Positions 1 through 34,800 of a stretch of 34,800 nt of DNA are shown here, one piece after another. The translations under genes and the position numbers were made by a program. Source of the stretch: Syntrophorhabdus sp. PtaB.Bin184 (GTDB lineage: Bacteria; Desulfobacterota; Syntrophorhabdia; Syntrophorhabdales; Syntrophorhabdaceae); the NCBI GenBank assembly GCA_002067555.1, contig MVQQ01000011.1, positions 1 through 34,800 on the forward strand. The letters are read 5' to 3'. Positions within the stretch are counted from its first letter, which is position 1, and every line of letters starts with the position of its first letter. Under the pieces are notes generated by a model, which saw only the letters and a program-made list of their open reading frames with translations, did no database searches and was not told the DNA's origin.

Positions 1-1
1 G

Positions 2-1474
2 ACGCTCATGAATGCGAAATCCGCCCCCGACGCTGTCAGGTCCAGCTCCGCCCAGGCCGAAGTGGTGGGCCATTTCATGAGTGGGGACGAAGAGTATATC
101 CTTAAGAGGGTCATTGGGAACTCGGGCAGGTCCCGGGCGTTCCTGAACGAAGAGCCCATTACCCTTGCACGGATGGAGACGCTGGGAGGAACCCTCATCA
201 GCGTTTATGGACAGAACGAGTTCCAGCACCTTCTGGAAAAGGAGAACTACACCGGGATCGTGGACAACCTTCTCGGCCTCGGGGAGGAACGGGACAGGCT
301 TTCCGCGAAAGTGGACGAATTGCGGAGGATGAATACGGTCCTTGCCGGCAGGAAGAGGGAGGCCGAGGGAAAAGACAGGGAGATGGAGCTTCTCGAATTC
401 CAGGTGATGGAGATAGAGAAGAAAAATATTGGTGAGAAGGAGGAAGAGACCCTCAGGGAAAGGCTCAAGGTGCTCAAGGGAGCCGAAAGGATCGGAAAGG
501 TCTTCGAAGAGATGACGGAGGGCCTTCGGGGGTCTGAACAGTCGGTTCAGGCCCTTCTCAAGAGGTACTCGGCGATGCTGAGAGCCCTTGGTTCCATCGA
601 GGCCATGGAGGCATTGAAGAAGCGGGTGGACAGCGTATCCTACGAGATCGAGGACCTTCTCCTGGAGATGCACGGGATAGAGAGAACGCTTCTTTTCGAC
701 GAAGAGGAGATGATGCGCGTCGAGGATCGGCTGTCGGAGATATTCAGGCTCAAGGACAAGTACGGCAACAGCCGCGAAGAGATCGAAGCCTTCCGCGTAA
801 AGGCGAAGGAGAGGCTCGCCTATCTCACGGGGCTTACGGGGGATATCGACACGCTCGAGAGGGACAGGGAGAAACTTGCGGCGGAGGTGGAGGAGATGTC
901 GTCGATGCTCTCGGCGAAGCGCAGGAAAGGCTCACCCGGGATCGAAAGGACCATCATCGAGGAGCTGGGGTTCCTGTCCATGAAAGGACTTCAATTCCAG
1001 GTGCTCGTAACGGACAGGGGATGTGTGGAGCGGGACGGACGGGACGACATTGAGCTCCTCATCTCCACAAACCCCGGCGAGCCCTTGAAACCATTGAGGA
1101 AGATAGCTTCCGGCGGGGAACTGTCGAGGATCATGCTTGCCATCAAGAAGGTCATCGGGGGAGAGGAAGAGAAGGCCCTCATCTTCGATGAGGTTGATGC
1201 CGGCATCGGCGGGAGGGTGGCCGACATGGTGGGGCGGCGTCTGAAGGACCTCTCAGCCAGGCACCAGGTTCTTTGCATAACACATCTTCCCCAGATAGCC
1301 GCTTACGGAGACAGGCACTATCTTGTGGAAAAGCAGGTGAAGGACGGTCGGACCACAACGGCCATCCGCGAGCTGACAGCCGAAGAGCGGGTGCAGGAAC
1401 TCGCGCGGATGCTGGGTGGGGCCACCATAACGGACATAACCATAAAGAGAGCGCGGGAGATGCTTCAGTCATGA
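2..1474 (+). CDS. recN: DNA repair protein RecN, C-terminal ~490 aa (5' end lies upstream of the window)
   Basis: The frame is open from the window edge. A long E/K/R/L-rich coiled-coil-like region is followed by the SMC/ABC signature SGGELSRIMLAIKKV, Walker B/D-loop ALIFDEVDAGIGG and the RecN-typical QVLCITHLPQIAAYGDRHYLVEK. Stop TGA at 1472-1474. Confidence 0.9.
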   Translation, partial: TLMNAKSAPDAVRSSSAQAEVVGHFMSGDEEYILKRVIGNSGRSRAFLNEEPITLARMETLGGTLISVYGQNEFQHLLEKENYTGIVDNLLGLGEERDRLSAKVDELRRMNTVLAGRKREAEGKDREMELLEFQVMEIEKKNIGEKEEETLRERLKVLKGAERIGKVFEEMTEGLRGSEQSVQALLKRYSAMLRALGSIEAMEALKKRVDSVSYEIEDLLLEMHGIERTLLFDEEEMMRVEDRLSEIFRLKDKYGNSREEIEAFRVKAKERLAYLTGLTGDIDTLERDREKLAAEVEEMSSMLSAKRRKGSPGIERTIIEELGFLSMKGLQFQVLVTDRGCVERDGRDDIELLISTNPGEPLKPLRKIASGGELSRIMLAIKKVIGGEEEKALIFDEVDAGIGGRVADMVGRRLKDLSARHQVLCITHLPQIAAYGDRHYLVEKQVKDGRTTTAIRELTAEERVQELARMLGGATITDITIKRAREMLQS

Positions 1475-1920
1475 TCAGAAAAGCGAAAGTGGAAGATATC
1501 AAGAAGATACATCAGTTGGTCAATCAGTCCGCATCACGGGGCGAGATGCTGCCGAGGTCCCTCGGAGAGCTCTACGATAACCTGCGGGACTATTTTGTCC
1601 ATATCCATGACGGGGTCGTTACGGGCACAGGGGGCCTGCACATCTGCTGGGAAAACCTTGCCGAGATCCGCTCGCTCTGCGTCGCCGAAGTCGCCCGGGG
1701 CAGGGGTGTGGGACGGGCACTCGTCGAGGCCTGTCTGGAGGAGGCCGGGACCTACGAGATACACAAGGTCTTTCTCCTCACCTACCAGGTGGAGTTCTTC
1801 GGCAAATGCGGTTTTACCGTCACCGACAAGAAGATCTTCCCCCAGAAGATCTGGTCGGATTGCATCAAGTGCGCCAAATTCCCGGAATGCGACGAAACGG
1901 CAATGATAAGGGAGATATGA
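1471..1920 (+). CDS. GNAT family N-acetyltransferase (short ArgA-like type)
   Basis: ATG 1471 overlaps the recN stop (ATGA). It has the acetyl-CoA binding motif VAEVARGRGVGRALVEACLEEA and a Cys-rich tail WSDCIKCAKFPECDE. The ORF-track start at 1273 lies inside recN and was not used. Confidence 0.8.
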   Translation: MIRKAKVEDIKKIHQLVNQSASRGEMLPRSLGELYDNLRDYFVHIHDGVVTGTGGLHICWENLAEIRSLCVAEVARGRGVGRALVEACLEEAGTYEIHKVFLLTYQVEFFGKCGFTVTDKKIFPQKIWSDCIKCAKFPECDETAMIREI

Positions 1921-1926
1921 GAGGCG

Positions 1927-1962
1927 GCTTGAATGGCTTGAGCCGCTTGAATCGCTTGAACG
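1927..1962. repeat. Four tandem 9-bp units GCTTGANNN (starts 1927, 1936, 1945, 1954)
   Basis: Read directly: gcttgaatg gcttgagcc gcttgaatc gcttgaacg, immediately after the GNAT stop codon. Confidence 0.8.
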
Positions 1963-1970
1963 CGAAAGGC

Positions 1971-2063
1971 ACATGTCAGTCTTTGTTGTCGTCATTCCGC
2001 CACATGTCAAGCTTCTTTGTCGTCATTCCGCCACATGTCAAGCTTCTTTGTCGTCATTCCGGC
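1971..2063. repeat. 31-bp direct tandem repeat, three copies (ACATGTCAAGCTTCTTTGTCGTCATTCCGCC)
   Basis: Copies lie at 1971-2001 (a few mismatches), 2002-2032 and 2033-2063 (last 2 nt differ). They are head-to-tail with no spacers. The repeat is visible as duplicated VIPPHVKLLCRHS in the spurious N-terminus of ORF 1973..3484. Confidence 0.9.
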
Positions 2064-2075
2064 GAAGGCCGGAAT
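2056..2075. repeat. Perfect 8-bp inverted repeat hairpin ATTCCGGC-GAAG-GCCGGAAT capping the tandem repeat
   Basis: Read directly. The left arm is the end of the third 31-bp copy. It resembles the widespread GTCATTCC-GC-rich-palindrome-GGAATCC class of small intergenic repeats. No T-run follows, so it is not a canonical terminator. Confidence 0.75.
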
Positions 2076-2188
2076 CCAGGAAGGATTTGGGTCCGGGGCA
2101 GGGTCTGCATCGCCGGTATAGTCCGGGACTACGAGAAACACCGGGACGTGCGGAGATGGTGAGCAATATACTAGCGAGGGGGACATCA

Positions 2189-3484
2189 ATGAAGGATATA
2201 TTAGATAGAGCGGCCGCGTATTTCGATCATGCTGAGGTTTTTTATCTCAATGAGAAGGGAAGGAAGATCGAGGCCAGGGATGGGGAGATCTGTGCGGTCG
2301 AGTTCAAGGAAGAGGAAGGGTACGCGTTGCGTGTCATAAAGGGTGCGAGGCCGGCATTCGCCTATACCTATGACCGCGTCGACCCGGCCGGGAAACTTAT
2401 CGCGAATGTGGAAGCCCTGCTGCCTGTCATGGAGAAGGATGAGGACAGCGTTTTCGCTCCCGCCTGCGAGGGGTATCCTGATTCCCGGTTGTACGATGCC
2501 GCCGGGATGGCCGTCGGCGATGACGAGAAAAGGTCGATGCTCATCGCCATGGAGAAGACGATCAGGGAACATGACGGCAGGATAAGGGCTGTCAGGAACT
2601 GCGAGTTCCACGAAGTGGAGCTCGAGGCCGCGCTGGGGAATTCGAATGGTGTTCTCGTGGAGGGCAGGAAGACCCTTTTTGTCTGGTCTGCGATGGCTGT
2701 GGCCGGGCAGGGTGATGACGAGGTGTCCTGGTATGACTGGCGCTGGTCGGACGACCTCACAGGGATCGACTCGACGCGGATGGGGCTCGATATCGCGGAG
2801 AAGGTCATCTCCATGCTGTCGGCGGAGCAGATACCAACGGGCACATACGAAGGGATACTGACACCACGGGCGGCGTCGGATCTGCTCGGGATCCTGTCGG
2901 AGTCCTTTCTCGCGGAGAACCTGTACAAGGACAAGACGCAGCTGAAGGGCAGGGAAGGAACACGGTGTTTCGCGAAGGGACTCAGGATGGTGGATTCAGG
3001 AATGGCGGGGCCCGATGCATTTGCCTTCGACGGGGAAGGCGTGCCTTCCTTCGAGAACGTGGTTGTGGATGACGGGGTATTTCAGACCTTTCTGTACGAT
3101 ACATATTTTGCCCGAAAGCTAGGCAGGGCTTCGACGGGCAGCAGCGTGAGGAGCGGCCTCAAGAGCCCGCCAAGGTGCGGGGCCCGGGGGATGTACGTGG
3201 GGAAAGGTGTGAGAGATATACTGGCGCCGATGACCAATGGCATCGTGATAGAGGACCTCATGGGAACCCACACCGCCAACACCGTCACGGGGGATTTCTC
3301 TGTGGGCTGCCTGGGTTACATCTGCAAAAATGGTGAAAGAAAACCCTTCCAGGGCGTAATGTTCTCGGGAAATGTCTTCGATATCTTCAAAAGTGTCGGG
3401 GAAACCGGTACCGACCTCACCTTCTACGGCCCCGTCGGCTCCCCGTCGATCTACGTCGAGGGGCTGAAAATAAGCGGAACGTGA
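2189..3484 (+). CDS. TldD/PmbA family protein (PmbA-like, putative metalloprotease/modulator)
   Basis: ATG 2189 is preceded by GAGGGGG (2176-2182). The C-terminal region IEDLMGTHTANTVTGDFSVGCLGYICKNGERKPFQGVMFSGNVFDIFKSV is typical of the family. The upstream part of ORF 1973..3484 is translated repeat DNA and was excluded. Confidence 0.8.
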   Translation: MKDILDRAAAYFDHAEVFYLNEKGRKIEARDGEICAVEFKEEEGYALRVIKGARPAFAYTYDRVDPAGKLIANVEALLPVMEKDEDSVFAPACEGYPDSRLYDAAGMAVGDDEKRSMLIAMEKTIREHDGRIRAVRNCEFHEVELEAALGNSNGVLVEGRKTLFVWSAMAVAGQGDDEVSWYDWRWSDDLTGIDSTRMGLDIAEKVISMLSAEQIPTGTYEGILTPRAASDLLGILSESFLAENLYKDKTQLKGREGTRCFAKGLRMVDSGMAGPDAFAFDGEGVPSFENVVVDDGVFQTFLYDTYFARKLGRASTGSSVRSGLKSPPRCGARGMYVGKGVRDILAPMTNGIVIEDLMGTHTANTVTGDFSVGCLGYICKNGERKPFQGVMFSGNVFDIFKSVGETGTDLTFYGPVGSPSIYVEGLKISGT

Positions 3485-3490
3485 GAAGAC

Positions 3491-3606
3491 GGTTTCAAGT
3501 TTCAGGTTTCAGGTTTCAGGTCGGAGACCAGATCGAAACCCTTACGCGAATGACAAAAGGTTGGAACGATTTTTTGCCTGAAACCTGAAACGTGGCACCT
3601 GAAACC
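3491..3606. repeat. Opposed heptamer arrays: (G/A)GTTTCA x4 at 3491-3518, and TGAAAC(C) x3 on the other arm (3579-3592 and 3600-3606)
   Basis: Read directly. gtttcaggtttcagg (left arm) is the perfect reverse complement of cctgaaacctgaaac (3577-3591). About 55 nt lie between the arms, including a T6 run at 3570-3575. Confidence 0.8.
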
Positions 3607-3631
3607 GCATTCTCTTCTCTTCACAAAACCC

Positions 3632-3660
3632 TTGACATGCGTGCGCGCAATTGAGATGAT
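3632..3660 (+). promoter_or_regulatory. Candidate sigma70-type promoter for the glycan operon (TTGACA-17 nt-GATGAT)
   Basis: Perfect -35 TTGACA at 3632-3637, a 17-nt spacer, then a 4/6 match to TATAAT at 3655-3660. It lies ~100 nt upstream of the first gene of the co-directional array. Sequence match only. Confidence 0.35.
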
Positions 3661-3759
3661 GTGTCTGTTCAGGGGTTGAACAAATCAATGATCATCGCGA
3701 ATTTGCAGGGAGAGTTGCAACCTCAGTGGCGGTAGCCTGCCCGAAAATCAGAAATCCAC

Positions 3760-4653
3760 ATGAATGAAGCCCAGTTCAGGACCCTCCGGGAGCTTTCCTC
3801 GGAAGGTGAGATATCCCAGAGAGACCTCTCGAAGAGGATAGGGCTCAGCCTGGGGAGCGTCAACTTTATCCTCAAGGAACTGATCAAACAGGGTTACGTC
3901 AAGGCTCAGCGCTTCAAGAACTCCAACAACAAGGCGGCATATATCTACGTTCTCACGCCGAAGGGCATCAACGAGCGCGTCCGCCAGACCCAGTATTTCC
4001 TCCGTCTCAAGATGGAGGAATACGAGAAGCTCCAGAGGGAGATAGATGACCTCAGGCAGGAGAACGCGCACCTTGATGAGAACGCGGCAGGGACAGACGG
4101 TAAGAGACCGGCCGTTTTCATCGACCGCGATGGCACCATCATGGTCGATGTTGGATATCCGAAGTATGCCCGGCAGGTGAGCCTGATACCGGGGGCCGTC
4201 AGGGCATTGAGAGAATTGAGGAGACAGGGCTTTCTCATCATAATCATAAGCAACCAGTCGGGGATCGGAAGGGGATACATGACCCGCAGGCAGGCCGATA
4301 ACGTCCACAAGAGGGTGATCTCGCTTCTTGCCAATTCCGGTGTGGAGATCGATGACGCCTGTTATTGCCCTCACGCCCCGGACGAAGGGTGCAAGTGCCG
4401 CAAGCCATCCCCGGAAATGCTCTTCGAAGCGGCGAGAAAGTTCAACATCGATTTGTCCCGATCCTTCATGATCGGAGACAGGGATGTCGACATCGAAACC
4501 GGAAGGAACGCGGGTTGCCGGACACTGTGCCTGAGGTCGGTGGAGAACCGAACGGCAGAGTCCATCCTCGCCGACTACGAGAGCGGAGACTGGGAGGGAT
4601 TAATGCGGTACATACTCGACAGCGCGTTTCCGGAGGAGACGAATGCTTTTTGA
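3760..4653 (+). CDS. gmhB: Fusion protein: N-terminal EPS-associated MarR-family winged-helix regulator plus C-terminal D-glycero-D-manno-heptose 1,7-bisphosphate phosphatase (GmhB, HAD superfamily)
   Basis: aa 1-100 (ISQRDLSKRIGLSLGSVNFILKELIKQGYVKAQRFKNSNNKAAYIYVLTPKGI, then a coiled LKMEEYEKLQREIDDLRQE) match the MarR_EPS type of regulator. From aa ~118 come the HAD motif I FIDRDGTI (4123-4137), SNQSGIGRG, the GmhB Zn-loop CYCPHAPDEGCKCRKP and MIGDRDVDIETGRNAG. Confidence 0.85.
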   Translation: MNEAQFRTLRELSSEGEISQRDLSKRIGLSLGSVNFILKELIKQGYVKAQRFKNSNNKAAYIYVLTPKGINERVRQTQYFLRLKMEEYEKLQREIDDLRQENAHLDENAAGTDGKRPAVFIDRDGTIMVDVGYPKYARQVSLIPGAVRALRELRRQGFLIIIISNQSGIGRGYMTRRQADNVHKRVISLLANSGVEIDDACYCPHAPDEGCKCRKPSPEMLFEAARKFNIDLSRSFMIGDRDVDIETGRNAGCRTLCLRSVENRTAESILADYESGDWEGLMRYILDSAFPEETNAF

Positions 4654-5623
4654 CAGGGACAGACTGACTCTCAGGCCTCTGCGGGAAAGGATCCATGATC
4701 TCGATGCGAGTGTTGTGCTTCCCCTCGGCACGGCAGGTACGTGGAGTCATCCCGGGATCCGGGAAGCGGCCGGCTACATGGTGAGGGCAAAGAAGGCCCG
4801 TGGCAACATCGTCATGATGGTCGGTGGCCACGTCATCCGTTCCGGTGTCCAGAGGTACATCATCGACCTCATGGAGCGGGGGTATATCACGTGTTTTTCA
4901 ACGAACGGTTCAGGGATGATCCATGATTACGAATTCGCCCTCATCGGCGCCACCACGGAGAGCGTCGCGCGGTACATCAAGGAGGGACAGTTCGGTCTCT
5001 GGAAGGAGACGGGCGGGATCAACGACATCGTCAACGAGTCTCACAGAAAGGGCACGGGCGGTATGGGGGCGGCTGTCGGAGAAGCGATCAACGAGGGTGA
5101 TTTCCCCTACAAGGATATCAGTGTCTTTGCGGCTTGCCATCGCCTGGGCATTCCGGCCACGGTCCATATAGGGATCGGGTATGACATAATCCACGAGCAT
5201 CCCAACTTCGACGGTGCCGCCTCGGGCGCGGCCTCGTACGCGGATTTCCTGAAGTATGCTGAGATCATCAGGAACATAGAAGGGGGTGTTGTGATGAACT
5301 TCGGCAGCGCCGTCATGGCGCCCGAGGTTTTTCTCAAGGCCCTCAGCATGGCCCGGAACGTGGCGAGGGCCGACGGACAATCCATCACGGACCTTACCAC
5401 CCTTGTGTGTGATATCCATGAACTGCCGGACAGGATAGAGGGAGAGCCGCCGAAACAGGACACCAGGTATTATTTCCGTCCCTGGAAGACAATGCTTGTC
5501 AGGACCGTGGCGGACGGGGGCAGGAGCTACTACGTCGCCGGCCGTCATTCGGATACGATACCGGCGCTATGGTCATCGATCAACGATATTGAGCGACAAT
5601 CGAACACTCACGCAAAGCCTTGA
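4643..5623 (+). CDS. Conserved protein of unknown function (weak, unverified resemblance to a deoxyhypusine-synthase-like Rossmann fold)
   Basis: 326-aa ORF overlapping the upstream gene by 11 nt. It has protein-like composition and the segment NIVMMVGGHVIRSGVQRYIIDLMERGYITCFSTNGSGMIHDYE. I recognised no diagnostic catalytic motif. Confidence 0.6.
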   Translation: MLFDRDRLTLRPLRERIHDLDASVVLPLGTAGTWSHPGIREAAGYMVRAKKARGNIVMMVGGHVIRSGVQRYIIDLMERGYITCFSTNGSGMIHDYEFALIGATTESVARYIKEGQFGLWKETGGINDIVNESHRKGTGGMGAAVGEAINEGDFPYKDISVFAACHRLGIPATVHIGIGYDIIHEHPNFDGAASGAASYADFLKYAEIIRNIEGGVVMNFGSAVMAPEVFLKALSMARNVARADGQSITDLTTLVCDIHELPDRIEGEPPKQDTRYYFRPWKTMLVRTVADGGRSYYVAGRHSDTIPALWSSINDIERQSNTHAKP

Positions 5624-5633
5624 GGAGCCTGCG

Positions 5634-6104
5634 ATGAAGATTTATACAGTTGACAAACTGGCCAGAAAGATTGAGAATAGCAAAATTAGGGGTAAGAAGG
5701 TTGTGCTTTGCCATGGATGTTTTGACCTCATGCATCCAGGTCACATAAAGTACTTTCAGGCCGCAAAGAAGATGGGCGACATTCTGGTTGTGACCGTTAC
5801 CCCTGACAGATATGTAGACAAGGGGCCGGGAAGACCTGTGTTCAACGAGCAACTGCGCGCCGAGTCCATAGCAGCCCTGCAGTGCGTCAATTACGTGGCC
5901 ATCAACGAATGGCCCACGGCAGAGGAAACGCTCAGATCGTTGAGGCCTGACATATACGTCAAGGGTCAGGAATTCGAAAAGCTCGAAGATAAGACAGGCA
6001 AGATACAGAGGGAGAGTGAGGTTGTAAGGGAGATAGGAGCGGAGCTGAGATTCACCCATGAGATAGTGTTCTCGTCGACGCATTTGCTCAAGAACTATTT
6101 CTGA
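5634..6104 (+). CDS. Cytidylyltransferase-fold nucleotidyltransferase, RfaE domain II-like (putative heptose-1-phosphate adenylyltransferase)
   Basis: ATG 5634 follows GAGGAG (5622-5627). Intact HxGH motif CFDLMHPGHIKYF (HPGH at 5733-5744). KGPGRPV matches the KGxxRP segment of the HldE C-terminal domain. The ORF-track start at 5496 overlaps the upstream gene and was not used. Confidence 0.8.
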   Translation: MKIYTVDKLARKIENSKIRGKKVVLCHGCFDLMHPGHIKYFQAAKKMGDILVVTVTPDRYVDKGPGRPVFNEQLRAESIAALQCVNYVAINEWPTAEETLRSLRPDIYVKGQEFEKLEDKTGKIQRESEVVREIGAELRFTHEIVFSSTHLLKNYF

Positions 6105-6160
6105 AGAGGAGAACCGCCATCAAACGGAAAATTCTATATATCAACGATCTTGTCAAAAAA

Positions 6161-7645
6161 GTGAGGCAGCTCAGGGAATCGGGAAAGGTGATCGTCCAGA
6201 GCCACGGGGTCTTTGACCTCGTCCATCCGGGGATAATCCAGCACCTCGAAGAGGCAAGGGCCCGGGGAGACGTGCTTGTCGTCACCGTCATACGTGACCA
6301 GGACGTGCGCCGGGGCCCGGGAAGGCCGATCTTCCCCGAGATGATGAGAGCCCAGAACGTCGCGTCCCTGCAGCAGGTCGATTACGTGGCCATAGTGGAG
6401 GAGGCGACCCCCTTTGAATGCGTCAGGGTGATAAAACCCGACATCTTCGCCAAGGGGCAGGCCTACAAGGAACGGGACCGGAAGATACACGAAAGGATCT
6501 ACGAAGAGGGCAAGGAGTTCTATTTCGGAAAGAGCGTGATCCTGGAGACGCAGGGTTTCTCTTTCAGTTCCTCCAATCTCATCAACAACTTCCTCGACAT
6601 ATACCCCGACGAGACAAAAACGTTCCTGCAGGATTTTTCGAAGCACTACAGTTTTGAAAAGATCGTGAGCAAACTGGACACCCTCAAGGGGATGAAGGTC
6701 CTTCTTATCGGTGACGGGATAATCGATGAGTATCATTACTGTACGGCCCTCGGCAGGTCGTCGAAGACGCCCATCGTTGTAAACAAGTACCTTACGCACG
6801 AGGACTTCGCGGGGGCGGTGTTTATCATCGCCAATCATATCGCGGGGATCTGCGAGAAGGTTCATCTGGTCACGCTTCTCGGCAGGAAGGATTCGCGGGA
6901 GGAGTTCGTCCGCGCTAGCCTAAGGCCGAACGTGGAGCCTCATTTCTTCTACCGCGAGGACGGGCCGACGATCGTAAAAAGAAGATATATCGACCAGTAT
7001 CGCAACCAGAAGCTCTTCGAGATCAACTACCTCAACGAGAATTACATCAATGGCAACTGCGAGAGCTCGATAATAGACTACCTCAAGGAGGTGGTCAAAG
7101 ACTATGACCTGGTCCTTGTTTCCGATTTCGGGCACGGATTCATAACGAAAGAGATAATCAAGGCCATCTCCAGGCACGCGAAGGTGTTCGCCGTGAACAC
7201 CCAGACGAACGCGGCGAACACGGGCTACAATATGATCACCAAGTACAGGAAGCCCAATTTCGTCTGTCTCGACGAGACGGAGGCGCGTCTCGCCACTCAG
7301 GACAAATTCTCGGACATACAGGATATCGCGAAAAGGATCGTGGCGAAGATAAAGAGCGATTTCCTGATCGTCACTCTCGGGAAGAAAGGGTCGATAGGTG
7401 TCACCAAGAAGGGTGAGGCGAACTACACGCCGATATTCTCGACGAAGGTCGTCGACACCGTGGGTGCCGGGGACGCCTTCTTTGCGTTCACAGCCCCGTG
7501 CTTCGCGCAGGGTATGCCCCTTGACTTCGTCTCCTTTATCGGCAACGCCGTCGGCGCTCTTGCCGTTCAGATCATGGGGAACAAGAAGCCCGTCGAGAAG
7601 CACGAACTTCTCGAATTCATCCACACGATCCTCAACCAGCGGTGA
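6161..7645 (+). CDS. Two-domain protein: N-terminal RfaE-II-like nucleotidyltransferase-like domain (degenerate HxGH) plus C-terminal PfkB/ribokinase-family sugar kinase. This is the reverse of the E. coli HldE domain order.
   Basis: N-domain VFDLVHPGIIQHL (HPGII at 6224-6238) and RGPGRPIF are paralogous to the preceding gene. The kinase domain starts at ~aa 178 (KVLLIGDGIIDEY) and ends with the PfkB signature DTVGAGDAFFA. GTG 6161 is the first canonical start, but the frame is open from 6062, so the start is uncertain. Confidence 0.8.
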   Translation: MRQLRESGKVIVQSHGVFDLVHPGIIQHLEEARARGDVLVVTVIRDQDVRRGPGRPIFPEMMRAQNVASLQQVDYVAIVEEATPFECVRVIKPDIFAKGQAYKERDRKIHERIYEEGKEFYFGKSVILETQGFSFSSSNLINNFLDIYPDETKTFLQDFSKHYSFEKIVSKLDTLKGMKVLLIGDGIIDEYHYCTALGRSSKTPIVVNKYLTHEDFAGAVFIIANHIAGICEKVHLVTLLGRKDSREEFVRASLRPNVEPHFFYREDGPTIVKRRYIDQYRNQKLFEINYLNENYINGNCESSIIDYLKEVVKDYDLVLVSDFGHGFITKEIIKAISRHAKVFAVNTQTNAANTGYNMITKYRKPNFVCLDETEARLATQDKFSDIQDIAKRIVAKIKSDFLIVTLGKKGSIGVTKKGEANYTPIFSTKVVDTVGAGDAFFAFTAPCFAQGMPLDFVSFIGNAVGALAVQIMGNKKPVEKHELLEFIHTILNQR

Positions 7646-7648
7646 GCC

Positions 7649-8233
7649 ATGAAAGAATTCGTCAAGAAGTATCCAGGTCTTTTTGTCGACATGGTCGGGT
7701 CCATAGGCTACACCGATGCCTTGAACCAGGCAAAGCCCGTCGACGACGGCATTGAACGGGTGTGTCTGCTCATTGAAGGGCAATCAGGAAAGAAGGGCAA
7801 GGTCATCTTCATCGGCAACGGGGGAAGCGCGGCCATCTCCAGCCACATGTCCATAGATTTCTGGAAGAACGGCAACATCCCGTCCATGTGCTTCAACGAC
7901 GGCGCCCTGCTCACCTGTCTCGGCAACGACTACGGGTATGAGAAGGTCTTTGAGAAGCCCATAGAGATGTTCATGAACAGCGAGGATGTCCTTATCGCCA
8001 TCAGCAGTTCCGGAAGGTCGCAGAATATCCTGAACGGTGTGAGGGCGGCGAGGGATATCGGCTGTGAGGCCGTCACGCTGTCCGGTTTCGGCAAGGACAA
8101 TCCTCTGCGACGGATGGGCTCGCACAATTTCTACGTTCCCGCGGACAAGTATGGGTTCGTGGAGATCGTTCACCAGTACATATGCCACTGGATACTCGAT
8201 TCGATCCTGTACAACAGGTCGATATACAAATAA
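7649..8233 (+). CDS. gmhA: Phosphoheptose (sedoheptulose-7-phosphate) isomerase, SIS domain
   Basis: VIFIGNGGSAAISSHMSIDFWKN and LIAISSSGRSQNILNGVRAARDIGCEAVTLSG are typical GmhA/SIS motifs. The size (194 aa) fits. It starts 4 nt after the upstream stop. Confidence 0.85.
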   Translation: MKEFVKKYPGLFVDMVGSIGYTDALNQAKPVDDGIERVCLLIEGQSGKKGKVIFIGNGGSAAISSHMSIDFWKNGNIPSMCFNDGALLTCLGNDYGYEKVFEKPIEMFMNSEDVLIAISSSGRSQNILNGVRAARDIGCEAVTLSGFGKDNPLRRMGSHNFYVPADKYGFVEIVHQYICHWILDSILYNRSIYK

Positions 8234-8253
8234 ACAGGGGGTAACACCAAACC

Positions 8254-9249
8254 ATGACATCAAAAAAGGTCTTTGTAACAGGCGGAGCGGGTTACGTGGG
8301 TGCCGTTCTCGTGCCCAAACTCTTGAAGAAAGGCTACGAGGTCAAGGTCCTTGACCTCTTTCTCTATGGAGAGGACGTGCTCGACAGCGTCAAGGACGAT
8401 CCGAAGCTCAAGAAGGTGAAGGGCGACATCAGGGACAGAAAGCTTCTGGAAAAGGAGATCCCCGGCTATGATACGGTGATACACCTTGCCTGCATCTCCA
8501 ACGACCCGAGCTACGAGCTGGACCCTGACCTCGGCAAGTCGATAAATTACGACGCCTTCATCCACCTTGTCGATGTGGCCAAGAAGGCAGGAGTGAAGAA
8601 GTTCGTCTACGCCTCGAGTTCCAGCGTGTATGGCGTCAAGGATGTTCCGGACGTCACGGAGGACCTGCCCCTTGAACCTCTCACGGACTACTCGAAATAC
8701 AAGGCCCTCTGCGAGGACATACTCTTGAAGGAGGCGACGGATGATTTCATCGTATCCATCATACGTCCTTCGACGGTCTGCGGTTATTCCCCCAGGCTGC
8801 GCCTCGACCTCACGGTGAACATCCTTACGAACCACGCGGTCAACAAGGGCGAGATCACCGTCTTCGGCGGCGAGCAGATGAGACCCAACCTGCACATCGA
8901 GGACATGACGGACTTCTACGTGTTCCTTCTCGAGGTTCCCGACGAAAAGATACACAAGACGATCTACAATGTTGGTTACGAGAACTACAAGGTGAAAGAG
9001 ATCGCCGAGATGGTCAAGGGCGTCATCGACCCGAAGCTCCCCATCATAACGACCCCTTCCGATGACAACCGGTCCTACCAGGTGTCGTCGAAGAAGGTCA
9101 AGGAGGCCCTCGGGTACGTCCCGAAGCGCACCATCGAGGACGCCATACTGGACCTCAAAAAGGCCTTCGATGATGGAAAGATACCTGATTCCATGAACGA
9201 TATCAGGTATTACAACATCAAGACCATGCAGGCCGTCAATCTCAAATAG
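8254..9249 (+). CDS. NAD-dependent epimerase/dehydratase (extended SDR), substrate unknown
   Basis: Rossmann motif VFVTGGAGYVGAVLV, ASSSSVYG, and the catalytic YSKYK (YxxxK). Confidence 0.8.
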   Translation: MTSKKVFVTGGAGYVGAVLVPKLLKKGYEVKVLDLFLYGEDVLDSVKDDPKLKKVKGDIRDRKLLEKEIPGYDTVIHLACISNDPSYELDPDLGKSINYDAFIHLVDVAKKAGVKKFVYASSSSVYGVKDVPDVTEDLPLEPLTDYSKYKALCEDILLKEATDDFIVSIIRPSTVCGYSPRLRLDLTVNILTNHAVNKGEITVFGGEQMRPNLHIEDMTDFYVFLLEVPDEKIHKTIYNVGYENYKVKEIAEMVKGVIDPKLPIITTPSDDNRSYQVSSKKVKEALGYVPKRTIEDAILDLKKAFDDGKIPDSMNDIRYYNIKTMQAVNLK

Positions 9250-9255
9250 GAGTCC

Positions 9256-10092
9256 ATGGTGCAGAACACACAAACCCCGGATTACCAGGAACTTGAATCC
9301 CTTGCAAAGAAGATCAGAGCACGGCTGGTGGTGATGTCACACAGAACGGGGGCAGCGCACCTTGGTGGCGCGCTGTCCTGTGTGGATATCATAGTGGCAT
9401 GTTACTGGGCCCTTATGAACGTCGATCCCCGGAAGGCCTTCGACCCTGGCAGGGACAGGCTGATATTCAGCAAAGGACACGCCATCGCTACGCTGTACGT
9501 TGCCCTCGCCATGAAAGGCTTCTACCCCGAGGAACTGCTTGACAGTTACGCGCAGTGCGGCAGCAAGCTGGCCGAGCACCCGGCCCCCTATTGTGTACCC
9601 GGCCTGGAGGTGGCGACGGGCTCCCTCGGGCATGGACTGCCCGTGGGGCTTGGAATGGCCATGGCGGGAGCGATCAACCATGTGCCGTACAATGTTTTCG
9701 TTGTCATGAGCGATGGAGAGTGCAACGAGGGTTCTGTTTGGGAGGCGGCCATGCTGGCGCCGGCACGGAGCATCGAGAACCTCGTCGTCTTTGTTGATTA
9801 CAACAGATGGCAGGCCACGGGAAGAAGCGAGGAGATCATGGCATTGCCGTCTCTGAGGCAAAAATGGGAGGCCTTCGGGTGGAACGCGTATGACGTGGAC
9901 GGCCATGATATCAGAGCCCTCGTCGACGCGGTGCGGCAGGCGCCCCGGGGCGACGGGAAGCCGGTGGCGGTGGTTGCCCACACCGTCAAGGGGAAGGGTG
10001 TCTCCTTCATGGAGGACGACAACAACTGGCACTACAGGATCCCCAATGAAGAGGAAGTGCAAAAAGCCTTAAAGGAGCTCGGTCAATTATGA
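9256..10092 (+). CDS. Transketolase, N-terminal (ThDP-binding) subunit of a split transketolase
   Basis: GGALSCVDIIVACY, FSKGHA, GSLGHGLPVGLGMA, SDGECNEGSVWEA and KGKGVSFMED are the usual transketolase PP-domain motifs. 278 aa. RBS TAGGAG upstream. Confidence 0.85.
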   Translation: MVQNTQTPDYQELESLAKKIRARLVVMSHRTGAAHLGGALSCVDIIVACYWALMNVDPRKAFDPGRDRLIFSKGHAIATLYVALAMKGFYPEELLDSYAQCGSKLAEHPAPYCVPGLEVATGSLGHGLPVGLGMAMAGAINHVPYNVFVVMSDGECNEGSVWEAAMLAPARSIENLVVFVDYNRWQATGRSEEIMALPSLRQKWEAFGWNAYDVDGHDIRALVDAVRQAPRGDGKPVAVVAHTVKGKGVSFMEDDNNWHYRIPNEEEVQKALKELGQL

Positions 10093-11027
10093 GAAACGCC
10101 TTTGCTTCAGAGATGACGAACATGGCCAGCGAGGACAAAAGGATCGTGCTGCTTTCAGGCGATATAGGAAACCGGCTCTTTGACGATTACAAGGGCCATG
10201 CCCCGGACCGTTTTGTCAACTGCGGCATAGCGGAGGCCAACATGATAGGCGTTGCCTCCGGGATGGCGATGTGCGGCTTGAGGCCCATCGCCTACACCAT
10301 CACCCCCTTCATCACGGCGAGGTGCTACGAGCAGATCAAGGTCGATGTGTGCTACCACAATCTGCCCGTGATCATCGTTGGCGTGGGAGGCGGCCTGTCC
10401 TACGCGGAACTCCTCTCCACCCATCACTCCTGCGACGACATCGCGCTTCTGCGCATACTGCCCAACATGACGGTCATCTGCCCGAGTGACAGCCACGAGG
10501 TCAGGGCCGCCCTGAGGGCGGCGGTCGCCCACGGAGGGCCTGTCTACATCCGTCTCGGCAAGAAGAACGAGCCCCTCATCCATGACAGTCAACCGGAGTT
10601 CACGATAGGCAAGGGCATCGTGATACGCGAGGGCACCGATGTCTGCATGCTCAGCACCGGCAACCTTATGCCCCTCGCGCTTGAGACCGCCGCGATGTTC
10701 GGAGACGACGGCATCTCCGCCCGGGTCGTGAGCTTTCACACGGTGAAGCCCCTCGATGAGGACCTCCTGACAGAGGCCTTTAACAACTTTGACGTCGTTA
10801 TCACCCTGGAGGAACACGGTCTGCTGGGTGGGTTCGGCAGCAGTGTCTCGGAGTGGCTGGTGAAGAGGCCGGCGGCGAAGGCGGACCTCCTGCAGATCGG
10901 AGTGGACGACGTCTTCTGCTACGAGGCCGGCAAGCAGGATGACGCCCGAAGGACGTTCAACATCACGAAGGAATCGATCGTGGAAAGGACCCGCGACCTC
11001 TACCGCAACAGAAAGCAGGGAACCTGA
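10089..11027 (+). CDS. Transketolase, C-terminal (pyrimidine-binding plus C-terminal domain) subunit
   Basis: The start overlaps the upstream stop (ATGA at 10089-10092). Motifs FVNCGIAEANMIGVASGMA and CDDIALLRILPNMTVICPSD. 312 aa. Confidence 0.85.
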   Translation: MRNAFASEMTNMASEDKRIVLLSGDIGNRLFDDYKGHAPDRFVNCGIAEANMIGVASGMAMCGLRPIAYTITPFITARCYEQIKVDVCYHNLPVIIVGVGGGLSYAELLSTHHSCDDIALLRILPNMTVICPSDSHEVRAALRAAVAHGGPVYIRLGKKNEPLIHDSQPEFTIGKGIVIREGTDVCMLSTGNLMPLALETAAMFGDDGISARVVSFHTVKPLDEDLLTEAFNNFDVVITLEEHGLLGGFGSSVSEWLVKRPAAKADLLQIGVDDVFCYEAGKQDDARRTFNITKESIVERTRDLYRNRKQGT

Positions 11028-11049
11028 AATACTTTCCGGGACAATACCA

Positions 11050-11673
11050 GTGATCATTGGCGTGGATTTTGACAATACCATCGTCAGTTACGATGAGCTG
11101 ATCTATCGGGAGGCGATCGAGCGGGGACTGGTGGACGGCGAGGTGCTAAAGAACAAGAAGATCATTCGCGACGCGATCCGCGAATTGCCCGACGGGGAGA
11201 TAGAATGGCAGAAGATACAGGCGGCCATCTACGGCCCGAAGATGGACAGGGCGACGGTGATCGAGGGTGTATTTGATTTCTTAACCCTTTGCAAGGATAG
11301 AGGGATCAGGACACATATCGTGAGCCATAAGACGCAGTTCGCAAATTACGACACAACGGAAACGGATCTTCGAAAAGAAGCGTTGAAGTGGCTGGACAGG
11401 GCGGGGTTCTTCGATATGGGGCTGACCGGTCTTTCCGCCGGGGATGTCTATTTCGAATCCACGAGGGTCGACAAGATCAACAGGATCAGGTCCCTCGGGT
11501 GCACACATTTCATCGATGACCTCGAAGAGACATTTCGGGAGCCCTCCTTCCCGGCGGACATAGAGAAGATACTCTTCAACTCCCACGTGTCGGGAGATTT
11601 CGCGGCACGGACCGGCGGAAAGGTCTTTGTGGACTGGAAGGACATCCGGGGATATTTTTTCGATGGAAGTTAG
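11050..11673 (+). CDS. HAD-superfamily hydrolase-like protein
   Basis: HAD motif I VIIGVDFDNTIV lies right at the proposed GTG 11050 start. HIVSHKT and FIDDLEE are plausible motifs II/IV. The alternative ATG 10939 would overlap the transketolase gene by 89 nt, so the start is uncertain. Confidence 0.6.
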   Translation: MIIGVDFDNTIVSYDELIYREAIERGLVDGEVLKNKKIIRDAIRELPDGEIEWQKIQAAIYGPKMDRATVIEGVFDFLTLCKDRGIRTHIVSHKTQFANYDTTETDLRKEALKWLDRAGFFDMGLTGLSAGDVYFESTRVDKINRIRSLGCTHFIDDLEETFREPSFPADIEKILFNSHVSGDFAARTGGKVFVDWKDIRGYFFDGS

Positions 11674-12718
11674 AGATACCAGATACGCCGATGTCGCCGA
11701 TGACCTCGCCCGCGTGTACGGTTTGCATGTGCGGTCCGTGGAGAAGACGGGGAAGGGAAAGAACAGCCAGGTCTACCGCGTGGTCTCCGGGGACAATGCT
11801 GCTTTCATCGTCAAGTACTACTTTCGGAACAAACTCGACAGCAGGGACCGCCTGAAGGTCGAGTTCTCGAGCCTCACGTTTCTCTGGAAGAACGGAGTGC
11901 GGTGCATTCCCGAACCTGTCATGGCCGACGAGAGGTCGGGGAGCGCGGTGTACAGCTATATCGCCGGCGAGCGGCCGTTGATGGATGATATCTCGAACGA
12001 AGACATTGCCTTCGCCGTCGATTTTCTTTCAACCCTCAAGGACCTGAGGGTATCGGCAGGCGTCAAGGACCTGCCGGCCGCCTCGGAGGCATGTTTTTCC
12101 TTCCAGGACCTCCTTGACAACATCGATCTTCGCTACAAAAGGCTTGTAGAAGGGACCGTCGACGTGGCGCACGACCCTTTCCATGAATTCATCGATAGGG
12201 ACTTTGTCTCAGTATTTGCCGAGATAAGCGAATGGTGCCGGAGCAGGTTCCGGGAAAGGTCGATATCGCCGGATTGCCTGGCCGTCGAGGGAAGGACGCT
12301 CAGCCCCTCGGATTTCGGGTTTCACAACTCCATCAGGAACGCGTCGGGCCAACTCTTCTTCGTGGATTTCGAATACTTTGGCTGGGATGACCCGGCAAAG
12401 ACGGTCTCCGATTTTATCCTCCACCCGGCGATGGGGCTGACGGCCGACCAGAAAAGGGTTTTTTACGTGGCCATGCTTGACCGTTTCAAGGACTATCCGG
12501 ACCTCGCGGAAAGGGTTGAGATCTATTACCCCCTCTACGGTCTCAAGTGGTGCATGATATTCCTCAACGAATTCCTGCCCGACCAGATGTCGCGCCGGAA
12601 ATTCGCGGGGTGTGTCGAGGAGGAGGAGGCATATATCCTCAACAACCAGTTGATGAAATCCAAAAACATGTTGAAAGACATCACAAAAGAGTATAAAAGT
12701 TTTCCGTACAATCGTTGA
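11663..12718 (+). CDS. Aminoglycoside/choline-kinase-like (APH family) phosphotransferase
   Basis: ATG 11663 overlaps the upstream gene by 11 nt. There is a catalytic-loop-like LSPSDFGFHNSI and a metal-binding FFVDFEYFGWDDPAKTVSDF. The N-lobe contains SQVYRV...FIVKYY. Confidence 0.7.
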   Translation: MEVRDTRYADVADDLARVYGLHVRSVEKTGKGKNSQVYRVVSGDNAAFIVKYYFRNKLDSRDRLKVEFSSLTFLWKNGVRCIPEPVMADERSGSAVYSYIAGERPLMDDISNEDIAFAVDFLSTLKDLRVSAGVKDLPAASEACFSFQDLLDNIDLRYKRLVEGTVDVAHDPFHEFIDRDFVSVFAEISEWCRSRFRERSISPDCLAVEGRTLSPSDFGFHNSIRNASGQLFFVDFEYFGWDDPAKTVSDFILHPAMGLTADQKRVFYVAMLDRFKDYPDLAERVEIYYPLYGLKWCMIFLNEFLPDQMSRRKFAGCVEEEEAYILNNQLMKSKNMLKDITKEYKSFPYNR

Positions 12719-12761
12719 TTATCGCATCGGTCTGCAAAGGTTTAAAATAAAAGGAGGAGAC

Positions 12762-13427
12762 ATGGGAAGATTGCTTAACGTTGTCACGCCGCTTCACCAG
12801 ATGACAAAACGGGCGTATATCGACCGCATGGTGGATGAAAAGGTCCACTGTATGCTCAAGGCCAAGGAATACGAATTCGACTACTGGGATGGAGATCGCC
12901 GCTATGGCTACGGCGGCTACAGATACATCGACAACAGGTGGCAAAGGGTCGCCAAGCCTCTCATCGAACTCTACGGGCTCAAGCCTGACGCAAAGATCCT
13001 CGATGTGGGCTGCGGCAAGGCGTTTCTCCTGTATGAATTCAAGCAGCTCCTTCCCGATGCGCAGATCGTCGGTTTCGACATCTCCAAGCACGGGCTTGCC
13101 GACGCCAAGGAGGAGATCCGGGGAAATCTTTTCAGGTATCGCGCCCAGGATCGTTTTCCCTGGGGCGACGATCATTTCGACCTCGTCATCTCCTTGGGTT
13201 GCCTCCACAACCTGCGCATCTTCGAGCTTGAGAGCGCGGTAAAAGAGATCGAGCGTGTCGGCAAGAACAAGTATATAATGGTCGAAAGCTACAGGAACGA
13301 GCTGGAACAGTTCAATCTCCAGTGCTGGGCGCTCACCGCGGAATCATTCTTCGACACCGCGGAATGGATCTGGCTCTATGACCACTTTGGATATACCGGT
13401 GACTACGAGTTCATCTATTTCGAATAG
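12762..13427 (+). CDS. Class I SAM-dependent methyltransferase
   Basis: Strong RBS AAGGAGGAG (12751-12759). SAM motif I ILDVGCGKAFLL, and DLVISLGCLHNL. Confidence 0.8.
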   Translation: MGRLLNVVTPLHQMTKRAYIDRMVDEKVHCMLKAKEYEFDYWDGDRRYGYGGYRYIDNRWQRVAKPLIELYGLKPDAKILDVGCGKAFLLYEFKQLLPDAQIVGFDISKHGLADAKEEIRGNLFRYRAQDRFPWGDDHFDLVISLGCLHNLRIFELESAVKEIERVGKNKYIMVESYRNELEQFNLQCWALTAESFFDTAEWIWLYDHFGYTGDYEFIYFE

Positions 13428-13454
13428 TCTCTGTTCAGACGATGGAGGTGACCT

Positions 13455-14504
13455 TTGAAAGTTAAGAAGATAAAGGCCGGGATACTGGTTGAGTCGAACG
13501 CGCCCCTTGAGGTCGCGGAGATTGACATGCCCGAGAAGCTGTCCTTTGGGCAGGTCCTCGTCAAGATACACTTCAGTGGAATATGCGGAGCCCAGCTCAA
13601 CGAGATATCCGCCGCCAAGGGTCCGGACAAGTTTTTGCCCCACCTCCTCGGTCACGAGGGTTCGGGAACGGTCCTCGAGACGGGGGAAGGTGTGACGACC
13701 GTGAAAGAGGGCGATACGGTCGTCCTTCACTGGCGGCAGAGCGACGGCATTCAGTCCAACACGCCGACATACAGCTGGAACGGGAAAAAAGTGAATGCCG
13801 GATGGGTGACGACCTTCAATAATTACGCGGTCATCTCCGAGAACCGCCTGACGAAGATCCCCGATGATTTCGACCTCAGGATAGCGCCCCTCTTCGGATG
13901 CGCCGTGACGACCGCCATGGGTGTCATAAACAACGATGCCCACGTGAAGGTCGGCCAGTCCGTGGTAGTCTTCGGGGTCGGCGGGGTCGGCCTCAACGTG
14001 GTGCAATCGGCGGGAATGGTCTCCGCCTATCCCATAATCGCTGTTGATATTCGTGACAACAAGCTCGATATGGCCAAACGGTTCGGCGCGACGTATTGCT
14101 TCAACTCCACAACGACGAAGGATCTCGCCGGCGAGATCAGAAAGATCGTGGGCAACGCCGGCGCCGACGTGGTCATCGACACGACGGGCAACGCCAGGGT
14201 GATCGAACAGGCATACGATCTCACCCATCCGGACGGAAAGACCATTCTCGTCGGCGTCCCCAGGAAGGGAGACAACATCAACATCTACTCCCTGCCCCTC
14301 CATTTCAAAAAGGTCCTGACGGGCTCTCACGGCGGCGGAGTCGACCCCCACATCGACATCCCCCGGTACATCCGTCTCGTCGACACGGGCAAGATGAAAC
14401 TGGACGGCATCATCACCCACGAGTTCTCTCTCGATGACATCAACCAGGCCCTCGACCTCGTGAGAAGCGGAGAAGCAGGCAGGGTGCTCATCGCGATGGA
14501 ATAG
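13455..14504 (+). CDS. Zinc-dependent medium-chain alcohol/sugar dehydrogenase
   Basis: TTG 13455 follows GGAGGTG. Zn-ADH motifs GICGAQLNEI and LGHEGSGTVLETGEGV, and the NAD fold VVVFGVGGVGLNVV. Confidence 0.8.
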   Translation: MKVKKIKAGILVESNAPLEVAEIDMPEKLSFGQVLVKIHFSGICGAQLNEISAAKGPDKFLPHLLGHEGSGTVLETGEGVTTVKEGDTVVLHWRQSDGIQSNTPTYSWNGKKVNAGWVTTFNNYAVISENRLTKIPDDFDLRIAPLFGCAVTTAMGVINNDAHVKVGQSVVVFGVGGVGLNVVQSAGMVSAYPIIAVDIRDNKLDMAKRFGATYCFNSTTTKDLAGEIRKIVGNAGADVVIDTTGNARVIEQAYDLTHPDGKTILVGVPRKGDNINIYSLPLHFKKVLTGSHGGGVDPHIDIPRYIRLVDTGKMKLDGIITHEFSLDDINQALDLVRSGEAGRVLIAME

Positions 14505-14543
14505 GATCTTTAAAGGGATGCGTTATCTCAGGCTGGTGATTCA

Positions 14544-15518
14544 ATGATTCTGATCGTTGGCGGGGCAGGGTATATTGGTTCCCATATTAACAAGTTGCTT
14601 AGCCGGAGGGGATACAGCACACTGGTTTTCGACAACCTTGTCTATGGTCACAGAGAATTTGCAAAATGGGGAGAATTTGTTCTGGGAGATCTTTGCGATC
14701 TGGATCAGATCAGGAGTTGTTTCGCGAAATACCCGATCGATGTTGTTGTGCATTGCAGTTCGTACGCCTATGTCGGCGAATCGGTCGTCAATCCGGCAAA
14801 ATACTATAGAAACAACATCATCAGTACGGTCAATCTTCTGGATGCTATGCTGGAACAGAACGTCAGTCAAATCATCTTTTCTTCCAGTTGCTCCACGTAT
14901 GGGATTCCAGAATCGGTTCCCATTATGGAAGACCACCCCCAGCATCCCGTCAACCCATACGGGAGAACAAAGCTTATTATAGAAGAAATGTTGAGGGATT
15001 ATGAAAGAGCTTATGGGATCAGGTCGGTTGTTTTGAGGTATTTCAACGCTGCCGGCGCTGACATTGACTGTGAGATAGGAGAAAAACACAATCCTGAAAC
15101 ACATTTGATACCCCTCGTTCTTGACGTTGCTCTGGGCAGGAAAACGGGAATTCAAATATTCGGAACTGACTACGATACACCGGATGGAACCTGTGTAAGG
15201 GACTATGTTCATGTGTCAGACTTGGCCGAGGCTCACCTCCTTGCGGTCGACTACCTGATGGGGGAGAATGATAGTATATCACTCAATCTGAGCAACGAAA
15301 AAGGGTTTTCGGTACGTGATGTGATCGCGAAGGTTGAAGCGGTTACGGGAAGACCGGTCAATAGTATTCCCATGGAGAGACGGGCGGGGGACCCGCCCGT
15401 TCTCATCGGATCGGCTGAAATGGCGAAAAGGGTGCTGGGCTGGAAACCCAGACTGAATGACTTGGGAGTGATTATTGAAACCGCCTGGAACTGGCATTTA
15501 GGGGCCATGGAAGAATAA
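14544..15518 (+). CDS. galE: UDP-glucose 4-epimerase
   Basis: ILIVGGAGYIGSH, SSSCSTYG, YGRTKLIIEEML, LRYFNAAGA and DGTCVRDYVHVSDLA form a typical GalE motif series. It is the first gene of the lower-GC block. Confidence 0.85.
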   Translation: MILIVGGAGYIGSHINKLLSRRGYSTLVFDNLVYGHREFAKWGEFVLGDLCDLDQIRSCFAKYPIDVVVHCSSYAYVGESVVNPAKYYRNNIISTVNLLDAMLEQNVSQIIFSSSCSTYGIPESVPIMEDHPQHPVNPYGRTKLIIEEMLRDYERAYGIRSVVLRYFNAAGADIDCEIGEKHNPETHLIPLVLDVALGRKTGIQIFGTDYDTPDGTCVRDYVHVSDLAEAHLLAVDYLMGENDSISLNLSNEKGFSVRDVIAKVEAVTGRPVNSIPMERRAGDPPVLIGSAEMAKRVLGWKPRLNDLGVIIETAWNWHLGAMEE

Positions 15519-15566
15519 CAGTCAATAGGTGCGGTTTCACAGGGCACCAAAAAAGGGAATAGCAGA

Positions 15567-16094
15567 ATGCCAGAAGACACAAACACGAATTCTCTGGGGC
15601 AGTATAGAAGTGCTTTGCAGACGGCGACTCTTGCCGCAGAACAGGGGAACACGGAGTTGGCGCTTGAAGTGATACAATGTGCCTTGAGGAAACTCTATCT
15701 GGAAAAGGATACTATCATAAACGATTCACATGACGAGGATGCTCAGGCAATCGATCTCATGCTCAATCAGAGATACCTGGAATACAGATCTAAGCTGGAA
15801 CCCAGGAGTCCCTACCTGAGTCTGGCCATCAAATCATTGATAATCGCTGCGATTGTGGTATCCGCGCTCCTCTTGACGGCAACGGTGGCGTTCAAGCAGA
15901 TGCGAAATGTCATGCACATTGCGGCCAGACATGTGGTTTCTCAAGAATTCAGAGAGAGCAAGGAACTCGTTGCCATAGTCAAATCAACCGCGGAGAAGGC
16001 TGTCGAACGAGCGCTCAGTGACGGGAGAGAGCGGACCTCCGTTGAGAATCAAGACGACGTGAAGGACGAGAAGAAACGAGTAAAAAAACGGTAG
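15567..16094 (+). CDS. Hypothetical single-pass membrane protein with acidic/Lys-rich C-terminal tail
   Basis: 175-aa ORF with one hydrophobic segment, LAIKSLIIAAIVVSALLLTATVAF, and a tail ending DDVKDEKKRVKKR. I recognised no family. Confidence 0.5.
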   Translation: MPEDTNTNSLGQYRSALQTATLAAEQGNTELALEVIQCALRKLYLEKDTIINDSHDEDAQAIDLMLNQRYLEYRSKLEPRSPYLSLAIKSLIIAAIVVSALLLTATVAFKQMRNVMHIAARHVVSQEFRESKELVAIVKSTAEKAVERALSDGRERTSVENQDDVKDEKKRVKKR

Positions 16095-16173
16095 AAAGCT
16101 GACCCATGCGTGTAATGGCGACCCTTGAGATCAGGGGACGGGAACCAAGAGCTAGAGGACCTGAGAGAAAGAG

Positions 16174-16884
16174 ATGAAGAAGGCGGACTGTCGAGAAAAA
16201 GTCGTGACAAAGGAACCCCAATATCAGCATCATCAAGACTTGAAGGAGAGGGAAGGGCTGAAGAAGCTTGGTTTGCGGGCGAACGCTCAATGGGACAATG
16301 ACCCAAGAATGTTGCTGATCGGTTTGGCGAGATACAAGTTCGCAGCGAAGATGCTGAAAGGCAAGAAAAGAGTATTGGAAATCGGTTGTGGAGACGCCTT
16401 TGGGACGCGATTGGTACAGCAGGAGGTAGAGTCGTTACATGCCATAGACTTTGATCCTGTTTTCGTGGATGATGTCAATGACCGAATGGATGAGAAATGG
16501 AAATTTGAGTGTATTGTGCATGACATCCTGAATTCTCCCGTTTCCGGGTCGTATGATGCTGCGTTCTCTCTCGATGTCATTGAACATATAGAGAAAAAAG
16601 ATGAGAGAACATTCTTGAGAAATATAGTCGCGTCGTTGGAAGAACCCGGGGTTTTGATCATAGGAACGCCTTCAATCGAATCTCAGGCATATGCAGCCCC
16701 TTTGAGCAAGATCGGACATATCAACTGCAAGGACGAGGTGGGATTGAGGAGCCTCTTGAAGGACTTCTTCCATGAGGTATTCATATTCTCCATGAACGAT
16801 GAAGTGGTGCATACAGGTTTCTATCACATGGCACACTATCTTTTTGCTATCTGTGTGGGAAAGAAAGCGATCGAAGAATCATGA
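16174..16884 (+). CDS. Class I SAM-dependent methyltransferase
   Basis: Motif I VLEIGCGDAFGTRLV, post-I AIDFD, and DAAFSLDVIEHI. Confidence 0.75.
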   Translation: MKKADCREKVVTKEPQYQHHQDLKEREGLKKLGLRANAQWDNDPRMLLIGLARYKFAAKMLKGKKRVLEIGCGDAFGTRLVQQEVESLHAIDFDPVFVDDVNDRMDEKWKFECIVHDILNSPVSGSYDAAFSLDVIEHIEKKDERTFLRNIVASLEEPGVLIIGTPSIESQAYAAPLSKIGHINCKDEVGLRSLLKDFFHEVFIFSMNDEVVHTGFYHMAHYLFAICVGKKAIEES

Positions 16885-17780
16885 CTGATCAGGGATACTT
16901 GAGCAACAACATAAAGAAGATCATCATCATTGGCCACAATGGATTCGTGGGCACACATCTGACAGACTTCTTTACCAGCGGTCTGGAAAAGGTGGAAGTG
17001 CTGGGTTTTTCCTTGCCTGATTTCGACCTCACGAAGAAAAGGGACTTGCGGAAACTGGCGAGGCTTCTTTCGGATGAAGTCGTTCTGATTGTCTGCGCTG
17101 CGATTAAACGACAGTTTGGGGACACCCTGGAAGCCTTTCAGAAAAATGTCGAGATACTCACCAATCTTTGCACCCTGTTGCGAGATAGGCCCGTGCGAAA
17201 CGTTGTGTATTTCAGTTCAGCGGCCGTATATGGCGAGGATGTCATTCATGGGACCATGTCGGAGATAACCCCGATCTGCCCGACATCATTCTATGGAATG
17301 GCGAAGTATGCATCCGAATGCATTTTGAGAAAGACCATCCATGAACACGGGAGTGGCAACCTGATCATACTGCGACCCACTCTCATATATGGCCCGGGTG
17401 ACCTGGGAGAGACCTACGGTCCAGCGGGTTTTCTGAAGAAAGCTTTGCGTAAGGATGTAATCACACTCTGGGGGGATGGAAACGAATACAGAGAGTTTAT
17501 CTATGTTGATGATGTGGTCCAGATCATCAACAGGTTGATCTTGTTAAACTACAGCGGAGTATTGAACGTTGTAGCCGGGAAAAGCTACACCTTCAAAGAT
17601 GTCATAGAAGAGATATCGAGATCCACAGGAGTTGAAATAGCCGTAACATCAAAGCCGAGAACGAAGCAAAAGGTGGACAATCACTTTGATAATTCACTCC
17701 TGTTAAGTACATTGCCCGATAGTCACAGTTTCGTGACGCTCGAAGAGGGAATCAAGAGGATGTTGGCTGCAGAGGGTTGA
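16881..17780 (+). CDS. NAD(P)-dependent epimerase/reductase (SDR), NDP-sugar type
   Basis: ATGA overlap with the upstream gene. Motifs IIIIGHNGFVGTHL, FSSAAVYG and YGMAKYASE (YxxxK). Confidence 0.75.
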   Translation: MTDQGYLSNNIKKIIIIGHNGFVGTHLTDFFTSGLEKVEVLGFSLPDFDLTKKRDLRKLARLLSDEVVLIVCAAIKRQFGDTLEAFQKNVEILTNLCTLLRDRPVRNVVYFSSAAVYGEDVIHGTMSEITPICPTSFYGMAKYASECILRKTIHEHGSGNLIILRPTLIYGPGDLGETYGPAGFLKKALRKDVITLWGDGNEYREFIYVDDVVQIINRLILLNYSGVLNVVAGKSYTFKDVIEEISRSTGVEIAVTSKPRTKQKVDNHFDNSLLLSTLPDSHSFVTLEEGIKRMLAAEG

Positions 17781-17805
17781 GTTCATTACCGTAACGGCGG
17801 AGAAT

Positions 17806-19008
17806 ATGAAGAGATGTGACGTTTGCCTGAGCGACAATGTTGTGGAGAAAGTTGATTTCGGTTTGCAGCCCATCTGCAATCGTTTCCTGACAAGAAGCGA
17901 CGCGGAGGAATCGAGGTTTCCCTTCGTGTTCGGACAATGCCAGGCCTGTGGGACAATGCTGAACCTGCATCGGGTCTCCGCCGCCGAATTGAGGCCGCCA
18001 TTCGAGTGGATAACCTACAATGAACCGGAAGGCCATCTGGACCACCTTTGTGAAGTGATATGCCGGTTGCCGGGATTGCATGCGGATTCCACTTTTTGCG
18101 GTGTCAGCTTCAAAGACGATACGTTGTTGGAGAGGCTGAAGAACAGAGGTTTCAGAAACACGTGGAGAATAGATCCGGCGCAGGATCTGGGAGTAGACGC
18201 GCCCGGTATTGGAGTTGAGACAGTCCAGGACCGTATCAACAGCCGCACGGCCAACATAATGACCGACAAATACGGGCGTGCGGACGTTGTCATTGCTCGC
18301 CATATTCTGGAGCACGCAAGCGATCCGGAGGTGTTCATCAATTCACTGTTGGAGCTTGCCAGGCCGGGTGGATACATGGTCATAGAGGTACCCGATTGTT
18401 CCGGCGCAATAGAGAATCATGATTACACAACCTTCTGGGAAGAACACTTCGTGTACTTTACCCCTCAGACGTTCAAAACCTTCTTCGGTGTTCGAAGACT
18501 GGTCATGCGGTACTATGAGTGCTTTGAGTATGCGTTCGAAAACTCCCTTGTTGGCATCGGGCAAAGAGGAGACATAAAGGATTCCTTCAACATGGACCAG
18601 AGCGCGGTGAAGGACGAGATCGACAGGACATCAAGATTTCTTTCGGATTATCCGGACGTGAAGAGGAGGACAAGAGGGTATTTCGCGGATCACTTGTCCT
18701 CTAAGGGCAAGACAGCGTTGTTCGGTGCTGGACATCTGGCTTGCACGTATATAAATCTTTTTCAACTTGAGGATCGCATTTCATTTGTCGCTGATGACAA
18801 CCCGAACAAGACGGGTCTTTTTATGCCAGGCTCGAGACTGCCGATCAAGCCGTCAAGTGCCCTTGTCGAGGAAGGTATCAAGCTTTGCTGCCTGAGTCTG
18901 AGTCCCGAGATAGAAGACAAGGTGATTGGAAAGAACAGTTCGTTTGTGCGCAGTGGTGGAGTTTTTGCTTCGATATTTTCGAGAAGCACGAGAGCGCTCA
19001 GAATATAG
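17806..19008 (+). CDS. C-methyltransferase-like protein (TylC3/NDP-hexose C-methyltransferase architecture, divergent paralog)
   Basis: N-terminal Zn-ribbon CDVC...CQAC, central HILEHASDPEVFINSLLELARPGGYMVIEVPD, and a C-terminal domain with FGAGHLACTY and VADDNPNKTGLFMPGSRLPI. The usual GxGxG motif I position reads CGVSFKDDT, which is degenerate. Confidence 0.65.
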   Translation: MKRCDVCLSDNVVEKVDFGLQPICNRFLTRSDAEESRFPFVFGQCQACGTMLNLHRVSAAELRPPFEWITYNEPEGHLDHLCEVICRLPGLHADSTFCGVSFKDDTLLERLKNRGFRNTWRIDPAQDLGVDAPGIGVETVQDRINSRTANIMTDKYGRADVVIARHILEHASDPEVFINSLLELARPGGYMVIEVPDCSGAIENHDYTTFWEEHFVYFTPQTFKTFFGVRRLVMRYYECFEYAFENSLVGIGQRGDIKDSFNMDQSAVKDEIDRTSRFLSDYPDVKRRTRGYFADHLSSKGKTALFGAGHLACTYINLFQLEDRISFVADDNPNKTGLFMPGSRLPIKPSSALVEEGIKLCCLSLSPEIEDKVIGKNSSFVRSGGVFASIFSRSTRALRI

Positions 19009-19022
19009 AAGGTGTTGACCAC

Positions 19023-19541
19023 ATGAAGATCAAAAGGATCAGTGACGAAGTCATCTATTGCGAGGATCAGATAGTGCTGGTGGACTATGAGGATATTCAG
19101 GGTCTGAAGGGGTCAGCCAGGCACAACGAGAGAAAGCGCGTGCGTATATGTGCCCATCGGGAAGAGACCGACAGACTGCACGAGATGATCATAGTCCACA
19201 CGAGAGACACGTATGTACGCCCTCACCGCCACTTCGGAAAGAGCGAGTCGTTTCTCATTATAGATGGACTGGCAAAGGTTCTTATCTTTAGCGATGATGG
19301 CAGCATCCAGAATGTGATCAATATGGGAGATTACCTGTCGAAGAGGACCTTTTATTATCGTATATGTGAACCCCTCTACCACACCCTTTTGATCGAATCG
19401 GACGTTATCGTTTTTCACGAGAGCACGAATGGACCTTTCAACAGAGGTGATAACGATTTCGCTCCCTGGTCACCCGACGAAAAAGACTCCGCGGCATGCA
19501 GCAACTACTTGAGTAAACTTCACAAACAGATCAGGGCTTGA
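19023..19541 (+). CDS. WbuC-like cupin-fold protein
   Basis: ATG 19023. The pattern RVRICAHREETDRLHEMIIVH...RPHRHFGKSESFLIIDG fits the cupin His/Glu pattern of WbuC-type proteins found in O-antigen loci. Recognition from memory only. Confidence 0.55.
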   Translation: MKIKRISDEVIYCEDQIVLVDYEDIQGLKGSARHNERKRVRICAHREETDRLHEMIIVHTRDTYVRPHRHFGKSESFLIIDGLAKVLIFSDDGSIQNVINMGDYLSKRTFYYRICEPLYHTLLIESDVIVFHESTNGPFNRGDNDFAPWSPDEKDSAACSNYLSKLHKQIRA

Positions 19542-19566
19542 CCACAATGTCACTTTGAGGTGGATA

Positions 19567-20808
19567 ATGGATAAATCTCATTACATTCGAACAACATGCA
19601 GACTATGTGGTGACAGCAACATCAACACCGTTTTGATGCTTGCTCCCACGCCGCCCGGTGATCACTACGTTAAGGTGGACGGTCTGAAAGACAAGCAGGA
19701 GGATTACCCGTTATATCTCATACAATGCGCCAATTGTGGTAATGTTGAACTGCCCGTCGTAGTGAACCCGGAGATTCTCTACGGCAAATACATTTACGAG
19801 ACATCCATTTCTCTGGGACTGGTTGAACATTATCGGACTTACGCTGACGAGATCGTTGCCTTTGCTCAACCACGCCCGGGGTCGTTGGTGATCGATGTGG
19901 GAAGCAACGATGGCACATTACTGAGGGCTTTTCAGGCGAAGGGCTTTCGTGTCCTGGGGGTTGATCCGGCGAAGGACATAGCGGCGAAGGCAACGAATTC
20001 GGGCGTATTTACGATCCCTTCCTTTCTTACCGGAGGTCTGGCACTGGACATCACTAAAGAACACGGTCACGCCTCGCTCGTGACTGCGAACAACGTGATG
20101 GCGAATATAGACGATCTTGACGATTTTGTCACTTCGATCAGAAACCTTCTTGAACCGAATGGACTATTTGTGTTCGAATCAGGGTATCTGGCCGATCTGG
20201 TGAAGCATACGATCATTGATAACATTTACCACGAGCATCTCAGTTACTTCTCCGTGAGACCTCTGATATCCTTTTTTCAACGCAACGGCTTGGAGCTTAT
20301 ACATGTTATTCACAATCCAAGCAAGGGGGGATCGATCAGGGGTATCGTCCAGTTGGAGGGAGGGGGAAGACCCGTTCTGGATTCGGTGGGGCGACTGGTT
20401 GGGTCGGAAAACGAGTCCGGTCTTGGCAGACCCGAGGTGTACAGAGAGCTTTCCGAAAAGGTCAAGAGAGAAAAGCAGGGGTTGCTTGACCTGGTGCGTA
20501 GTTTGCGCGGGGAAGGAAAACGGATCGCTGGTTACGGTGCTTCAGTTGGTGTTACCACGCTCATCCATTTCCTTGAGATCAGCGACCTGATCGATTGTAT
20601 TTTTGACGACAATCCGATTCGAGACGGACTATTCACGCCAGGCCACCATATCCCGGTATTCAGTTCGGATAAGGTGTATGAGAAGCTGCCCGATTACATA
20701 GTCAATTTTGCCTGGAGATACACAGACCCCATACTGCAAAGGCATAAAAAGTACGTAGCCAATGGTGGAAAATTCATTGTTCCCCTGCCGGAAATACGAG
20801 TGATCTAG
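19567..20808 (+). CDS. NDP-hexose C-methyltransferase (TylC3 family), canonical paralog
   Basis: Zn-ribbon CRLCGD...CANCGN, SAM motif I VIDVGSNDGTLL, NIYHEHLSYFS and GGSIRG. The C-terminal domain has GYGASVGVTTL and FDDNPIRDGLFTPGHHIPV. I chose ATG 19567 over the upstream TTG 19555. Confidence 0.8.
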   Translation: MDKSHYIRTTCRLCGDSNINTVLMLAPTPPGDHYVKVDGLKDKQEDYPLYLIQCANCGNVELPVVVNPEILYGKYIYETSISLGLVEHYRTYADEIVAFAQPRPGSLVIDVGSNDGTLLRAFQAKGFRVLGVDPAKDIAAKATNSGVFTIPSFLTGGLALDITKEHGHASLVTANNVMANIDDLDDFVTSIRNLLEPNGLFVFESGYLADLVKHTIIDNIYHEHLSYFSVRPLISFFQRNGLELIHVIHNPSKGGSIRGIVQLEGGGRPVLDSVGRLVGSENESGLGRPEVYRELSEKVKREKQGLLDLVRSLRGEGKRIAGYGASVGVTTLIHFLEISDLIDCIFDDNPIRDGLFTPGHHIPVFSSDKVYEKLPDYIVNFAWRYTDPILQRHKKYVANGGKFIVPLPEIRVI

Positions 20809-20829
20809 AACGCGAGACGGACCAACGAT

Positions 20830-21888
20830 ATGGATCATCCTCTAAAAATCGGTTTTGTTGGGGCAGGCTTCATGGGTCAACTGGCTCACATCGCAAATTA
20901 TGCCGAGTTGAACAAATGTCGCACCGTGGCACTGGCAGAGCTGAGGCCGGGCCTCCGAGAACTGGTTGCACGACGTTATGGTATCGACAAGACCTATGCC
21001 ACCCATGCGGAACTTCTGGCGGATTCTAATGTGGACGCCGTAGTTGCTGTAACACAACGCTTTCTGACAGGTCCAATTGCGCTCGATTGCCTGAGGGCAG
21101 GGAAGCACGTTCTGACTGAGAAGCCCATGGCTTCCACATACGAGCAGGCAACAACACTCGTGGAAACCTCCAGGGAAGCAGGAACGGTGTACGCGGTGGG
21201 TTACATGAAACGGTACGATACCGGTGTTAGAAAGGCCAAGGGCATTCTGGAATCCCTGCTGGTATCAGGCGAGTTGGGACCCGTCAGGTATGTACGCTCC
21301 CATTGTTTTGGAGGAAACGCTTACTGTAACATTGGTGGGCATCTGACTACAGGCGAAGCTTTCGAGTATGAACTGCCTCGCTGGCCCATCGCGCCGGCTT
21401 GGGTTCCGGAGGGTTTGAAGAAGGAATATGAGCGGTTTCTCAACACGTATTGCCACAACATCAACCTGCTCAGGTTTCTGGTCGGCTCAACCCTGAAAGT
21501 CACCTCGGTATCATTTAACGGTCAGGCCGAATGGGTGATCATACTCGACGCCGGGGATTATAACGTTCTCCTGGAAACGGGGAATTACGCGTATCATGGT
21601 TGGGATGAGGTTACGGAGATATATTTCTCCAACGGCAGGCTCCGCATATCCACTCCGCCACCCTTGCTTAGGGGTGTACCCGCTCACATAGAGATATATC
21701 AAAGCGGGCAGGAGCATAACCTGAGCTCCCCGTATTCGGCTTGGTCCTGGTCGTTCAGAAATCAGGCAGAAGCTTTCGTTGATGATATCTGCAACGGCAG
21801 AGGATCAATATCAAGCGGGGAAGACAGCCTTGAAGATATGCGATTGGTGGAGGATATCTGGCGAACGTATCTTACTGGACAACAATAA
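20830..21888 (+). CDS. Gfo/Idh/MocA family oxidoreductase
   Basis: N-terminal Rossmann KIGFVGAGFMGQLAH and the family motif LTEKPMAS. Confidence 0.8.
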   Translation: MDHPLKIGFVGAGFMGQLAHIANYAELNKCRTVALAELRPGLRELVARRYGIDKTYATHAELLADSNVDAVVAVTQRFLTGPIALDCLRAGKHVLTEKPMASTYEQATTLVETSREAGTVYAVGYMKRYDTGVRKAKGILESLLVSGELGPVRYVRSHCFGGNAYCNIGGHLTTGEAFEYELPRWPIAPAWVPEGLKKEYERFLNTYCHNINLLRFLVGSTLKVTSVSFNGQAEWVIILDAGDYNVLLETGNYAYHGWDEVTEIYFSNGRLRISTPPPLLRGVPAHIEIYQSGQEHNLSSPYSAWSWSFRNQAEAFVDDICNGRGSISSGEDSLEDMRLVEDIWRTYLTGQQ

Positions 21889-21911
21889 CCGGATGGAGGA
21901 AGGGGAGTTAG

Positions 21912-23048
21912 ATGAATTCTTCACACGTTGAATTCTATAGGAAGCATAATATATCGCCGGTCAGACAGGACATACAGGATTTGGACAGGCACTTTAGGAA
22001 TAGGGAGTTCCTGTATCGCCAGATGGGAATACTGCCGATGTTCATCACAGGCAAGAGAGTTATCGAGGTTGGGCCTGGGTCGGGGTTTAACTCTCTGTAT
22101 ACCGCCAGTCTGAGGCCCGCCCGGTACGTCCTTATGGAGCCCAACCGCGCAGGGGTCTCGGACATTCGGAACCTTTTTTCGGATTATCCCGACCTCCTCG
22201 AGGTGATCGGGATTGAAGAGTGCATGCTCAGTGATTACAGGGACGATTCCCGGTTCGACTTCGTTTTTTGCGAGGGGGTGCTGTCCGGCGTTCCGGTCCC
22301 GGGAGACTTCTTGAGGCTGCTGTGCGATCTTGTGACCTCACGGGGCCTTCTTGTGATAACGTGCGTTGACGATATATCGTATTTTGCCGAGGCTTTGCGG
22401 CGCTTCTTTGCCCAACTTCTGATCGATCCCGCTTCCAGCCTGGAGGAGAAGACGAATCTGTTACTGCCTATTTTCTTACCACACCTGGCAAATCTGAAAG
22501 GGATGAACCGTCGCCCGGACGACTGGATCATCGACAACCTGATCAACCCTGCGTCAATCGGAAGAATGTTGTCTATTGCTGAGGCGATTGAGGTTGTGGA
22601 GAAGAGCTTTGACATATATGGGTCATCACCTCATTTCATCGTTGATTGGCGGTGGTACAAGGAGATTCTACACAGCGGGCTGAGCATTAATGAGAACGGA
22701 AAGAGCCTTTACTGGCAAAACGTTCACAATTTCCTTGATCACAGCCACGTCTTTCCACAGCGCTCGGAAACGGAGAATCGCAAGCTTCTTTCCCTGTGCA
22801 GATCATCGAGAGATAAGATGCGTGAATTTGAGAATGAGAGGAATCAGGACGTAGTGTCTGAAGTTTGTTCATTGATCGGTGAGGTGATATCTAACGTTTC
22901 TGAGTTTTCGACCGGCCTTGCGGATGCCTTGCGGGAGGCGCTGGACGCGATTGTGGGCCTCAATGTTAAAGGAATGACAGACAGCAGGAGATTCGGCAGG
23001 TTGTTTGGCAGGGGGCAGCAGTATGTCAGTTTTAGCAGGCGAGAATAG
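21912..23048 (+). CDS. Class I SAM-dependent methyltransferase with ~200-aa C-terminal extension
   Basis: Motif I VIEVGPGSGFNSLY and DFVFCEGVL. The long C-terminal region has no motif I recognise. Confidence 0.65.
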   Translation: MNSSHVEFYRKHNISPVRQDIQDLDRHFRNREFLYRQMGILPMFITGKRVIEVGPGSGFNSLYTASLRPARYVLMEPNRAGVSDIRNLFSDYPDLLEVIGIEECMLSDYRDDSRFDFVFCEGVLSGVPVPGDFLRLLCDLVTSRGLLVITCVDDISYFAEALRRFFAQLLIDPASSLEEKTNLLLPIFLPHLANLKGMNRRPDDWIIDNLINPASIGRMLSIAEAIEVVEKSFDIYGSSPHFIVDWRWYKEILHSGLSINENGKSLYWQNVHNFLDHSHVFPQRSETENRKLLSLCRSSRDKMREFENERNQDVVSEVCSLIGEVISNVSEFSTGLADALREALDAIVGLNVKGMTDSRRFGRLFGRGQQYVSFSRRE

Positions 23049-23128
23049 CCGGGACGGATTCGATGCCAGGCGCGCGGAGTATCCCAAGAAAGCGACCGCC
23101 GGCAGTGTCTGCGGGAAAATGTGAGTGA

Positions 23129-23746
23129 TTGCTGAAAATGTTGCTTGATGTTTTATCGTCGATGATCTGGATACAGCTGCAACGCATCGTTCATCTGAAC
23201 TATTACCTCTATCATTATCATTTGCGAGATGCGATTCTTCATAATCCGTGCAGGACGTACCTGGAGGTCGGCTGTGGAGCCGGAGCGGTGTCCAAATTCA
23301 TAGATGATACGTTGCATTACGAAGAGTACCTGGGCGTGGATATTGACGAGAAAAGGATACGCTACGCGGCGGCAAAATATGGCGCAAGAGAAAACACGCA
23401 TTTTCGGTCGGGCGATGTGAGGCAATTGCCAATCGACAAAGACTATGACTGTCTGTTGCTGGTCGGTTTTCTGCACCACGTTCCGAACAATGAGTGCTTG
23501 TCTTTGGTGAGGTATGTCCTGCCCAGGATAACACGTAAGATAGTGATTCTCGAACCCATCTTCGTCTACAGATCCGTGAGAGCGAATCTTTATGAAAGAT
23601 ATCTTGAAAAGGGCGAACACAGGCGAAGTGTCACCCAGGTGAAGGAACTGCTTGATCAGAGCGGTGTTAGGATCGATCTTGAGTATACTTCGCGGCAGGC
23701 GATAGGATTGTTTGATTTCTGGTGCGGGATCTCAGACCTCCGATGA
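23129..23746 (+). CDS. Class I SAM-dependent methyltransferase
   Basis: Motif I YLEVGCGAGAVSKF, GVDID, and DCLLLVGFLHHV. The track start is non-ATG (apparently TTG), with an ATG 9 nt downstream as an alternative. My hand count of the flat-file lines and the ORF track disagreed by 1 nt here. I kept the track coordinates. Confidence 0.7.
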   Translation: MLKMLLDVLSSMIWIQLQRIVHLNYYLYHYHLRDAILHNPCRTYLEVGCGAGAVSKFIDDTLHYEEYLGVDIDEKRIRYAAAKYGARENTHFRSGDVRQLPIDKDYDCLLLVGFLHHVPNNECLSLVRYVLPRITRKIVILEPIFVYRSVRANLYERYLEKGEHRRSVTQVKELLDQSGVRIDLEYTSRQAIGLFDFWCGISDLR

Positions 23747-23789
23747 CTGAGGACAAGATGCTCTGCCAGCTGTTTGCCCGATCGTCTGG

Positions 23790-26582
23790 ATGAGTCGCTT
23801 CTCATCTCCTCGTGTGATCATGAAAAGTGACAAGAAAATATCTTCCTGGGTGCGGGAAGCGCTAGGGGGCTTTGAATCGAATGCCAGTCCTCGCTTGGCG
23901 AACTGCCTTGTGGCCGTATATTTCCTGGCGATCTCGATCTGGGTCTTTTATCCATTTTTCTTCCTGGGTAAGATAATGATCGGCAACACTGACACTCTGG
24001 AGGCAACGTATCCGCTACTGCTATACAATATAAGGAATGCCCATGAGGGATCGCCAAGCTTCTGGAATCCGCATCTGTTCTGCGGGACTCCAAGCTATTC
24101 GTTCTGTCTCATGCAATTGTTCTCGCCGGACAACTGGCCCCTGCTGTTCGTTCCGGAGAAGTACATCTTCAGGGTCCTGACCTTTGTGCAGTTCCTCAAG
24201 TTCTTTGTTTTTGGCCTACTGTCATTCGGTTTTTTCAAACAAGAGATTAATAGCAGAAAGTGGGCGTTATTCGCGGCAACGATGTTTTGTCTTTGCCAGT
24301 ATACCATCTACACAGTGACGGCCACTTTCACGTTCATGATCTCCATTCTGTTCATGGCGAGTGCGTATGTCATATGGAGTTTTCACGGTCGTCCGGCGTA
24401 TCGCAACTATCTGTATTTGTCGCTGATTCTGGGATTCCTTCTCCTCTCGAATCATCTCAGTTGGGCGGGGTTTGCTTTCCTGGTGATCATGGTGTTGTCC
24501 GGATACAGGGTATGGACGCAGGATCAGAGTTCGCGGAAAGGAATGGTGCTTGTCCTTGCACTGAGTGTGCTGACCGCTGTTCTGTTGTCGGCGGTGCGGA
24601 TCCTTCCAAGCTGGCTTGAGCTGAAGGAGGGCATAAGACTGTTGCCGGAAAATGTACGGTACACGGCGTTAATGCCGGAAATGAATGAAGTTTTCTACTT
24701 GCTTTTAAGATTGTTCAACCCGGAGTTGTTTGGAGTGAACTACGTTTCTAGCGTCCCGATCATTTCGAAGCTCTTCCCCGGGGAGCAGCACGCAGGATGG
24801 CATGTCAACAACCTGATGCCCCAGTCCTTCGGTGTTATTGGAGCTATACTTGTAGTCCTAAGTTTCTTCTATTCGGAGAGAAGAAGTCACCGGTTCTGGT
24901 GCGTCTATGTGCTTTTTGCACTGGCACTGATTTCGCATTTGAATCCGTTCAGCGTTCTGACTACCGTTGTCCTGTTTCCTTTGGGACATAGTTTGTCGAT
25001 GCAGATTGCCCTGCCGATCGGGTTTTGCGCGCTGGCCGCTTTGACCGGCAAGAATCTCGAAAAGAGTTTTTCCAAGGGTGCCATAAGGAGTGTGTGGGGA
25101 AGCTATCGTGAAAACGTCTCGATCAGAAGGGTTCTTGTCGTGTTGTACGTTGTTTTCTTGGCGGTATTAAGTGTCAAGATAATCCTTAAGTTTGATACTG
25201 CCGTCAAACTCAAATTCCTTGTAATACCAGTTCTGGCATTTCCCGCTCTTTTTGGCTACTACTGGGCAAAGAATCGACCGGGCGCGTCGAGGTTGGTATT
25301 TGTCATGAGTGTGCTCGGCGTTTTTGTGAACGGTGTCGCGGTCTTCGTGATTGATACCGGGTACCATCTGTACGATCTGTACCTCAGAAATATGTTCGCC
25401 TCTTTCATCTTGCTGCTCCTTTTTCTAGCTTATCTCCAAACACGGATAAACGATGCCGTGGCCCGATACTGGCACCGTCTGAGGCCCTTGGTGGTCCTGT
25501 CAGTGCTGCTGTGTCTTGCTGTGATCCTATTTTCCAACGCCGACGAACTGCGTGAGAACCGCAGGACTATCGACTATGCACTCATCTATCTGGGGTCGTT
25601 GAGGTTCGTGATTGTGGTTCTGATCTTTATGTCCCTTATAGCGATGAAGGGCATGGGCGTCAACGGCAAATGTGTCTTCGCGGTTCTCTTCTTAACGCTT
25701 GTTTTTGACCAGGTTCCGGCCTGGAAGATCCACATCAACCAGAACATCAATCCTTTTTACAAGGGTGCAACTCCTTATCCGGCGATCGATGCTTTGAAGG
25801 TCGAAGGTGGCAGTCAGGTGGATCTGAGAAGCTATCGAGTCAACCATCCCATAACGATCCTGCAGATACCGGCTCTGAAGGAATTGTGGGGCAACAGGGA
25901 AATACTCGCGGATTCCTTTGTAGCCTATGGTGTGCGTTCCTATTCCGGCCTTTACAATGACGTAAGCAAACGCTACAGCAGCTTCGCGGGCCGGTTTGGC
26001 ATAACCGTAAACCCTTTTGGTTTTCCAGCATTGTATGAGAATGATCGTTTTCTGGATCTTGTTGGGGTCAGACTCACTTACGACTCGGGAAGGAAGGTGT
26101 TGCGTGAGAGACCAAACGCTATATCAAGATTCATGTTCTACACGGATTATTCTGTCTACCGTGACGAGAATGAGATTCTGGCGAGACTCACCCATCCGGA
26201 TTTTAGCCCGCAGGACGAAGTCGTTCTTCTCTGTGAGTCGACGAGTGCAGGTCGGGACCATACTCGAGGGGACAAGGGAATGCCGATTACTGAGTTCAAG
26301 GGCAATTCCGATGCGGCTGTCCTGACCGTAAGAACGGACCGGCCGGGGGTATTGCTCTTCAATGACAATTATCACAGGGGTTGGACTGCGCGCGTCAACG
26401 GACAGAAAGGACAATTGCTCAGAGCGAACTATACCTTTATGGGAGTTCAACTGCCGGCCGGAACAAACCTTGTCGAATTCAGGTTTGTTCCGCCTGGGTT
26501 CGCTTTGGGTGCCGTATTGACTTTGCTGGGAATTGCGTTTACACTGATTTTTGCTGTCGTTCTGGGTGGACATCGACGGTAA
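23790..26582 (+). CDS. Large polytopic membrane protein, YfhO-like (putative GT-C fold glycosyltransferase), paralog 1
   Basis: 930 aa with many hydrophobic helices. The first loop is GNTDTLEATYP...GSPSFWNPHLFCGTP. The C-terminal soluble region has NDNYHRGWTARVNGQKGQLLRANYTFMGVQLPAGTNLVEFRFVP followed by a terminal TM helix, as in YfhO-family proteins. Confidence 0.6.
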   Translation: MSRFSSPRVIMKSDKKISSWVREALGGFESNASPRLANCLVAVYFLAISIWVFYPFFFLGKIMIGNTDTLEATYPLLLYNIRNAHEGSPSFWNPHLFCGTPSYSFCLMQLFSPDNWPLLFVPEKYIFRVLTFVQFLKFFVFGLLSFGFFKQEINSRKWALFAATMFCLCQYTIYTVTATFTFMISILFMASAYVIWSFHGRPAYRNYLYLSLILGFLLLSNHLSWAGFAFLVIMVLSGYRVWTQDQSSRKGMVLVLALSVLTAVLLSAVRILPSWLELKEGIRLLPENVRYTALMPEMNEVFYLLLRLFNPELFGVNYVSSVPIISKLFPGEQHAGWHVNNLMPQSFGVIGAILVVLSFFYSERRSHRFWCVYVLFALALISHLNPFSVLTTVVLFPLGHSLSMQIALPIGFCALAALTGKNLEKSFSKGAIRSVWGSYRENVSIRRVLVVLYVVFLAVLSVKIILKFDTAVKLKFLVIPVLAFPALFGYYWAKNRPGASRLVFVMSVLGVFVNGVAVFVIDTGYHLYDLYLRNMFASFILLLLFLAYLQTRINDAVARYWHRLRPLVVLSVLLCLAVILFSNADELRENRRTIDYALIYLGSLRFVIVVLIFMSLIAMKGMGVNGKCVFAVLFLTLVFDQVPAWKIHINQNINPFYKGATPYPAIDALKVEGGSQVDLRSYRVNHPITILQIPALKELWGNREILADSFVAYGVRSYSGLYNDVSKRYSSFAGRFGITVNPFGFPALYENDRFLDLVGVRLTYDSGRKVLRERPNAISRFMFYTDYSVYRDENEILARLTHPDFSPQDEVVLLCESTSAGRDHTRGDKGMPITEFKGNSDAAVLTVRTDRPGVLLFNDNYHRGWTARVNGQKGQLLRANYTFMGVQLPAGTNLVEFRFVPPGFALGAVLTLLGIAFTLIFAVVLGGHRR

Positions 26583-26653
26583 TTCACCGGTTTCCATGAG
26601 AAAGGGCGCGACGGATCGTATTTAAAAGACTCAAGGCGATATTGGGGTATTAT

Positions 26654-27616
26654 ATGAACACCAGCGTTTCGAATGACCCGGAGTATTCAATTATCATTCC
26701 CATCTACAATGAGGAGGAGGTGTTACCCTCATTGCTGCCGGAGATCGTCGAGAGGATGGATGCGCTCGGCAGGGCGTACGAAGTCGTTGTCATTGATGAT
26801 GGGAGCACCGACGGTTCGTGGAACATACTGCAGTCGTTCGCGGCACAGTATGGGAGCCTCGAGGCTTACCGGCTACTGAGGAATTTCGGTCATCAAAAAG
26901 CGTTGTATTCGGGATTGCATGTGGCGAGAGGAAAGGCCATTGGAGTCATGGATGGCGATGGTCAGGATCCTATAGAGGTGCTAATAGAGATGTTTGACCT
27001 CTGGGGCAGGGGCTATGATGTTATCTACGGAGTACGAAGGAAAAGGAAAGAAAACATTCTCAAGAAGTCATCCTACTTCATCTTCTATCGCTTGTATAGA
27101 AGAATGGCAAATATTGATATTGCGTTAGACAGCGGCGACTTCTGCGTAATGGACAGAAAGGTTGTGGATTTCATTGTTGCGCTGCAGGATTCCTCTCCTT
27201 TTATAAGGGGACTGAGGAGTTGGTATGGTGGCAGGCAACTGGGACTCGAATATGATCGTCTTGCCAGGCAGAAAGGCGAGCCGAAATACACCCTGTTCAA
27301 GCTCATCGACCTTGCGATCAATGGCTTAACGTCTTTCTCCAAGGAACCTCTGCGCTGGGCGGTCTACTTCGGCGGAGCAGTTTCCGTGTTTACCTTCATA
27401 TTCCTGGCTGCGATTGTGATAGCGAAGCTCTGCTTCAATTATCCCGAGAGCAGTATCAGCGCGGGTTGGGCTTCCGCGATCTCGTTGACGAGTTTCATAG
27501 GAGGAGTCAATATAATGCTGCTCGGCCTTATAGGCGAGTATATCATGCATATATTTGAATCTGTCAAACACAGACCAGCGTTTCTCATCCAAGAATCCAC
27601 AAGAAAGGACAATTGA
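26654..27616 (+). CDS. GT2 polyprenyl-phosphate glycosyltransferase (GtrB/CsbB/DPM1-like)
   Basis: YSIIIPIYNEEEVL, VVVIDDGSTDGS, the DxD region GVMDGDGQDP, and two C-terminal TM helices (WAVYFGGAVSVFTFIFLAAIVIA and SFIGGVNIMLLGLIGEYI). An alternative TTG start lies at 26642. Confidence 0.8.
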   Translation: MNTSVSNDPEYSIIIPIYNEEEVLPSLLPEIVERMDALGRAYEVVVIDDGSTDGSWNILQSFAAQYGSLEAYRLLRNFGHQKALYSGLHVARGKAIGVMDGDGQDPIEVLIEMFDLWGRGYDVIYGVRRKRKENILKKSSYFIFYRLYRRMANIDIALDSGDFCVMDRKVVDFIVALQDSSPFIRGLRSWYGGRQLGLEYDRLARQKGEPKYTLFKLIDLAINGLTSFSKEPLRWAVYFGGAVSVFTFIFLAAIVIAKLCFNYPESSISAGWASAISLTSFIGGVNIMLLGLIGEYIMHIFESVKHRPAFLIQESTRKDN

Positions 27617-27625
27617 ATTATCGAT

Positions 27626-28363
27626 ATGGATAAGGAAAGATTGATACAATACGACTGGCTGAGCAAGAACCATTGGTGGATCACGAGCAAGTATAAATTA
27701 CTCCGGGACCTGATGACACACAATATCCCGAAGAGCGTGAAGCTTACCCGTATGCTGGATATCGGTTGTGCAACGGGTATCTTTCTTGGCCACATTAAGG
27801 ATACGGTGAAGGATCAATTCGGCATGGACCTGAACCAGGAGATCCTCTATTACATGCAGGACAGCCATGTTCCGGTAGTGGCTAGCAACGCGAAGGCCCT
27901 GCCTTTTAAGAATGAAACGTTCTCATTCATATCGGCAATTGATATTCTCGAACACGTTGATGATGACGTAAAGGTGCTTGAAGAATGTAATCGCGTTCTG
28001 GGTCTCAATGGCTGGCTACTGATATCTGTGCCCGCCTTTAGGGTTCTTTTCGGGAAGCACGACGAATGCTTCGGTCACTACAGAAGGTATTCCAGGCGCG
28101 AAATGGTACAGAAGCTGAGAAGCTCCGGCTTTCGGGTGGAGAAGGCGACGTATGTTCAACCATTCTTCTTTGTCCCCCTGTTGCTGAAGAGGCGCCTTTT
28201 TCCGCCAAAGGACTCCTTGTTCGGCGACTTTGGCAGGCCGAATCCCATTGTCAACAGGATACTTCACAATCTGTTGTCATCGGAGCGGTACTTCGTCAGG
28301 TATTTCAACTTTCCAATAGGAAGTACGCTATTTGTTCTGGCGTCCAAGGGTTCCGACTCCTAA
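27626..28363 (+). CDS. Class I SAM-dependent methyltransferase (Methyltransf_11-like)
   Basis: Motif I MLDIGCATGIFLGH, FSFISAIDILEHV and NGWLLISVP. Confidence 0.75.
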   Translation: MDKERLIQYDWLSKNHWWITSKYKLLRDLMTHNIPKSVKLTRMLDIGCATGIFLGHIKDTVKDQFGMDLNQEILYYMQDSHVPVVASNAKALPFKNETFSFISAIDILEHVDDDVKVLEECNRVLGLNGWLLISVPAFRVLFGKHDECFGHYRRYSRREMVQKLRSSGFRVEKATYVQPFFFVPLLLKRRLFPPKDSLFGDFGRPNPIVNRILHNLLSSERYFVRYFNFPIGSTLFVLASKGSDS

Positions 28364-28412
28364 TCCCAGGTGTTCAAATGCAGATAGCCGATCATTTTAG
28401 TAAGGTACCAAT

Positions 28413-29564
28413 ATGAGTTACTTCAACATATCCGAGAAATTCAGACTGGCGAGAAGCATCATCACAAAGGGATTTCCCCTCTATGTACAGTTCTACATTA
28501 CATCTCGTTGTAACTTGTCCTGCCAGCAGTGCAACATAATCTATTCATACGCCGACATACCGGAGATGAATATCGATCAGATAAGGGCGGTCGCGAGGAA
28601 TCTCCGCCGTATTGGAACATCGATCGTGCTCCTTATAGGAGGGGAACCGTTTGTTCGTAAAGACCTTGCCGATATCATCCGAGTTTTCTCCGAGGCAGGG
28701 ATACACGTTCGAATGCAAACCAACGGTTTTGCCACGCGCAAGCGTCTCCAGGACTGCGTTGACGCGGGCGGCAAGGACATAAGCATATCTCTGGACACTC
28801 TTAAGCCGGAGAAGCAAGACTTGATCAATGGTGGTTTCAACAAATCCTTTATTCGGGCCATGAGAGCGGTCGCGGATGTGAACGATATATTCCCGGAAGA
28901 TGGAACGGCCTTCTTTGGGACCGTCCTGATGCCCCATAATCTGGACGATATTACCAAGGTGATAAAGTTTGCCACAAGGATAGGATGGGGAGTATCGCTT
29001 GTCCCGGTCCATACTTCATCTCAGAATAGACCCATGGGATTCAGGGCCTATGATGATTCGCTCCTCTTCCAGAAATCACAGTACGCAAGGGTAGCGGAAG
29101 TGCTCGAAGAATGCCGACGCTTGAGAAACAATGGGTACTTGCTGTACGATTCGGATGAATACCTTAAGGACATATACAGATTTGTTGTTGGAAAGGAGAT
29201 TGAGTGGCGCAGAAGGAATGGCGGCGTTTGTGACAGTCCCAATCTGTATTTTGCCATAGAACCGGACGGGAGCATTGCGCCATGTTGCGATTTCAGACTC
29301 CAAAGAAGGATCCCGGTCTATGACGACAGGTTTCCCGAATGGTTTGAAGATGGCATTATCCACAAAGAGATCTATGAAATTACCAGCAAATGCCAGGGTT
29401 GTCTTTTTGGCAGTTATCCGGAAATGACGATATCGGCTCGCTATGTAAGGCCACTGGTAGACAGGGCTAAATATTTCCTGAAGGATTACGAGAAACTGAA
29501 AAAGCTGACGATGGAAGAGATCATTCAAATAGCATTTGAAATCGAGAAGGAAGATAAGGTCTGA
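28413..29564 (+). CDS. Radical SAM enzyme with Cys-rich (SPASM/twitch-like) C-terminal region
   Basis: CxxxCxxC cluster motif SRCNLSCQQCN (28509-28532), and GGEPF in LLIGGEPFVRKD. The C-terminal cysteines are GVCDSP...IAPCCDF...KCQGCLFGSYPE. I saw no cobalamin-binding domain. Confidence 0.8.
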   Translation: MSYFNISEKFRLARSIITKGFPLYVQFYITSRCNLSCQQCNIIYSYADIPEMNIDQIRAVARNLRRIGTSIVLLIGGEPFVRKDLADIIRVFSEAGIHVRMQTNGFATRKRLQDCVDAGGKDISISLDTLKPEKQDLINGGFNKSFIRAMRAVADVNDIFPEDGTAFFGTVLMPHNLDDITKVIKFATRIGWGVSLVPVHTSSQNRPMGFRAYDDSLLFQKSQYARVAEVLEECRRLRNNGYLLYDSDEYLKDIYRFVVGKEIEWRRRNGGVCDSPNLYFAIEPDGSIAPCCDFRLQRRIPVYDDRFPEWFEDGIIHKEIYEITSKCQGCLFGSYPEMTISARYVRPLVDRAKYFLKDYEKLKKLTMEEIIQIAFEIEKEDKV

Positions 29565-29570
29565 ATGTAG

Positions 29571-30485
29571 ATGAACCTTTCAAAGGCGTTATTGCACTCG
29601 CTGCTCAGACGAATTGCCGACATCCCTCCGATGAAACTTCATGAGACCTTGAGAAGAGAGATCATGGACAGTCTTCGCGTGGAGAATGACAAGGAAACCT
29701 TCACCGTGACCTGGGTAAACAAGGGAAAGGAGATGTCGAGAAAGTATCCTGTGGGCTATTTTCTTTTCTATGTCAGGGGGGATAGACCGGAAGACGGTCC
29801 GGCAGATAGGACTGTTTACGAAACAAACGACAGGCACCTGGCCGAGATAACGAACGAGATCTGTGACGGCGAAACAAACCTATCGCCCGATACGGACGCG
29901 GAGACACGAAAGAGCGCGAGAATGTTTGAGATACGCTATGTTTGGGCGCTGATCATTTCGGTTGCCTATTTGGTATCCGGTCATGCTTCCCCGCTTGCAC
30001 CCGCGTTCTGCTACCTGGTCTTTTTTGTTCTTTTCGAACAGAGCGTCATTACGTGGATCGTGCCCGCCCTGATTGGTACAATTCTCTTACAGTTTGTTCA
30101 TCTTCATTTCACCTCCTATTTAGGGTTGATCGTGTTGATGCTGGCGGAAATGAAGTCACCGAAAACGCGAATTAGCCATTTCGCGCTCTTGGTGACGGTG
30201 ATGGCTTATTTTGTGGCCGGATTGTTTTGGCAGGACATCGAAGTGGCGCACTTTAGAGAGTTCTGGTGGTTCCTGCCCGTAGGTTTTTTGTTTCCCGTCA
30301 GCACGTTGTTTACCGGTTTGAACCTGCGCGTCAGCACTTATGTTATCCCCCTGGTGGCTGTTGGCATTATTCTGGATGGCTGGCTGCTCTTCGGCATCAT
30401 ACTTCTCCTGATATCAGGTGCAGGGTTGTTCGCTGTGGGTGCCAGGACATACGCACCAGGCGTGTCGAGAGGCGCGAAGAGATAA
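29571..30485 (+). CDS. Hypothetical membrane protein: ~120-aa soluble N-terminal domain plus ~6 predicted TM helices
   Basis: 304-aa ORF starting 7 nt after the radical SAM stop. Hydrophobic segments start from YVWALIISVAYLV. I recognised no family. Confidence 0.55.
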   Translation: MNLSKALLHSLLRRIADIPPMKLHETLRREIMDSLRVENDKETFTVTWVNKGKEMSRKYPVGYFLFYVRGDRPEDGPADRTVYETNDRHLAEITNEICDGETNLSPDTDAETRKSARMFEIRYVWALIISVAYLVSGHASPLAPAFCYLVFFVLFEQSVITWIVPALIGTILLQFVHLHFTSYLGLIVLMLAEMKSPKTRISHFALLVTVMAYFVAGLFWQDIEVAHFREFWWFLPVGFLFPVSTLFTGLNLRVSTYVIPLVAVGIILDGWLLFGIILLLISGAGLFAVGARTYAPGVSRGAKR

Positions 30486-30491
30486 TGTTCA

Positions 30492-31214
30492 ATGGTCAAT
30501 AACAGGATTATATCCGGGATACTGTACAGGCTTAGGGATGTCAGGATCTCGGAAGTGTACCGTGCGATCGACAGGTACTGCAGGGGACGCGTGCTTGATG
30601 TAGGCGGTCGTGACTTTTATATGCGTGTGCGAAACAGGAGACTTGAGATTTCATCATGGACGACGTGCGACATATCCACCGATTACAAGCTGACCATGGA
30701 TGACGGGATATACTCGTTTGTTGTGGGAGACGGATGCTCATTGGAGTATGACAATGAGACCTTTGACACAGTTATCAACATGCAGGTCCTGGAACATGTC
30801 TTTGAACCTATTAGGATGTTCACGGAGATCGCGAGGGTCTTGAAAAAGGGAGGGCATGGGGTATTCCTGATCCCCCAGACTTCGACGCTGCATTACGCGC
30901 CCAACCATTATTACAATTTCACGAGGTTCTGGGTCGAGAAGGCGGCTGAAATGTCGGAGATGGAGGTTATTGAACTGATACCCTTGGGAGGAGCCTGGTC
31001 TACAATGGCTTCCCATCTCTTTTCGTTGGTTTTCCAGGCCATGAATGCCGGGGGGATGAGGGTCAGGGAGTACAGGAGAAATGCGTTCTTTTTCGTGCTG
31101 TTCCCATTTATGCTTTTATATGTCGTTGTGAACATACCGATCCTGCTGTTGTTCAGTCTCGGCGATCTGCAGGAAGGTGCCAACAATCATCTCCTGGTGG
31201 CGAGAAAGCGCTGA
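30492..31214 (+). CDS. Class I SAM-dependent methyltransferase with C-terminal membrane anchor
   Basis: VLDVGGRDFY and FDTVINMQVLEHVFEP...LKKGGHGVFLIP. The C-terminal hydrophobic region has WSTMASHLFSLVF and AFFFVLFPFMLLYVVVNIPILLLFSL. Confidence 0.7.
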   Translation: MVNNRIISGILYRLRDVRISEVYRAIDRYCRGRVLDVGGRDFYMRVRNRRLEISSWTTCDISTDYKLTMDDGIYSFVVGDGCSLEYDNETFDTVINMQVLEHVFEPIRMFTEIARVLKKGGHGVFLIPQTSTLHYAPNHYYNFTRFWVEKAAEMSEMEVIELIPLGGAWSTMASHLFSLVFQAMNAGGMRVREYRRNAFFFVLFPFMLLYVVVNIPILLLFSLGDLQEGANNHLLVARKR

Positions 31215-31243
31215 CCGGGTATCCTCCAGAAAGCAGGTTCGCG

Positions 31244-31894
31244 TTGATAAGAAGGGTGTTGAGTCAAGAAAATCTCCCGAGACTCTGGTATCTCTACCAG
31301 AAGGTTGCCGGTTTCATCTTCGGAGGGAACGGTGCTAAGAAAGACATTGTACGGAATTTGTACGGGGGTGAGACAGAGCTACTGGAGATAGGATGTTCCG
31401 TAGGCCTCATCGCAGAACATTTTCTGAACATCGAGAACGTTCGATATACGGGAATAGATATAGACGGTAAAGCCATCGATGTGGCAAAAGAACGATTTGC
31501 CGGCAAAGACAATTTCCGTTTCTTTTGTGAGTCGATCAGTTCGTTCAAGAACAACAGTGACAGGCTGTTCGATGTTGTAATGATATTCGGGATGTTGCAT
31601 CATGTCGAAGACAGCGTGGCGCAGGAGTTGTTGCCGGATGTCGTGTCACTGCTGAGCGAGAGAGGAAGGGTTGTCATTTACGATCTCTTGGAGCCGGAAG
31701 AGAATGGAAGCCTGCTGGCAAAGATTATCGTCAAACACTTCGAACGAGGCAGGAATCTCAGGAAATCCTCGGATTTCAAGGAATTGATTCAAAAGAGCCT
31801 TCCGCTGGATCTCGTTCACTACAGGGTTATCCCGGTTACTACTTGCCTCGGATATCCCGTGGCGTCGTACTTCGTTGAGGCTGTCTTCACGTAG
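31244..31894 (+). CDS. Class I SAM-dependent methyltransferase
   Basis: Motif I LLEIGCSVGLIAEHF, GIDID, and FDVVMIFGMLHHV. TTG start, with an alternative GTG at 31256. Confidence 0.7.
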   Translation: MIRRVLSQENLPRLWYLYQKVAGFIFGGNGAKKDIVRNLYGGETELLEIGCSVGLIAEHFLNIENVRYTGIDIDGKAIDVAKERFAGKDNFRFFCESISSFKNNSDRLFDVVMIFGMLHHVEDSVAQELLPDVVSLLSERGRVVIYDLLEPEENGSLLAKIIVKHFERGRNLRKSSDFKELIQKSLPLDLVHYRVIPVTTCLGYPVASYFVEAVFT

Positions 31895-31976
31895 CCTTCA
31901 TACATATTCTTGGTCCCCCCACCCGTTTCCACAAGGCATGTACCGGACGCAGTCCGTGGACCGATGGTAGGATAAT

Positions 31977-34580
31977 TTGAAGAAGAGTGGTGAATATCGA
32001 CTCCTCAAAGTGTTGCCTGTGGCAGCGTTCTTTGTGTACATCTTCTATCTGAGCTATTCCTTTCACGATCGAGATCACATGAATCTCGACTATGCTTTCT
32101 TCTATGACAACTTGTGGTACTTCCATGATCGTTTGAAACAAGGTTCATTCGCTCTGTGGAACCCTTTTAACATACTGGGCAAACAGGCAGTGTACGGAAA
32201 TGCCATCAGTGTGTCGATCTTCACCCCTCTGCTTCACTTCATCGGCGTTACGCTGAGCAGTTTTCATTTCATACATATCGCAGGAACGTTCTTGGCTCTG
32301 ACGTCGGTTTATGTCGCAGCCAGAGTGTTGGGTTACGACCGGTATTACTCCTTTCTTCCGATGATCGTGTTGTTGACGGGGGGATACCGCTATTATATCT
32401 CCTATGACCATCTGGCCACCTTCCTATTCCTGTATCCTATAGCCATAGCTGCACTGCTGCGCTTTATGTTGCACGACGATAACATCGTCAAATTAGACAG
32501 GTATCTGGCGGTCTCGCTCCTGTTGTCCTTGGCGTTCCTCGGATTGAGAGTTGAACTCCAGGTATACGCGTATGTTTTCATATTCATAGTCTTTGCCGTT
32601 TACGGACTCTATTCTCCCGTGGGAAGGTTGTCGCAGGGAAAGGCGTGGGTGAAATACGCACTGTTCTGTTCCGGTGTAATAATCACAGTTTTACTGGCAA
32701 ACGTTTTTCAACTCCCTCTGCTTGCGAATTCAATGAGGGAGAACTCCAGGATCTCCGGGGCCATAGGCTACCACATTCTGCTCGACAGAATGTACATTAG
32801 ATACTTGATCGTAAGTGTCATCAATCAGCCTTGTCTCGTTGCCTCGGTGGTGTTCTTCCTCATGTCCAGGAAGATCACTACCGACCGGTTCAGCGGGAGA
32901 ACGGTGTTCGTCGCTTCAATGATAGCCGGTTTGGCCTTCGTGTTGATACTAGCGTACAAGACCTCTATGGGCAGTCTCATGTCTGTCGCTTATAAAAGCA
33001 CAGGGGTCTGTGTGGTTATAGCGATGGTGTCATCTTCAATAAAAAGGAGCCTGAGCCCCGCAGTCGCCTTATTGTATTCAGCGGTGTCGTTCCTGGGTTT
33101 ATATGTGACCGACTATTCCGCTGAGCATTGGATCGTCAATCGCGACGCGCATAATTTCTTCATGAATCCTTTCCTGGCGGGATTCATGGTCCTTGGTTCG
33201 TTGAACCTGTATCTGAAAAGCCGCACCTGGTTGTTGATCGTGCTGGCGGCGTTTCATTTTGTTGGCGAGTCTGTTGTCTTTCTTTCATACTACCTCCTTG
33301 GGATCCCATGGTTGGCGAGCAGAGCGTCAATAATGGAGTTGCCTGTCCAGACAGTCATTATCATGGAGTCTTTCTTGTTCTGCGTGCGGATGGCCGGGAA
33401 TGCTCCCGATTTGTTAATGAATTTCAGAGTGTTCGCCCGCGCGACCAAAGGAAGGTCGGTCGCCGTCCTGTTGTCTATTAAAAGGAACACGGCGAGAATG
33501 GCCGGTTTCGCTTGTATTGTGATGGCGTTTCTCTTGATCAAACCGGTGTTGATACCTTTTGACGGTAACGCGCAGAAATATGTCAAGTGTTTTCCATTTT
33601 CCGAGAACCCGTCCTTTGTTATCAATGAATGGCAGAACGAAGCGGTTAGGGTTTCTCAGGAGATTCGCGGGTCAAGGACGGGGGTGAATCCTCTGAAGCG
33701 GGTCAGGATAGAGGATGACGTCTTGTCATTTGCCGTTGATAGGATGGCCTATCGTTATCTGCCAACATATTCGAAGGTGCTCAATACTGCTCCCATTTGG
33801 ACCTCGGAGTTTCCCGTTTCCTTTATGGAGATCATGAATGCGTCAAGCGCTGTACCGGATAGGATCAAGGGGTTCACTCTTCCTCACGCCGAGCTCAGTC
33901 CGTTGGTCCAGGGTTTCTTCTACAAGTATTGGACTGCGCGCGGAATGAAGGGTAAAGACTTCATGTCACTCAATACTTACCTGGACGACGTATTGATCTT
34001 GCCACACAAGAACGACGACATCGTTCTAAGGGAGATCATGGCAGAGGAAGGCTCACAGACAAACAGAGCCTTCGTCTCAGACAGGGTGGTTGTTCTTGGA
34101 AATCAAAGAGATGAATATGCGTATCTGAAGGACCACCTCGAGGCAGGTGGCAGGCTCCAGGAGTGGATCACAACGTCGGATCACGCATTCCGCGGCGATT
34201 TTGGGGAGGACATTCATAAGAATCTCCCGCTGCGATCAGAGACGATCTTTGAGGAGGATTCTCCCGAAAGGGTCGTAATACGGGCCAAGACCAACAAGGA
34301 GTCATTCCTTGCGCTGATGGACACCTTCAGTTCAGGGTGGAAGGCCCACGTTAATGGGGTTGAGGCCAGAGTGTACAGGGGGTACCTTGGCACGAGATTT
34401 GTTCATCTTCAGCCGGGAACAAGCACCGTTGTCTTCGAATACTCCCTCGCCGGGTTACGAACGTGCATGATAGCGTCTTTGTGTGTTTGGATACTGTTGA
34501 TAATACTAGGGATTGTACGTGTCGTGAGGGGAAGGCTGTCCAGGAGATGCGCCCGGCTTGCCGCAGAAGATGAGACTTGA
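31977..34580 (+). CDS. Large polytopic membrane protein, YfhO-like (putative GT-C fold glycosyltransferase), paralog 2
   Basis: 867 aa with a TTG start after GGTAGGA. Its first loop DYAFFYDNLWYFHDRLKQGSFALWNPFNILGK parallels paralog 1. The C-terminal FSSGWKAHVNGVEARVYRGYLGTRFVHLQPGTSTVVFEYS is followed by a terminal TM helix. Confidence 0.6.
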   Translation: MKKSGEYRLLKVLPVAAFFVYIFYLSYSFHDRDHMNLDYAFFYDNLWYFHDRLKQGSFALWNPFNILGKQAVYGNAISVSIFTPLLHFIGVTLSSFHFIHIAGTFLALTSVYVAARVLGYDRYYSFLPMIVLLTGGYRYYISYDHLATFLFLYPIAIAALLRFMLHDDNIVKLDRYLAVSLLLSLAFLGLRVELQVYAYVFIFIVFAVYGLYSPVGRLSQGKAWVKYALFCSGVIITVLLANVFQLPLLANSMRENSRISGAIGYHILLDRMYIRYLIVSVINQPCLVASVVFFLMSRKITTDRFSGRTVFVASMIAGLAFVLILAYKTSMGSLMSVAYKSTGVCVVIAMVSSSIKRSLSPAVALLYSAVSFLGLYVTDYSAEHWIVNRDAHNFFMNPFLAGFMVLGSLNLYLKSRTWLLIVLAAFHFVGESVVFLSYYLLGIPWLASRASIMELPVQTVIIMESFLFCVRMAGNAPDLLMNFRVFARATKGRSVAVLLSIKRNTARMAGFACIVMAFLLIKPVLIPFDGNAQKYVKCFPFSENPSFVINEWQNEAVRVSQEIRGSRTGVNPLKRVRIEDDVLSFAVDRMAYRYLPTYSKVLNTAPIWTSEFPVSFMEIMNASSAVPDRIKGFTLPHAELSPLVQGFFYKYWTARGMKGKDFMSLNTYLDDVLILPHKNDDIVLREIMAEEGSQTNRAFVSDRVVVLGNQRDEYAYLKDHLEAGGRLQEWITTSDHAFRGDFGEDIHKNLPLRSETIFEEDSPERVVIRAKTNKESFLALMDTFSSGWKAHVNGVEARVYRGYLGTRFVHLQPGTSTVVFEYSLAGLRTCMIASLCVWILLIILGIVRVVRGRLSRRCARLAAEDET

Positions 34581-34639
34581 GGCGAATTCCCGAGAAGGAG
34601 GTTCGATGGTTGTACGGGTAAGAACAGGTGGGACGCTTT

Positions 34640-34647
34640 GGGGGGGG
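34640..34647. repeat. G8 homopolymer tract (first of two)
   Basis: Read directly. It lies inside a 43-codon ORF (34606-34737) that has a GAAGGAGG RBS 5 nt upstream of its ATG. Confidence 0.85.
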
Positions 34648-34778
34648 CAAGAATTGGAGATCCTGCATCGGCATGGCTCGACCGCGGCCCCGCGGGGGAA
34701 GGCCGGTGAATTGACGTGTTTGGGGAATCAACCATAGGATATTGAACGCGCACTTCTGCTTGGAAGGGTTGAGCCATT

Positions 34779-34786
34779 GGGGGGGG
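34779..34786. repeat. G8 homopolymer tract (second of two)
   Basis: Read directly, 139 nt downstream of the first tract. Both are preceded by TT (ctttG8, cattG8). Confidence 0.85.
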
Positions 34787-34800
34787 TGACCGTCAAGGAT

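Follow-up and report, generated by a model that had tools for sequence, protein, structure and literature searches.

Can one open frame at the head of a glycan operon really join a DNA-binding regulator to an enzyme of the pathway encoded there, and, if the joining is real, does the enzyme half tell the regulator what the pathway is doing? The gene that raises this question lies in the window (the whole 34.8-kb stretch of DNA that was analyzed, all on one contig), where it heads a co-directional array of about 31 kb carrying sugar-nucleotide, methyltransferase, and glycosyltransferase genes. An earlier note on this DNA had read the gene as an EPS-type MarR regulator fused in frame to the phosphatase GmhB. 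The parts of the fused gene are as follows:

3760..4653, + strand: MarR_EPS + GmhB-like fusion gene, one open 297-aa frame with no internal stop
3760..4074, + strand: MarR_EPS module, aa 1-105 (wHTH aa 1-66, long helix aa 67-105)
4075..4110, + strand: linker D106-P117 (DENAAGTDGKRP), 12 residues, probably the former N-terminal extension of a separate phosphatase gene
4111..4653, + strand: GmhB-like HAD-IIIA phosphatase domain, aa 118-297 plus stop codon, from HMM, motif, and structure matches

A regulator module and a phosphatase in one frame

Judged by profile matches, the N-terminal part belongs to the MarR_EPS family proper, as the earlier note had proposed: TIGR04176 (MarR_EPS, NCBIfam) scores 123.6 bits vs. 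a cutoff of 88, with aa 2-101 aligned to model positions 3-102 of 105. The Pfam models HTH_24, MarR, and HAD all score over their gathering thresholds on the fusion protein, and the MarR match (PF01047; 37.4 bits vs. 24.6) is limited to aa 2-51, the HTH part. Canonical MarR proteins are six-helix dimers whose N- and C-terminal helices interdigitate, forming the dimer and a ligand pocket. The N-terminal dimerization helix of that fold is absent from the AF2 model of the module, which consists of three helices (3-12, 20-27, and 31-43), a wing (strands 47-53 and 59-65), and one long helix (67-109); this is the TIGR04176-type layout, a short wHTH followed by a single long C-terminal helix, and it includes no recognizable ligand-binding domain. 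Coiled-coil a/d positions (Y88, L91, I95, L98, N102, L105) run along the long helix, through which the module would dimerize. The trailing coiled segment that had been assigned to the regulator does belong to it, the helix of aa 67-105 extending to L105. No solved relative of the module turned up when the PDB was searched by sequence, nor any PDB MarR at E <= 0.001, and a description of the family's function was not found in the literature on TIGR04176 or the "EPS-associated MarR family."

The C-terminal part scores well over the cutoffs of the broader HAD models (TIGR01656, 149.2 bits vs. 84; TIGR01662 HAD-IIIA, 123 bits vs. 44.6; both over aa 117-257). The GmhB-specific models score best yet stay under their own cutoffs (NF006506, 151.9 < 178; TIGR00213, 127.6 < 149.6), and NF050049 reaches 105.8 bits on this domain against a cutoff of 250. 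The label that this evidence warrants is "GmhB-like HAD-IIIA." The description of a complete GmhB phosphatase in the earlier note thus stands for the catalytic and Zn motifs, all of which are where it placed them (DRDGT aa 122-126, SNQSG 164-168, CYCPH 201-205, CKCRKP 211-216, GDRDVD 239-244), but it goes further than the GmhB-specific cutoffs allow. The catalytic residues D122 and D124 (motif I), S164 (II), K215 (III), and D240 and D244 (IV), together with T126, have aligned counterparts in E. coli GmhB (3l8e) and show no or almost no variation among 37 sequences, with every catalytic Asp intact. The Zn loop C203/H205/C211/C213, in a CxH...CxC pattern, is invariant in the 37 homologues. E. 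coli GmhB (D-glycero-D-manno-heptose 1,7-bisphosphate 7-phosphatase, 3l8e/2gmw) is the best match in both sequence (3l8e, E = 2e-29 in a PDB search) and structure (Foldseek top matches 3l8e, 2gmw, and 3l8h, with target TM-scores of 0.82-0.86 and E ~1e-14). The two share the HAD-IIIA fold, the DxDxT, S/T, K, and GDxxxD motifs, the Zn-loop pattern, and GmhA-, HldE-, and epimerase-like neighbor genes; they differ in that the domain here is only ~33% identical, scores under equivalog cutoffs, and is preceded by a DNA-binding module. The window has no other HAD-IIIA copy, and we infer that this one is the working phosphatase of the operon, of the heptose-1,7-bisphosphate type. Coverage was one contig per genome, and a second gmhB or marR_EPS may lie elsewhere.

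The genes that follow make up a heptose-type block, which is common to all fusion loci and to loci L005-L008:

4643..5623, + strand: GSU2086-family gene (NF052581, 367.6 bits vs. a cutoff of 250)
5634..11027, + strand: rest of the heptose-type block, encoding a nucleotidyltransferase, a nucleotidyltransferase+PfkB kinase, a SIS/GmhA-like protein, an SDR epimerase, and a split transketolase

The start of the GSU2086-family gene overlaps the fusion stop by 11 nt (translational coupling), and in all loci examined, fused or unfused, this gene comes after the HAD gene. The nucleotidyltransferase+PfkB kinase protein is HldE-like with its domain order reversed. Compared with the classical GmhB pathway, the block adds the GSU2086-family protein, an extra nucleotidyltransferase, and the split transketolase, and its SIS, PfkB+CTP_transf, CTP_transf, and SDR genes, directly downstream, are all under equivalog cutoffs (the SIS, kinase, and nucleotidyltransferases far under). 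Because the equivalog models for GmhB and its partner enzymes are under cutoff, the sugar of the pathway may differ from the classical ADP-heptose intermediate. The Geobacter sulfurreducens counterparts of the block are annotated as hldE/gmhA (PMC5585712).

Reality and origin of the fusion

The junction itself falls at L105|D106 (nt 4074/4075). A short linker is present, as had been claimed earlier, but the stretch then quoted (aa 101-117) takes in E101-L105, which are still within the MarR_EPS coiled-coil helix, and the true start of the linker is D106. With pLDDT < 50 at aa 110-113 the linker is predicted to be disordered there (AF2), and it is weakly constrained (dN/dS 0.37). Lower ratios apply to the other segments (wHTH, 0.03-0.04; helix, 0.07; HAD domain, 0.08), at a dS of ~1 or saturated; on these coding-sequence comparisons, purifying selection is strong on both domains and relaxed on the linker.

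That a missed stop or frameshift merged two genes during sequencing or assembly was a prior concern only, raised by the metagenome-derived contig, and nothing was found in its favor. The identical 297-aa protein was found on 20 contigs, which stem from 10 or more independent sequencing runs, and the frame is open in all eight diverged orthologous CDSs, at dS up to more than 2, so that an artefact is barely credible. The single in-frame ORF without stop or frameshift at the junction, described in the earlier note, is kept in nine 90%-identity clusters that are 74-93% identical, and the same synteny (recN-GNAT-pmbA-fusion-GSU2086fam-...) is common to all fused loci. None of the findings that the note had named as fatal to its account (a split ORF, a failed MarR/wHTH match, or lost catalytic Asp residues) was made.

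The architecture is rare. Both domains occur together in only nine clusters among the best 120 matches to the whole protein, and 149 of the 150 best MarR_EPS representatives (68-191 aa) are unfused, in keeping with the earlier statement that the two parts are normally separate. The one fusion among those 150 (P0167) is independent and involves a different enzyme, Glucosamine_iso/6PGL-like; it joins at the same point, from which we conclude that the MarR_EPS C-terminus tolerates fusion. GmhB-like proteins with PF01467 (P0038, P0060, P0065, P0104) were also seen among the whole-protein matches, and HisB matches in the profile and PDB searches. HisB (histidinol-phosphatase-IGPD) and the GmhB-nucleotidyltransferase fusions resemble the present case in that a member of this phosphatase family has been joined to what a neighboring pathway gene encodes; however, two enzymes are joined there, whereas here a transcription-factor module is joined to an enzyme. 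A literature search on MarR, GmhB, and fusion turned up no account of the architecture. As far as the matched sequences go, the fusion is lineage-specific and young and does not extend beyond one narrow clade.

Its closest unfused relatives are stand-alone TIGR04176 regulators of ~105-120 aa, 74-91% identical in related Deltaproteobacteria MAGs. The N-terminal 105 aa over the cutoff, the operon-head position, and the upstream cassette described below are all shared with them; unlike them, the fusion protein runs past the coiled-coil helix into an enzyme. The module is 74-83% identical to the stand-alone 105-120 aa proteins of loci L002, L003, L005, and L021 and up to 91% identical to the unfused MarR_EPS of L020, and in L002, L003, L005, and others marR_EPS likewise heads a glycan locus. 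In several loci the regulator gene is followed at once by a separate HAD gene, with a 4-nt GTGA overlap in L021, a 31-nt gap in L029, and a 17-nt gap in L031 and L034. The L021 regulator ends ...ENAEL*, and past the overlap the separate phosphatase begins VREDKTLSGQP-AIFMDRDGT; the fusion junction coincides exactly with this stop/start overlap.

Metagenome loci in which marR_EPS and a distinct HAD gene lie side by side make stop-codon loss between adjacent genes the simpler route, and the fusion most likely arose in this way, DNA divergence being too high to trace the exact mutation. The ancestral state would have been a ~105-aa MarR_EPS regulator gene placed first in a polysaccharide operon, with a distinct gene for a ~178-aa GmhB-like phosphatase next to it and coupled to it in translation. 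The stop codon at the junction would then have been lost in the window's clade of uncultured Deltaproteobacteria, and the coiled-coil helix would now continue, through a 12-residue flexible linker that was once the enzyme's N-terminus, into the phosphatase. A search for a conserved internal start codon able to give a separate phosphatase found none, and the window has no in-frame start between M85 and M128. We also considered an origin by deletion of the five-gene nonulosonic-acid block (SDR, DegT, PglD-like, NeuC-like, NeuB) that lies in L005-L008 between marR_EPS and the closest stand-alone HAD gene, and dropped it in view of the direct abutment in L021, L029, L031, and L034.

The leader cassette

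Upstream of the fusion gene lie three further elements:

3632..3660, + strand: predicted sigma-70 promoter (-35 TTGACA at 3632-3637, 17-nt spacer, TG-extended -10 GATGAT at 3655-3660)
3666..3682, no strand assigned: palindrome TGTTCA-GGGGT-TGAACA, candidate MarR_EPS operator, at the predicted transcription start
3728..3739, + strand: ops-like element GGCGGTAGCCTG of the 5' leader, 32 nt ahead of the ATG

The predicted promoter has 10/12 consensus matches, and its CTTGAC is invariant, at a fixed distance to the palindrome, in 27 related loci. The palindrome is the sole match in the window (chance expectation 0.08), and its GTTCA-N5-TGAAC core occurs upstream of all 27 marR_EPS genes of at least 66% identity and of 22/50 more distant ones, compared with a background of 0.012 per 220 nt. 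Similarly, GGCGGTAG precedes marR_EPS in 27/27 close and 22/50 distant cases (49/77; background 0.002 per 220 nt). Measured against E. coli ops12, which is GGCGGTAGCGTG (PMC5995543), the element GGCGGTAGCCTG agrees at 11/12 positions, including the bases reported to be essential and the TG at positions 11-12, and it corresponds to the ops 12-mer GGCGGTAGnnTG on the non-template strand of the leader. The element comes 56-71 nt after the palindrome. Relatives with a separate MarR_EPS of 105-120 aa have the same promoter, palindrome, and ops-like element; from this comparison of sequences, the cassette is older than the fusion.

The resemblance to the JUMPstart/ops leaders of RfaH-dependent Enterobacteria operons lies in GGCGGTAGCCTG, which sits in the untranslated leader of a co-directional glycan operon ~31 kb long. 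In contrast to those leaders, the organisms here are uncultured Deltaproteobacteria, a marR_EPS gene comes next, and the palindrome is fixed ~60 nt before the element; moreover, no NusG/RfaH paralogue was found among the scanned ORFs of the window, and no Rfam model matches the leader. Whether run on the leader in E-value mode or on the whole window in gathering mode, Rfam searches returned no meaningful family. Their only matches were hairpin-shaped ones of the inverted repeat at 3483-3614 to miRNA precursor models.

We take the palindrome to be a candidate operator that MarR_EPS would bind, giving autoregulation. A quite different role, and a distinctly unlikely one, is that of a 5'-terminal stem-loop stabilizing the mRNA, with MarR_EPS acting elsewhere (e.g., cross-regulating other glycan loci) and not on its own operon. 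The palindrome does begin at about +1 of the predicted promoter and would be transcribed, and its spacing is fixed relative to the ops-like element and not to the gene. However, its arms are invariant around a variable spacer, forming two 5-bp half-sites with centers 10 bp apart, a geometry that fits a dimeric wHTH; complementarity at the flanking positions is inconsistent (T..A, A..G, C..G, C..A), and no compensatory changes were seen. The missing Rfam match also speaks against a structured RNA, as does the tie between the motif and the marR_EPS gene throughout the family, down to 44% identity.

Two functions in one chain

The reading that we prefer, with a probability of roughly 60%, is that of a real lineage-specific fusion in which an autoregulator and the operon's only GmhB-like phosphatase (in the window) work largely independently, as an additive bifunctional protein. 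The N-terminal dimer would sit on GTTCA-N5-TGAAC at the transcription start and autoregulate the operon, and the C-terminal part would act as its heptose-1,7-bisphosphate-type phosphatase. The main effect of the fusion would be to fix a 1:1 stoichiometry, with two phosphatase domains placed at the end of the coiled coil facing away from the DNA. That the HAD domain has given up catalysis and serves the regulator solely as a ligand sensor, an option raised in the earlier note, is highly improbable. The sub-cutoff GmhB equivalog HMMs could be read in this sense, but the motif I-IV residues and Zn ligands are invariant in fused and unfused homologues alike, the domain evolves at a dN/dS of 0.08, its closest structural match is E. 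coli GmhB, and the operon has neither a second HAD-IIIA gene nor an internal start to supply the activity otherwise.

Whether an active phosphatase could also sense an effector is a more serious matter. Trigger enzymes such as BirA, NadR, PutA, and the archaeal RbkR carry a DNA-binding domain and a catalytically competent enzyme in one chain (reviewed in PMC5397151), as the present protein appears to. By analogy, occupancy by heptose 1,7-bisphosphate or its product would alter dimer geometry and DNA binding, and operon transcription would track pathway flux. The enzyme belongs to the pathway of the same operon and is apparently active, and it would supply the ligand-binding domain that stand-alone MarR_EPS proteins recognizably lack; in addition, the fusion has been kept through a (saturating) dS of ~1 or more, which could mean an advantage beyond neutrality, coupling included. 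We nevertheless hold this to be doubtful, and the coupling to heptose-phosphate levels proposed in the earlier note finds no support here, since the linker is disordered and weakly constrained, the same cassette and a near-identical MarR_EPS (L020) work without a fused enzyme in relatives, the fusion is restricted to one narrow clade, and a trivial stop-codon loss accounts for the junction. In BirA, NadR, PutA, and RbkR, effector control through the enzyme domain is demonstrated and the fusions are ancient and widespread, whereas here the fusion is young, narrow, and dispensable in relatives, and the coupling hypothetical. Also unlikely, if a little bolder, is the specific proposal of a heptose-bisphosphate-responsive autoregulator, the first trigger enzyme based on a HAD phosphatase, in which substrate would change the conformation of the two phosphatase domains at the coiled-coil tip and so modulate operator binding. 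If true, a 31-kb ops-type glycan operon would be adjusted to the flux through its first committed steps.

The additive bifunctional protein that we favor is a clean, dated case of the birth of a regulator-enzyme chimera, through stop-codon loss where two translationally coupled genes meet at the front of an operon, and its fused and unfused states can be compared directly in close relatives. If the enzyme half were to modulate DNA binding, the trigger-enzyme concept would come to cover the HAD superfamily and the biosynthesis of surface glycans, and the otherwise ligand-less MarR_EPS family would gain a sensing mechanism. Glycan operons that otherwise vary are preceded by one fixed cassette (promoter, GTTCA-N5-TGAAC, ops-like element, and marR_EPS), which provides a testable candidate operator for an uncharacterized regulator family and hints at RfaH-like antitermination outside Enterobacteria.

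The fusion gene and its conservation

The open reading frame at 3760-4653 (+) runs for 297 aa without interruption and, as the earlier note proposed, joins an EPS-associated MarR family regulator (MarR_EPS) in frame to a GmhB-like phosphatase, both domain models scoring over their cutoffs. The N-terminal 101 residues match TIGR04176 at 123.6 bits (NCBIfam cutoff 88), and the HAD-IIIA region (residues 116-262) matches TIGR01656 (histidinol-phosphatase-type; 149.2, cutoff 84) and TIGR01662 (HAD-IIIA; 123, cutoff 44.6). Motifs and fold agree with the "complete GmhB" of that note; however, the GmhB models, although the top-scoring specific families for this part, come somewhat short of the equivalog cutoffs set for them (NF006506, 151.9 vs. 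178; TIGR00213, 127.6 vs. 149.6), so that by sequence the C-terminal half is a "GmhB-like HAD-IIIA phosphatase", not a strict-equivalog GmhB.

Features of the fusion protein (3760-4653, forward strand; first three from an AlphaFold2 model)
N-terminal part: three-helix winged HTH (wHTH)
aa 67-109: one long helix
aa 110-113: short low-confidence segment (pLDDT <50)
aa 122-126: DRDGT
aa 164-168: SNQSG
aa 201-205: CYCPH
aa 211-216: CKCRKP
aa 239-244: GDRDVD

The motifs all lie where claimed, align with the residues for catalysis and zinc binding in E. coli GmhB (3l8e, E = 2e-29), and are invariant across the 37 homologues aligned, fused and unfused. In the model (mean pLDDT 85.7), the HAD fold comes closest to the solved GmhB structures of E. 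coli and Bordetella (target TM-score 0.82-0.86). The helix carries a coiled-coil a/d pattern over aa 67-105 (Y88, L91, I95, L98, N102, L105), which stops exactly where stand-alone MarR_EPS proteins end.

An assembly or sequencing artefact, against which the earlier note advised a check, is ruled out: the identical protein occurs on 20 contigs from at least 10 separate sequencing runs, and the frame is kept in independent assemblies (NCBI, JGI, ENA and Logan) and diverged orthologues, which form nine 90%-identity clusters of two-domain proteins (292-297 aa, 74-93% identical). Every fusion locus with enough flank, one of them from "Deltaproteobacteria bacterium UBA1386", has the same synteny, with recN, a GNAT acetyltransferase and pmbA/tldE before the fusion, and a GSU2086-family gene, nucleotidyltransferase, nucleotidyltransferase-PfkB kinase, SIS protein, SDR epimerase and split transketolase after it. 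Among eight orthologous coding sequences, dN/dS (Nei-Gojobori) is 0.035 for the wHTH, 0.07 for the long helix, 0.37 for the linker, 0.08 for the HAD domain and 0.26 for the C-terminal tail, and synonymous divergence is ~1 or saturated; thus both halves are under strong purifying selection and the frame has stayed open across substantial divergence.

When the MarR_EPS part was searched exhaustively against 1.84 billion representatives (HMMER), 769 matched at E <= 1e-10, and 149 of the best 150 are 68-191 aa long. The exception (P0167, 297 aa, from Logan contigs) is an independent fusion, in which a MarR_EPS module (50% identical) is joined to a Glucosamine_iso/6-phosphogluconolactonase-like domain at the same point, right after the coiled-coil helix. 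With one fused protein among the best 150 and the clade of the window, C-terminal fusions of MarR_EPS are rare and reflect at least two events. The GmhB-like family is also found fused to nucleotidyltransferases (PF01467 in cluster representatives P0038, P0060, P0065 and P0104). We found no description in the literature of a MarR-GmhB fusion, nor of MarR_EPS family function; the architecture is real, conserved and previously undescribed, a combination of two known families.

Origin of the join

The evolutionary origin of the fusion is clear and mundane. Stand-alone MarR_EPS relatives (105-120 aa, 74-91% identical to the N-terminal part) are encoded at the head of varied sugar operons among uncultured related Deltaproteobacteria (L002, L003, L005-L008, L020 and other loci), and at four metagenome loci the regulator gene, marR_EPS, is followed directly by a separate GmhB-like gene, with a 4-nt GTGA stop/start overlap (L021), a 31-nt gap (L029) or 17-nt gaps (L031, L034). 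At L021 the regulator ends ...LRRENAEL-stop and the phosphatase begins VREDKTLSGQP-AIFMDRDGT; the fusion reads ...LRQENAHL(105)-DENAAGTDGKRP-AVFIDRDGT. This alignment places the junction, nt 4074/4075, where the stop and start codons overlap in an unfused relative; judged from it, the 12-residue linker is the enzyme's former N-terminal extension, and the simplest origin would be loss of a stop at a translationally coupled junction. In L005-L008 a nonulosonic-acid block of five genes lies between the two, but its deletion need not be invoked, since adjacent unfused pairs exist.

No in-frame ATG, GTG or TTG lies between M85 and M128 in the window sequence, and start codons are only sporadic in orthologue linkers, so the phosphatase can be produced solely as the fusion. 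Its HAD-IIIA domain is the sole copy within the 34.8-kb window. At the same chromosomal site in L020 (ERZ764778 contig, 644-1378), directly after pmbA, a stand-alone MarR_EPS (91% identical) is followed by a canonical-looking GmhA/SIS gene where the window has the fused phosphatase; thus, the operon head varies behind a constant leader cassette.

The surrounding sugar operon

The GSU2086-family gene (4643-5623; NF052581, 367.6 bits; weak Pfam match to an ArgZ-like/deoxyhypusine-synthase-like Rossmann fold) always comes next after the GmhB-like gene, with stop and start overlapping. In G. sulfurreducens, the homologous block is annotated hldE/GSU2086/gmhA, and the homologue between hldE and gmhA shows a Tn-seq electrode-growth defect (PMC5585712). 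Two CTP_transf_like nucleotidyltransferase domains follow at 5634-7645, one in a stand-alone gene and one N-terminal to a PfkB kinase, a domain order opposite to that of E. coli HldE. Since every heptose-pathway match scores far under its equivalog cutoff, a non-classical nucleotide-heptose is a possible product. A transketolase split into overlapping genes for its N-terminal and C-terminal halves (9256-11027) is presumably the source of sedoheptulose 7-phosphate.

Methyltransferases are unusually frequent in the distal two-thirds of the array (11627-34580), with ~ten SAM methyltransferase ORFs, three of which carry C-methyltransferase Methyltransf_14 and Zn-binding Methyltransf_13 domains. 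Encoded alongside are a radical SAM enzyme, a GFO/IDH/MocA oxidoreductase, a GT2, and proteins of 930 aa (YfhO-like C-terminus) and 867 aa (no family match). Beyond roughly 15 kb, G+C drops from ~0.57 to ~0.48, as would be expected of a mosaic glycan locus subject to horizontal exchange. The fusion-bearing relative L009 has, between the GNAT gene and pmbA, an NTP_transf_2 and HepT toxin-antitoxin-like pair (2589-3228) that is missing from the window.

The leader cassette and the role of the fusion

Fused and unfused loci share a strikingly conserved 100 nt ahead of the start codon.

Features upstream of the fusion (forward strand)
3483-3520 and 3577-3614: arms of a 38-nt imperfect inverted repeat of GTTTCAG heptamers, 56 nt apart, downstream of the pmbA stop and upstream of the promoter
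3632-3637 and 3655-3660: predicted sigma-70-like promoter, TTGACA and TG-extended GATGAT
3666-3682: palindrome TGTTCA-N5-TGAACA, candidate operator, around the predicted transcription start
3728-3739: ops-like 12-mer GGCGGTAGCCTG

The inverted repeat accompanies the identical protein on all its contigs, but the UBA1386 locus (91% identical) and all other relatives lack it. It resembles a recent insertion, MITE-like element or terminator hairpin, and Rfam returned only spurious miRNA-precursor matches for it. The cassette itself, from promoter to ops-like element, precedes marR_EPS at L001-L003, L005-L037 and window 3632-3739, fused or not. Within 220 nt upstream of 77 non-redundant marR_EPS loci (at least 150 nt available), GTTCA-N5-TGAAC and GGCGGTAG each occur at 27/27 loci at least 66% identical and at 22/50 more distant ones, two to three orders of magnitude over backgrounds of 0.012 and 0.002 per 220 nt; at several distant misses the cassette lies farther upstream than the stretch examined. 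The ops-like part, GGCGGTAG(C)nTG, stays 56-71 nt beyond the palindrome, and the distance of the two elements to the ATG ranges from 17 to >200 nt.

The palindrome, with a single match in the window (chance expectation 0.08), has invariant arms around a variable 5-nt spacer, and its half-site centres, 10 bp apart, would suit a dimeric winged-helix protein. Across the marR_EPS loci compared, complementarity of the flanks is inconsistent and compensatory variation absent; no feature favours an RNA stem at the palindrome, a 5' hairpin being possible, and no Rfam family matches the cassette. The 12-mer is identical to E. coli ops (GGCGGTAGCGTG) at 11/12 positions and keeps the bases reported essential for RfaH recruitment, with TG at positions 11-12 (PMC5995543). 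It has one exact copy in the window, heading ~31 kb of genes that all run the same way, no more than ~80 nt apart; no NusG paralogue is encoded within the window. In RfaH-dependent operons ribosome recruitment is factor-assisted, and the lack of a Shine-Dalgarno-like sequence, by sequence reading, ahead of the ATG (3740-3759; gaaaatcagaaatccacATG) recalls these operons.

Promoter, candidate operator and ops-like element are unchanged in relatives with a separate 105-aa regulator, and the regulatory hardware is, on this comparison, older than the fusion. In a fusion dimer, a flexible, weakly constrained linker would hold each phosphatase domain at the helix end distal to the DNA-binding wings. 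For these reasons the best-supported reading is an additive bifunctional protein, the N-terminal half probably an autoregulator binding the palindrome and the C-terminal half, from its motifs, fold and context, probably the operon's working sugar-bisphosphate phosphatase.

The earlier note had suggested that the fusion could couple operon transcription to the levels of pathway intermediates, an idea that corresponds to the trigger-enzyme class of BirA, NadR, PutA and RbkR (PMC5397151). In its favour, no ligand pocket is visible in the stand-alone regulator, and the fusion has persisted for a long time; however, the sequence data offer no argument for coupling, the same cassette serves unfused relatives, and we consider it unlikely. 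That the HAD domain has become a sensor, the other suggestion, is disfavoured by its invariant catalytic residues, the strong purifying selection on it, and the lack of another phosphatase gene in the 34.8-kb window. So far, nothing points to a new regulatory logic in the fusion. The cassette suggests a MarR_EPS operator combined with RfaH-type antitermination in uncultured Deltaproteobacteria, and this family-wide leader is at least as worth pursuing as the fusion itself.

Follow-up and report, generated by a model that had tools for sequence, protein, structure and literature searches.

The block of genes at 14544-34580 of the analysed stretch of DNA (34,800 nucleotides, called the window throughout the text) appears, from its gene distribution, to be a composite, in which the second half of a conserved sugar pathway is joined to a strain-specific cassette. 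The two halves do not form one unit, because their evolutionary distributions differ. We consider it moderately probable that the block represents the low-GC, variable part of a modular surface-glycan locus of ~36 kb (window position 3760 to ~5 kb past the window end), combining sugar tailoring, polyprenyl-phosphate loading and transfer by YfhO proteins.

The ORF listing identified 18 reading frames across 14544-34580, all encoded on the + strand and tightly packed with intergenic gaps of at most 115 bp, in agreement with the 18 co-directional genes claimed in a preliminary description. At 14.5 kb the GC content drops from 0.56 to 0.49. Eight of the 18 genes matched Pfam SAM-methyltransferase models, as claimed, the one at 21912 borderline, and a ninth methyltransferase proposed at 12762 was supported as well (Pfam, 64.9 bits). 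Also the radical SAM enzyme, GalE, SDR, Gfo/Idh/MocA enzyme and WbuC-like cupin named before were each matched by profile searches. Since their mutual identity is at most 33%, the block methyltransferases are not recent duplicates. Using a SAM-methyltransferase background of 2-5% of genes, which is our own assumption, the probability of finding at least 8 among 18 genes was 1e-9 to 1e-6, and the density is as unusual as first described. Class I methyltransferase hits are generic, and a sugar substrate cannot be read from them. Searches for Wzx, Wzy, Wzz, an ABC transporter, a WecA/WbaP-type initiator and the GT-B family gave no match across all window ORFs, as expected from the preliminary description, and classical assembly genes including polymerase, flippase and initiator were also missing from the 5.5 kb directly 3' of the window. 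No recognised flippase (GtrA, ArnE/F, MATE or Wzx) was found at the locus. A polyprenyl-phosphate GT2 and YfhO proteins are the sole recognisable transfer machinery of the block. The earlier count of one GT2 and two YfhO-like proteins was correct inside the block, but a second GT2 is located just past the window end.

All window genes described below are encoded on the + strand. The gene at 3760..4653 is probably the first of the locus. It encodes an EPS-associated MarR-type wHTH fused to a GmhB-like HAD-IIIA phosphatase, matching TIGR04176 with 123.6 bits (cutoff 88) and the GmhB models with 152 and 128 bits, under their equivalog cutoffs. At 4643..8233 NCBIfam and Pfam models identified a GSU2086-family protein, a small RfaE-domain-II-like nucleotidyltransferase, an HldE-like nucleotidyltransferase-kinase with reversed domain order, and a GmhA-like SIS isomerase. 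As these heptose-pathway-like proteins score under the NCBIfam equivalog cutoffs, the starting sugar may differ from sedoheptulose 7-phosphate. The genes within 8254..14504 (Pfam, NCBIfam) encode an SDR (331 aa), a transketolase split into N and C halves, a HAD-like protein, an APH-like kinase, a methyltransferase (221 aa, MT221) and a Zn-ADH, and apparently constitute the 5' half of the conserved sugar cluster. They are followed at 14544..16094 by GalE (UDP-glucose 4-epimerase; TIGR01179, 415 bits versus a cutoff of 262) and a protein of 175 aa that has a single hydrophobic segment. This gene pair is present in the relative L021 and missing from L018, L019 and L020, making it an indel with respect to some of the close relatives.

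The genes at 16174-23048 appear to form the 3' half of the conserved cluster, which starts at ~5496. They encode a methyltransferase (236 aa, starting at 16174; Methyltransf_25, 45.5 bits), an SDR (299 aa, SDR299, starting at 16881; Pfam), a first C-methyltransferase (400 aa, starting at 17806), a WbuC/DUF6016 cupin (172 aa, 19023-19541, true start at ~19023; TIGR04366, 134.5 bits), a second C-methyltransferase (413 aa, 19567-20808), a Gfo/Idh/MocA enzyme (352 aa, starting at 20830; Pfam) and a methyltransferase (378 aa, MT378, starting at 21912) borderline to Methyltransf_23 (28.6 bits, cutoff 27). Methyltransf_13, _23 and _14 matched the 400-aa protein with 37.9, 40.8 and 48.2 bits and the 413-aa protein with 51.9, 69.3 and 147.7 bits. 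Both show the full three-domain TylC3/TcaB9 architecture, which had been predicted, and align end to end with solved sugar 3-C-methyltransferases in the PDB, the 413-aa protein with 281 bits to MtmC (4rv9), 222 to TcaB9 and 214 to the sugar 3-C-methyltransferase 5t64, the 400-aa protein with 93 bits to MtmC. The motif usual for 4,6-dehydratases was seen in none of the three window SDRs.

The cluster from ~5496 recurs in one cyanobacterium, in a MAG of Omnitrophica and on dozens of contigs from metagenomes. In L021, an uncultured Syntrophorhabdus sp. MAG, the proteins are 75-94% identical and gene order is kept, which identifies the window strain as an uncultured, Syntrophorhabdus-like member of the Thermodesulfobacteriota. 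Syntenic orthologues of the 16174-23048 genes were found in L018-L021 (69-86%), each time joined to the upstream module. Microcoleus has a cluster of both C-methyltransferases, SDR299, cupin, Gfo and the GmhA-like gene (46-56% identity), and the Omnitrophica MAG carries kinase, transketolase N and C halves, MT221 and ADH in matching order (41-51%). A metagenome scan yielded 266 relatives of the 400-aa C-methyltransferase, and the 41 loci with a length of 8 kb or more, anchored on the C-methyltransferase, were compared. They contained the cupin (39 of 41), SDR299 (35), the 413-aa C-methyltransferase (32), MT221 (31), ADH (26), transketolase (18-20, N half 20), the kinase (19), and the HldE-like (13) and GmhA-like (13) genes. 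The supposed connection to the upstream heptose-like module was thereby borne out, as both parts form one syntenic cluster in relatives and many metagenome contigs. A characterised locus of equal gene order was searched for and none was found, in line with the stated mismatch to known loci.

The remaining genes, 23129-34580, show a different distribution. They are missing from the three closest relatives L018, L020 and L021, where MT378 is directly followed by a 170-aa protein whose homologue in the window strain lies just past the window end, and from the 41 loci save one weak radical SAM match (25%). By this comparison they represent a strain-specific cassette. Its first gene (23129..23746; Pfam, 48.9 bits) encodes a class I SAM methyltransferase of ~202-205 aa, without homologue in L018, L020, L021 or the 41 loci. 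It is followed by a YfhO-family polytopic membrane protein (930 aa, 23790..26582) with 57.5 bits to Pfam YfhO (cutoff 28.5), an hhalign probability of 100 across 693 columns against 8 Pfam-YfhO proteins (full-length), ~14 or more hydrophobic segments and very few relatives among 5.8 billion proteins. It is predicted to be a GT-C glycosyltransferase. Further downstream, two class I methyltransferases form a pair ending at 31894, one (240 aa, starting at 30492; Methyltransf_11, 45.9 bits) with a hydrophobic segment at residues 195-227 as C-terminal anchor, the other of 216 aa (starting at 31244; Pfam, 52.3 bits). The last ORF (867 aa, 31977..34580; start placed at 32010 by gene callers, giving 856 aa) encodes a second, divergent YfhO-like membrane protein. 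It had zero Pfam matches. Its C-terminal 90 residues matched YfhO with a probability of 96.6, and a wider YfhO profile was matched by both the N-terminal domain (WNP motif) and the C-terminal domain (hmmsearch E 1.3e-21; hhalign probability 98.2 across 727 columns). YfhO-profile proteins were found in 0 of the 41 related loci, where the majority of large membrane ORFs had no Pfam family. The relatives encode other large polytopic proteins without known family at the cassette position.

A quartet of genes at 26642-30485 appears to be the core of the cassette. It encodes a GtrB/ArnC-type polyprenyl-phosphate GT2 (324 aa, GT2-324, starting at 26642), which matched GtrB sll0501 (PDB 5EKP) full-length with 204 bits and ArnC with 141 bits, a methyltransferase (245 aa, starting at 27626; Pfam, 56.5 bits), a radical SAM enzyme (383 aa, starting at 28413; Pfam) with a CX3CX2C motif and a C-terminal Cys cluster, and a membrane protein (304 aa, TM304) ending at 30485. 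The predicted radical SAM model (pLDDT 91) had BlsE as top fold match, with non-discriminating values of TM ~0.58 alike for BlsE, SkfB, MoaA and SuiB, while the predicted TM304 model (pLDDT 83.6) matched no PDB structure. The four genes are also adjacent in three unrelated loci outside the window species, L104 (51, 51, 65 and 28% identity for GT2, methyltransferase, radical SAM enzyme and membrane protein), L105 (Bacteriovoracales) and L106 (Elusimicrobiota). They are adjoined by PMT_2 (GT-C) proteins in L104 and L106, additionally by DUF2079 in L104, and accompanied by DUF6798 in L105.

Contrary to the view of a dedicated 18-gene system, the locus extends beyond 34580, and genes for a second GT2, a NUDIX protein, a dehydratase-class SDR and an acyltransferase follow past the window end. 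The second GT2 (267 aa, GT2-267) is weakly similar to ArnC and DPMS (34 and 25 bits) and is the GT2 which accompanies the conserved pathway (12 of the 41 loci). The SDR, ~2.4 kb past the window end, belongs to the C4-oxidising dehydratase/decarboxylase class, and its homologues lie inside the C-methyltransferase module of other genomes. RmlA/RmlB-type enzymes are indeed lacking in 14544-34580, but this SDR and the two nucleotidyltransferases encoded upstream of the block weaken the argument of a missing keto-sugar supply.

The preliminary description had proposed one dedicated system, in which all 18 genes produce a single heavily C-/O-methylated sugar and install it via one GT2 and two YfhO proteins. 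Co-directional, tightly packed genes, uniformly low GC from 14.5 kb on and the dense methyltransferases agree with this; nevertheless, we regard it as improbable. In many lineages 16174-23048 accompanies the upstream genes without homologues of YfhO, GT2-324 or the cassette methyltransferases, the GalE pair is an indel, the quartet is found elsewhere without C-methyltransferases, and the GT2 co-occurring with the conserved pathway lies outside the window. The cassette methyltransferases, radical SAM enzyme and TM304 might instead act on a lipid (polyprenyl carrier or membrane lipid) or a small molecule and share the locus by linkage only, which we judge the least probable reading. The generic methyltransferase matches, the membrane anchor of one methyltransferase and the comparable scores of the radical SAM enzyme against tetraether lipid synthase, MoaA and PqqE-type enzymes are compatible with it. 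However, methyltransferase and radical SAM enzyme directly adjoin a GtrB-like GT2 in all four contexts, with PMT_2 proteins near in two and YfhO proteins in the window, a GalE-like SDR in one context, and an aminotransferase and acetyltransferase, typical of sugar tailoring, in another.

Polymerisation outside the cytoplasm from polyprenyl-phosphate monosaccharides by GT-C proteins is known for mycobacterial arabinan and mannan. The locus might assemble a polymer or oligosaccharide itself in this manner, or classical genes might be located elsewhere in the genome, so that the lack of machinery would be apparent only. We consider this unlikely, though a real alternative. Two GT-C proteins and two GT2s, the polytopic proteins of the relatives, the EPS-type MarR regulator at the locus head and an ABC exporter in one related metagenome locus are in favor of it, as are the two YfhO enzymes of Pgf, which appear to work sequentially (10.1101/2024.05.05.592596). 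On the other hand, initiator, polymerase, chain-length regulator and exporter were not found in 40 kb of the window strain, and the YfhO enzymes characterised to date attach single sugar residues to acceptors already in place in the studies cited here.

For the favored modular locus, gene identities, module boundaries and conservation patterns are shown by the analysis, and substrates, step order, topology and acceptor are inferred. Sugars would be tailored in the cytoplasm, loaded onto polyprenyl phosphate and transferred in the periplasm by the YfhO enzymes. The 16174-23048 genes would complete a cross-phylum nucleotide-sugar pathway begun by the upstream genes. A sugar phosphate would be converted to a nucleotide sugar and, by the downstream dehydratase-class SDR or the Gfo/Idh/MocA enzyme, to a keto intermediate. 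The two TylC3/TcaB9-class enzymes would C-methylate it, plausibly at both carbons beside the keto group, followed by epimerisation by the WbuC cupin, reduction by SDR299 and O-methylation. GT2-324 would charge polyprenyl phosphate with a sugar, for which GalE may provide the UDP-hexose, and the methyltransferase and radical SAM enzyme conserved alongside it may edit this sugar before loading or on the lipid. GT2-267, which co-occurs elsewhere with the conserved pathway, is more likely than GT2-324 to transfer the branched sugar. Together, the two GT2s would provide a pair of lipid-linked donors, matching the pair of GT-C enzymes. For the flippase that was not found, or for a scaffold, TM304 is the strongest candidate. 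Precedents for GT2 and YfhO proteins working through Und-P-sugar are Pgf and GtrB/PgtC2 (PMC5856776; 10.1101/2024.05.05.592596), CsbB/YfhO (PMC5836110) and, for Gram-negative O antigens, systems of three components that include auxiliary epimerases (PMC11127046). Overall, the conserved cluster appears to direct the synthesis of a branched methylated sugar by a pathway that is widespread but uncharacterised. The cassette of the window strain probably serves to attach a lipid-linked sugar to a target at the cell surface, with the two YfhO enzymes passing lipid-linked sugars to a periplasmic acceptor, which may be a protein or an existing glycan.

The window contains a single long array of genes on the + strand, with intergenic gaps of at most 115 bp throughout 3760-34580. 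The 18 ORFs that a preliminary description had listed within 14544-34580 were all recovered, and each of the eight methyltransferases it counted among them matched a SAM-methyltransferase Pfam model, the weakest assignment being the gene at 21912 (28.6 bits, cutoff 27). If methyltransferases are assumed, not measured, to make up 2-5% of genes, eight among 18 genes would be found by chance with a probability of 1e-9 to 1e-6. A recent duplication of the methyltransferases was ruled out by their mutual identity of at most 33%. The TylC3-like architecture proposed for the proteins at 17806 (C-MTase400; names give protein class and length in amino acids) and 19567 (C-MTase413) was confirmed, with Methyltransf_13, Methyltransf_23 and Methyltransf_14 in each. 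Both proteins combine a Zn-binding N-terminal domain, a SAM domain and a Methyltransf_14 C-terminal domain, and both resemble solved members of the TylC3/TcaB9 type over their full length: the 19567 protein aligned with MtmC (4rv9) at 281 bits, with TcaB9 at 222 bits and with the sugar 3-C-methyltransferase 5t64 at 214 bits, the 17806 protein with MtmC at 93 bits. GalE passed its equivalog cutoff (415 bits versus 262). The cupin is a WbuC/DUF6016 protein with its actual start at ~19023; a literature search on WbuC matched only resistance-plasmid papers. Scans of the window for promoters and terminators gave nothing above shuffled controls, and no Rfam family and no tRNA were found in it.

Taking 14544 as the start of a unit, as had been done previously, splits a conserved gene cluster in two. 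A metagenome scan with an alignment of C-MTase400 as query yielded 266 relatives, and homologues of the surrounding genes were counted in those 41 loci that were retrieved with a length of 8 kb or more. The cupin was found in 39/41, SDR299 in 35/41, C-MTase413 in 32/41, MT221 in 31/41 and Zn-ADH in 26/41, followed by the transketolase halves (20/41 and 18/41), the kinase (19/41), HAD (17/41), the GmhA-like and HldE-like genes (13/41 each) and GT2-267, which lies downstream of the window (12/41). YfhO930, GT2-324, MT205, MT245, TM304, MT240, MT216 and TM867 were all at 0/41, and the radical SAM enzyme had a single homologue (1/41) at 25% identity. Gene orders among the related loci were strongly syntenic. 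From this distribution and synteny we conclude that the natural unit extends over ~5496-23048. The related contigs L018-L021 share the order GmhA-like, SDR331, split transketolase, HAD, kinase, MT221, Zn-ADH, MT236, SDR299, C-MTase400, cupin, C-MTase413, Gfo, MT378. A Microcoleus genome (L022) groups C-MTase413, SDR299, C-MTase400, the cupin and Gfo with a dehydratase-class SDR, NUDIX and a GmhA-like gene, identities being 46-56%. In an Omnitrophica MAG (L023) the window order is kept for the kinase, both transketolase halves (N before C), MT221 and ADH at 41-51% identity, and a C-MTase413 orthologue adjoins them. After its transketolase/methyltransferase/ADH triad, L023 (945-19287) carries genes for a radical SAM/SPASM enzyme, an aminotransferase, a formyltransferase and a GLF-type mutase along with two or three for C-methyltransferases: the same core, elaborated in another way. 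A search of plasmids with C-MTase400 returned matches of 25-27% only.

The upstream part of the locus contains heptose-type genes. In the ORF at 3760-4653 a winged helix of the EPS-associated MarR type (TIGR04176, 123.6 bits) is fused to a HAD-IIIA sugar-phosphate phosphatase resembling GmhB; such a fusion of regulator and enzyme at the head of a locus is unusual. At 6161-7645 lies an HldE-like bifunctional protein of reversed order, with the nucleotidyltransferase preceding the PfkB kinase, which stayed below every heptose-pathway equivalog cutoff; a second nucleotidyltransferase, this one stand-alone, is at ~5631-6104. Scores against the ADP-L-glycero-D-manno-heptose equivalogs were 82 bits for GmhA (cutoff 209), 175 for HldE (521) and 152 for GmhB (178), and the heptose epimerase model HldD reached 79 bits against a cutoff of 275. 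Judged by these profile scores, the match to the ADP-heptose pathway enzymes is at family level only.

Downstream of the conserved cluster lies a strain-specific cassette. In L018, L020 and L021, MT378 is directly followed by a 170-aa membrane protein, whose homologue in the window strain sits just past the window end, and the 11.5 kb of 23129-34580 are therefore an insertion relative to these relatives. In the window strain two small paralogous proteins lie just past the window end (contig L007, 14379-15464), each with 2-4 membrane helices at the N-terminus ahead of a soluble C-terminal domain, and neither with a family match; the first of the pair is kept directly after MT378 in all close relatives (L018 13497-14009, L020 8328-8840, L021 15258-15770). 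The variable position of the relatives holds, in place of the cassette, related polytopic membrane proteins without Pfam family: L020 9073-12467 (498 and 599 aa), L021 15987-17573 (528 aa) and L018 14397-15554 (385 aa or more, at the contig end). At L021 17583-19976, the YfhO-like gene at this variable position is split into ORFs of 439 and 333 aa, by frameshift, pseudogene formation or assembly error. The cassette flanks showed neither direct nor inverted repeats with a length of 9 nt or above. DNA identity between L018 and the window is 93% up to 14503 and 81% from 16207 on, and GC content falls from 0.56 to 0.49 at ~14.5 kb; this boundary at 14504/14544 is a recombination mosaic. GalE and the 175-aa gene are missing from L018 and, among the window and L018-L021, occur in the window and L021 only. 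An alternative junction upstream of GalE, suggested by a minus-strand gene in the truncated contigs L002 and L003, was rejected as a spurious antisense call, their DNA being identical to the window.

The extension of the locus past the window was read from metagenome contigs of several sequencing runs that carry identical proteins. Beyond the last YfhO-like gene it comprises two membrane proteins (175 and 172 aa), a GT2 (267 aa), NUDIX, an SDR (348 aa) and Acyl_transf_3; the next gene lies on the opposite strand. SDR348, ~2.4 kb downstream of the window, belongs to the dehydratase/decarboxylase class, with dTDP-glucose 4,6-dehydratase (113 bits), LegB, UDP-xylose synthase and ArnA as its best NCBIfam models, all below cutoff, and its homologues are located inside the module in L022 and in two further loci (L033, L035). 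As to a 4,6-dehydratase that would supply TylC3/TcaB9-type C-methyltransferases with an NDP-4-keto sugar, no RmlB-type enzyme was found within the window, and none of its SDRs carries the motif which we take to mark dehydratases. In GTDB the nearest genome is a MAG that bears the label uncultured Syntrophorhabdus sp. (Thermodesulfobacteriota); its proteins are 75-94% identical to those of the window and keep their order.

At the centre of the cassette (26642-30485) GT2-324, MT245, a radical SAM enzyme (28413) and TM304 (29571-30485) form a quartet. In the radical SAM enzyme, residues 33-40 form a CX3CX2C motif and the C-terminal part adds five cysteines; its family is large and well conserved, with at least 1668 proteins at E <= 1e-20 and 54-65% identity across several phyla. 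In 3/3 independent contexts inspected it adjoins a GtrB-like GT2, a methyltransferase of ~245-270 aa and a membrane protein of ~285-300 aa. In the first of these (L104) identities were 51% for the GT2, 51% for the methyltransferase, 65% for the radical SAM enzyme and 28% for the membrane protein, with DUF2079 and PMT_2 proteins close by; in Bacteriovoracales (L105) a GalE-like SDR lies immediately upstream, and in Elusimicrobiota (L106) the neighbourhood includes a PMT_2 protein as well as an aminotransferase and an acetyltransferase. The model of the radical SAM enzyme (pLDDT 91) matched BlsE best, with SkfB, MoaA, SuiB, viperin and DesII about equal, and neither sequence nor fold searches of the PDB could tell a sugar-acting from a peptide-acting enzyme. 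The ~300-aa membrane proteins of the quartets can be aligned from end to end with 19-25% identity and form a family of uniform length (26 representatives). TM304 itself was without match in Pfam, NCBIfam, PDB sequences and PDB folds, the best fold E-value for its AlphaFold model (pLDDT 83.6) being 0.37.

GT2-324 aligns along its entire length with GtrB (5EKP, 204 bits) and with ArnC (141 bits) and has hydrophobic segments at residues 237-298, so that it shows the C-terminal transmembrane helices of a polyprenyl-phosphate GT2 of the GtrB/CsbB/ArnC type. YfhO930 (23790) scored 57.5 bits against Pfam YfhO (cutoff 28.5), with an hhalign probability of 100 over 693 columns. TM867 (31977) had no Pfam match, but both of its ends were matched by a YfhO profile, with an E-value of 1.3e-21 in hmmsearch and, over 727 columns, a probability of 98.2 in hhalign. 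On these profile matches both proteins qualify as putative GT-C enzymes. A first scan of the GTDB genomes with YfhO930 found nothing, and the homologues that are known are few, distant and in unrelated contexts. Where the conserved cluster occurs in other lineages, the proteins that accompany it are not YfhO proteins but large membrane proteins outside any known family; in ten related metagenome loci the large membrane ORFs matched no Pfam family except for one ABC exporter, and none matched the YfhO profile. A further YfhO-family gene (P0004) was observed within the region 879-11724 of L015 (CAZXQS010000020.1), which has the same accession prefix as the Syntrophorhabdus MAG contig L021. It has a prepilin-type N_methyl protein on one side and a small methyltransferase on the other, followed by secretin, T2SSE and T2SSF genes, and this gene context hints that YfhO enzymes of the Syntrophorhabdus lineage may glycosylate pilins. 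A dedicated small flippase (GtrA/GtcA, ArnE/F, MATE or Wzx-like) was not found in any ORF by Pfam or NCBIfam, which leaves TM304 and the two small downstream membrane proteins as sole candidates.

How far known systems account for the locus was judged by comparison. The polymer-assembly genes said to be absent were indeed found neither in the window ORFs nor in the precomputed Pfam families of the six downstream genes: no window ORF matched Wzx, Wzy, Wzz, an ABC transporter, an initiating transferase or a GT-B family, and the initiating phosphoglycosyl transferase, flippase or exporter, polymerase and chain-length regulator of Wzx/Wzy- or ABC-dependent O-antigen and capsule loci are lacking in the window and these six genes. 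The locus is not a classical O-antigen or capsule locus. With the three-component systems (GtrA/GtrB/GtrV, CsbB-GtcA-YfhO, GtlA-GtlB, ArnC-ArnE/F-ArnT and PPPRS-MATE-GT136 of Gram-negative O antigens) it shares a GtrB/ArnC-like GT2 with C-terminal membrane helices, YfhO-family GT-C proteins and the lack of classical polymer-assembly genes. Donor-diversifying auxiliary enzymes have precedent among these systems, ArnD being one. In GT2-plus-YfhO systems the Und-P-sugar is the product of a GT-A type enzyme, and GT-C enzymes of the YfhO family carry out its extracytoplasmic transfer (PMC5836110; PMC5856776; 10.1101/2024.05.05.592596), to teichoic acids (PMC5836110) or, with Pgf, to Ser/Thr-rich proteins (PMC5856776; 10.1101/2024.05.05.592596); analogous three-component systems of Gram-negative O antigens employ epimerases as donor-diversifying auxiliary enzymes (PMC11127046). 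In contrast to them, the window locus has no recognisable flippase and two very divergent YfhO proteins, and a methyltransferase, a radical SAM enzyme and a membrane protein of no matched fold are conserved along with its GT2-324. The host differs as well, as the characterised YfhO systems in the cited papers are from Firmicutes, whereas the window is from Thermodesulfobacteriota. Pgf of S. mutans (PgfS, PgfM1, PgfE, PgfM2; PMC5856776) consists of the same four kinds of component, namely a GT-A type GT2, a UDP-hexose 4-epimerase and two YfhO-domain membrane proteins, and PgfS is the best NCBIfam match of GT2-324. However, scores lay far below the equivalog cutoffs for orthologues (PgfS 202.7 bits versus 500, PgfM2 23.6 versus 1500, PgfM1 20.9 versus 1400), the four counterparts in the window are not contiguous, GalE is part of a separate indel, no adjacent gene for a Ser/Thr-rich adhesin substrate was seen, and the eight methyltransferases and the radical SAM enzyme have no Pgf counterpart.

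For the conserved cluster, two known pathways were considered. Branched-chain deoxysugar pathways (mycarose, noviose) share the three-domain C-methyltransferases with full-length alignment to MtmC, TcaB9 and 5t64, and a cupin, an SDR reductase and a Gfo/Idh/MocA oxidoreductase are typical partner enzymes there. The module of the window differs in having two C-methyltransferases, in lacking an RmlA/RmlB pair and a 2,3-dehydratase, in its linkage to an SIS isomerase, an HldE-like protein, a split transketolase, a kinase, HAD and ADH, and in its setting, a surface-glycan locus of environmental bacteria instead of an antibiotic cluster. The families of the ADP-heptose pathway (GmhA, HldE, GmhB, HldD) occur upstream in the window and are conserved with the C-methyltransferase module. 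However, the HldE-like domains are reversed, GmhB is fused to a MarR-type regulator, all members are below equivalog cutoffs, and the locus additionally has a nucleotidyltransferase, a kinase, a phosphatase and a split transketolase of its own. GT2-267, only weakly similar to ArnC, co-occurs with the conserved cluster and GT2-324 does not; GT2-267 is thus the likelier transferase for the sugar of the cluster.

Following the GT2-plus-YfhO precedent, we read the cassette as a probable three-component extracytoplasmic glycosylation system, in which the methyltransferase and the radical SAM enzyme would edit the donor sugar and TM304 is the best flippase candidate. In its predicted working the system resembles the three-component systems and Pgf, and its transfer logic is already known. 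The conserved cluster pairs two TylC3-class C-methyltransferases with a cupin, an SDR reductase and an oxidising enzyme, a combination that may follow branched-sugar pathway logic; the simplest proposal is that the two C-methyltransferases would methylate both carbons flanking one keto group. No description of the combination of GT2, methyltransferase, radical SAM enzyme and membrane protein was found, nor of either module, in literature searches that covered a minority of subscription journals; the editing set of radical SAM enzyme and methyltransferase and the double C-methyltransferase/transketolase pathway appear undescribed. Tentatively, and with considerable doubt, the window can be seen as joining two undescribed, phylogenetically widespread glycan modules. 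In one, heptose-type activation, transketolase and two C-methyltransferases would yield a sugar with two C-methyl branches, possibly of higher carbon number; in the other, the quartet of GtrB-like GT2, methyltransferase, radical SAM enzyme and a membrane protein that would have a novel fold, radical chemistry and methylation would edit a polyprenyl-phosphate-linked sugar prior to GT-C transfer.

If this is true, the way in which the quartet edits the donor would be new to three-component glycosylation as a class, and the ~300-aa protein would constitute a new flippase family. Two modules common in environmental metagenomes, one pairing two C-methyltransferases with transketolase and the other setting radical SAM/methyltransferase editing beside a lipid-carrier GT2, would then encode sugar chemistry without a characterised example. 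Both would be search markers for branched or methylated sugars of uncultured bacteria and are defined enough for work with recombinant enzymes. YfhO-type extracytoplasmic glycosylation would, moreover, run in an anaerobic, syntrophic member of the Thermodesulfobacteriota.

Follow-up and report, generated by a model that had tools for sequence, protein, structure and literature searches.

A GtrB-type glycosyltransferase linked to two YfhO-like GT-C proteins in a putative surface-glycan locus of an uncultured Syntrophorhabdus

Results

Organization of the locus

Computational analysis of a contig from an uncultured, diderm and anaerobic Syntrophorhabdus (Thermodesulfobacteriota) revealed a GT2 of the polyprenyl-phosphate type encoded between two large, distantly related members of the YfhO/GT-C superfamily, here designated A and B. 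Both large proteins are predicted, most likely, to transfer a sugar from C55-P-sugar to an extracytoplasmic acceptor. The locus thus represents a known type of membrane sugar-transfer module, and its novelty is modest, being confined to the divergent protein B and its conserved partner genes. The sequence analysed, hereafter the window, is a 34,800-nt stretch of contig MVQQ01000011.1 from Syntrophorhabdus sp. PtaB.Bin184, in which the glycosyltransferase region occupies positions 23790-34580. Proteins encoded on the contig are identical to the deposited OPY03895.1 and OPY03896.1 of the same organism. Packing is operon-like, with all genes on one strand and gaps below 100 nt across the glycosyltransferase region, and no convincing internal terminators were found there. 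The region is most likely the membrane end of a ~37-kb single-strand surface-glycan locus with the following features:

3760-23746, plus strand: nucleotide-sugar supply and tailoring cluster of tightly packed genes upstream of A (Pfam and NCBIfam scans), containing a MarR-HAD phosphatase, a cytidylyltransferase/PfkB kinase, a SIS isomerase, a split transketolase, epimerases/dehydratases, a Zn-ADH, a WbuC cupin, a GFO oxidoreductase, two TylC3-type C-methyltransferases and four other SAM methyltransferases
23790-26582, plus strand: gene A, 930-aa YfhO-family GT-C glycosyltransferase (Pfam PF09586)
23988-24086, plus strand: first outward loop of A, with Asp68 (TDTLE) and GSPSFWNPHLFCG (residues 87-99)
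26379-26402, plus strand: GWTARVNG in the C-terminal beta domain of A (residues 864-871)
26654-27616 (alternative start 26642), plus strand: predicted GtrB/CsbB/ArnC-type GT2, a polyprenyl-phosphate sugar synthase (PDB and NCBIfam matches)
27626-28363, plus strand: class I SAM methyltransferase (Pfam Methyltransf_11 and Methyltransf_23, E ~5e-15)
28413-29564, plus strand: radical SAM enzyme (Pfam Radical_SAM, 4.9e-24)
29571-30485, plus strand: orphan protein of 304 aa, soluble over its N-terminal ~115 aa and crossing the membrane with about six TM helices
30492-31214, plus strand: SAM methyltransferase (Pfam Methyltransf_11, 9.4e-12) with a TM segment at residues 202-220
31244-31894, plus strand: class I SAM methyltransferase (Pfam Methyltransf_25 and Methyltransf_12, E ~1e-13)
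31977-34580, plus strand: gene B, 867-aa divergent YfhO-like GT-C enzyme of a rare clade
32085-32180, plus strand: first outward loop of B, with Asp38 (LDY), Asp44 and GSFALWNPFNILG (residues 56-68)
34335-34358, plus strand: GWKAHVNG in the C-terminal beta domain of B (residues 787-794)

All the features described in the initial annotation lie where it had placed them, with the reading frames of A, GT2 and B on the plus strand and with three methyltransferases, a radical SAM enzyme and an unassigned multi-TM protein between the two large genes. The radical SAM enzyme carries a CX3CX2C motif and four further conserved cysteines (Cys33/37/40/273/291/327/330 in all), which in its sequence appear consistent with an auxiliary-cluster domain; its PDB relatives include cytosylglucuronate decarboxylase (7vob), and it is probably a sugar-tailoring enzyme. 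The methyltransferase at 30492-31214 has a hydrophobic C-terminal tail and is therefore probably membrane-anchored. The orphan protein has no Pfam or NCBIfam match even at E<=10, is the sole member of its own 90%-identity cluster and lacks a homolog in all the related loci examined. Pfam and NCBIfam scans of the called genes in the ~40 kb seen detected no Wzx, Wzy, ABC exporter or initiating phosphoglycosyltransferase.

The GT2 resembles polyprenyl-phosphate sugar synthases

The GT2 matches the structure of GtrB (PDB 5ekp) with an E-value of 2.8e-59 over residues 10-314, that is, over its full length, and that of ArnC with an E-value of 3.9e-40. Among NCBIfam models, PgfS (202.7 bits) is the best match and is followed by ArnC (150.3 bits), both aligning over the full length, whereas the processive synthase PgaC reaches 47 bits at the N-terminus only. 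A DXD motif (DGDGQDP, residues 100-106) and two C-terminal TM helices (243-261 and 275-293) are present. Together, these matches support the assignment of the GT2 to the GtrB/ArnC-type polyprenyl-phosphate transferases and not to the processive synthases, as had been proposed from the sequence. The scores lie well below the equivalog cutoffs (500 for PgfS and 529 for ArnC), and do not place the protein as an ortholog of either named enzyme. The view that this is a single GT2 holds inside the window, but a second, TM-less GT2 is encoded on the contig ~1.4 kb beyond the B stop codon.

A and B are distant homologs with a YfhO-type architecture

The proposal that both large proteins belong to the YfhO/GT-C superfamily was borne out for A by Pfam, for B by profile-profile comparison and for both by AF2 models and Foldseek searches. 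Protein A matches PF09586 (YfhO) with an E-value of 1.1e-15 and 57.5 bits, above the gathering cutoff of 28.5, the best stretch being residues 845-911, which include GWTARVNG. The corresponding HMM search with B gave no direct match, and B matched no Pfam or NCBIfam model even at E<=10; it is therefore described here as a relative of the YfhO family, not as a member by PF09586. Homology emerged instead from the profile of its clade, which aligns with the YfhO profile nearly over its full length (hhalign 99.9%, E 5e-33, 696 columns). The TM part alone also aligns with YfhO (97.8%, E 1e-12, 228 columns), the GT-C core being in register, residues 758-835 of B align with YfhO in hhalign (98.3%), and PF09586 matches 9 of the 21 clade members at E<=0.01 (best 6e-8). 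The clade is rare, with 31 representatives at E<=1e-30 among 1.84 billion proteins, and by sequence it appears to be a YfhO-like group missed by current family models. The 867-aa form of B starts at a TTG codon; gene callers choose a later start that yields 856 aa.

Both proteins present the architecture of YfhO, with an N-terminal TM bundle, an extracytoplasmic beta-rich domain and a last TM helix. By hydropathy and charge bias, A has ~15 N-terminal TM helices and B ~13-14 TM helices, the extracytoplasmic domain measures ~265 aa in A and ~300 aa in B, and each protein ends with a further TM helix. Both termini of A are placed inside the cell. The secondary structure of the AF2 models (pTM 0.73 for A; pLDDT 81.8 and pTM 0.87 for B) agrees with this architecture, and structural comparison, as suggested in the initial annotation, found that both models resemble GT-C enzymes. 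In searches of the PDB, which holds no YfhO structure, the first 30 matches of A are GT-C enzymes except at rank 19 and include AftD, STT3, Emb, PMT and ArnT, the best being a weak match to AftD (2.9e-4). For B, GT-C enzymes are again at the top, with STT3 (1.9e-3) followed by AftD, AglB, PMT and AftA at probability ~1 and with weak E-values of ~2e-3 and above.

Two motifs are common to A and B, as the initial annotation had noted. The loop motif occurs as GSPSFWNPHLFCG in A and GSFALWNPFNILG in B, which are its sole two matches in a six-frame translation of the window, and the C-terminal motif occurs as GWTARVNG and GWKAHVNG, each followed by the terminal TM helix. Alignment of the two proteins with their relatives located a conserved acidic residue in the first outward loop, namely D68 of A, kept in 14 of 17 YfhO-family sequences, and D38 of B, a position that is acidic in 20 of 21 family members and that aligns with A D68 in hhalign. 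The positive-inside rule places this Asp and the WNP loop on the outside in both proteins. W92 of A is kept in 15 of the 17 sequences and W865 in all of them; in the B family, D44 is Asp and W61 is kept in 20/21 sequences each. Overall identity is ~14%, and BLASTP similarity is significant over the C-terminal ~130 residues only (26% identity, E 2e-7), the GWKAHVNG-bearing part being the sole region of B with plain pairwise similarity to A. The two proteins are thus distant homologs, but not the close paralogs that the term used for them might imply.

Absence of a GtrA-type gene and the genes beyond the window

Pfam and NCBIfam scans of the genes in the window, and of six complete and one partial gene downstream, detected no GtrA-type protein (PF04138). 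Gaps longer than 100 nt occur in the window only at 1475-1972 and 3485-3759, leaving no room for an unannotated GtrA-like gene, and the four small six-frame ORFs with at least three hydrophobic segments are all antisense, on the minus strand. The claim that the window lacks a GtrA-like gene therefore stands on both the profile scans and the inspection of gaps and small ORFs. Just past the window, the contig encodes two small three-helix membrane proteins (dn175 and dn172), the second GT2 and a PF03706 flippase-family gene. Given this TM-less GT2 downstream, B may not use the product of the GtrB-like GT2, and the premise of one donor for two transferases may be partly an effect of where the window ends.

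Related loci and gene linkage

Protein A is encoded directly next to the GT2, and its nearest relative has a GT2 and another GT-C gene downstream. Homologs of the radical SAM enzyme are encoded close to the B-family gene in 10 of 13 loci, but in 1 of 12 other loci with YfhO genes (Fisher p ~0.001). A survey of co-occurrence found a GtrB-like GT2 in only 2 of the 13 loci with a B relative, which speaks against a shared mechanism, although most of these contigs are short; in a Nitrospirae MAG, the B relative lies 3 kb from a GtrB-like GT2 with 33% identity. Elsewhere, groups of 2-7 YfhO genes are repeatedly found next to a single GtrB-like GT2. Loci of Spirochaetia and Leptospirales combine several YfhO-like genes with one such GT2, and several YfhO-like genes are also found in most loci with a B relative. 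The presence of more than one YfhO-like gene for one GT2 is thus a recurrent arrangement and not an unusual one.

Discussion

On balance, we think it probable that the locus works like the CsbB/YfhO and Pgf systems, with the GT2 charging undecaprenyl phosphate and A and B carrying out transfer outside the membrane. The upstream genes would produce one or more nucleotide sugars and modify them extensively, chiefly through methylation, and the methyltransferases and radical SAM enzyme of the A-B interval would probably complete the sugar or modify it in its lipid-linked form. The GtrB-type GT2 would move the sugar onto undecaprenyl phosphate at the cytoplasmic face, and the lipid-linked sugar would reach the periplasmic face through a non-GtrA flippase or through one whose gene lies outside the locus. 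A and B would then transfer the sugar by means of the conserved Asp of the first periplasmic loop, either to different acceptors or to successive positions on one acceptor, which might be a protein or an envelope glycan. In this scheme the assignments of family and fold, the topology, the conserved residues and the linkage of the genes come directly from the analysis, while the identity of the donor, its flipping, the acceptor and the use of one donor by both GT-C enzymes are inferred.

An alternative organization into two separate pairs, with A served by the GtrB-type GT2 and B by dn175, dn172 and the TM-less GT2 acting as a two-part lipid-sugar synthase comparable to Streptococcus pyogenes GacI/GacJ, appears unlikely, although several observations point to it. 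On the contig, the genes run in the order A-GT2 ... B-dn175-dn172-GT2 (267 aa), dn175 and dn172 are distant paralogs (hhalign 92%, E 5e-7) and the pair follows B-family genes in five loci. The TM-less GT2 is most similar to the catalytic domains of ArnC and dolichol-phosphate mannose synthase, and a review describes a soluble GT-A that makes C55-P-GlcNAc together with a three-helix membrane protein (PMC8035078). The match to ArnC, however, is weak (E ~1e-7), Pfam and NCBIfam assign neither small protein to a known family, GacJ included, and, apart from this contig, the TM-less GT2 occurs together with a B relative in a single locus (L017), being absent beside the small-protein pair in L004, L013 and L014/L015. 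Taken as a whole, a further proposal strikes us as distinctly unlikely: that the B clade, the seven-cysteine radical SAM enzyme and the small-protein pair might constitute a distinct conserved module for periplasmic glycosylation in anaerobic diderms (Thermodesulfobacteriota and Nitrospirota), in which B would install a radical-SAM-tailored sugar and the small-protein pair or the PF03706 protein would either replace the GtrA flippase or act as the membrane partner of the synthase.

The nature of the reaction could also differ. It is decidedly doubtful that A and/or B are polymerising or en-bloc transferases instead of single-sugar decorators, whether building a periplasmic glycan stepwise with lipid-phosphate sugars as donors, as the Emb and Aft enzymes of mycobacteria do, or moving a lipid-linked oligosaccharide to proteins. 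The latter has been predicted for Bacteroidota YfhO, proposed to be an O-oligosaccharyltransferase (preprint bioRxiv 10.64898/2026.07.27.740950), which suggests that YfhO-type enzymes of diderms might not use monosaccharide donors. AftD, Emb and STT3 are among the top structural matches, the arrays of 2-7 YfhO-like genes recall the several linkage-specific arabinosyltransferases of mycobacteria, and other polymerase or exporter genes are absent from the ~40 kb seen. Likeness among GT-C structures is generic, however, and does not discriminate the type of donor; the characterised enzymes YfhO, PgfM1 and PgtC2 add single sugars from C55-P-sugar (PMC5836110, PMC8035078, bioRxiv 10.1101/2024.05.05.592596), the neighbouring GT2 is of the monophosphate-carrier type, and neither an initiating phosphoglycosyltransferase nor a Wzx gene was seen. 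That B is inactive, serving as a degenerate YfhO-like scaffold, an acceptor-binding partner or a transporter, would fit the failure of all curated YfhO models and the large periplasmic domain peculiar to the clade (residues ~527-750), in which many polar residues are conserved, but we judge it highly improbable: the GT-C core is in register with YfhO, and the catalytic-loop Asp residues and the WNP motif are nearly invariant across the clade (D38 acidic, D44 and W61 kept, each in 20/21), unlike what is expected of a pseudo-enzyme.

To our knowledge, YfhO/Pgf-style extracytoplasmic glycosylation has so far been characterised almost only in Firmicutes. If transfer by A and B is confirmed, it would reach an uncultured syntrophic diderm, and the partners of the B clade (the radical SAM enzyme and the small membrane pair) might inform on donor tailoring or lipid flipping. 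The three-step logic of such systems is not overturned and no missing-flippase problem is exposed, since flippases encoded apart from the other components and GT2s accompanied by several GT-C enzymes have both been described before. The value of the locus lies in its annotation and in a lead for the glycobiology of anaerobes, and not in a conceptual surprise.

Comparison with known systems

The combination of one GT2, two YfhO-type proteins and no flippase, singled out in the initial annotation, has a precedent in the pgfS-pgfM1-pgfE-pgfM2 operon of S. mutans, which encodes one GT2 and two YfhO-type GT-C enzymes without a flippase gene, and in which the two GT-C enzymes are non-redundant, as glycosylation is abolished by deletion of pgfM1 but partly retained on deletion of pgfM2 (PMC5856776; bioRxiv 10.1101/2024.05.05.592596). 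The Syntrophorhabdus locus is alike in placing a PgfS-type GT2 and two large YfhO-type GT-C genes in one operon-like unit, but its GT2, A and B are not orthologs of PgfS, PgfM1 and PgfM2. Scores fall far under the equivalog cutoffs, A reaching 20.9 bits with the NCBIfam model of PgfM1 (cutoff 1400) and 23.6 with that of PgfM2 (cutoff 1500), in both cases over the C-terminal domain only, and B matching neither. PgfM1 and PgfM2 are reported to share 54% homology with each other, compared with the ~14% identity of A and B. An epimerase gene separates the GT-C genes in pgf, whereas three methyltransferases, a radical SAM enzyme and an orphan membrane protein do so here, and the host is a diderm anaerobe with no evident Ser/Thr-rich substrate gene nearby or in the rest of the window.

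The same pairing of a GT-A synthase with a GT-C enzyme is found in the CsbB/YfhO, GtlA/GtlB and Csd systems of Firmicutes, which act on teichoic acids and cell-wall polysaccharides. Lack of a linked flippase is not exceptional among them, as GtrA-type flippases are normally unlinked from CsbB/YfhO pairs: GtcA is encoded apart from csbB/yfhO in B. subtilis, S. aureus and Listeria, and a single GT-A, GttA, can supply two GT-C proteins with donor (PMC8035078, Table 1), the GtcA/CflA flippases being encoded elsewhere and common to several systems (PMC8035078; PMC5836110; PMC7389260). Unlike these systems, the Syntrophorhabdus locus encodes a second, highly divergent GT-C protein and belongs to a host without teichoic acids, so the acceptor must be another molecule; the sugar donated is probably uncommon and extensively methylated, and not GlcNAc, Glc or Gal.

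By description, B can also be likened to Component 27, a YfhO-like dark family set apart from reference YfhO and a precedent for large GT-C clades of this kind with poor annotation (Durairaj et al., Nature 2023; PMC10584680), which similarly presents structural resemblance to STT3/PglB but has a median length of 665 aa, against ~860 aa in the B clade. Among diderm systems, the locus differs from phage and enterobacterial GtrABX O-antigen glucosylation and from ArnC/ArnE-F/ArnT modification of lipid A in lacking a GtrA or ArnE/F-type gene and in encoding two GT-C proteins instead of one, both of the YfhO type and not GtrX or ArnT (PMT_2), but follows the same logic of synthesis, flipping and periplasmic GT-C transfer, with a GT2 whose homology to GtrB and ArnC spans the whole protein.

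The terminal gene array

The window genes form an array on one strand, the end of which comprises the following features:

23790-26582, plus strand, gene A, YfhO-family GT-C protein, 930 aa
26654-27616, plus strand, GT2 of the GtrB/ArnC type, 320 aa, with the ORF opening at TTG 26642
27626-28363, plus strand, methyltransferase
28413-29564, plus strand, radical SAM enzyme
29571-30485, plus strand, multi-TM protein, 304 aa
30492-31214, plus strand, methyltransferase with hydrophobic tail
31244-31894, plus strand, methyltransferase
31977-34580, plus strand, gene B, YfhO-like GT-C protein, 867 aa from TTG (856 aa by gene callers)

The coordinates reported in the initial annotation are correct, and both motifs it named are present in A and B. 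The loop motif occurs as GSPSFWNPHLFCG at A 87-99 and GSFALWNPFNILG at B 56-68, the sole two matches in a six-frame translation of the window, and the C-terminal motif as GWTARVNG (A 864-871) and GWKAHVNG (B 787-794), each followed by a terminal TM helix. The reported absence of a GtrA-like flippase gene from the window was also borne out by family scans, which returned no GtrA match among window genes in Pfam or NCBIfam, and by gap and small-ORF checks: intergenic gaps above 100 nt occur only far upstream, and all four small hydrophobic ORFs in the six-frame translation are antisense, on the minus strand. A promoter and terminator scan of the window showed no difference from shuffled controls.

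Gene A exceeds the Pfam YfhO (PF09586) cutoff (E 1.1e-15; 57.5 bits, cutoff 28.5), in agreement with its original assignment as a YfhO-type GT-C protein. Its topology runs from about 15 TM helices through a loop of 265 aa to one last helix; positive charge at the termini puts the first loop and the C-terminal domain on the outer side of the membrane, and the acidic residue D68, within that first loop, is kept in 14 of 17 relatives. The AF2 model, built from 17 sequences (pTM 0.73), is GT-C-like, with GT-C enzymes at all of the first 30 PDB matches except rank 19, including AftD (2.9e-4), STT3, Emb, PMT, ArnT and ALG9; comparison with PDB sequences gave no match. Downstream of the nearest relative of gene A (31% identity) come a GT2 and a PMT_2 GT-C gene.

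The GT2 matches GtrB of Synechocystis (5ekp; E 2.8e-59, residues 10-314) over the DXD region (DGDGQDP vs DADLQDP) and both C-terminal TM helices, as well as ArnC (E 3.9e-40). Among NCBIfam models, PgfS (202.7 bits, full length) ranks above ArnC (150.3) and PgaC (47, N-terminus only), with all scores under the equivalog cut-offs. Since the GtrB, PgfS and ArnC matches outrank PgaC, the GT2 is of the polyprenyl-phosphate type, as first proposed, and does not group with processive synthases.

Gene B and its clade

Gene B matched no Pfam or NCBIfam model, PF09586 included, even at E<=10, and no PDB sequence. Apart from B itself, a word-indexed search of 5.8 billion proteins returned a single weak match, a YfhO+TPR protein, and its repetition with a B-clade profile one further weak match; the rare B clade was revealed only by an exhaustive search of 1.84 billion representatives, in which 31 proteins reached E<=1e-30. 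Identity to B is 29-37% among full-length relatives, and many of the weaker matches listed cover the terminal beta domain only.

Profile comparison of the B-clade alignment (21 sequences) with a YfhO alignment gave an hhalign probability of 99.9% (E 5e-33, 696 columns), and 9 of the 21 members individually match Pfam YfhO. The TM cores without C-terminal domains still align (97.8%, E 1e-12, B 20-259 vs A 50-284), with B D38 corresponding to A D68 and the WNP motifs in register. The AF2 model of gene B is of good quality (pLDDT 81.8, pTM 0.87), with STT3, AftD, AglB, PMT and AftA as its best PDB matches, and D38 (acidic in 20/21), D44 (20/21), R52 and W61, all in the first outward loop, are near-invariant in the clade. 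From these profile alignments, TM-core register, model matches and conserved residues, gene B encodes a genuine, very divergent GT-C member of the YfhO superfamily.

BLASTP between A and B reaches significance only in a C-terminal stretch of ~130 residues (26% identity, E 2e-7), with E 0.9 for the WNP region. At ~14% identity, the two sequences are ancient homologs and not recent paralogs, and "paralogous", as the initial annotation has it, is a generous term for them.

Related loci

Scanning genomes and metagenomes with a six-sequence B-clade alignment yielded 24 loci. An HMM census found that B-clade loci usually carry 2-5 YfhO-like genes (five in L003, three each in L012 and L015, two each in L016 and L018). 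In a Spirochaetia MAG (L005 7112-22689) and a Leptospirales MAG (L007 3127-21685), 5-7 YfhO genes accompany a single, divergently transcribed GtrB-like GT2 (34-35% identity), a "one GT2, many GT-C" layout far more extreme than that of the window.

Homologs of the window radical SAM enzyme (28413-29564), with seven conserved Cys, three of them in CX3CX2C and four elsewhere, occur near B-clade genes in 10/13 loci, as against 1/12 other YfhO loci (Fisher's p ~0.001, in a small sample of loci that are not phylogenetically independent). They are found in L003, L004, L011, L012, L014/L015, L016, L019, L020 and L021. A Nitrospirae MAG (L004) presents the order GtrB-like GT2, DegT, radical SAM, GNAT, B, TPR protein, dn175 and dn172, the last two being small membrane-protein genes. 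In L003 and L004 the radical SAM gene directly follows a DegT aminotransferase gene; a role as DesII-like partner of DegT was rejected for the window, which has no DegT gene. Literature searches for YfhO with radical SAM enzymes, or with diderm taxa, found nothing relevant.

Downstream genes and flippase candidates

The same contig in other assemblies (L001, L029; 1 mismatch in 12.8 kb) extends past the window, and at least 15 contigs, drawn from several samples, carry the locus without change. Two proteins of the locus have exact matches in OPY03895.1 and OPY03896.1, deposited from Syntrophorhabdus sp. PtaB.Bin184, whose phylum, Thermodesulfobacteriota, consists of diderm bacteria; cluster labels gave mixed taxonomic hints, and a "Thermotogaceae" label on a 2.2-kb contig was set aside in favour of these matches. 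The extension contains:

L001 12861-13388, dn175, membrane protein, 175 aa
L001 13428-13946, dn172, membrane protein, 172 aa (the pair window-equivalent to about 34870-35955)
downstream of dn175/dn172, TM-less GT2, 267 aa
downstream, same contig, NUDIX hydrolase
downstream, same contig, GDP-mannose-dehydratase-like enzyme
downstream, same contig, Acyl_transf_3 protein
L029 18545-19149, minus strand, PF03706 (LPG_synthase_TM / MprF-flippase-domain) protein, 342 aa, convergent, at the downstream locus end (partial copy at L001 17872-18399)

Neither dn175 nor dn172 matches a known family. Each has three TM helices and a soluble C-terminal domain, and the two families are distantly paralogous (hhalign 92%, E 5e-7); possible roles for the pair are those of a heterodimeric flippase or a synthase partner. 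Members of PF03706, predicted to be lipid flippases, often occur in fusion with glycosyltransferases or in linkage to them (bioRxiv 10.1101/2022.03.11.483950; PMC12713373), and the one here is a candidate supplier of the flipping step. A second PF03706 gene (L003 16329-17351) adjoins the radical SAM gene in a Syntrophobacterales locus.

The 304-aa protein (29571-30485), with about six TM helices, was rejected as the flippase: it matches no family at E<=10, has no homolog in the 24 related loci and is the single member of its 90%-identity cluster, and is therefore not a conserved component. It is strictly conserved across all copies of the window locus.

Upstream sugar supply

The region 3760-23746 holds a large nucleotide-sugar supply and tailoring set (Pfam, NCBIfam): GmhA/HldE/GmhB-like genes, a split transketolase, epimerases/dehydratases, a WbuC cupin, oxidoreductases, two TylC3-type C-methyltransferases (17806-19008, 19555-20808) and four more methyltransferases. 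No Wzx, Wzy, ABC-exporter or initiating phosphoglycosyltransferase was found among called genes over ~40 kb with the same databases. Within 12762-31894 there are nine SAM methyltransferases, the TylC3-type pair among them, and one radical SAM enzyme in ~19 kb, an unusual density that implies a heavily methylated sugar product.

At 3760-11027, a heptose-type activation set, comprising a MarR-HTH fused to a HAD phosphatase, a cytidylyltransferase, a SIS isomerase and a cytidylyltransferase+PfkB kinase in reversed domain order, adjoins the split transketolase (9256-11027), suggesting two-carbon branching or chain extension of a sugar. The 221-aa methyltransferase at 12762-13427 falls in a 90%-identity cluster with proteins of the archaeon Candidatus Methanoperedens sp. 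BLZ2 (WP_097300492.1, KPQ41965.1), a sign of either a recent transfer between domains or contamination of a bin.

A GSU2086-family protein (4643-5623; NCBIfam 367 bits) lies 27 kb upstream of gene B. In another B-clade locus (L014 9618-10586, L015 19435-20052) a 66% identical homolog directly follows the dn172 homolog, so the protein may be a functional part of the same system. The 175-aa single-pass membrane protein at 15567-16094 weakly resembles, at E 4e-6 to 7e-5, a protein between the B and dn175 homologs in two loci (L004 12737-13312, with TPR repeats; L013 3517-4113). The TPR links, in the L004 copy and in the YfhO+TPR fusion that was B's only distant match in the first search, hint at protein acceptors.

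Alternative explanations

The account we favour, with reasonable though far from full confidence, is that the genes form a lipid-phosphate-sugar glycosylation module resembling CsbB/YfhO or Pgf, which stands last in a sugar-tailoring locus of a Syntrophorhabdus. After it, the main rival, which we judge unlikely, posits two independent donor-transferase pairs, in which dn175/dn172 and the TM-less GT2 would serve B in a GacI/GacJ-like arrangement; the dn175/dn172 pair lies 3' of B-clade genes in five loci.

Polymerising or en-bloc transfer by A and/or B, whose models match STT3 and AftD and whose neighboring GT2 is of the polyprenyl-phosphate type, is less probable again. That gene B, unmatched by curated models and retaining near-invariant acidic residues, is non-catalytic seems very improbable.

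Comparison with known systems

Like the window, the experimentally studied S. mutans pgf operon (pgfS-pgfM1-pgfE-pgfM2) combines one GT2 and two YfhO-annotated GT-C proteins and lacks a flippase gene; glycosylation there is abolished without PgfM1 and remains partial without PgfM2 (PMC5856776; bioRxiv 10.1101/2024.05.05.592596). The GtcA and CflA flippases are encoded apart from their GT-A/GT-C pairs, one flippase serves several such pairs, and GttA, a single GT-A, supplies two GT-C enzymes (PMC8035078, review). Given these precedents, the features that had seemed surprising are established variations of a known scheme, and the layout is not unusual. The observation in the initial annotation holds, and its interpretation is partly supported. 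Divergent YfhO-like clades have been described earlier (PMC10584680), and YfhO of diderm Bacteroidota has been proposed as a missing O-oligosaccharyltransferase (bioRxiv 10.64898/2026.07.27.740950). Novelty lies in the rare B clade, in the radical SAM enzyme and small membrane proteins conserved as its partners, and in the diderm host.
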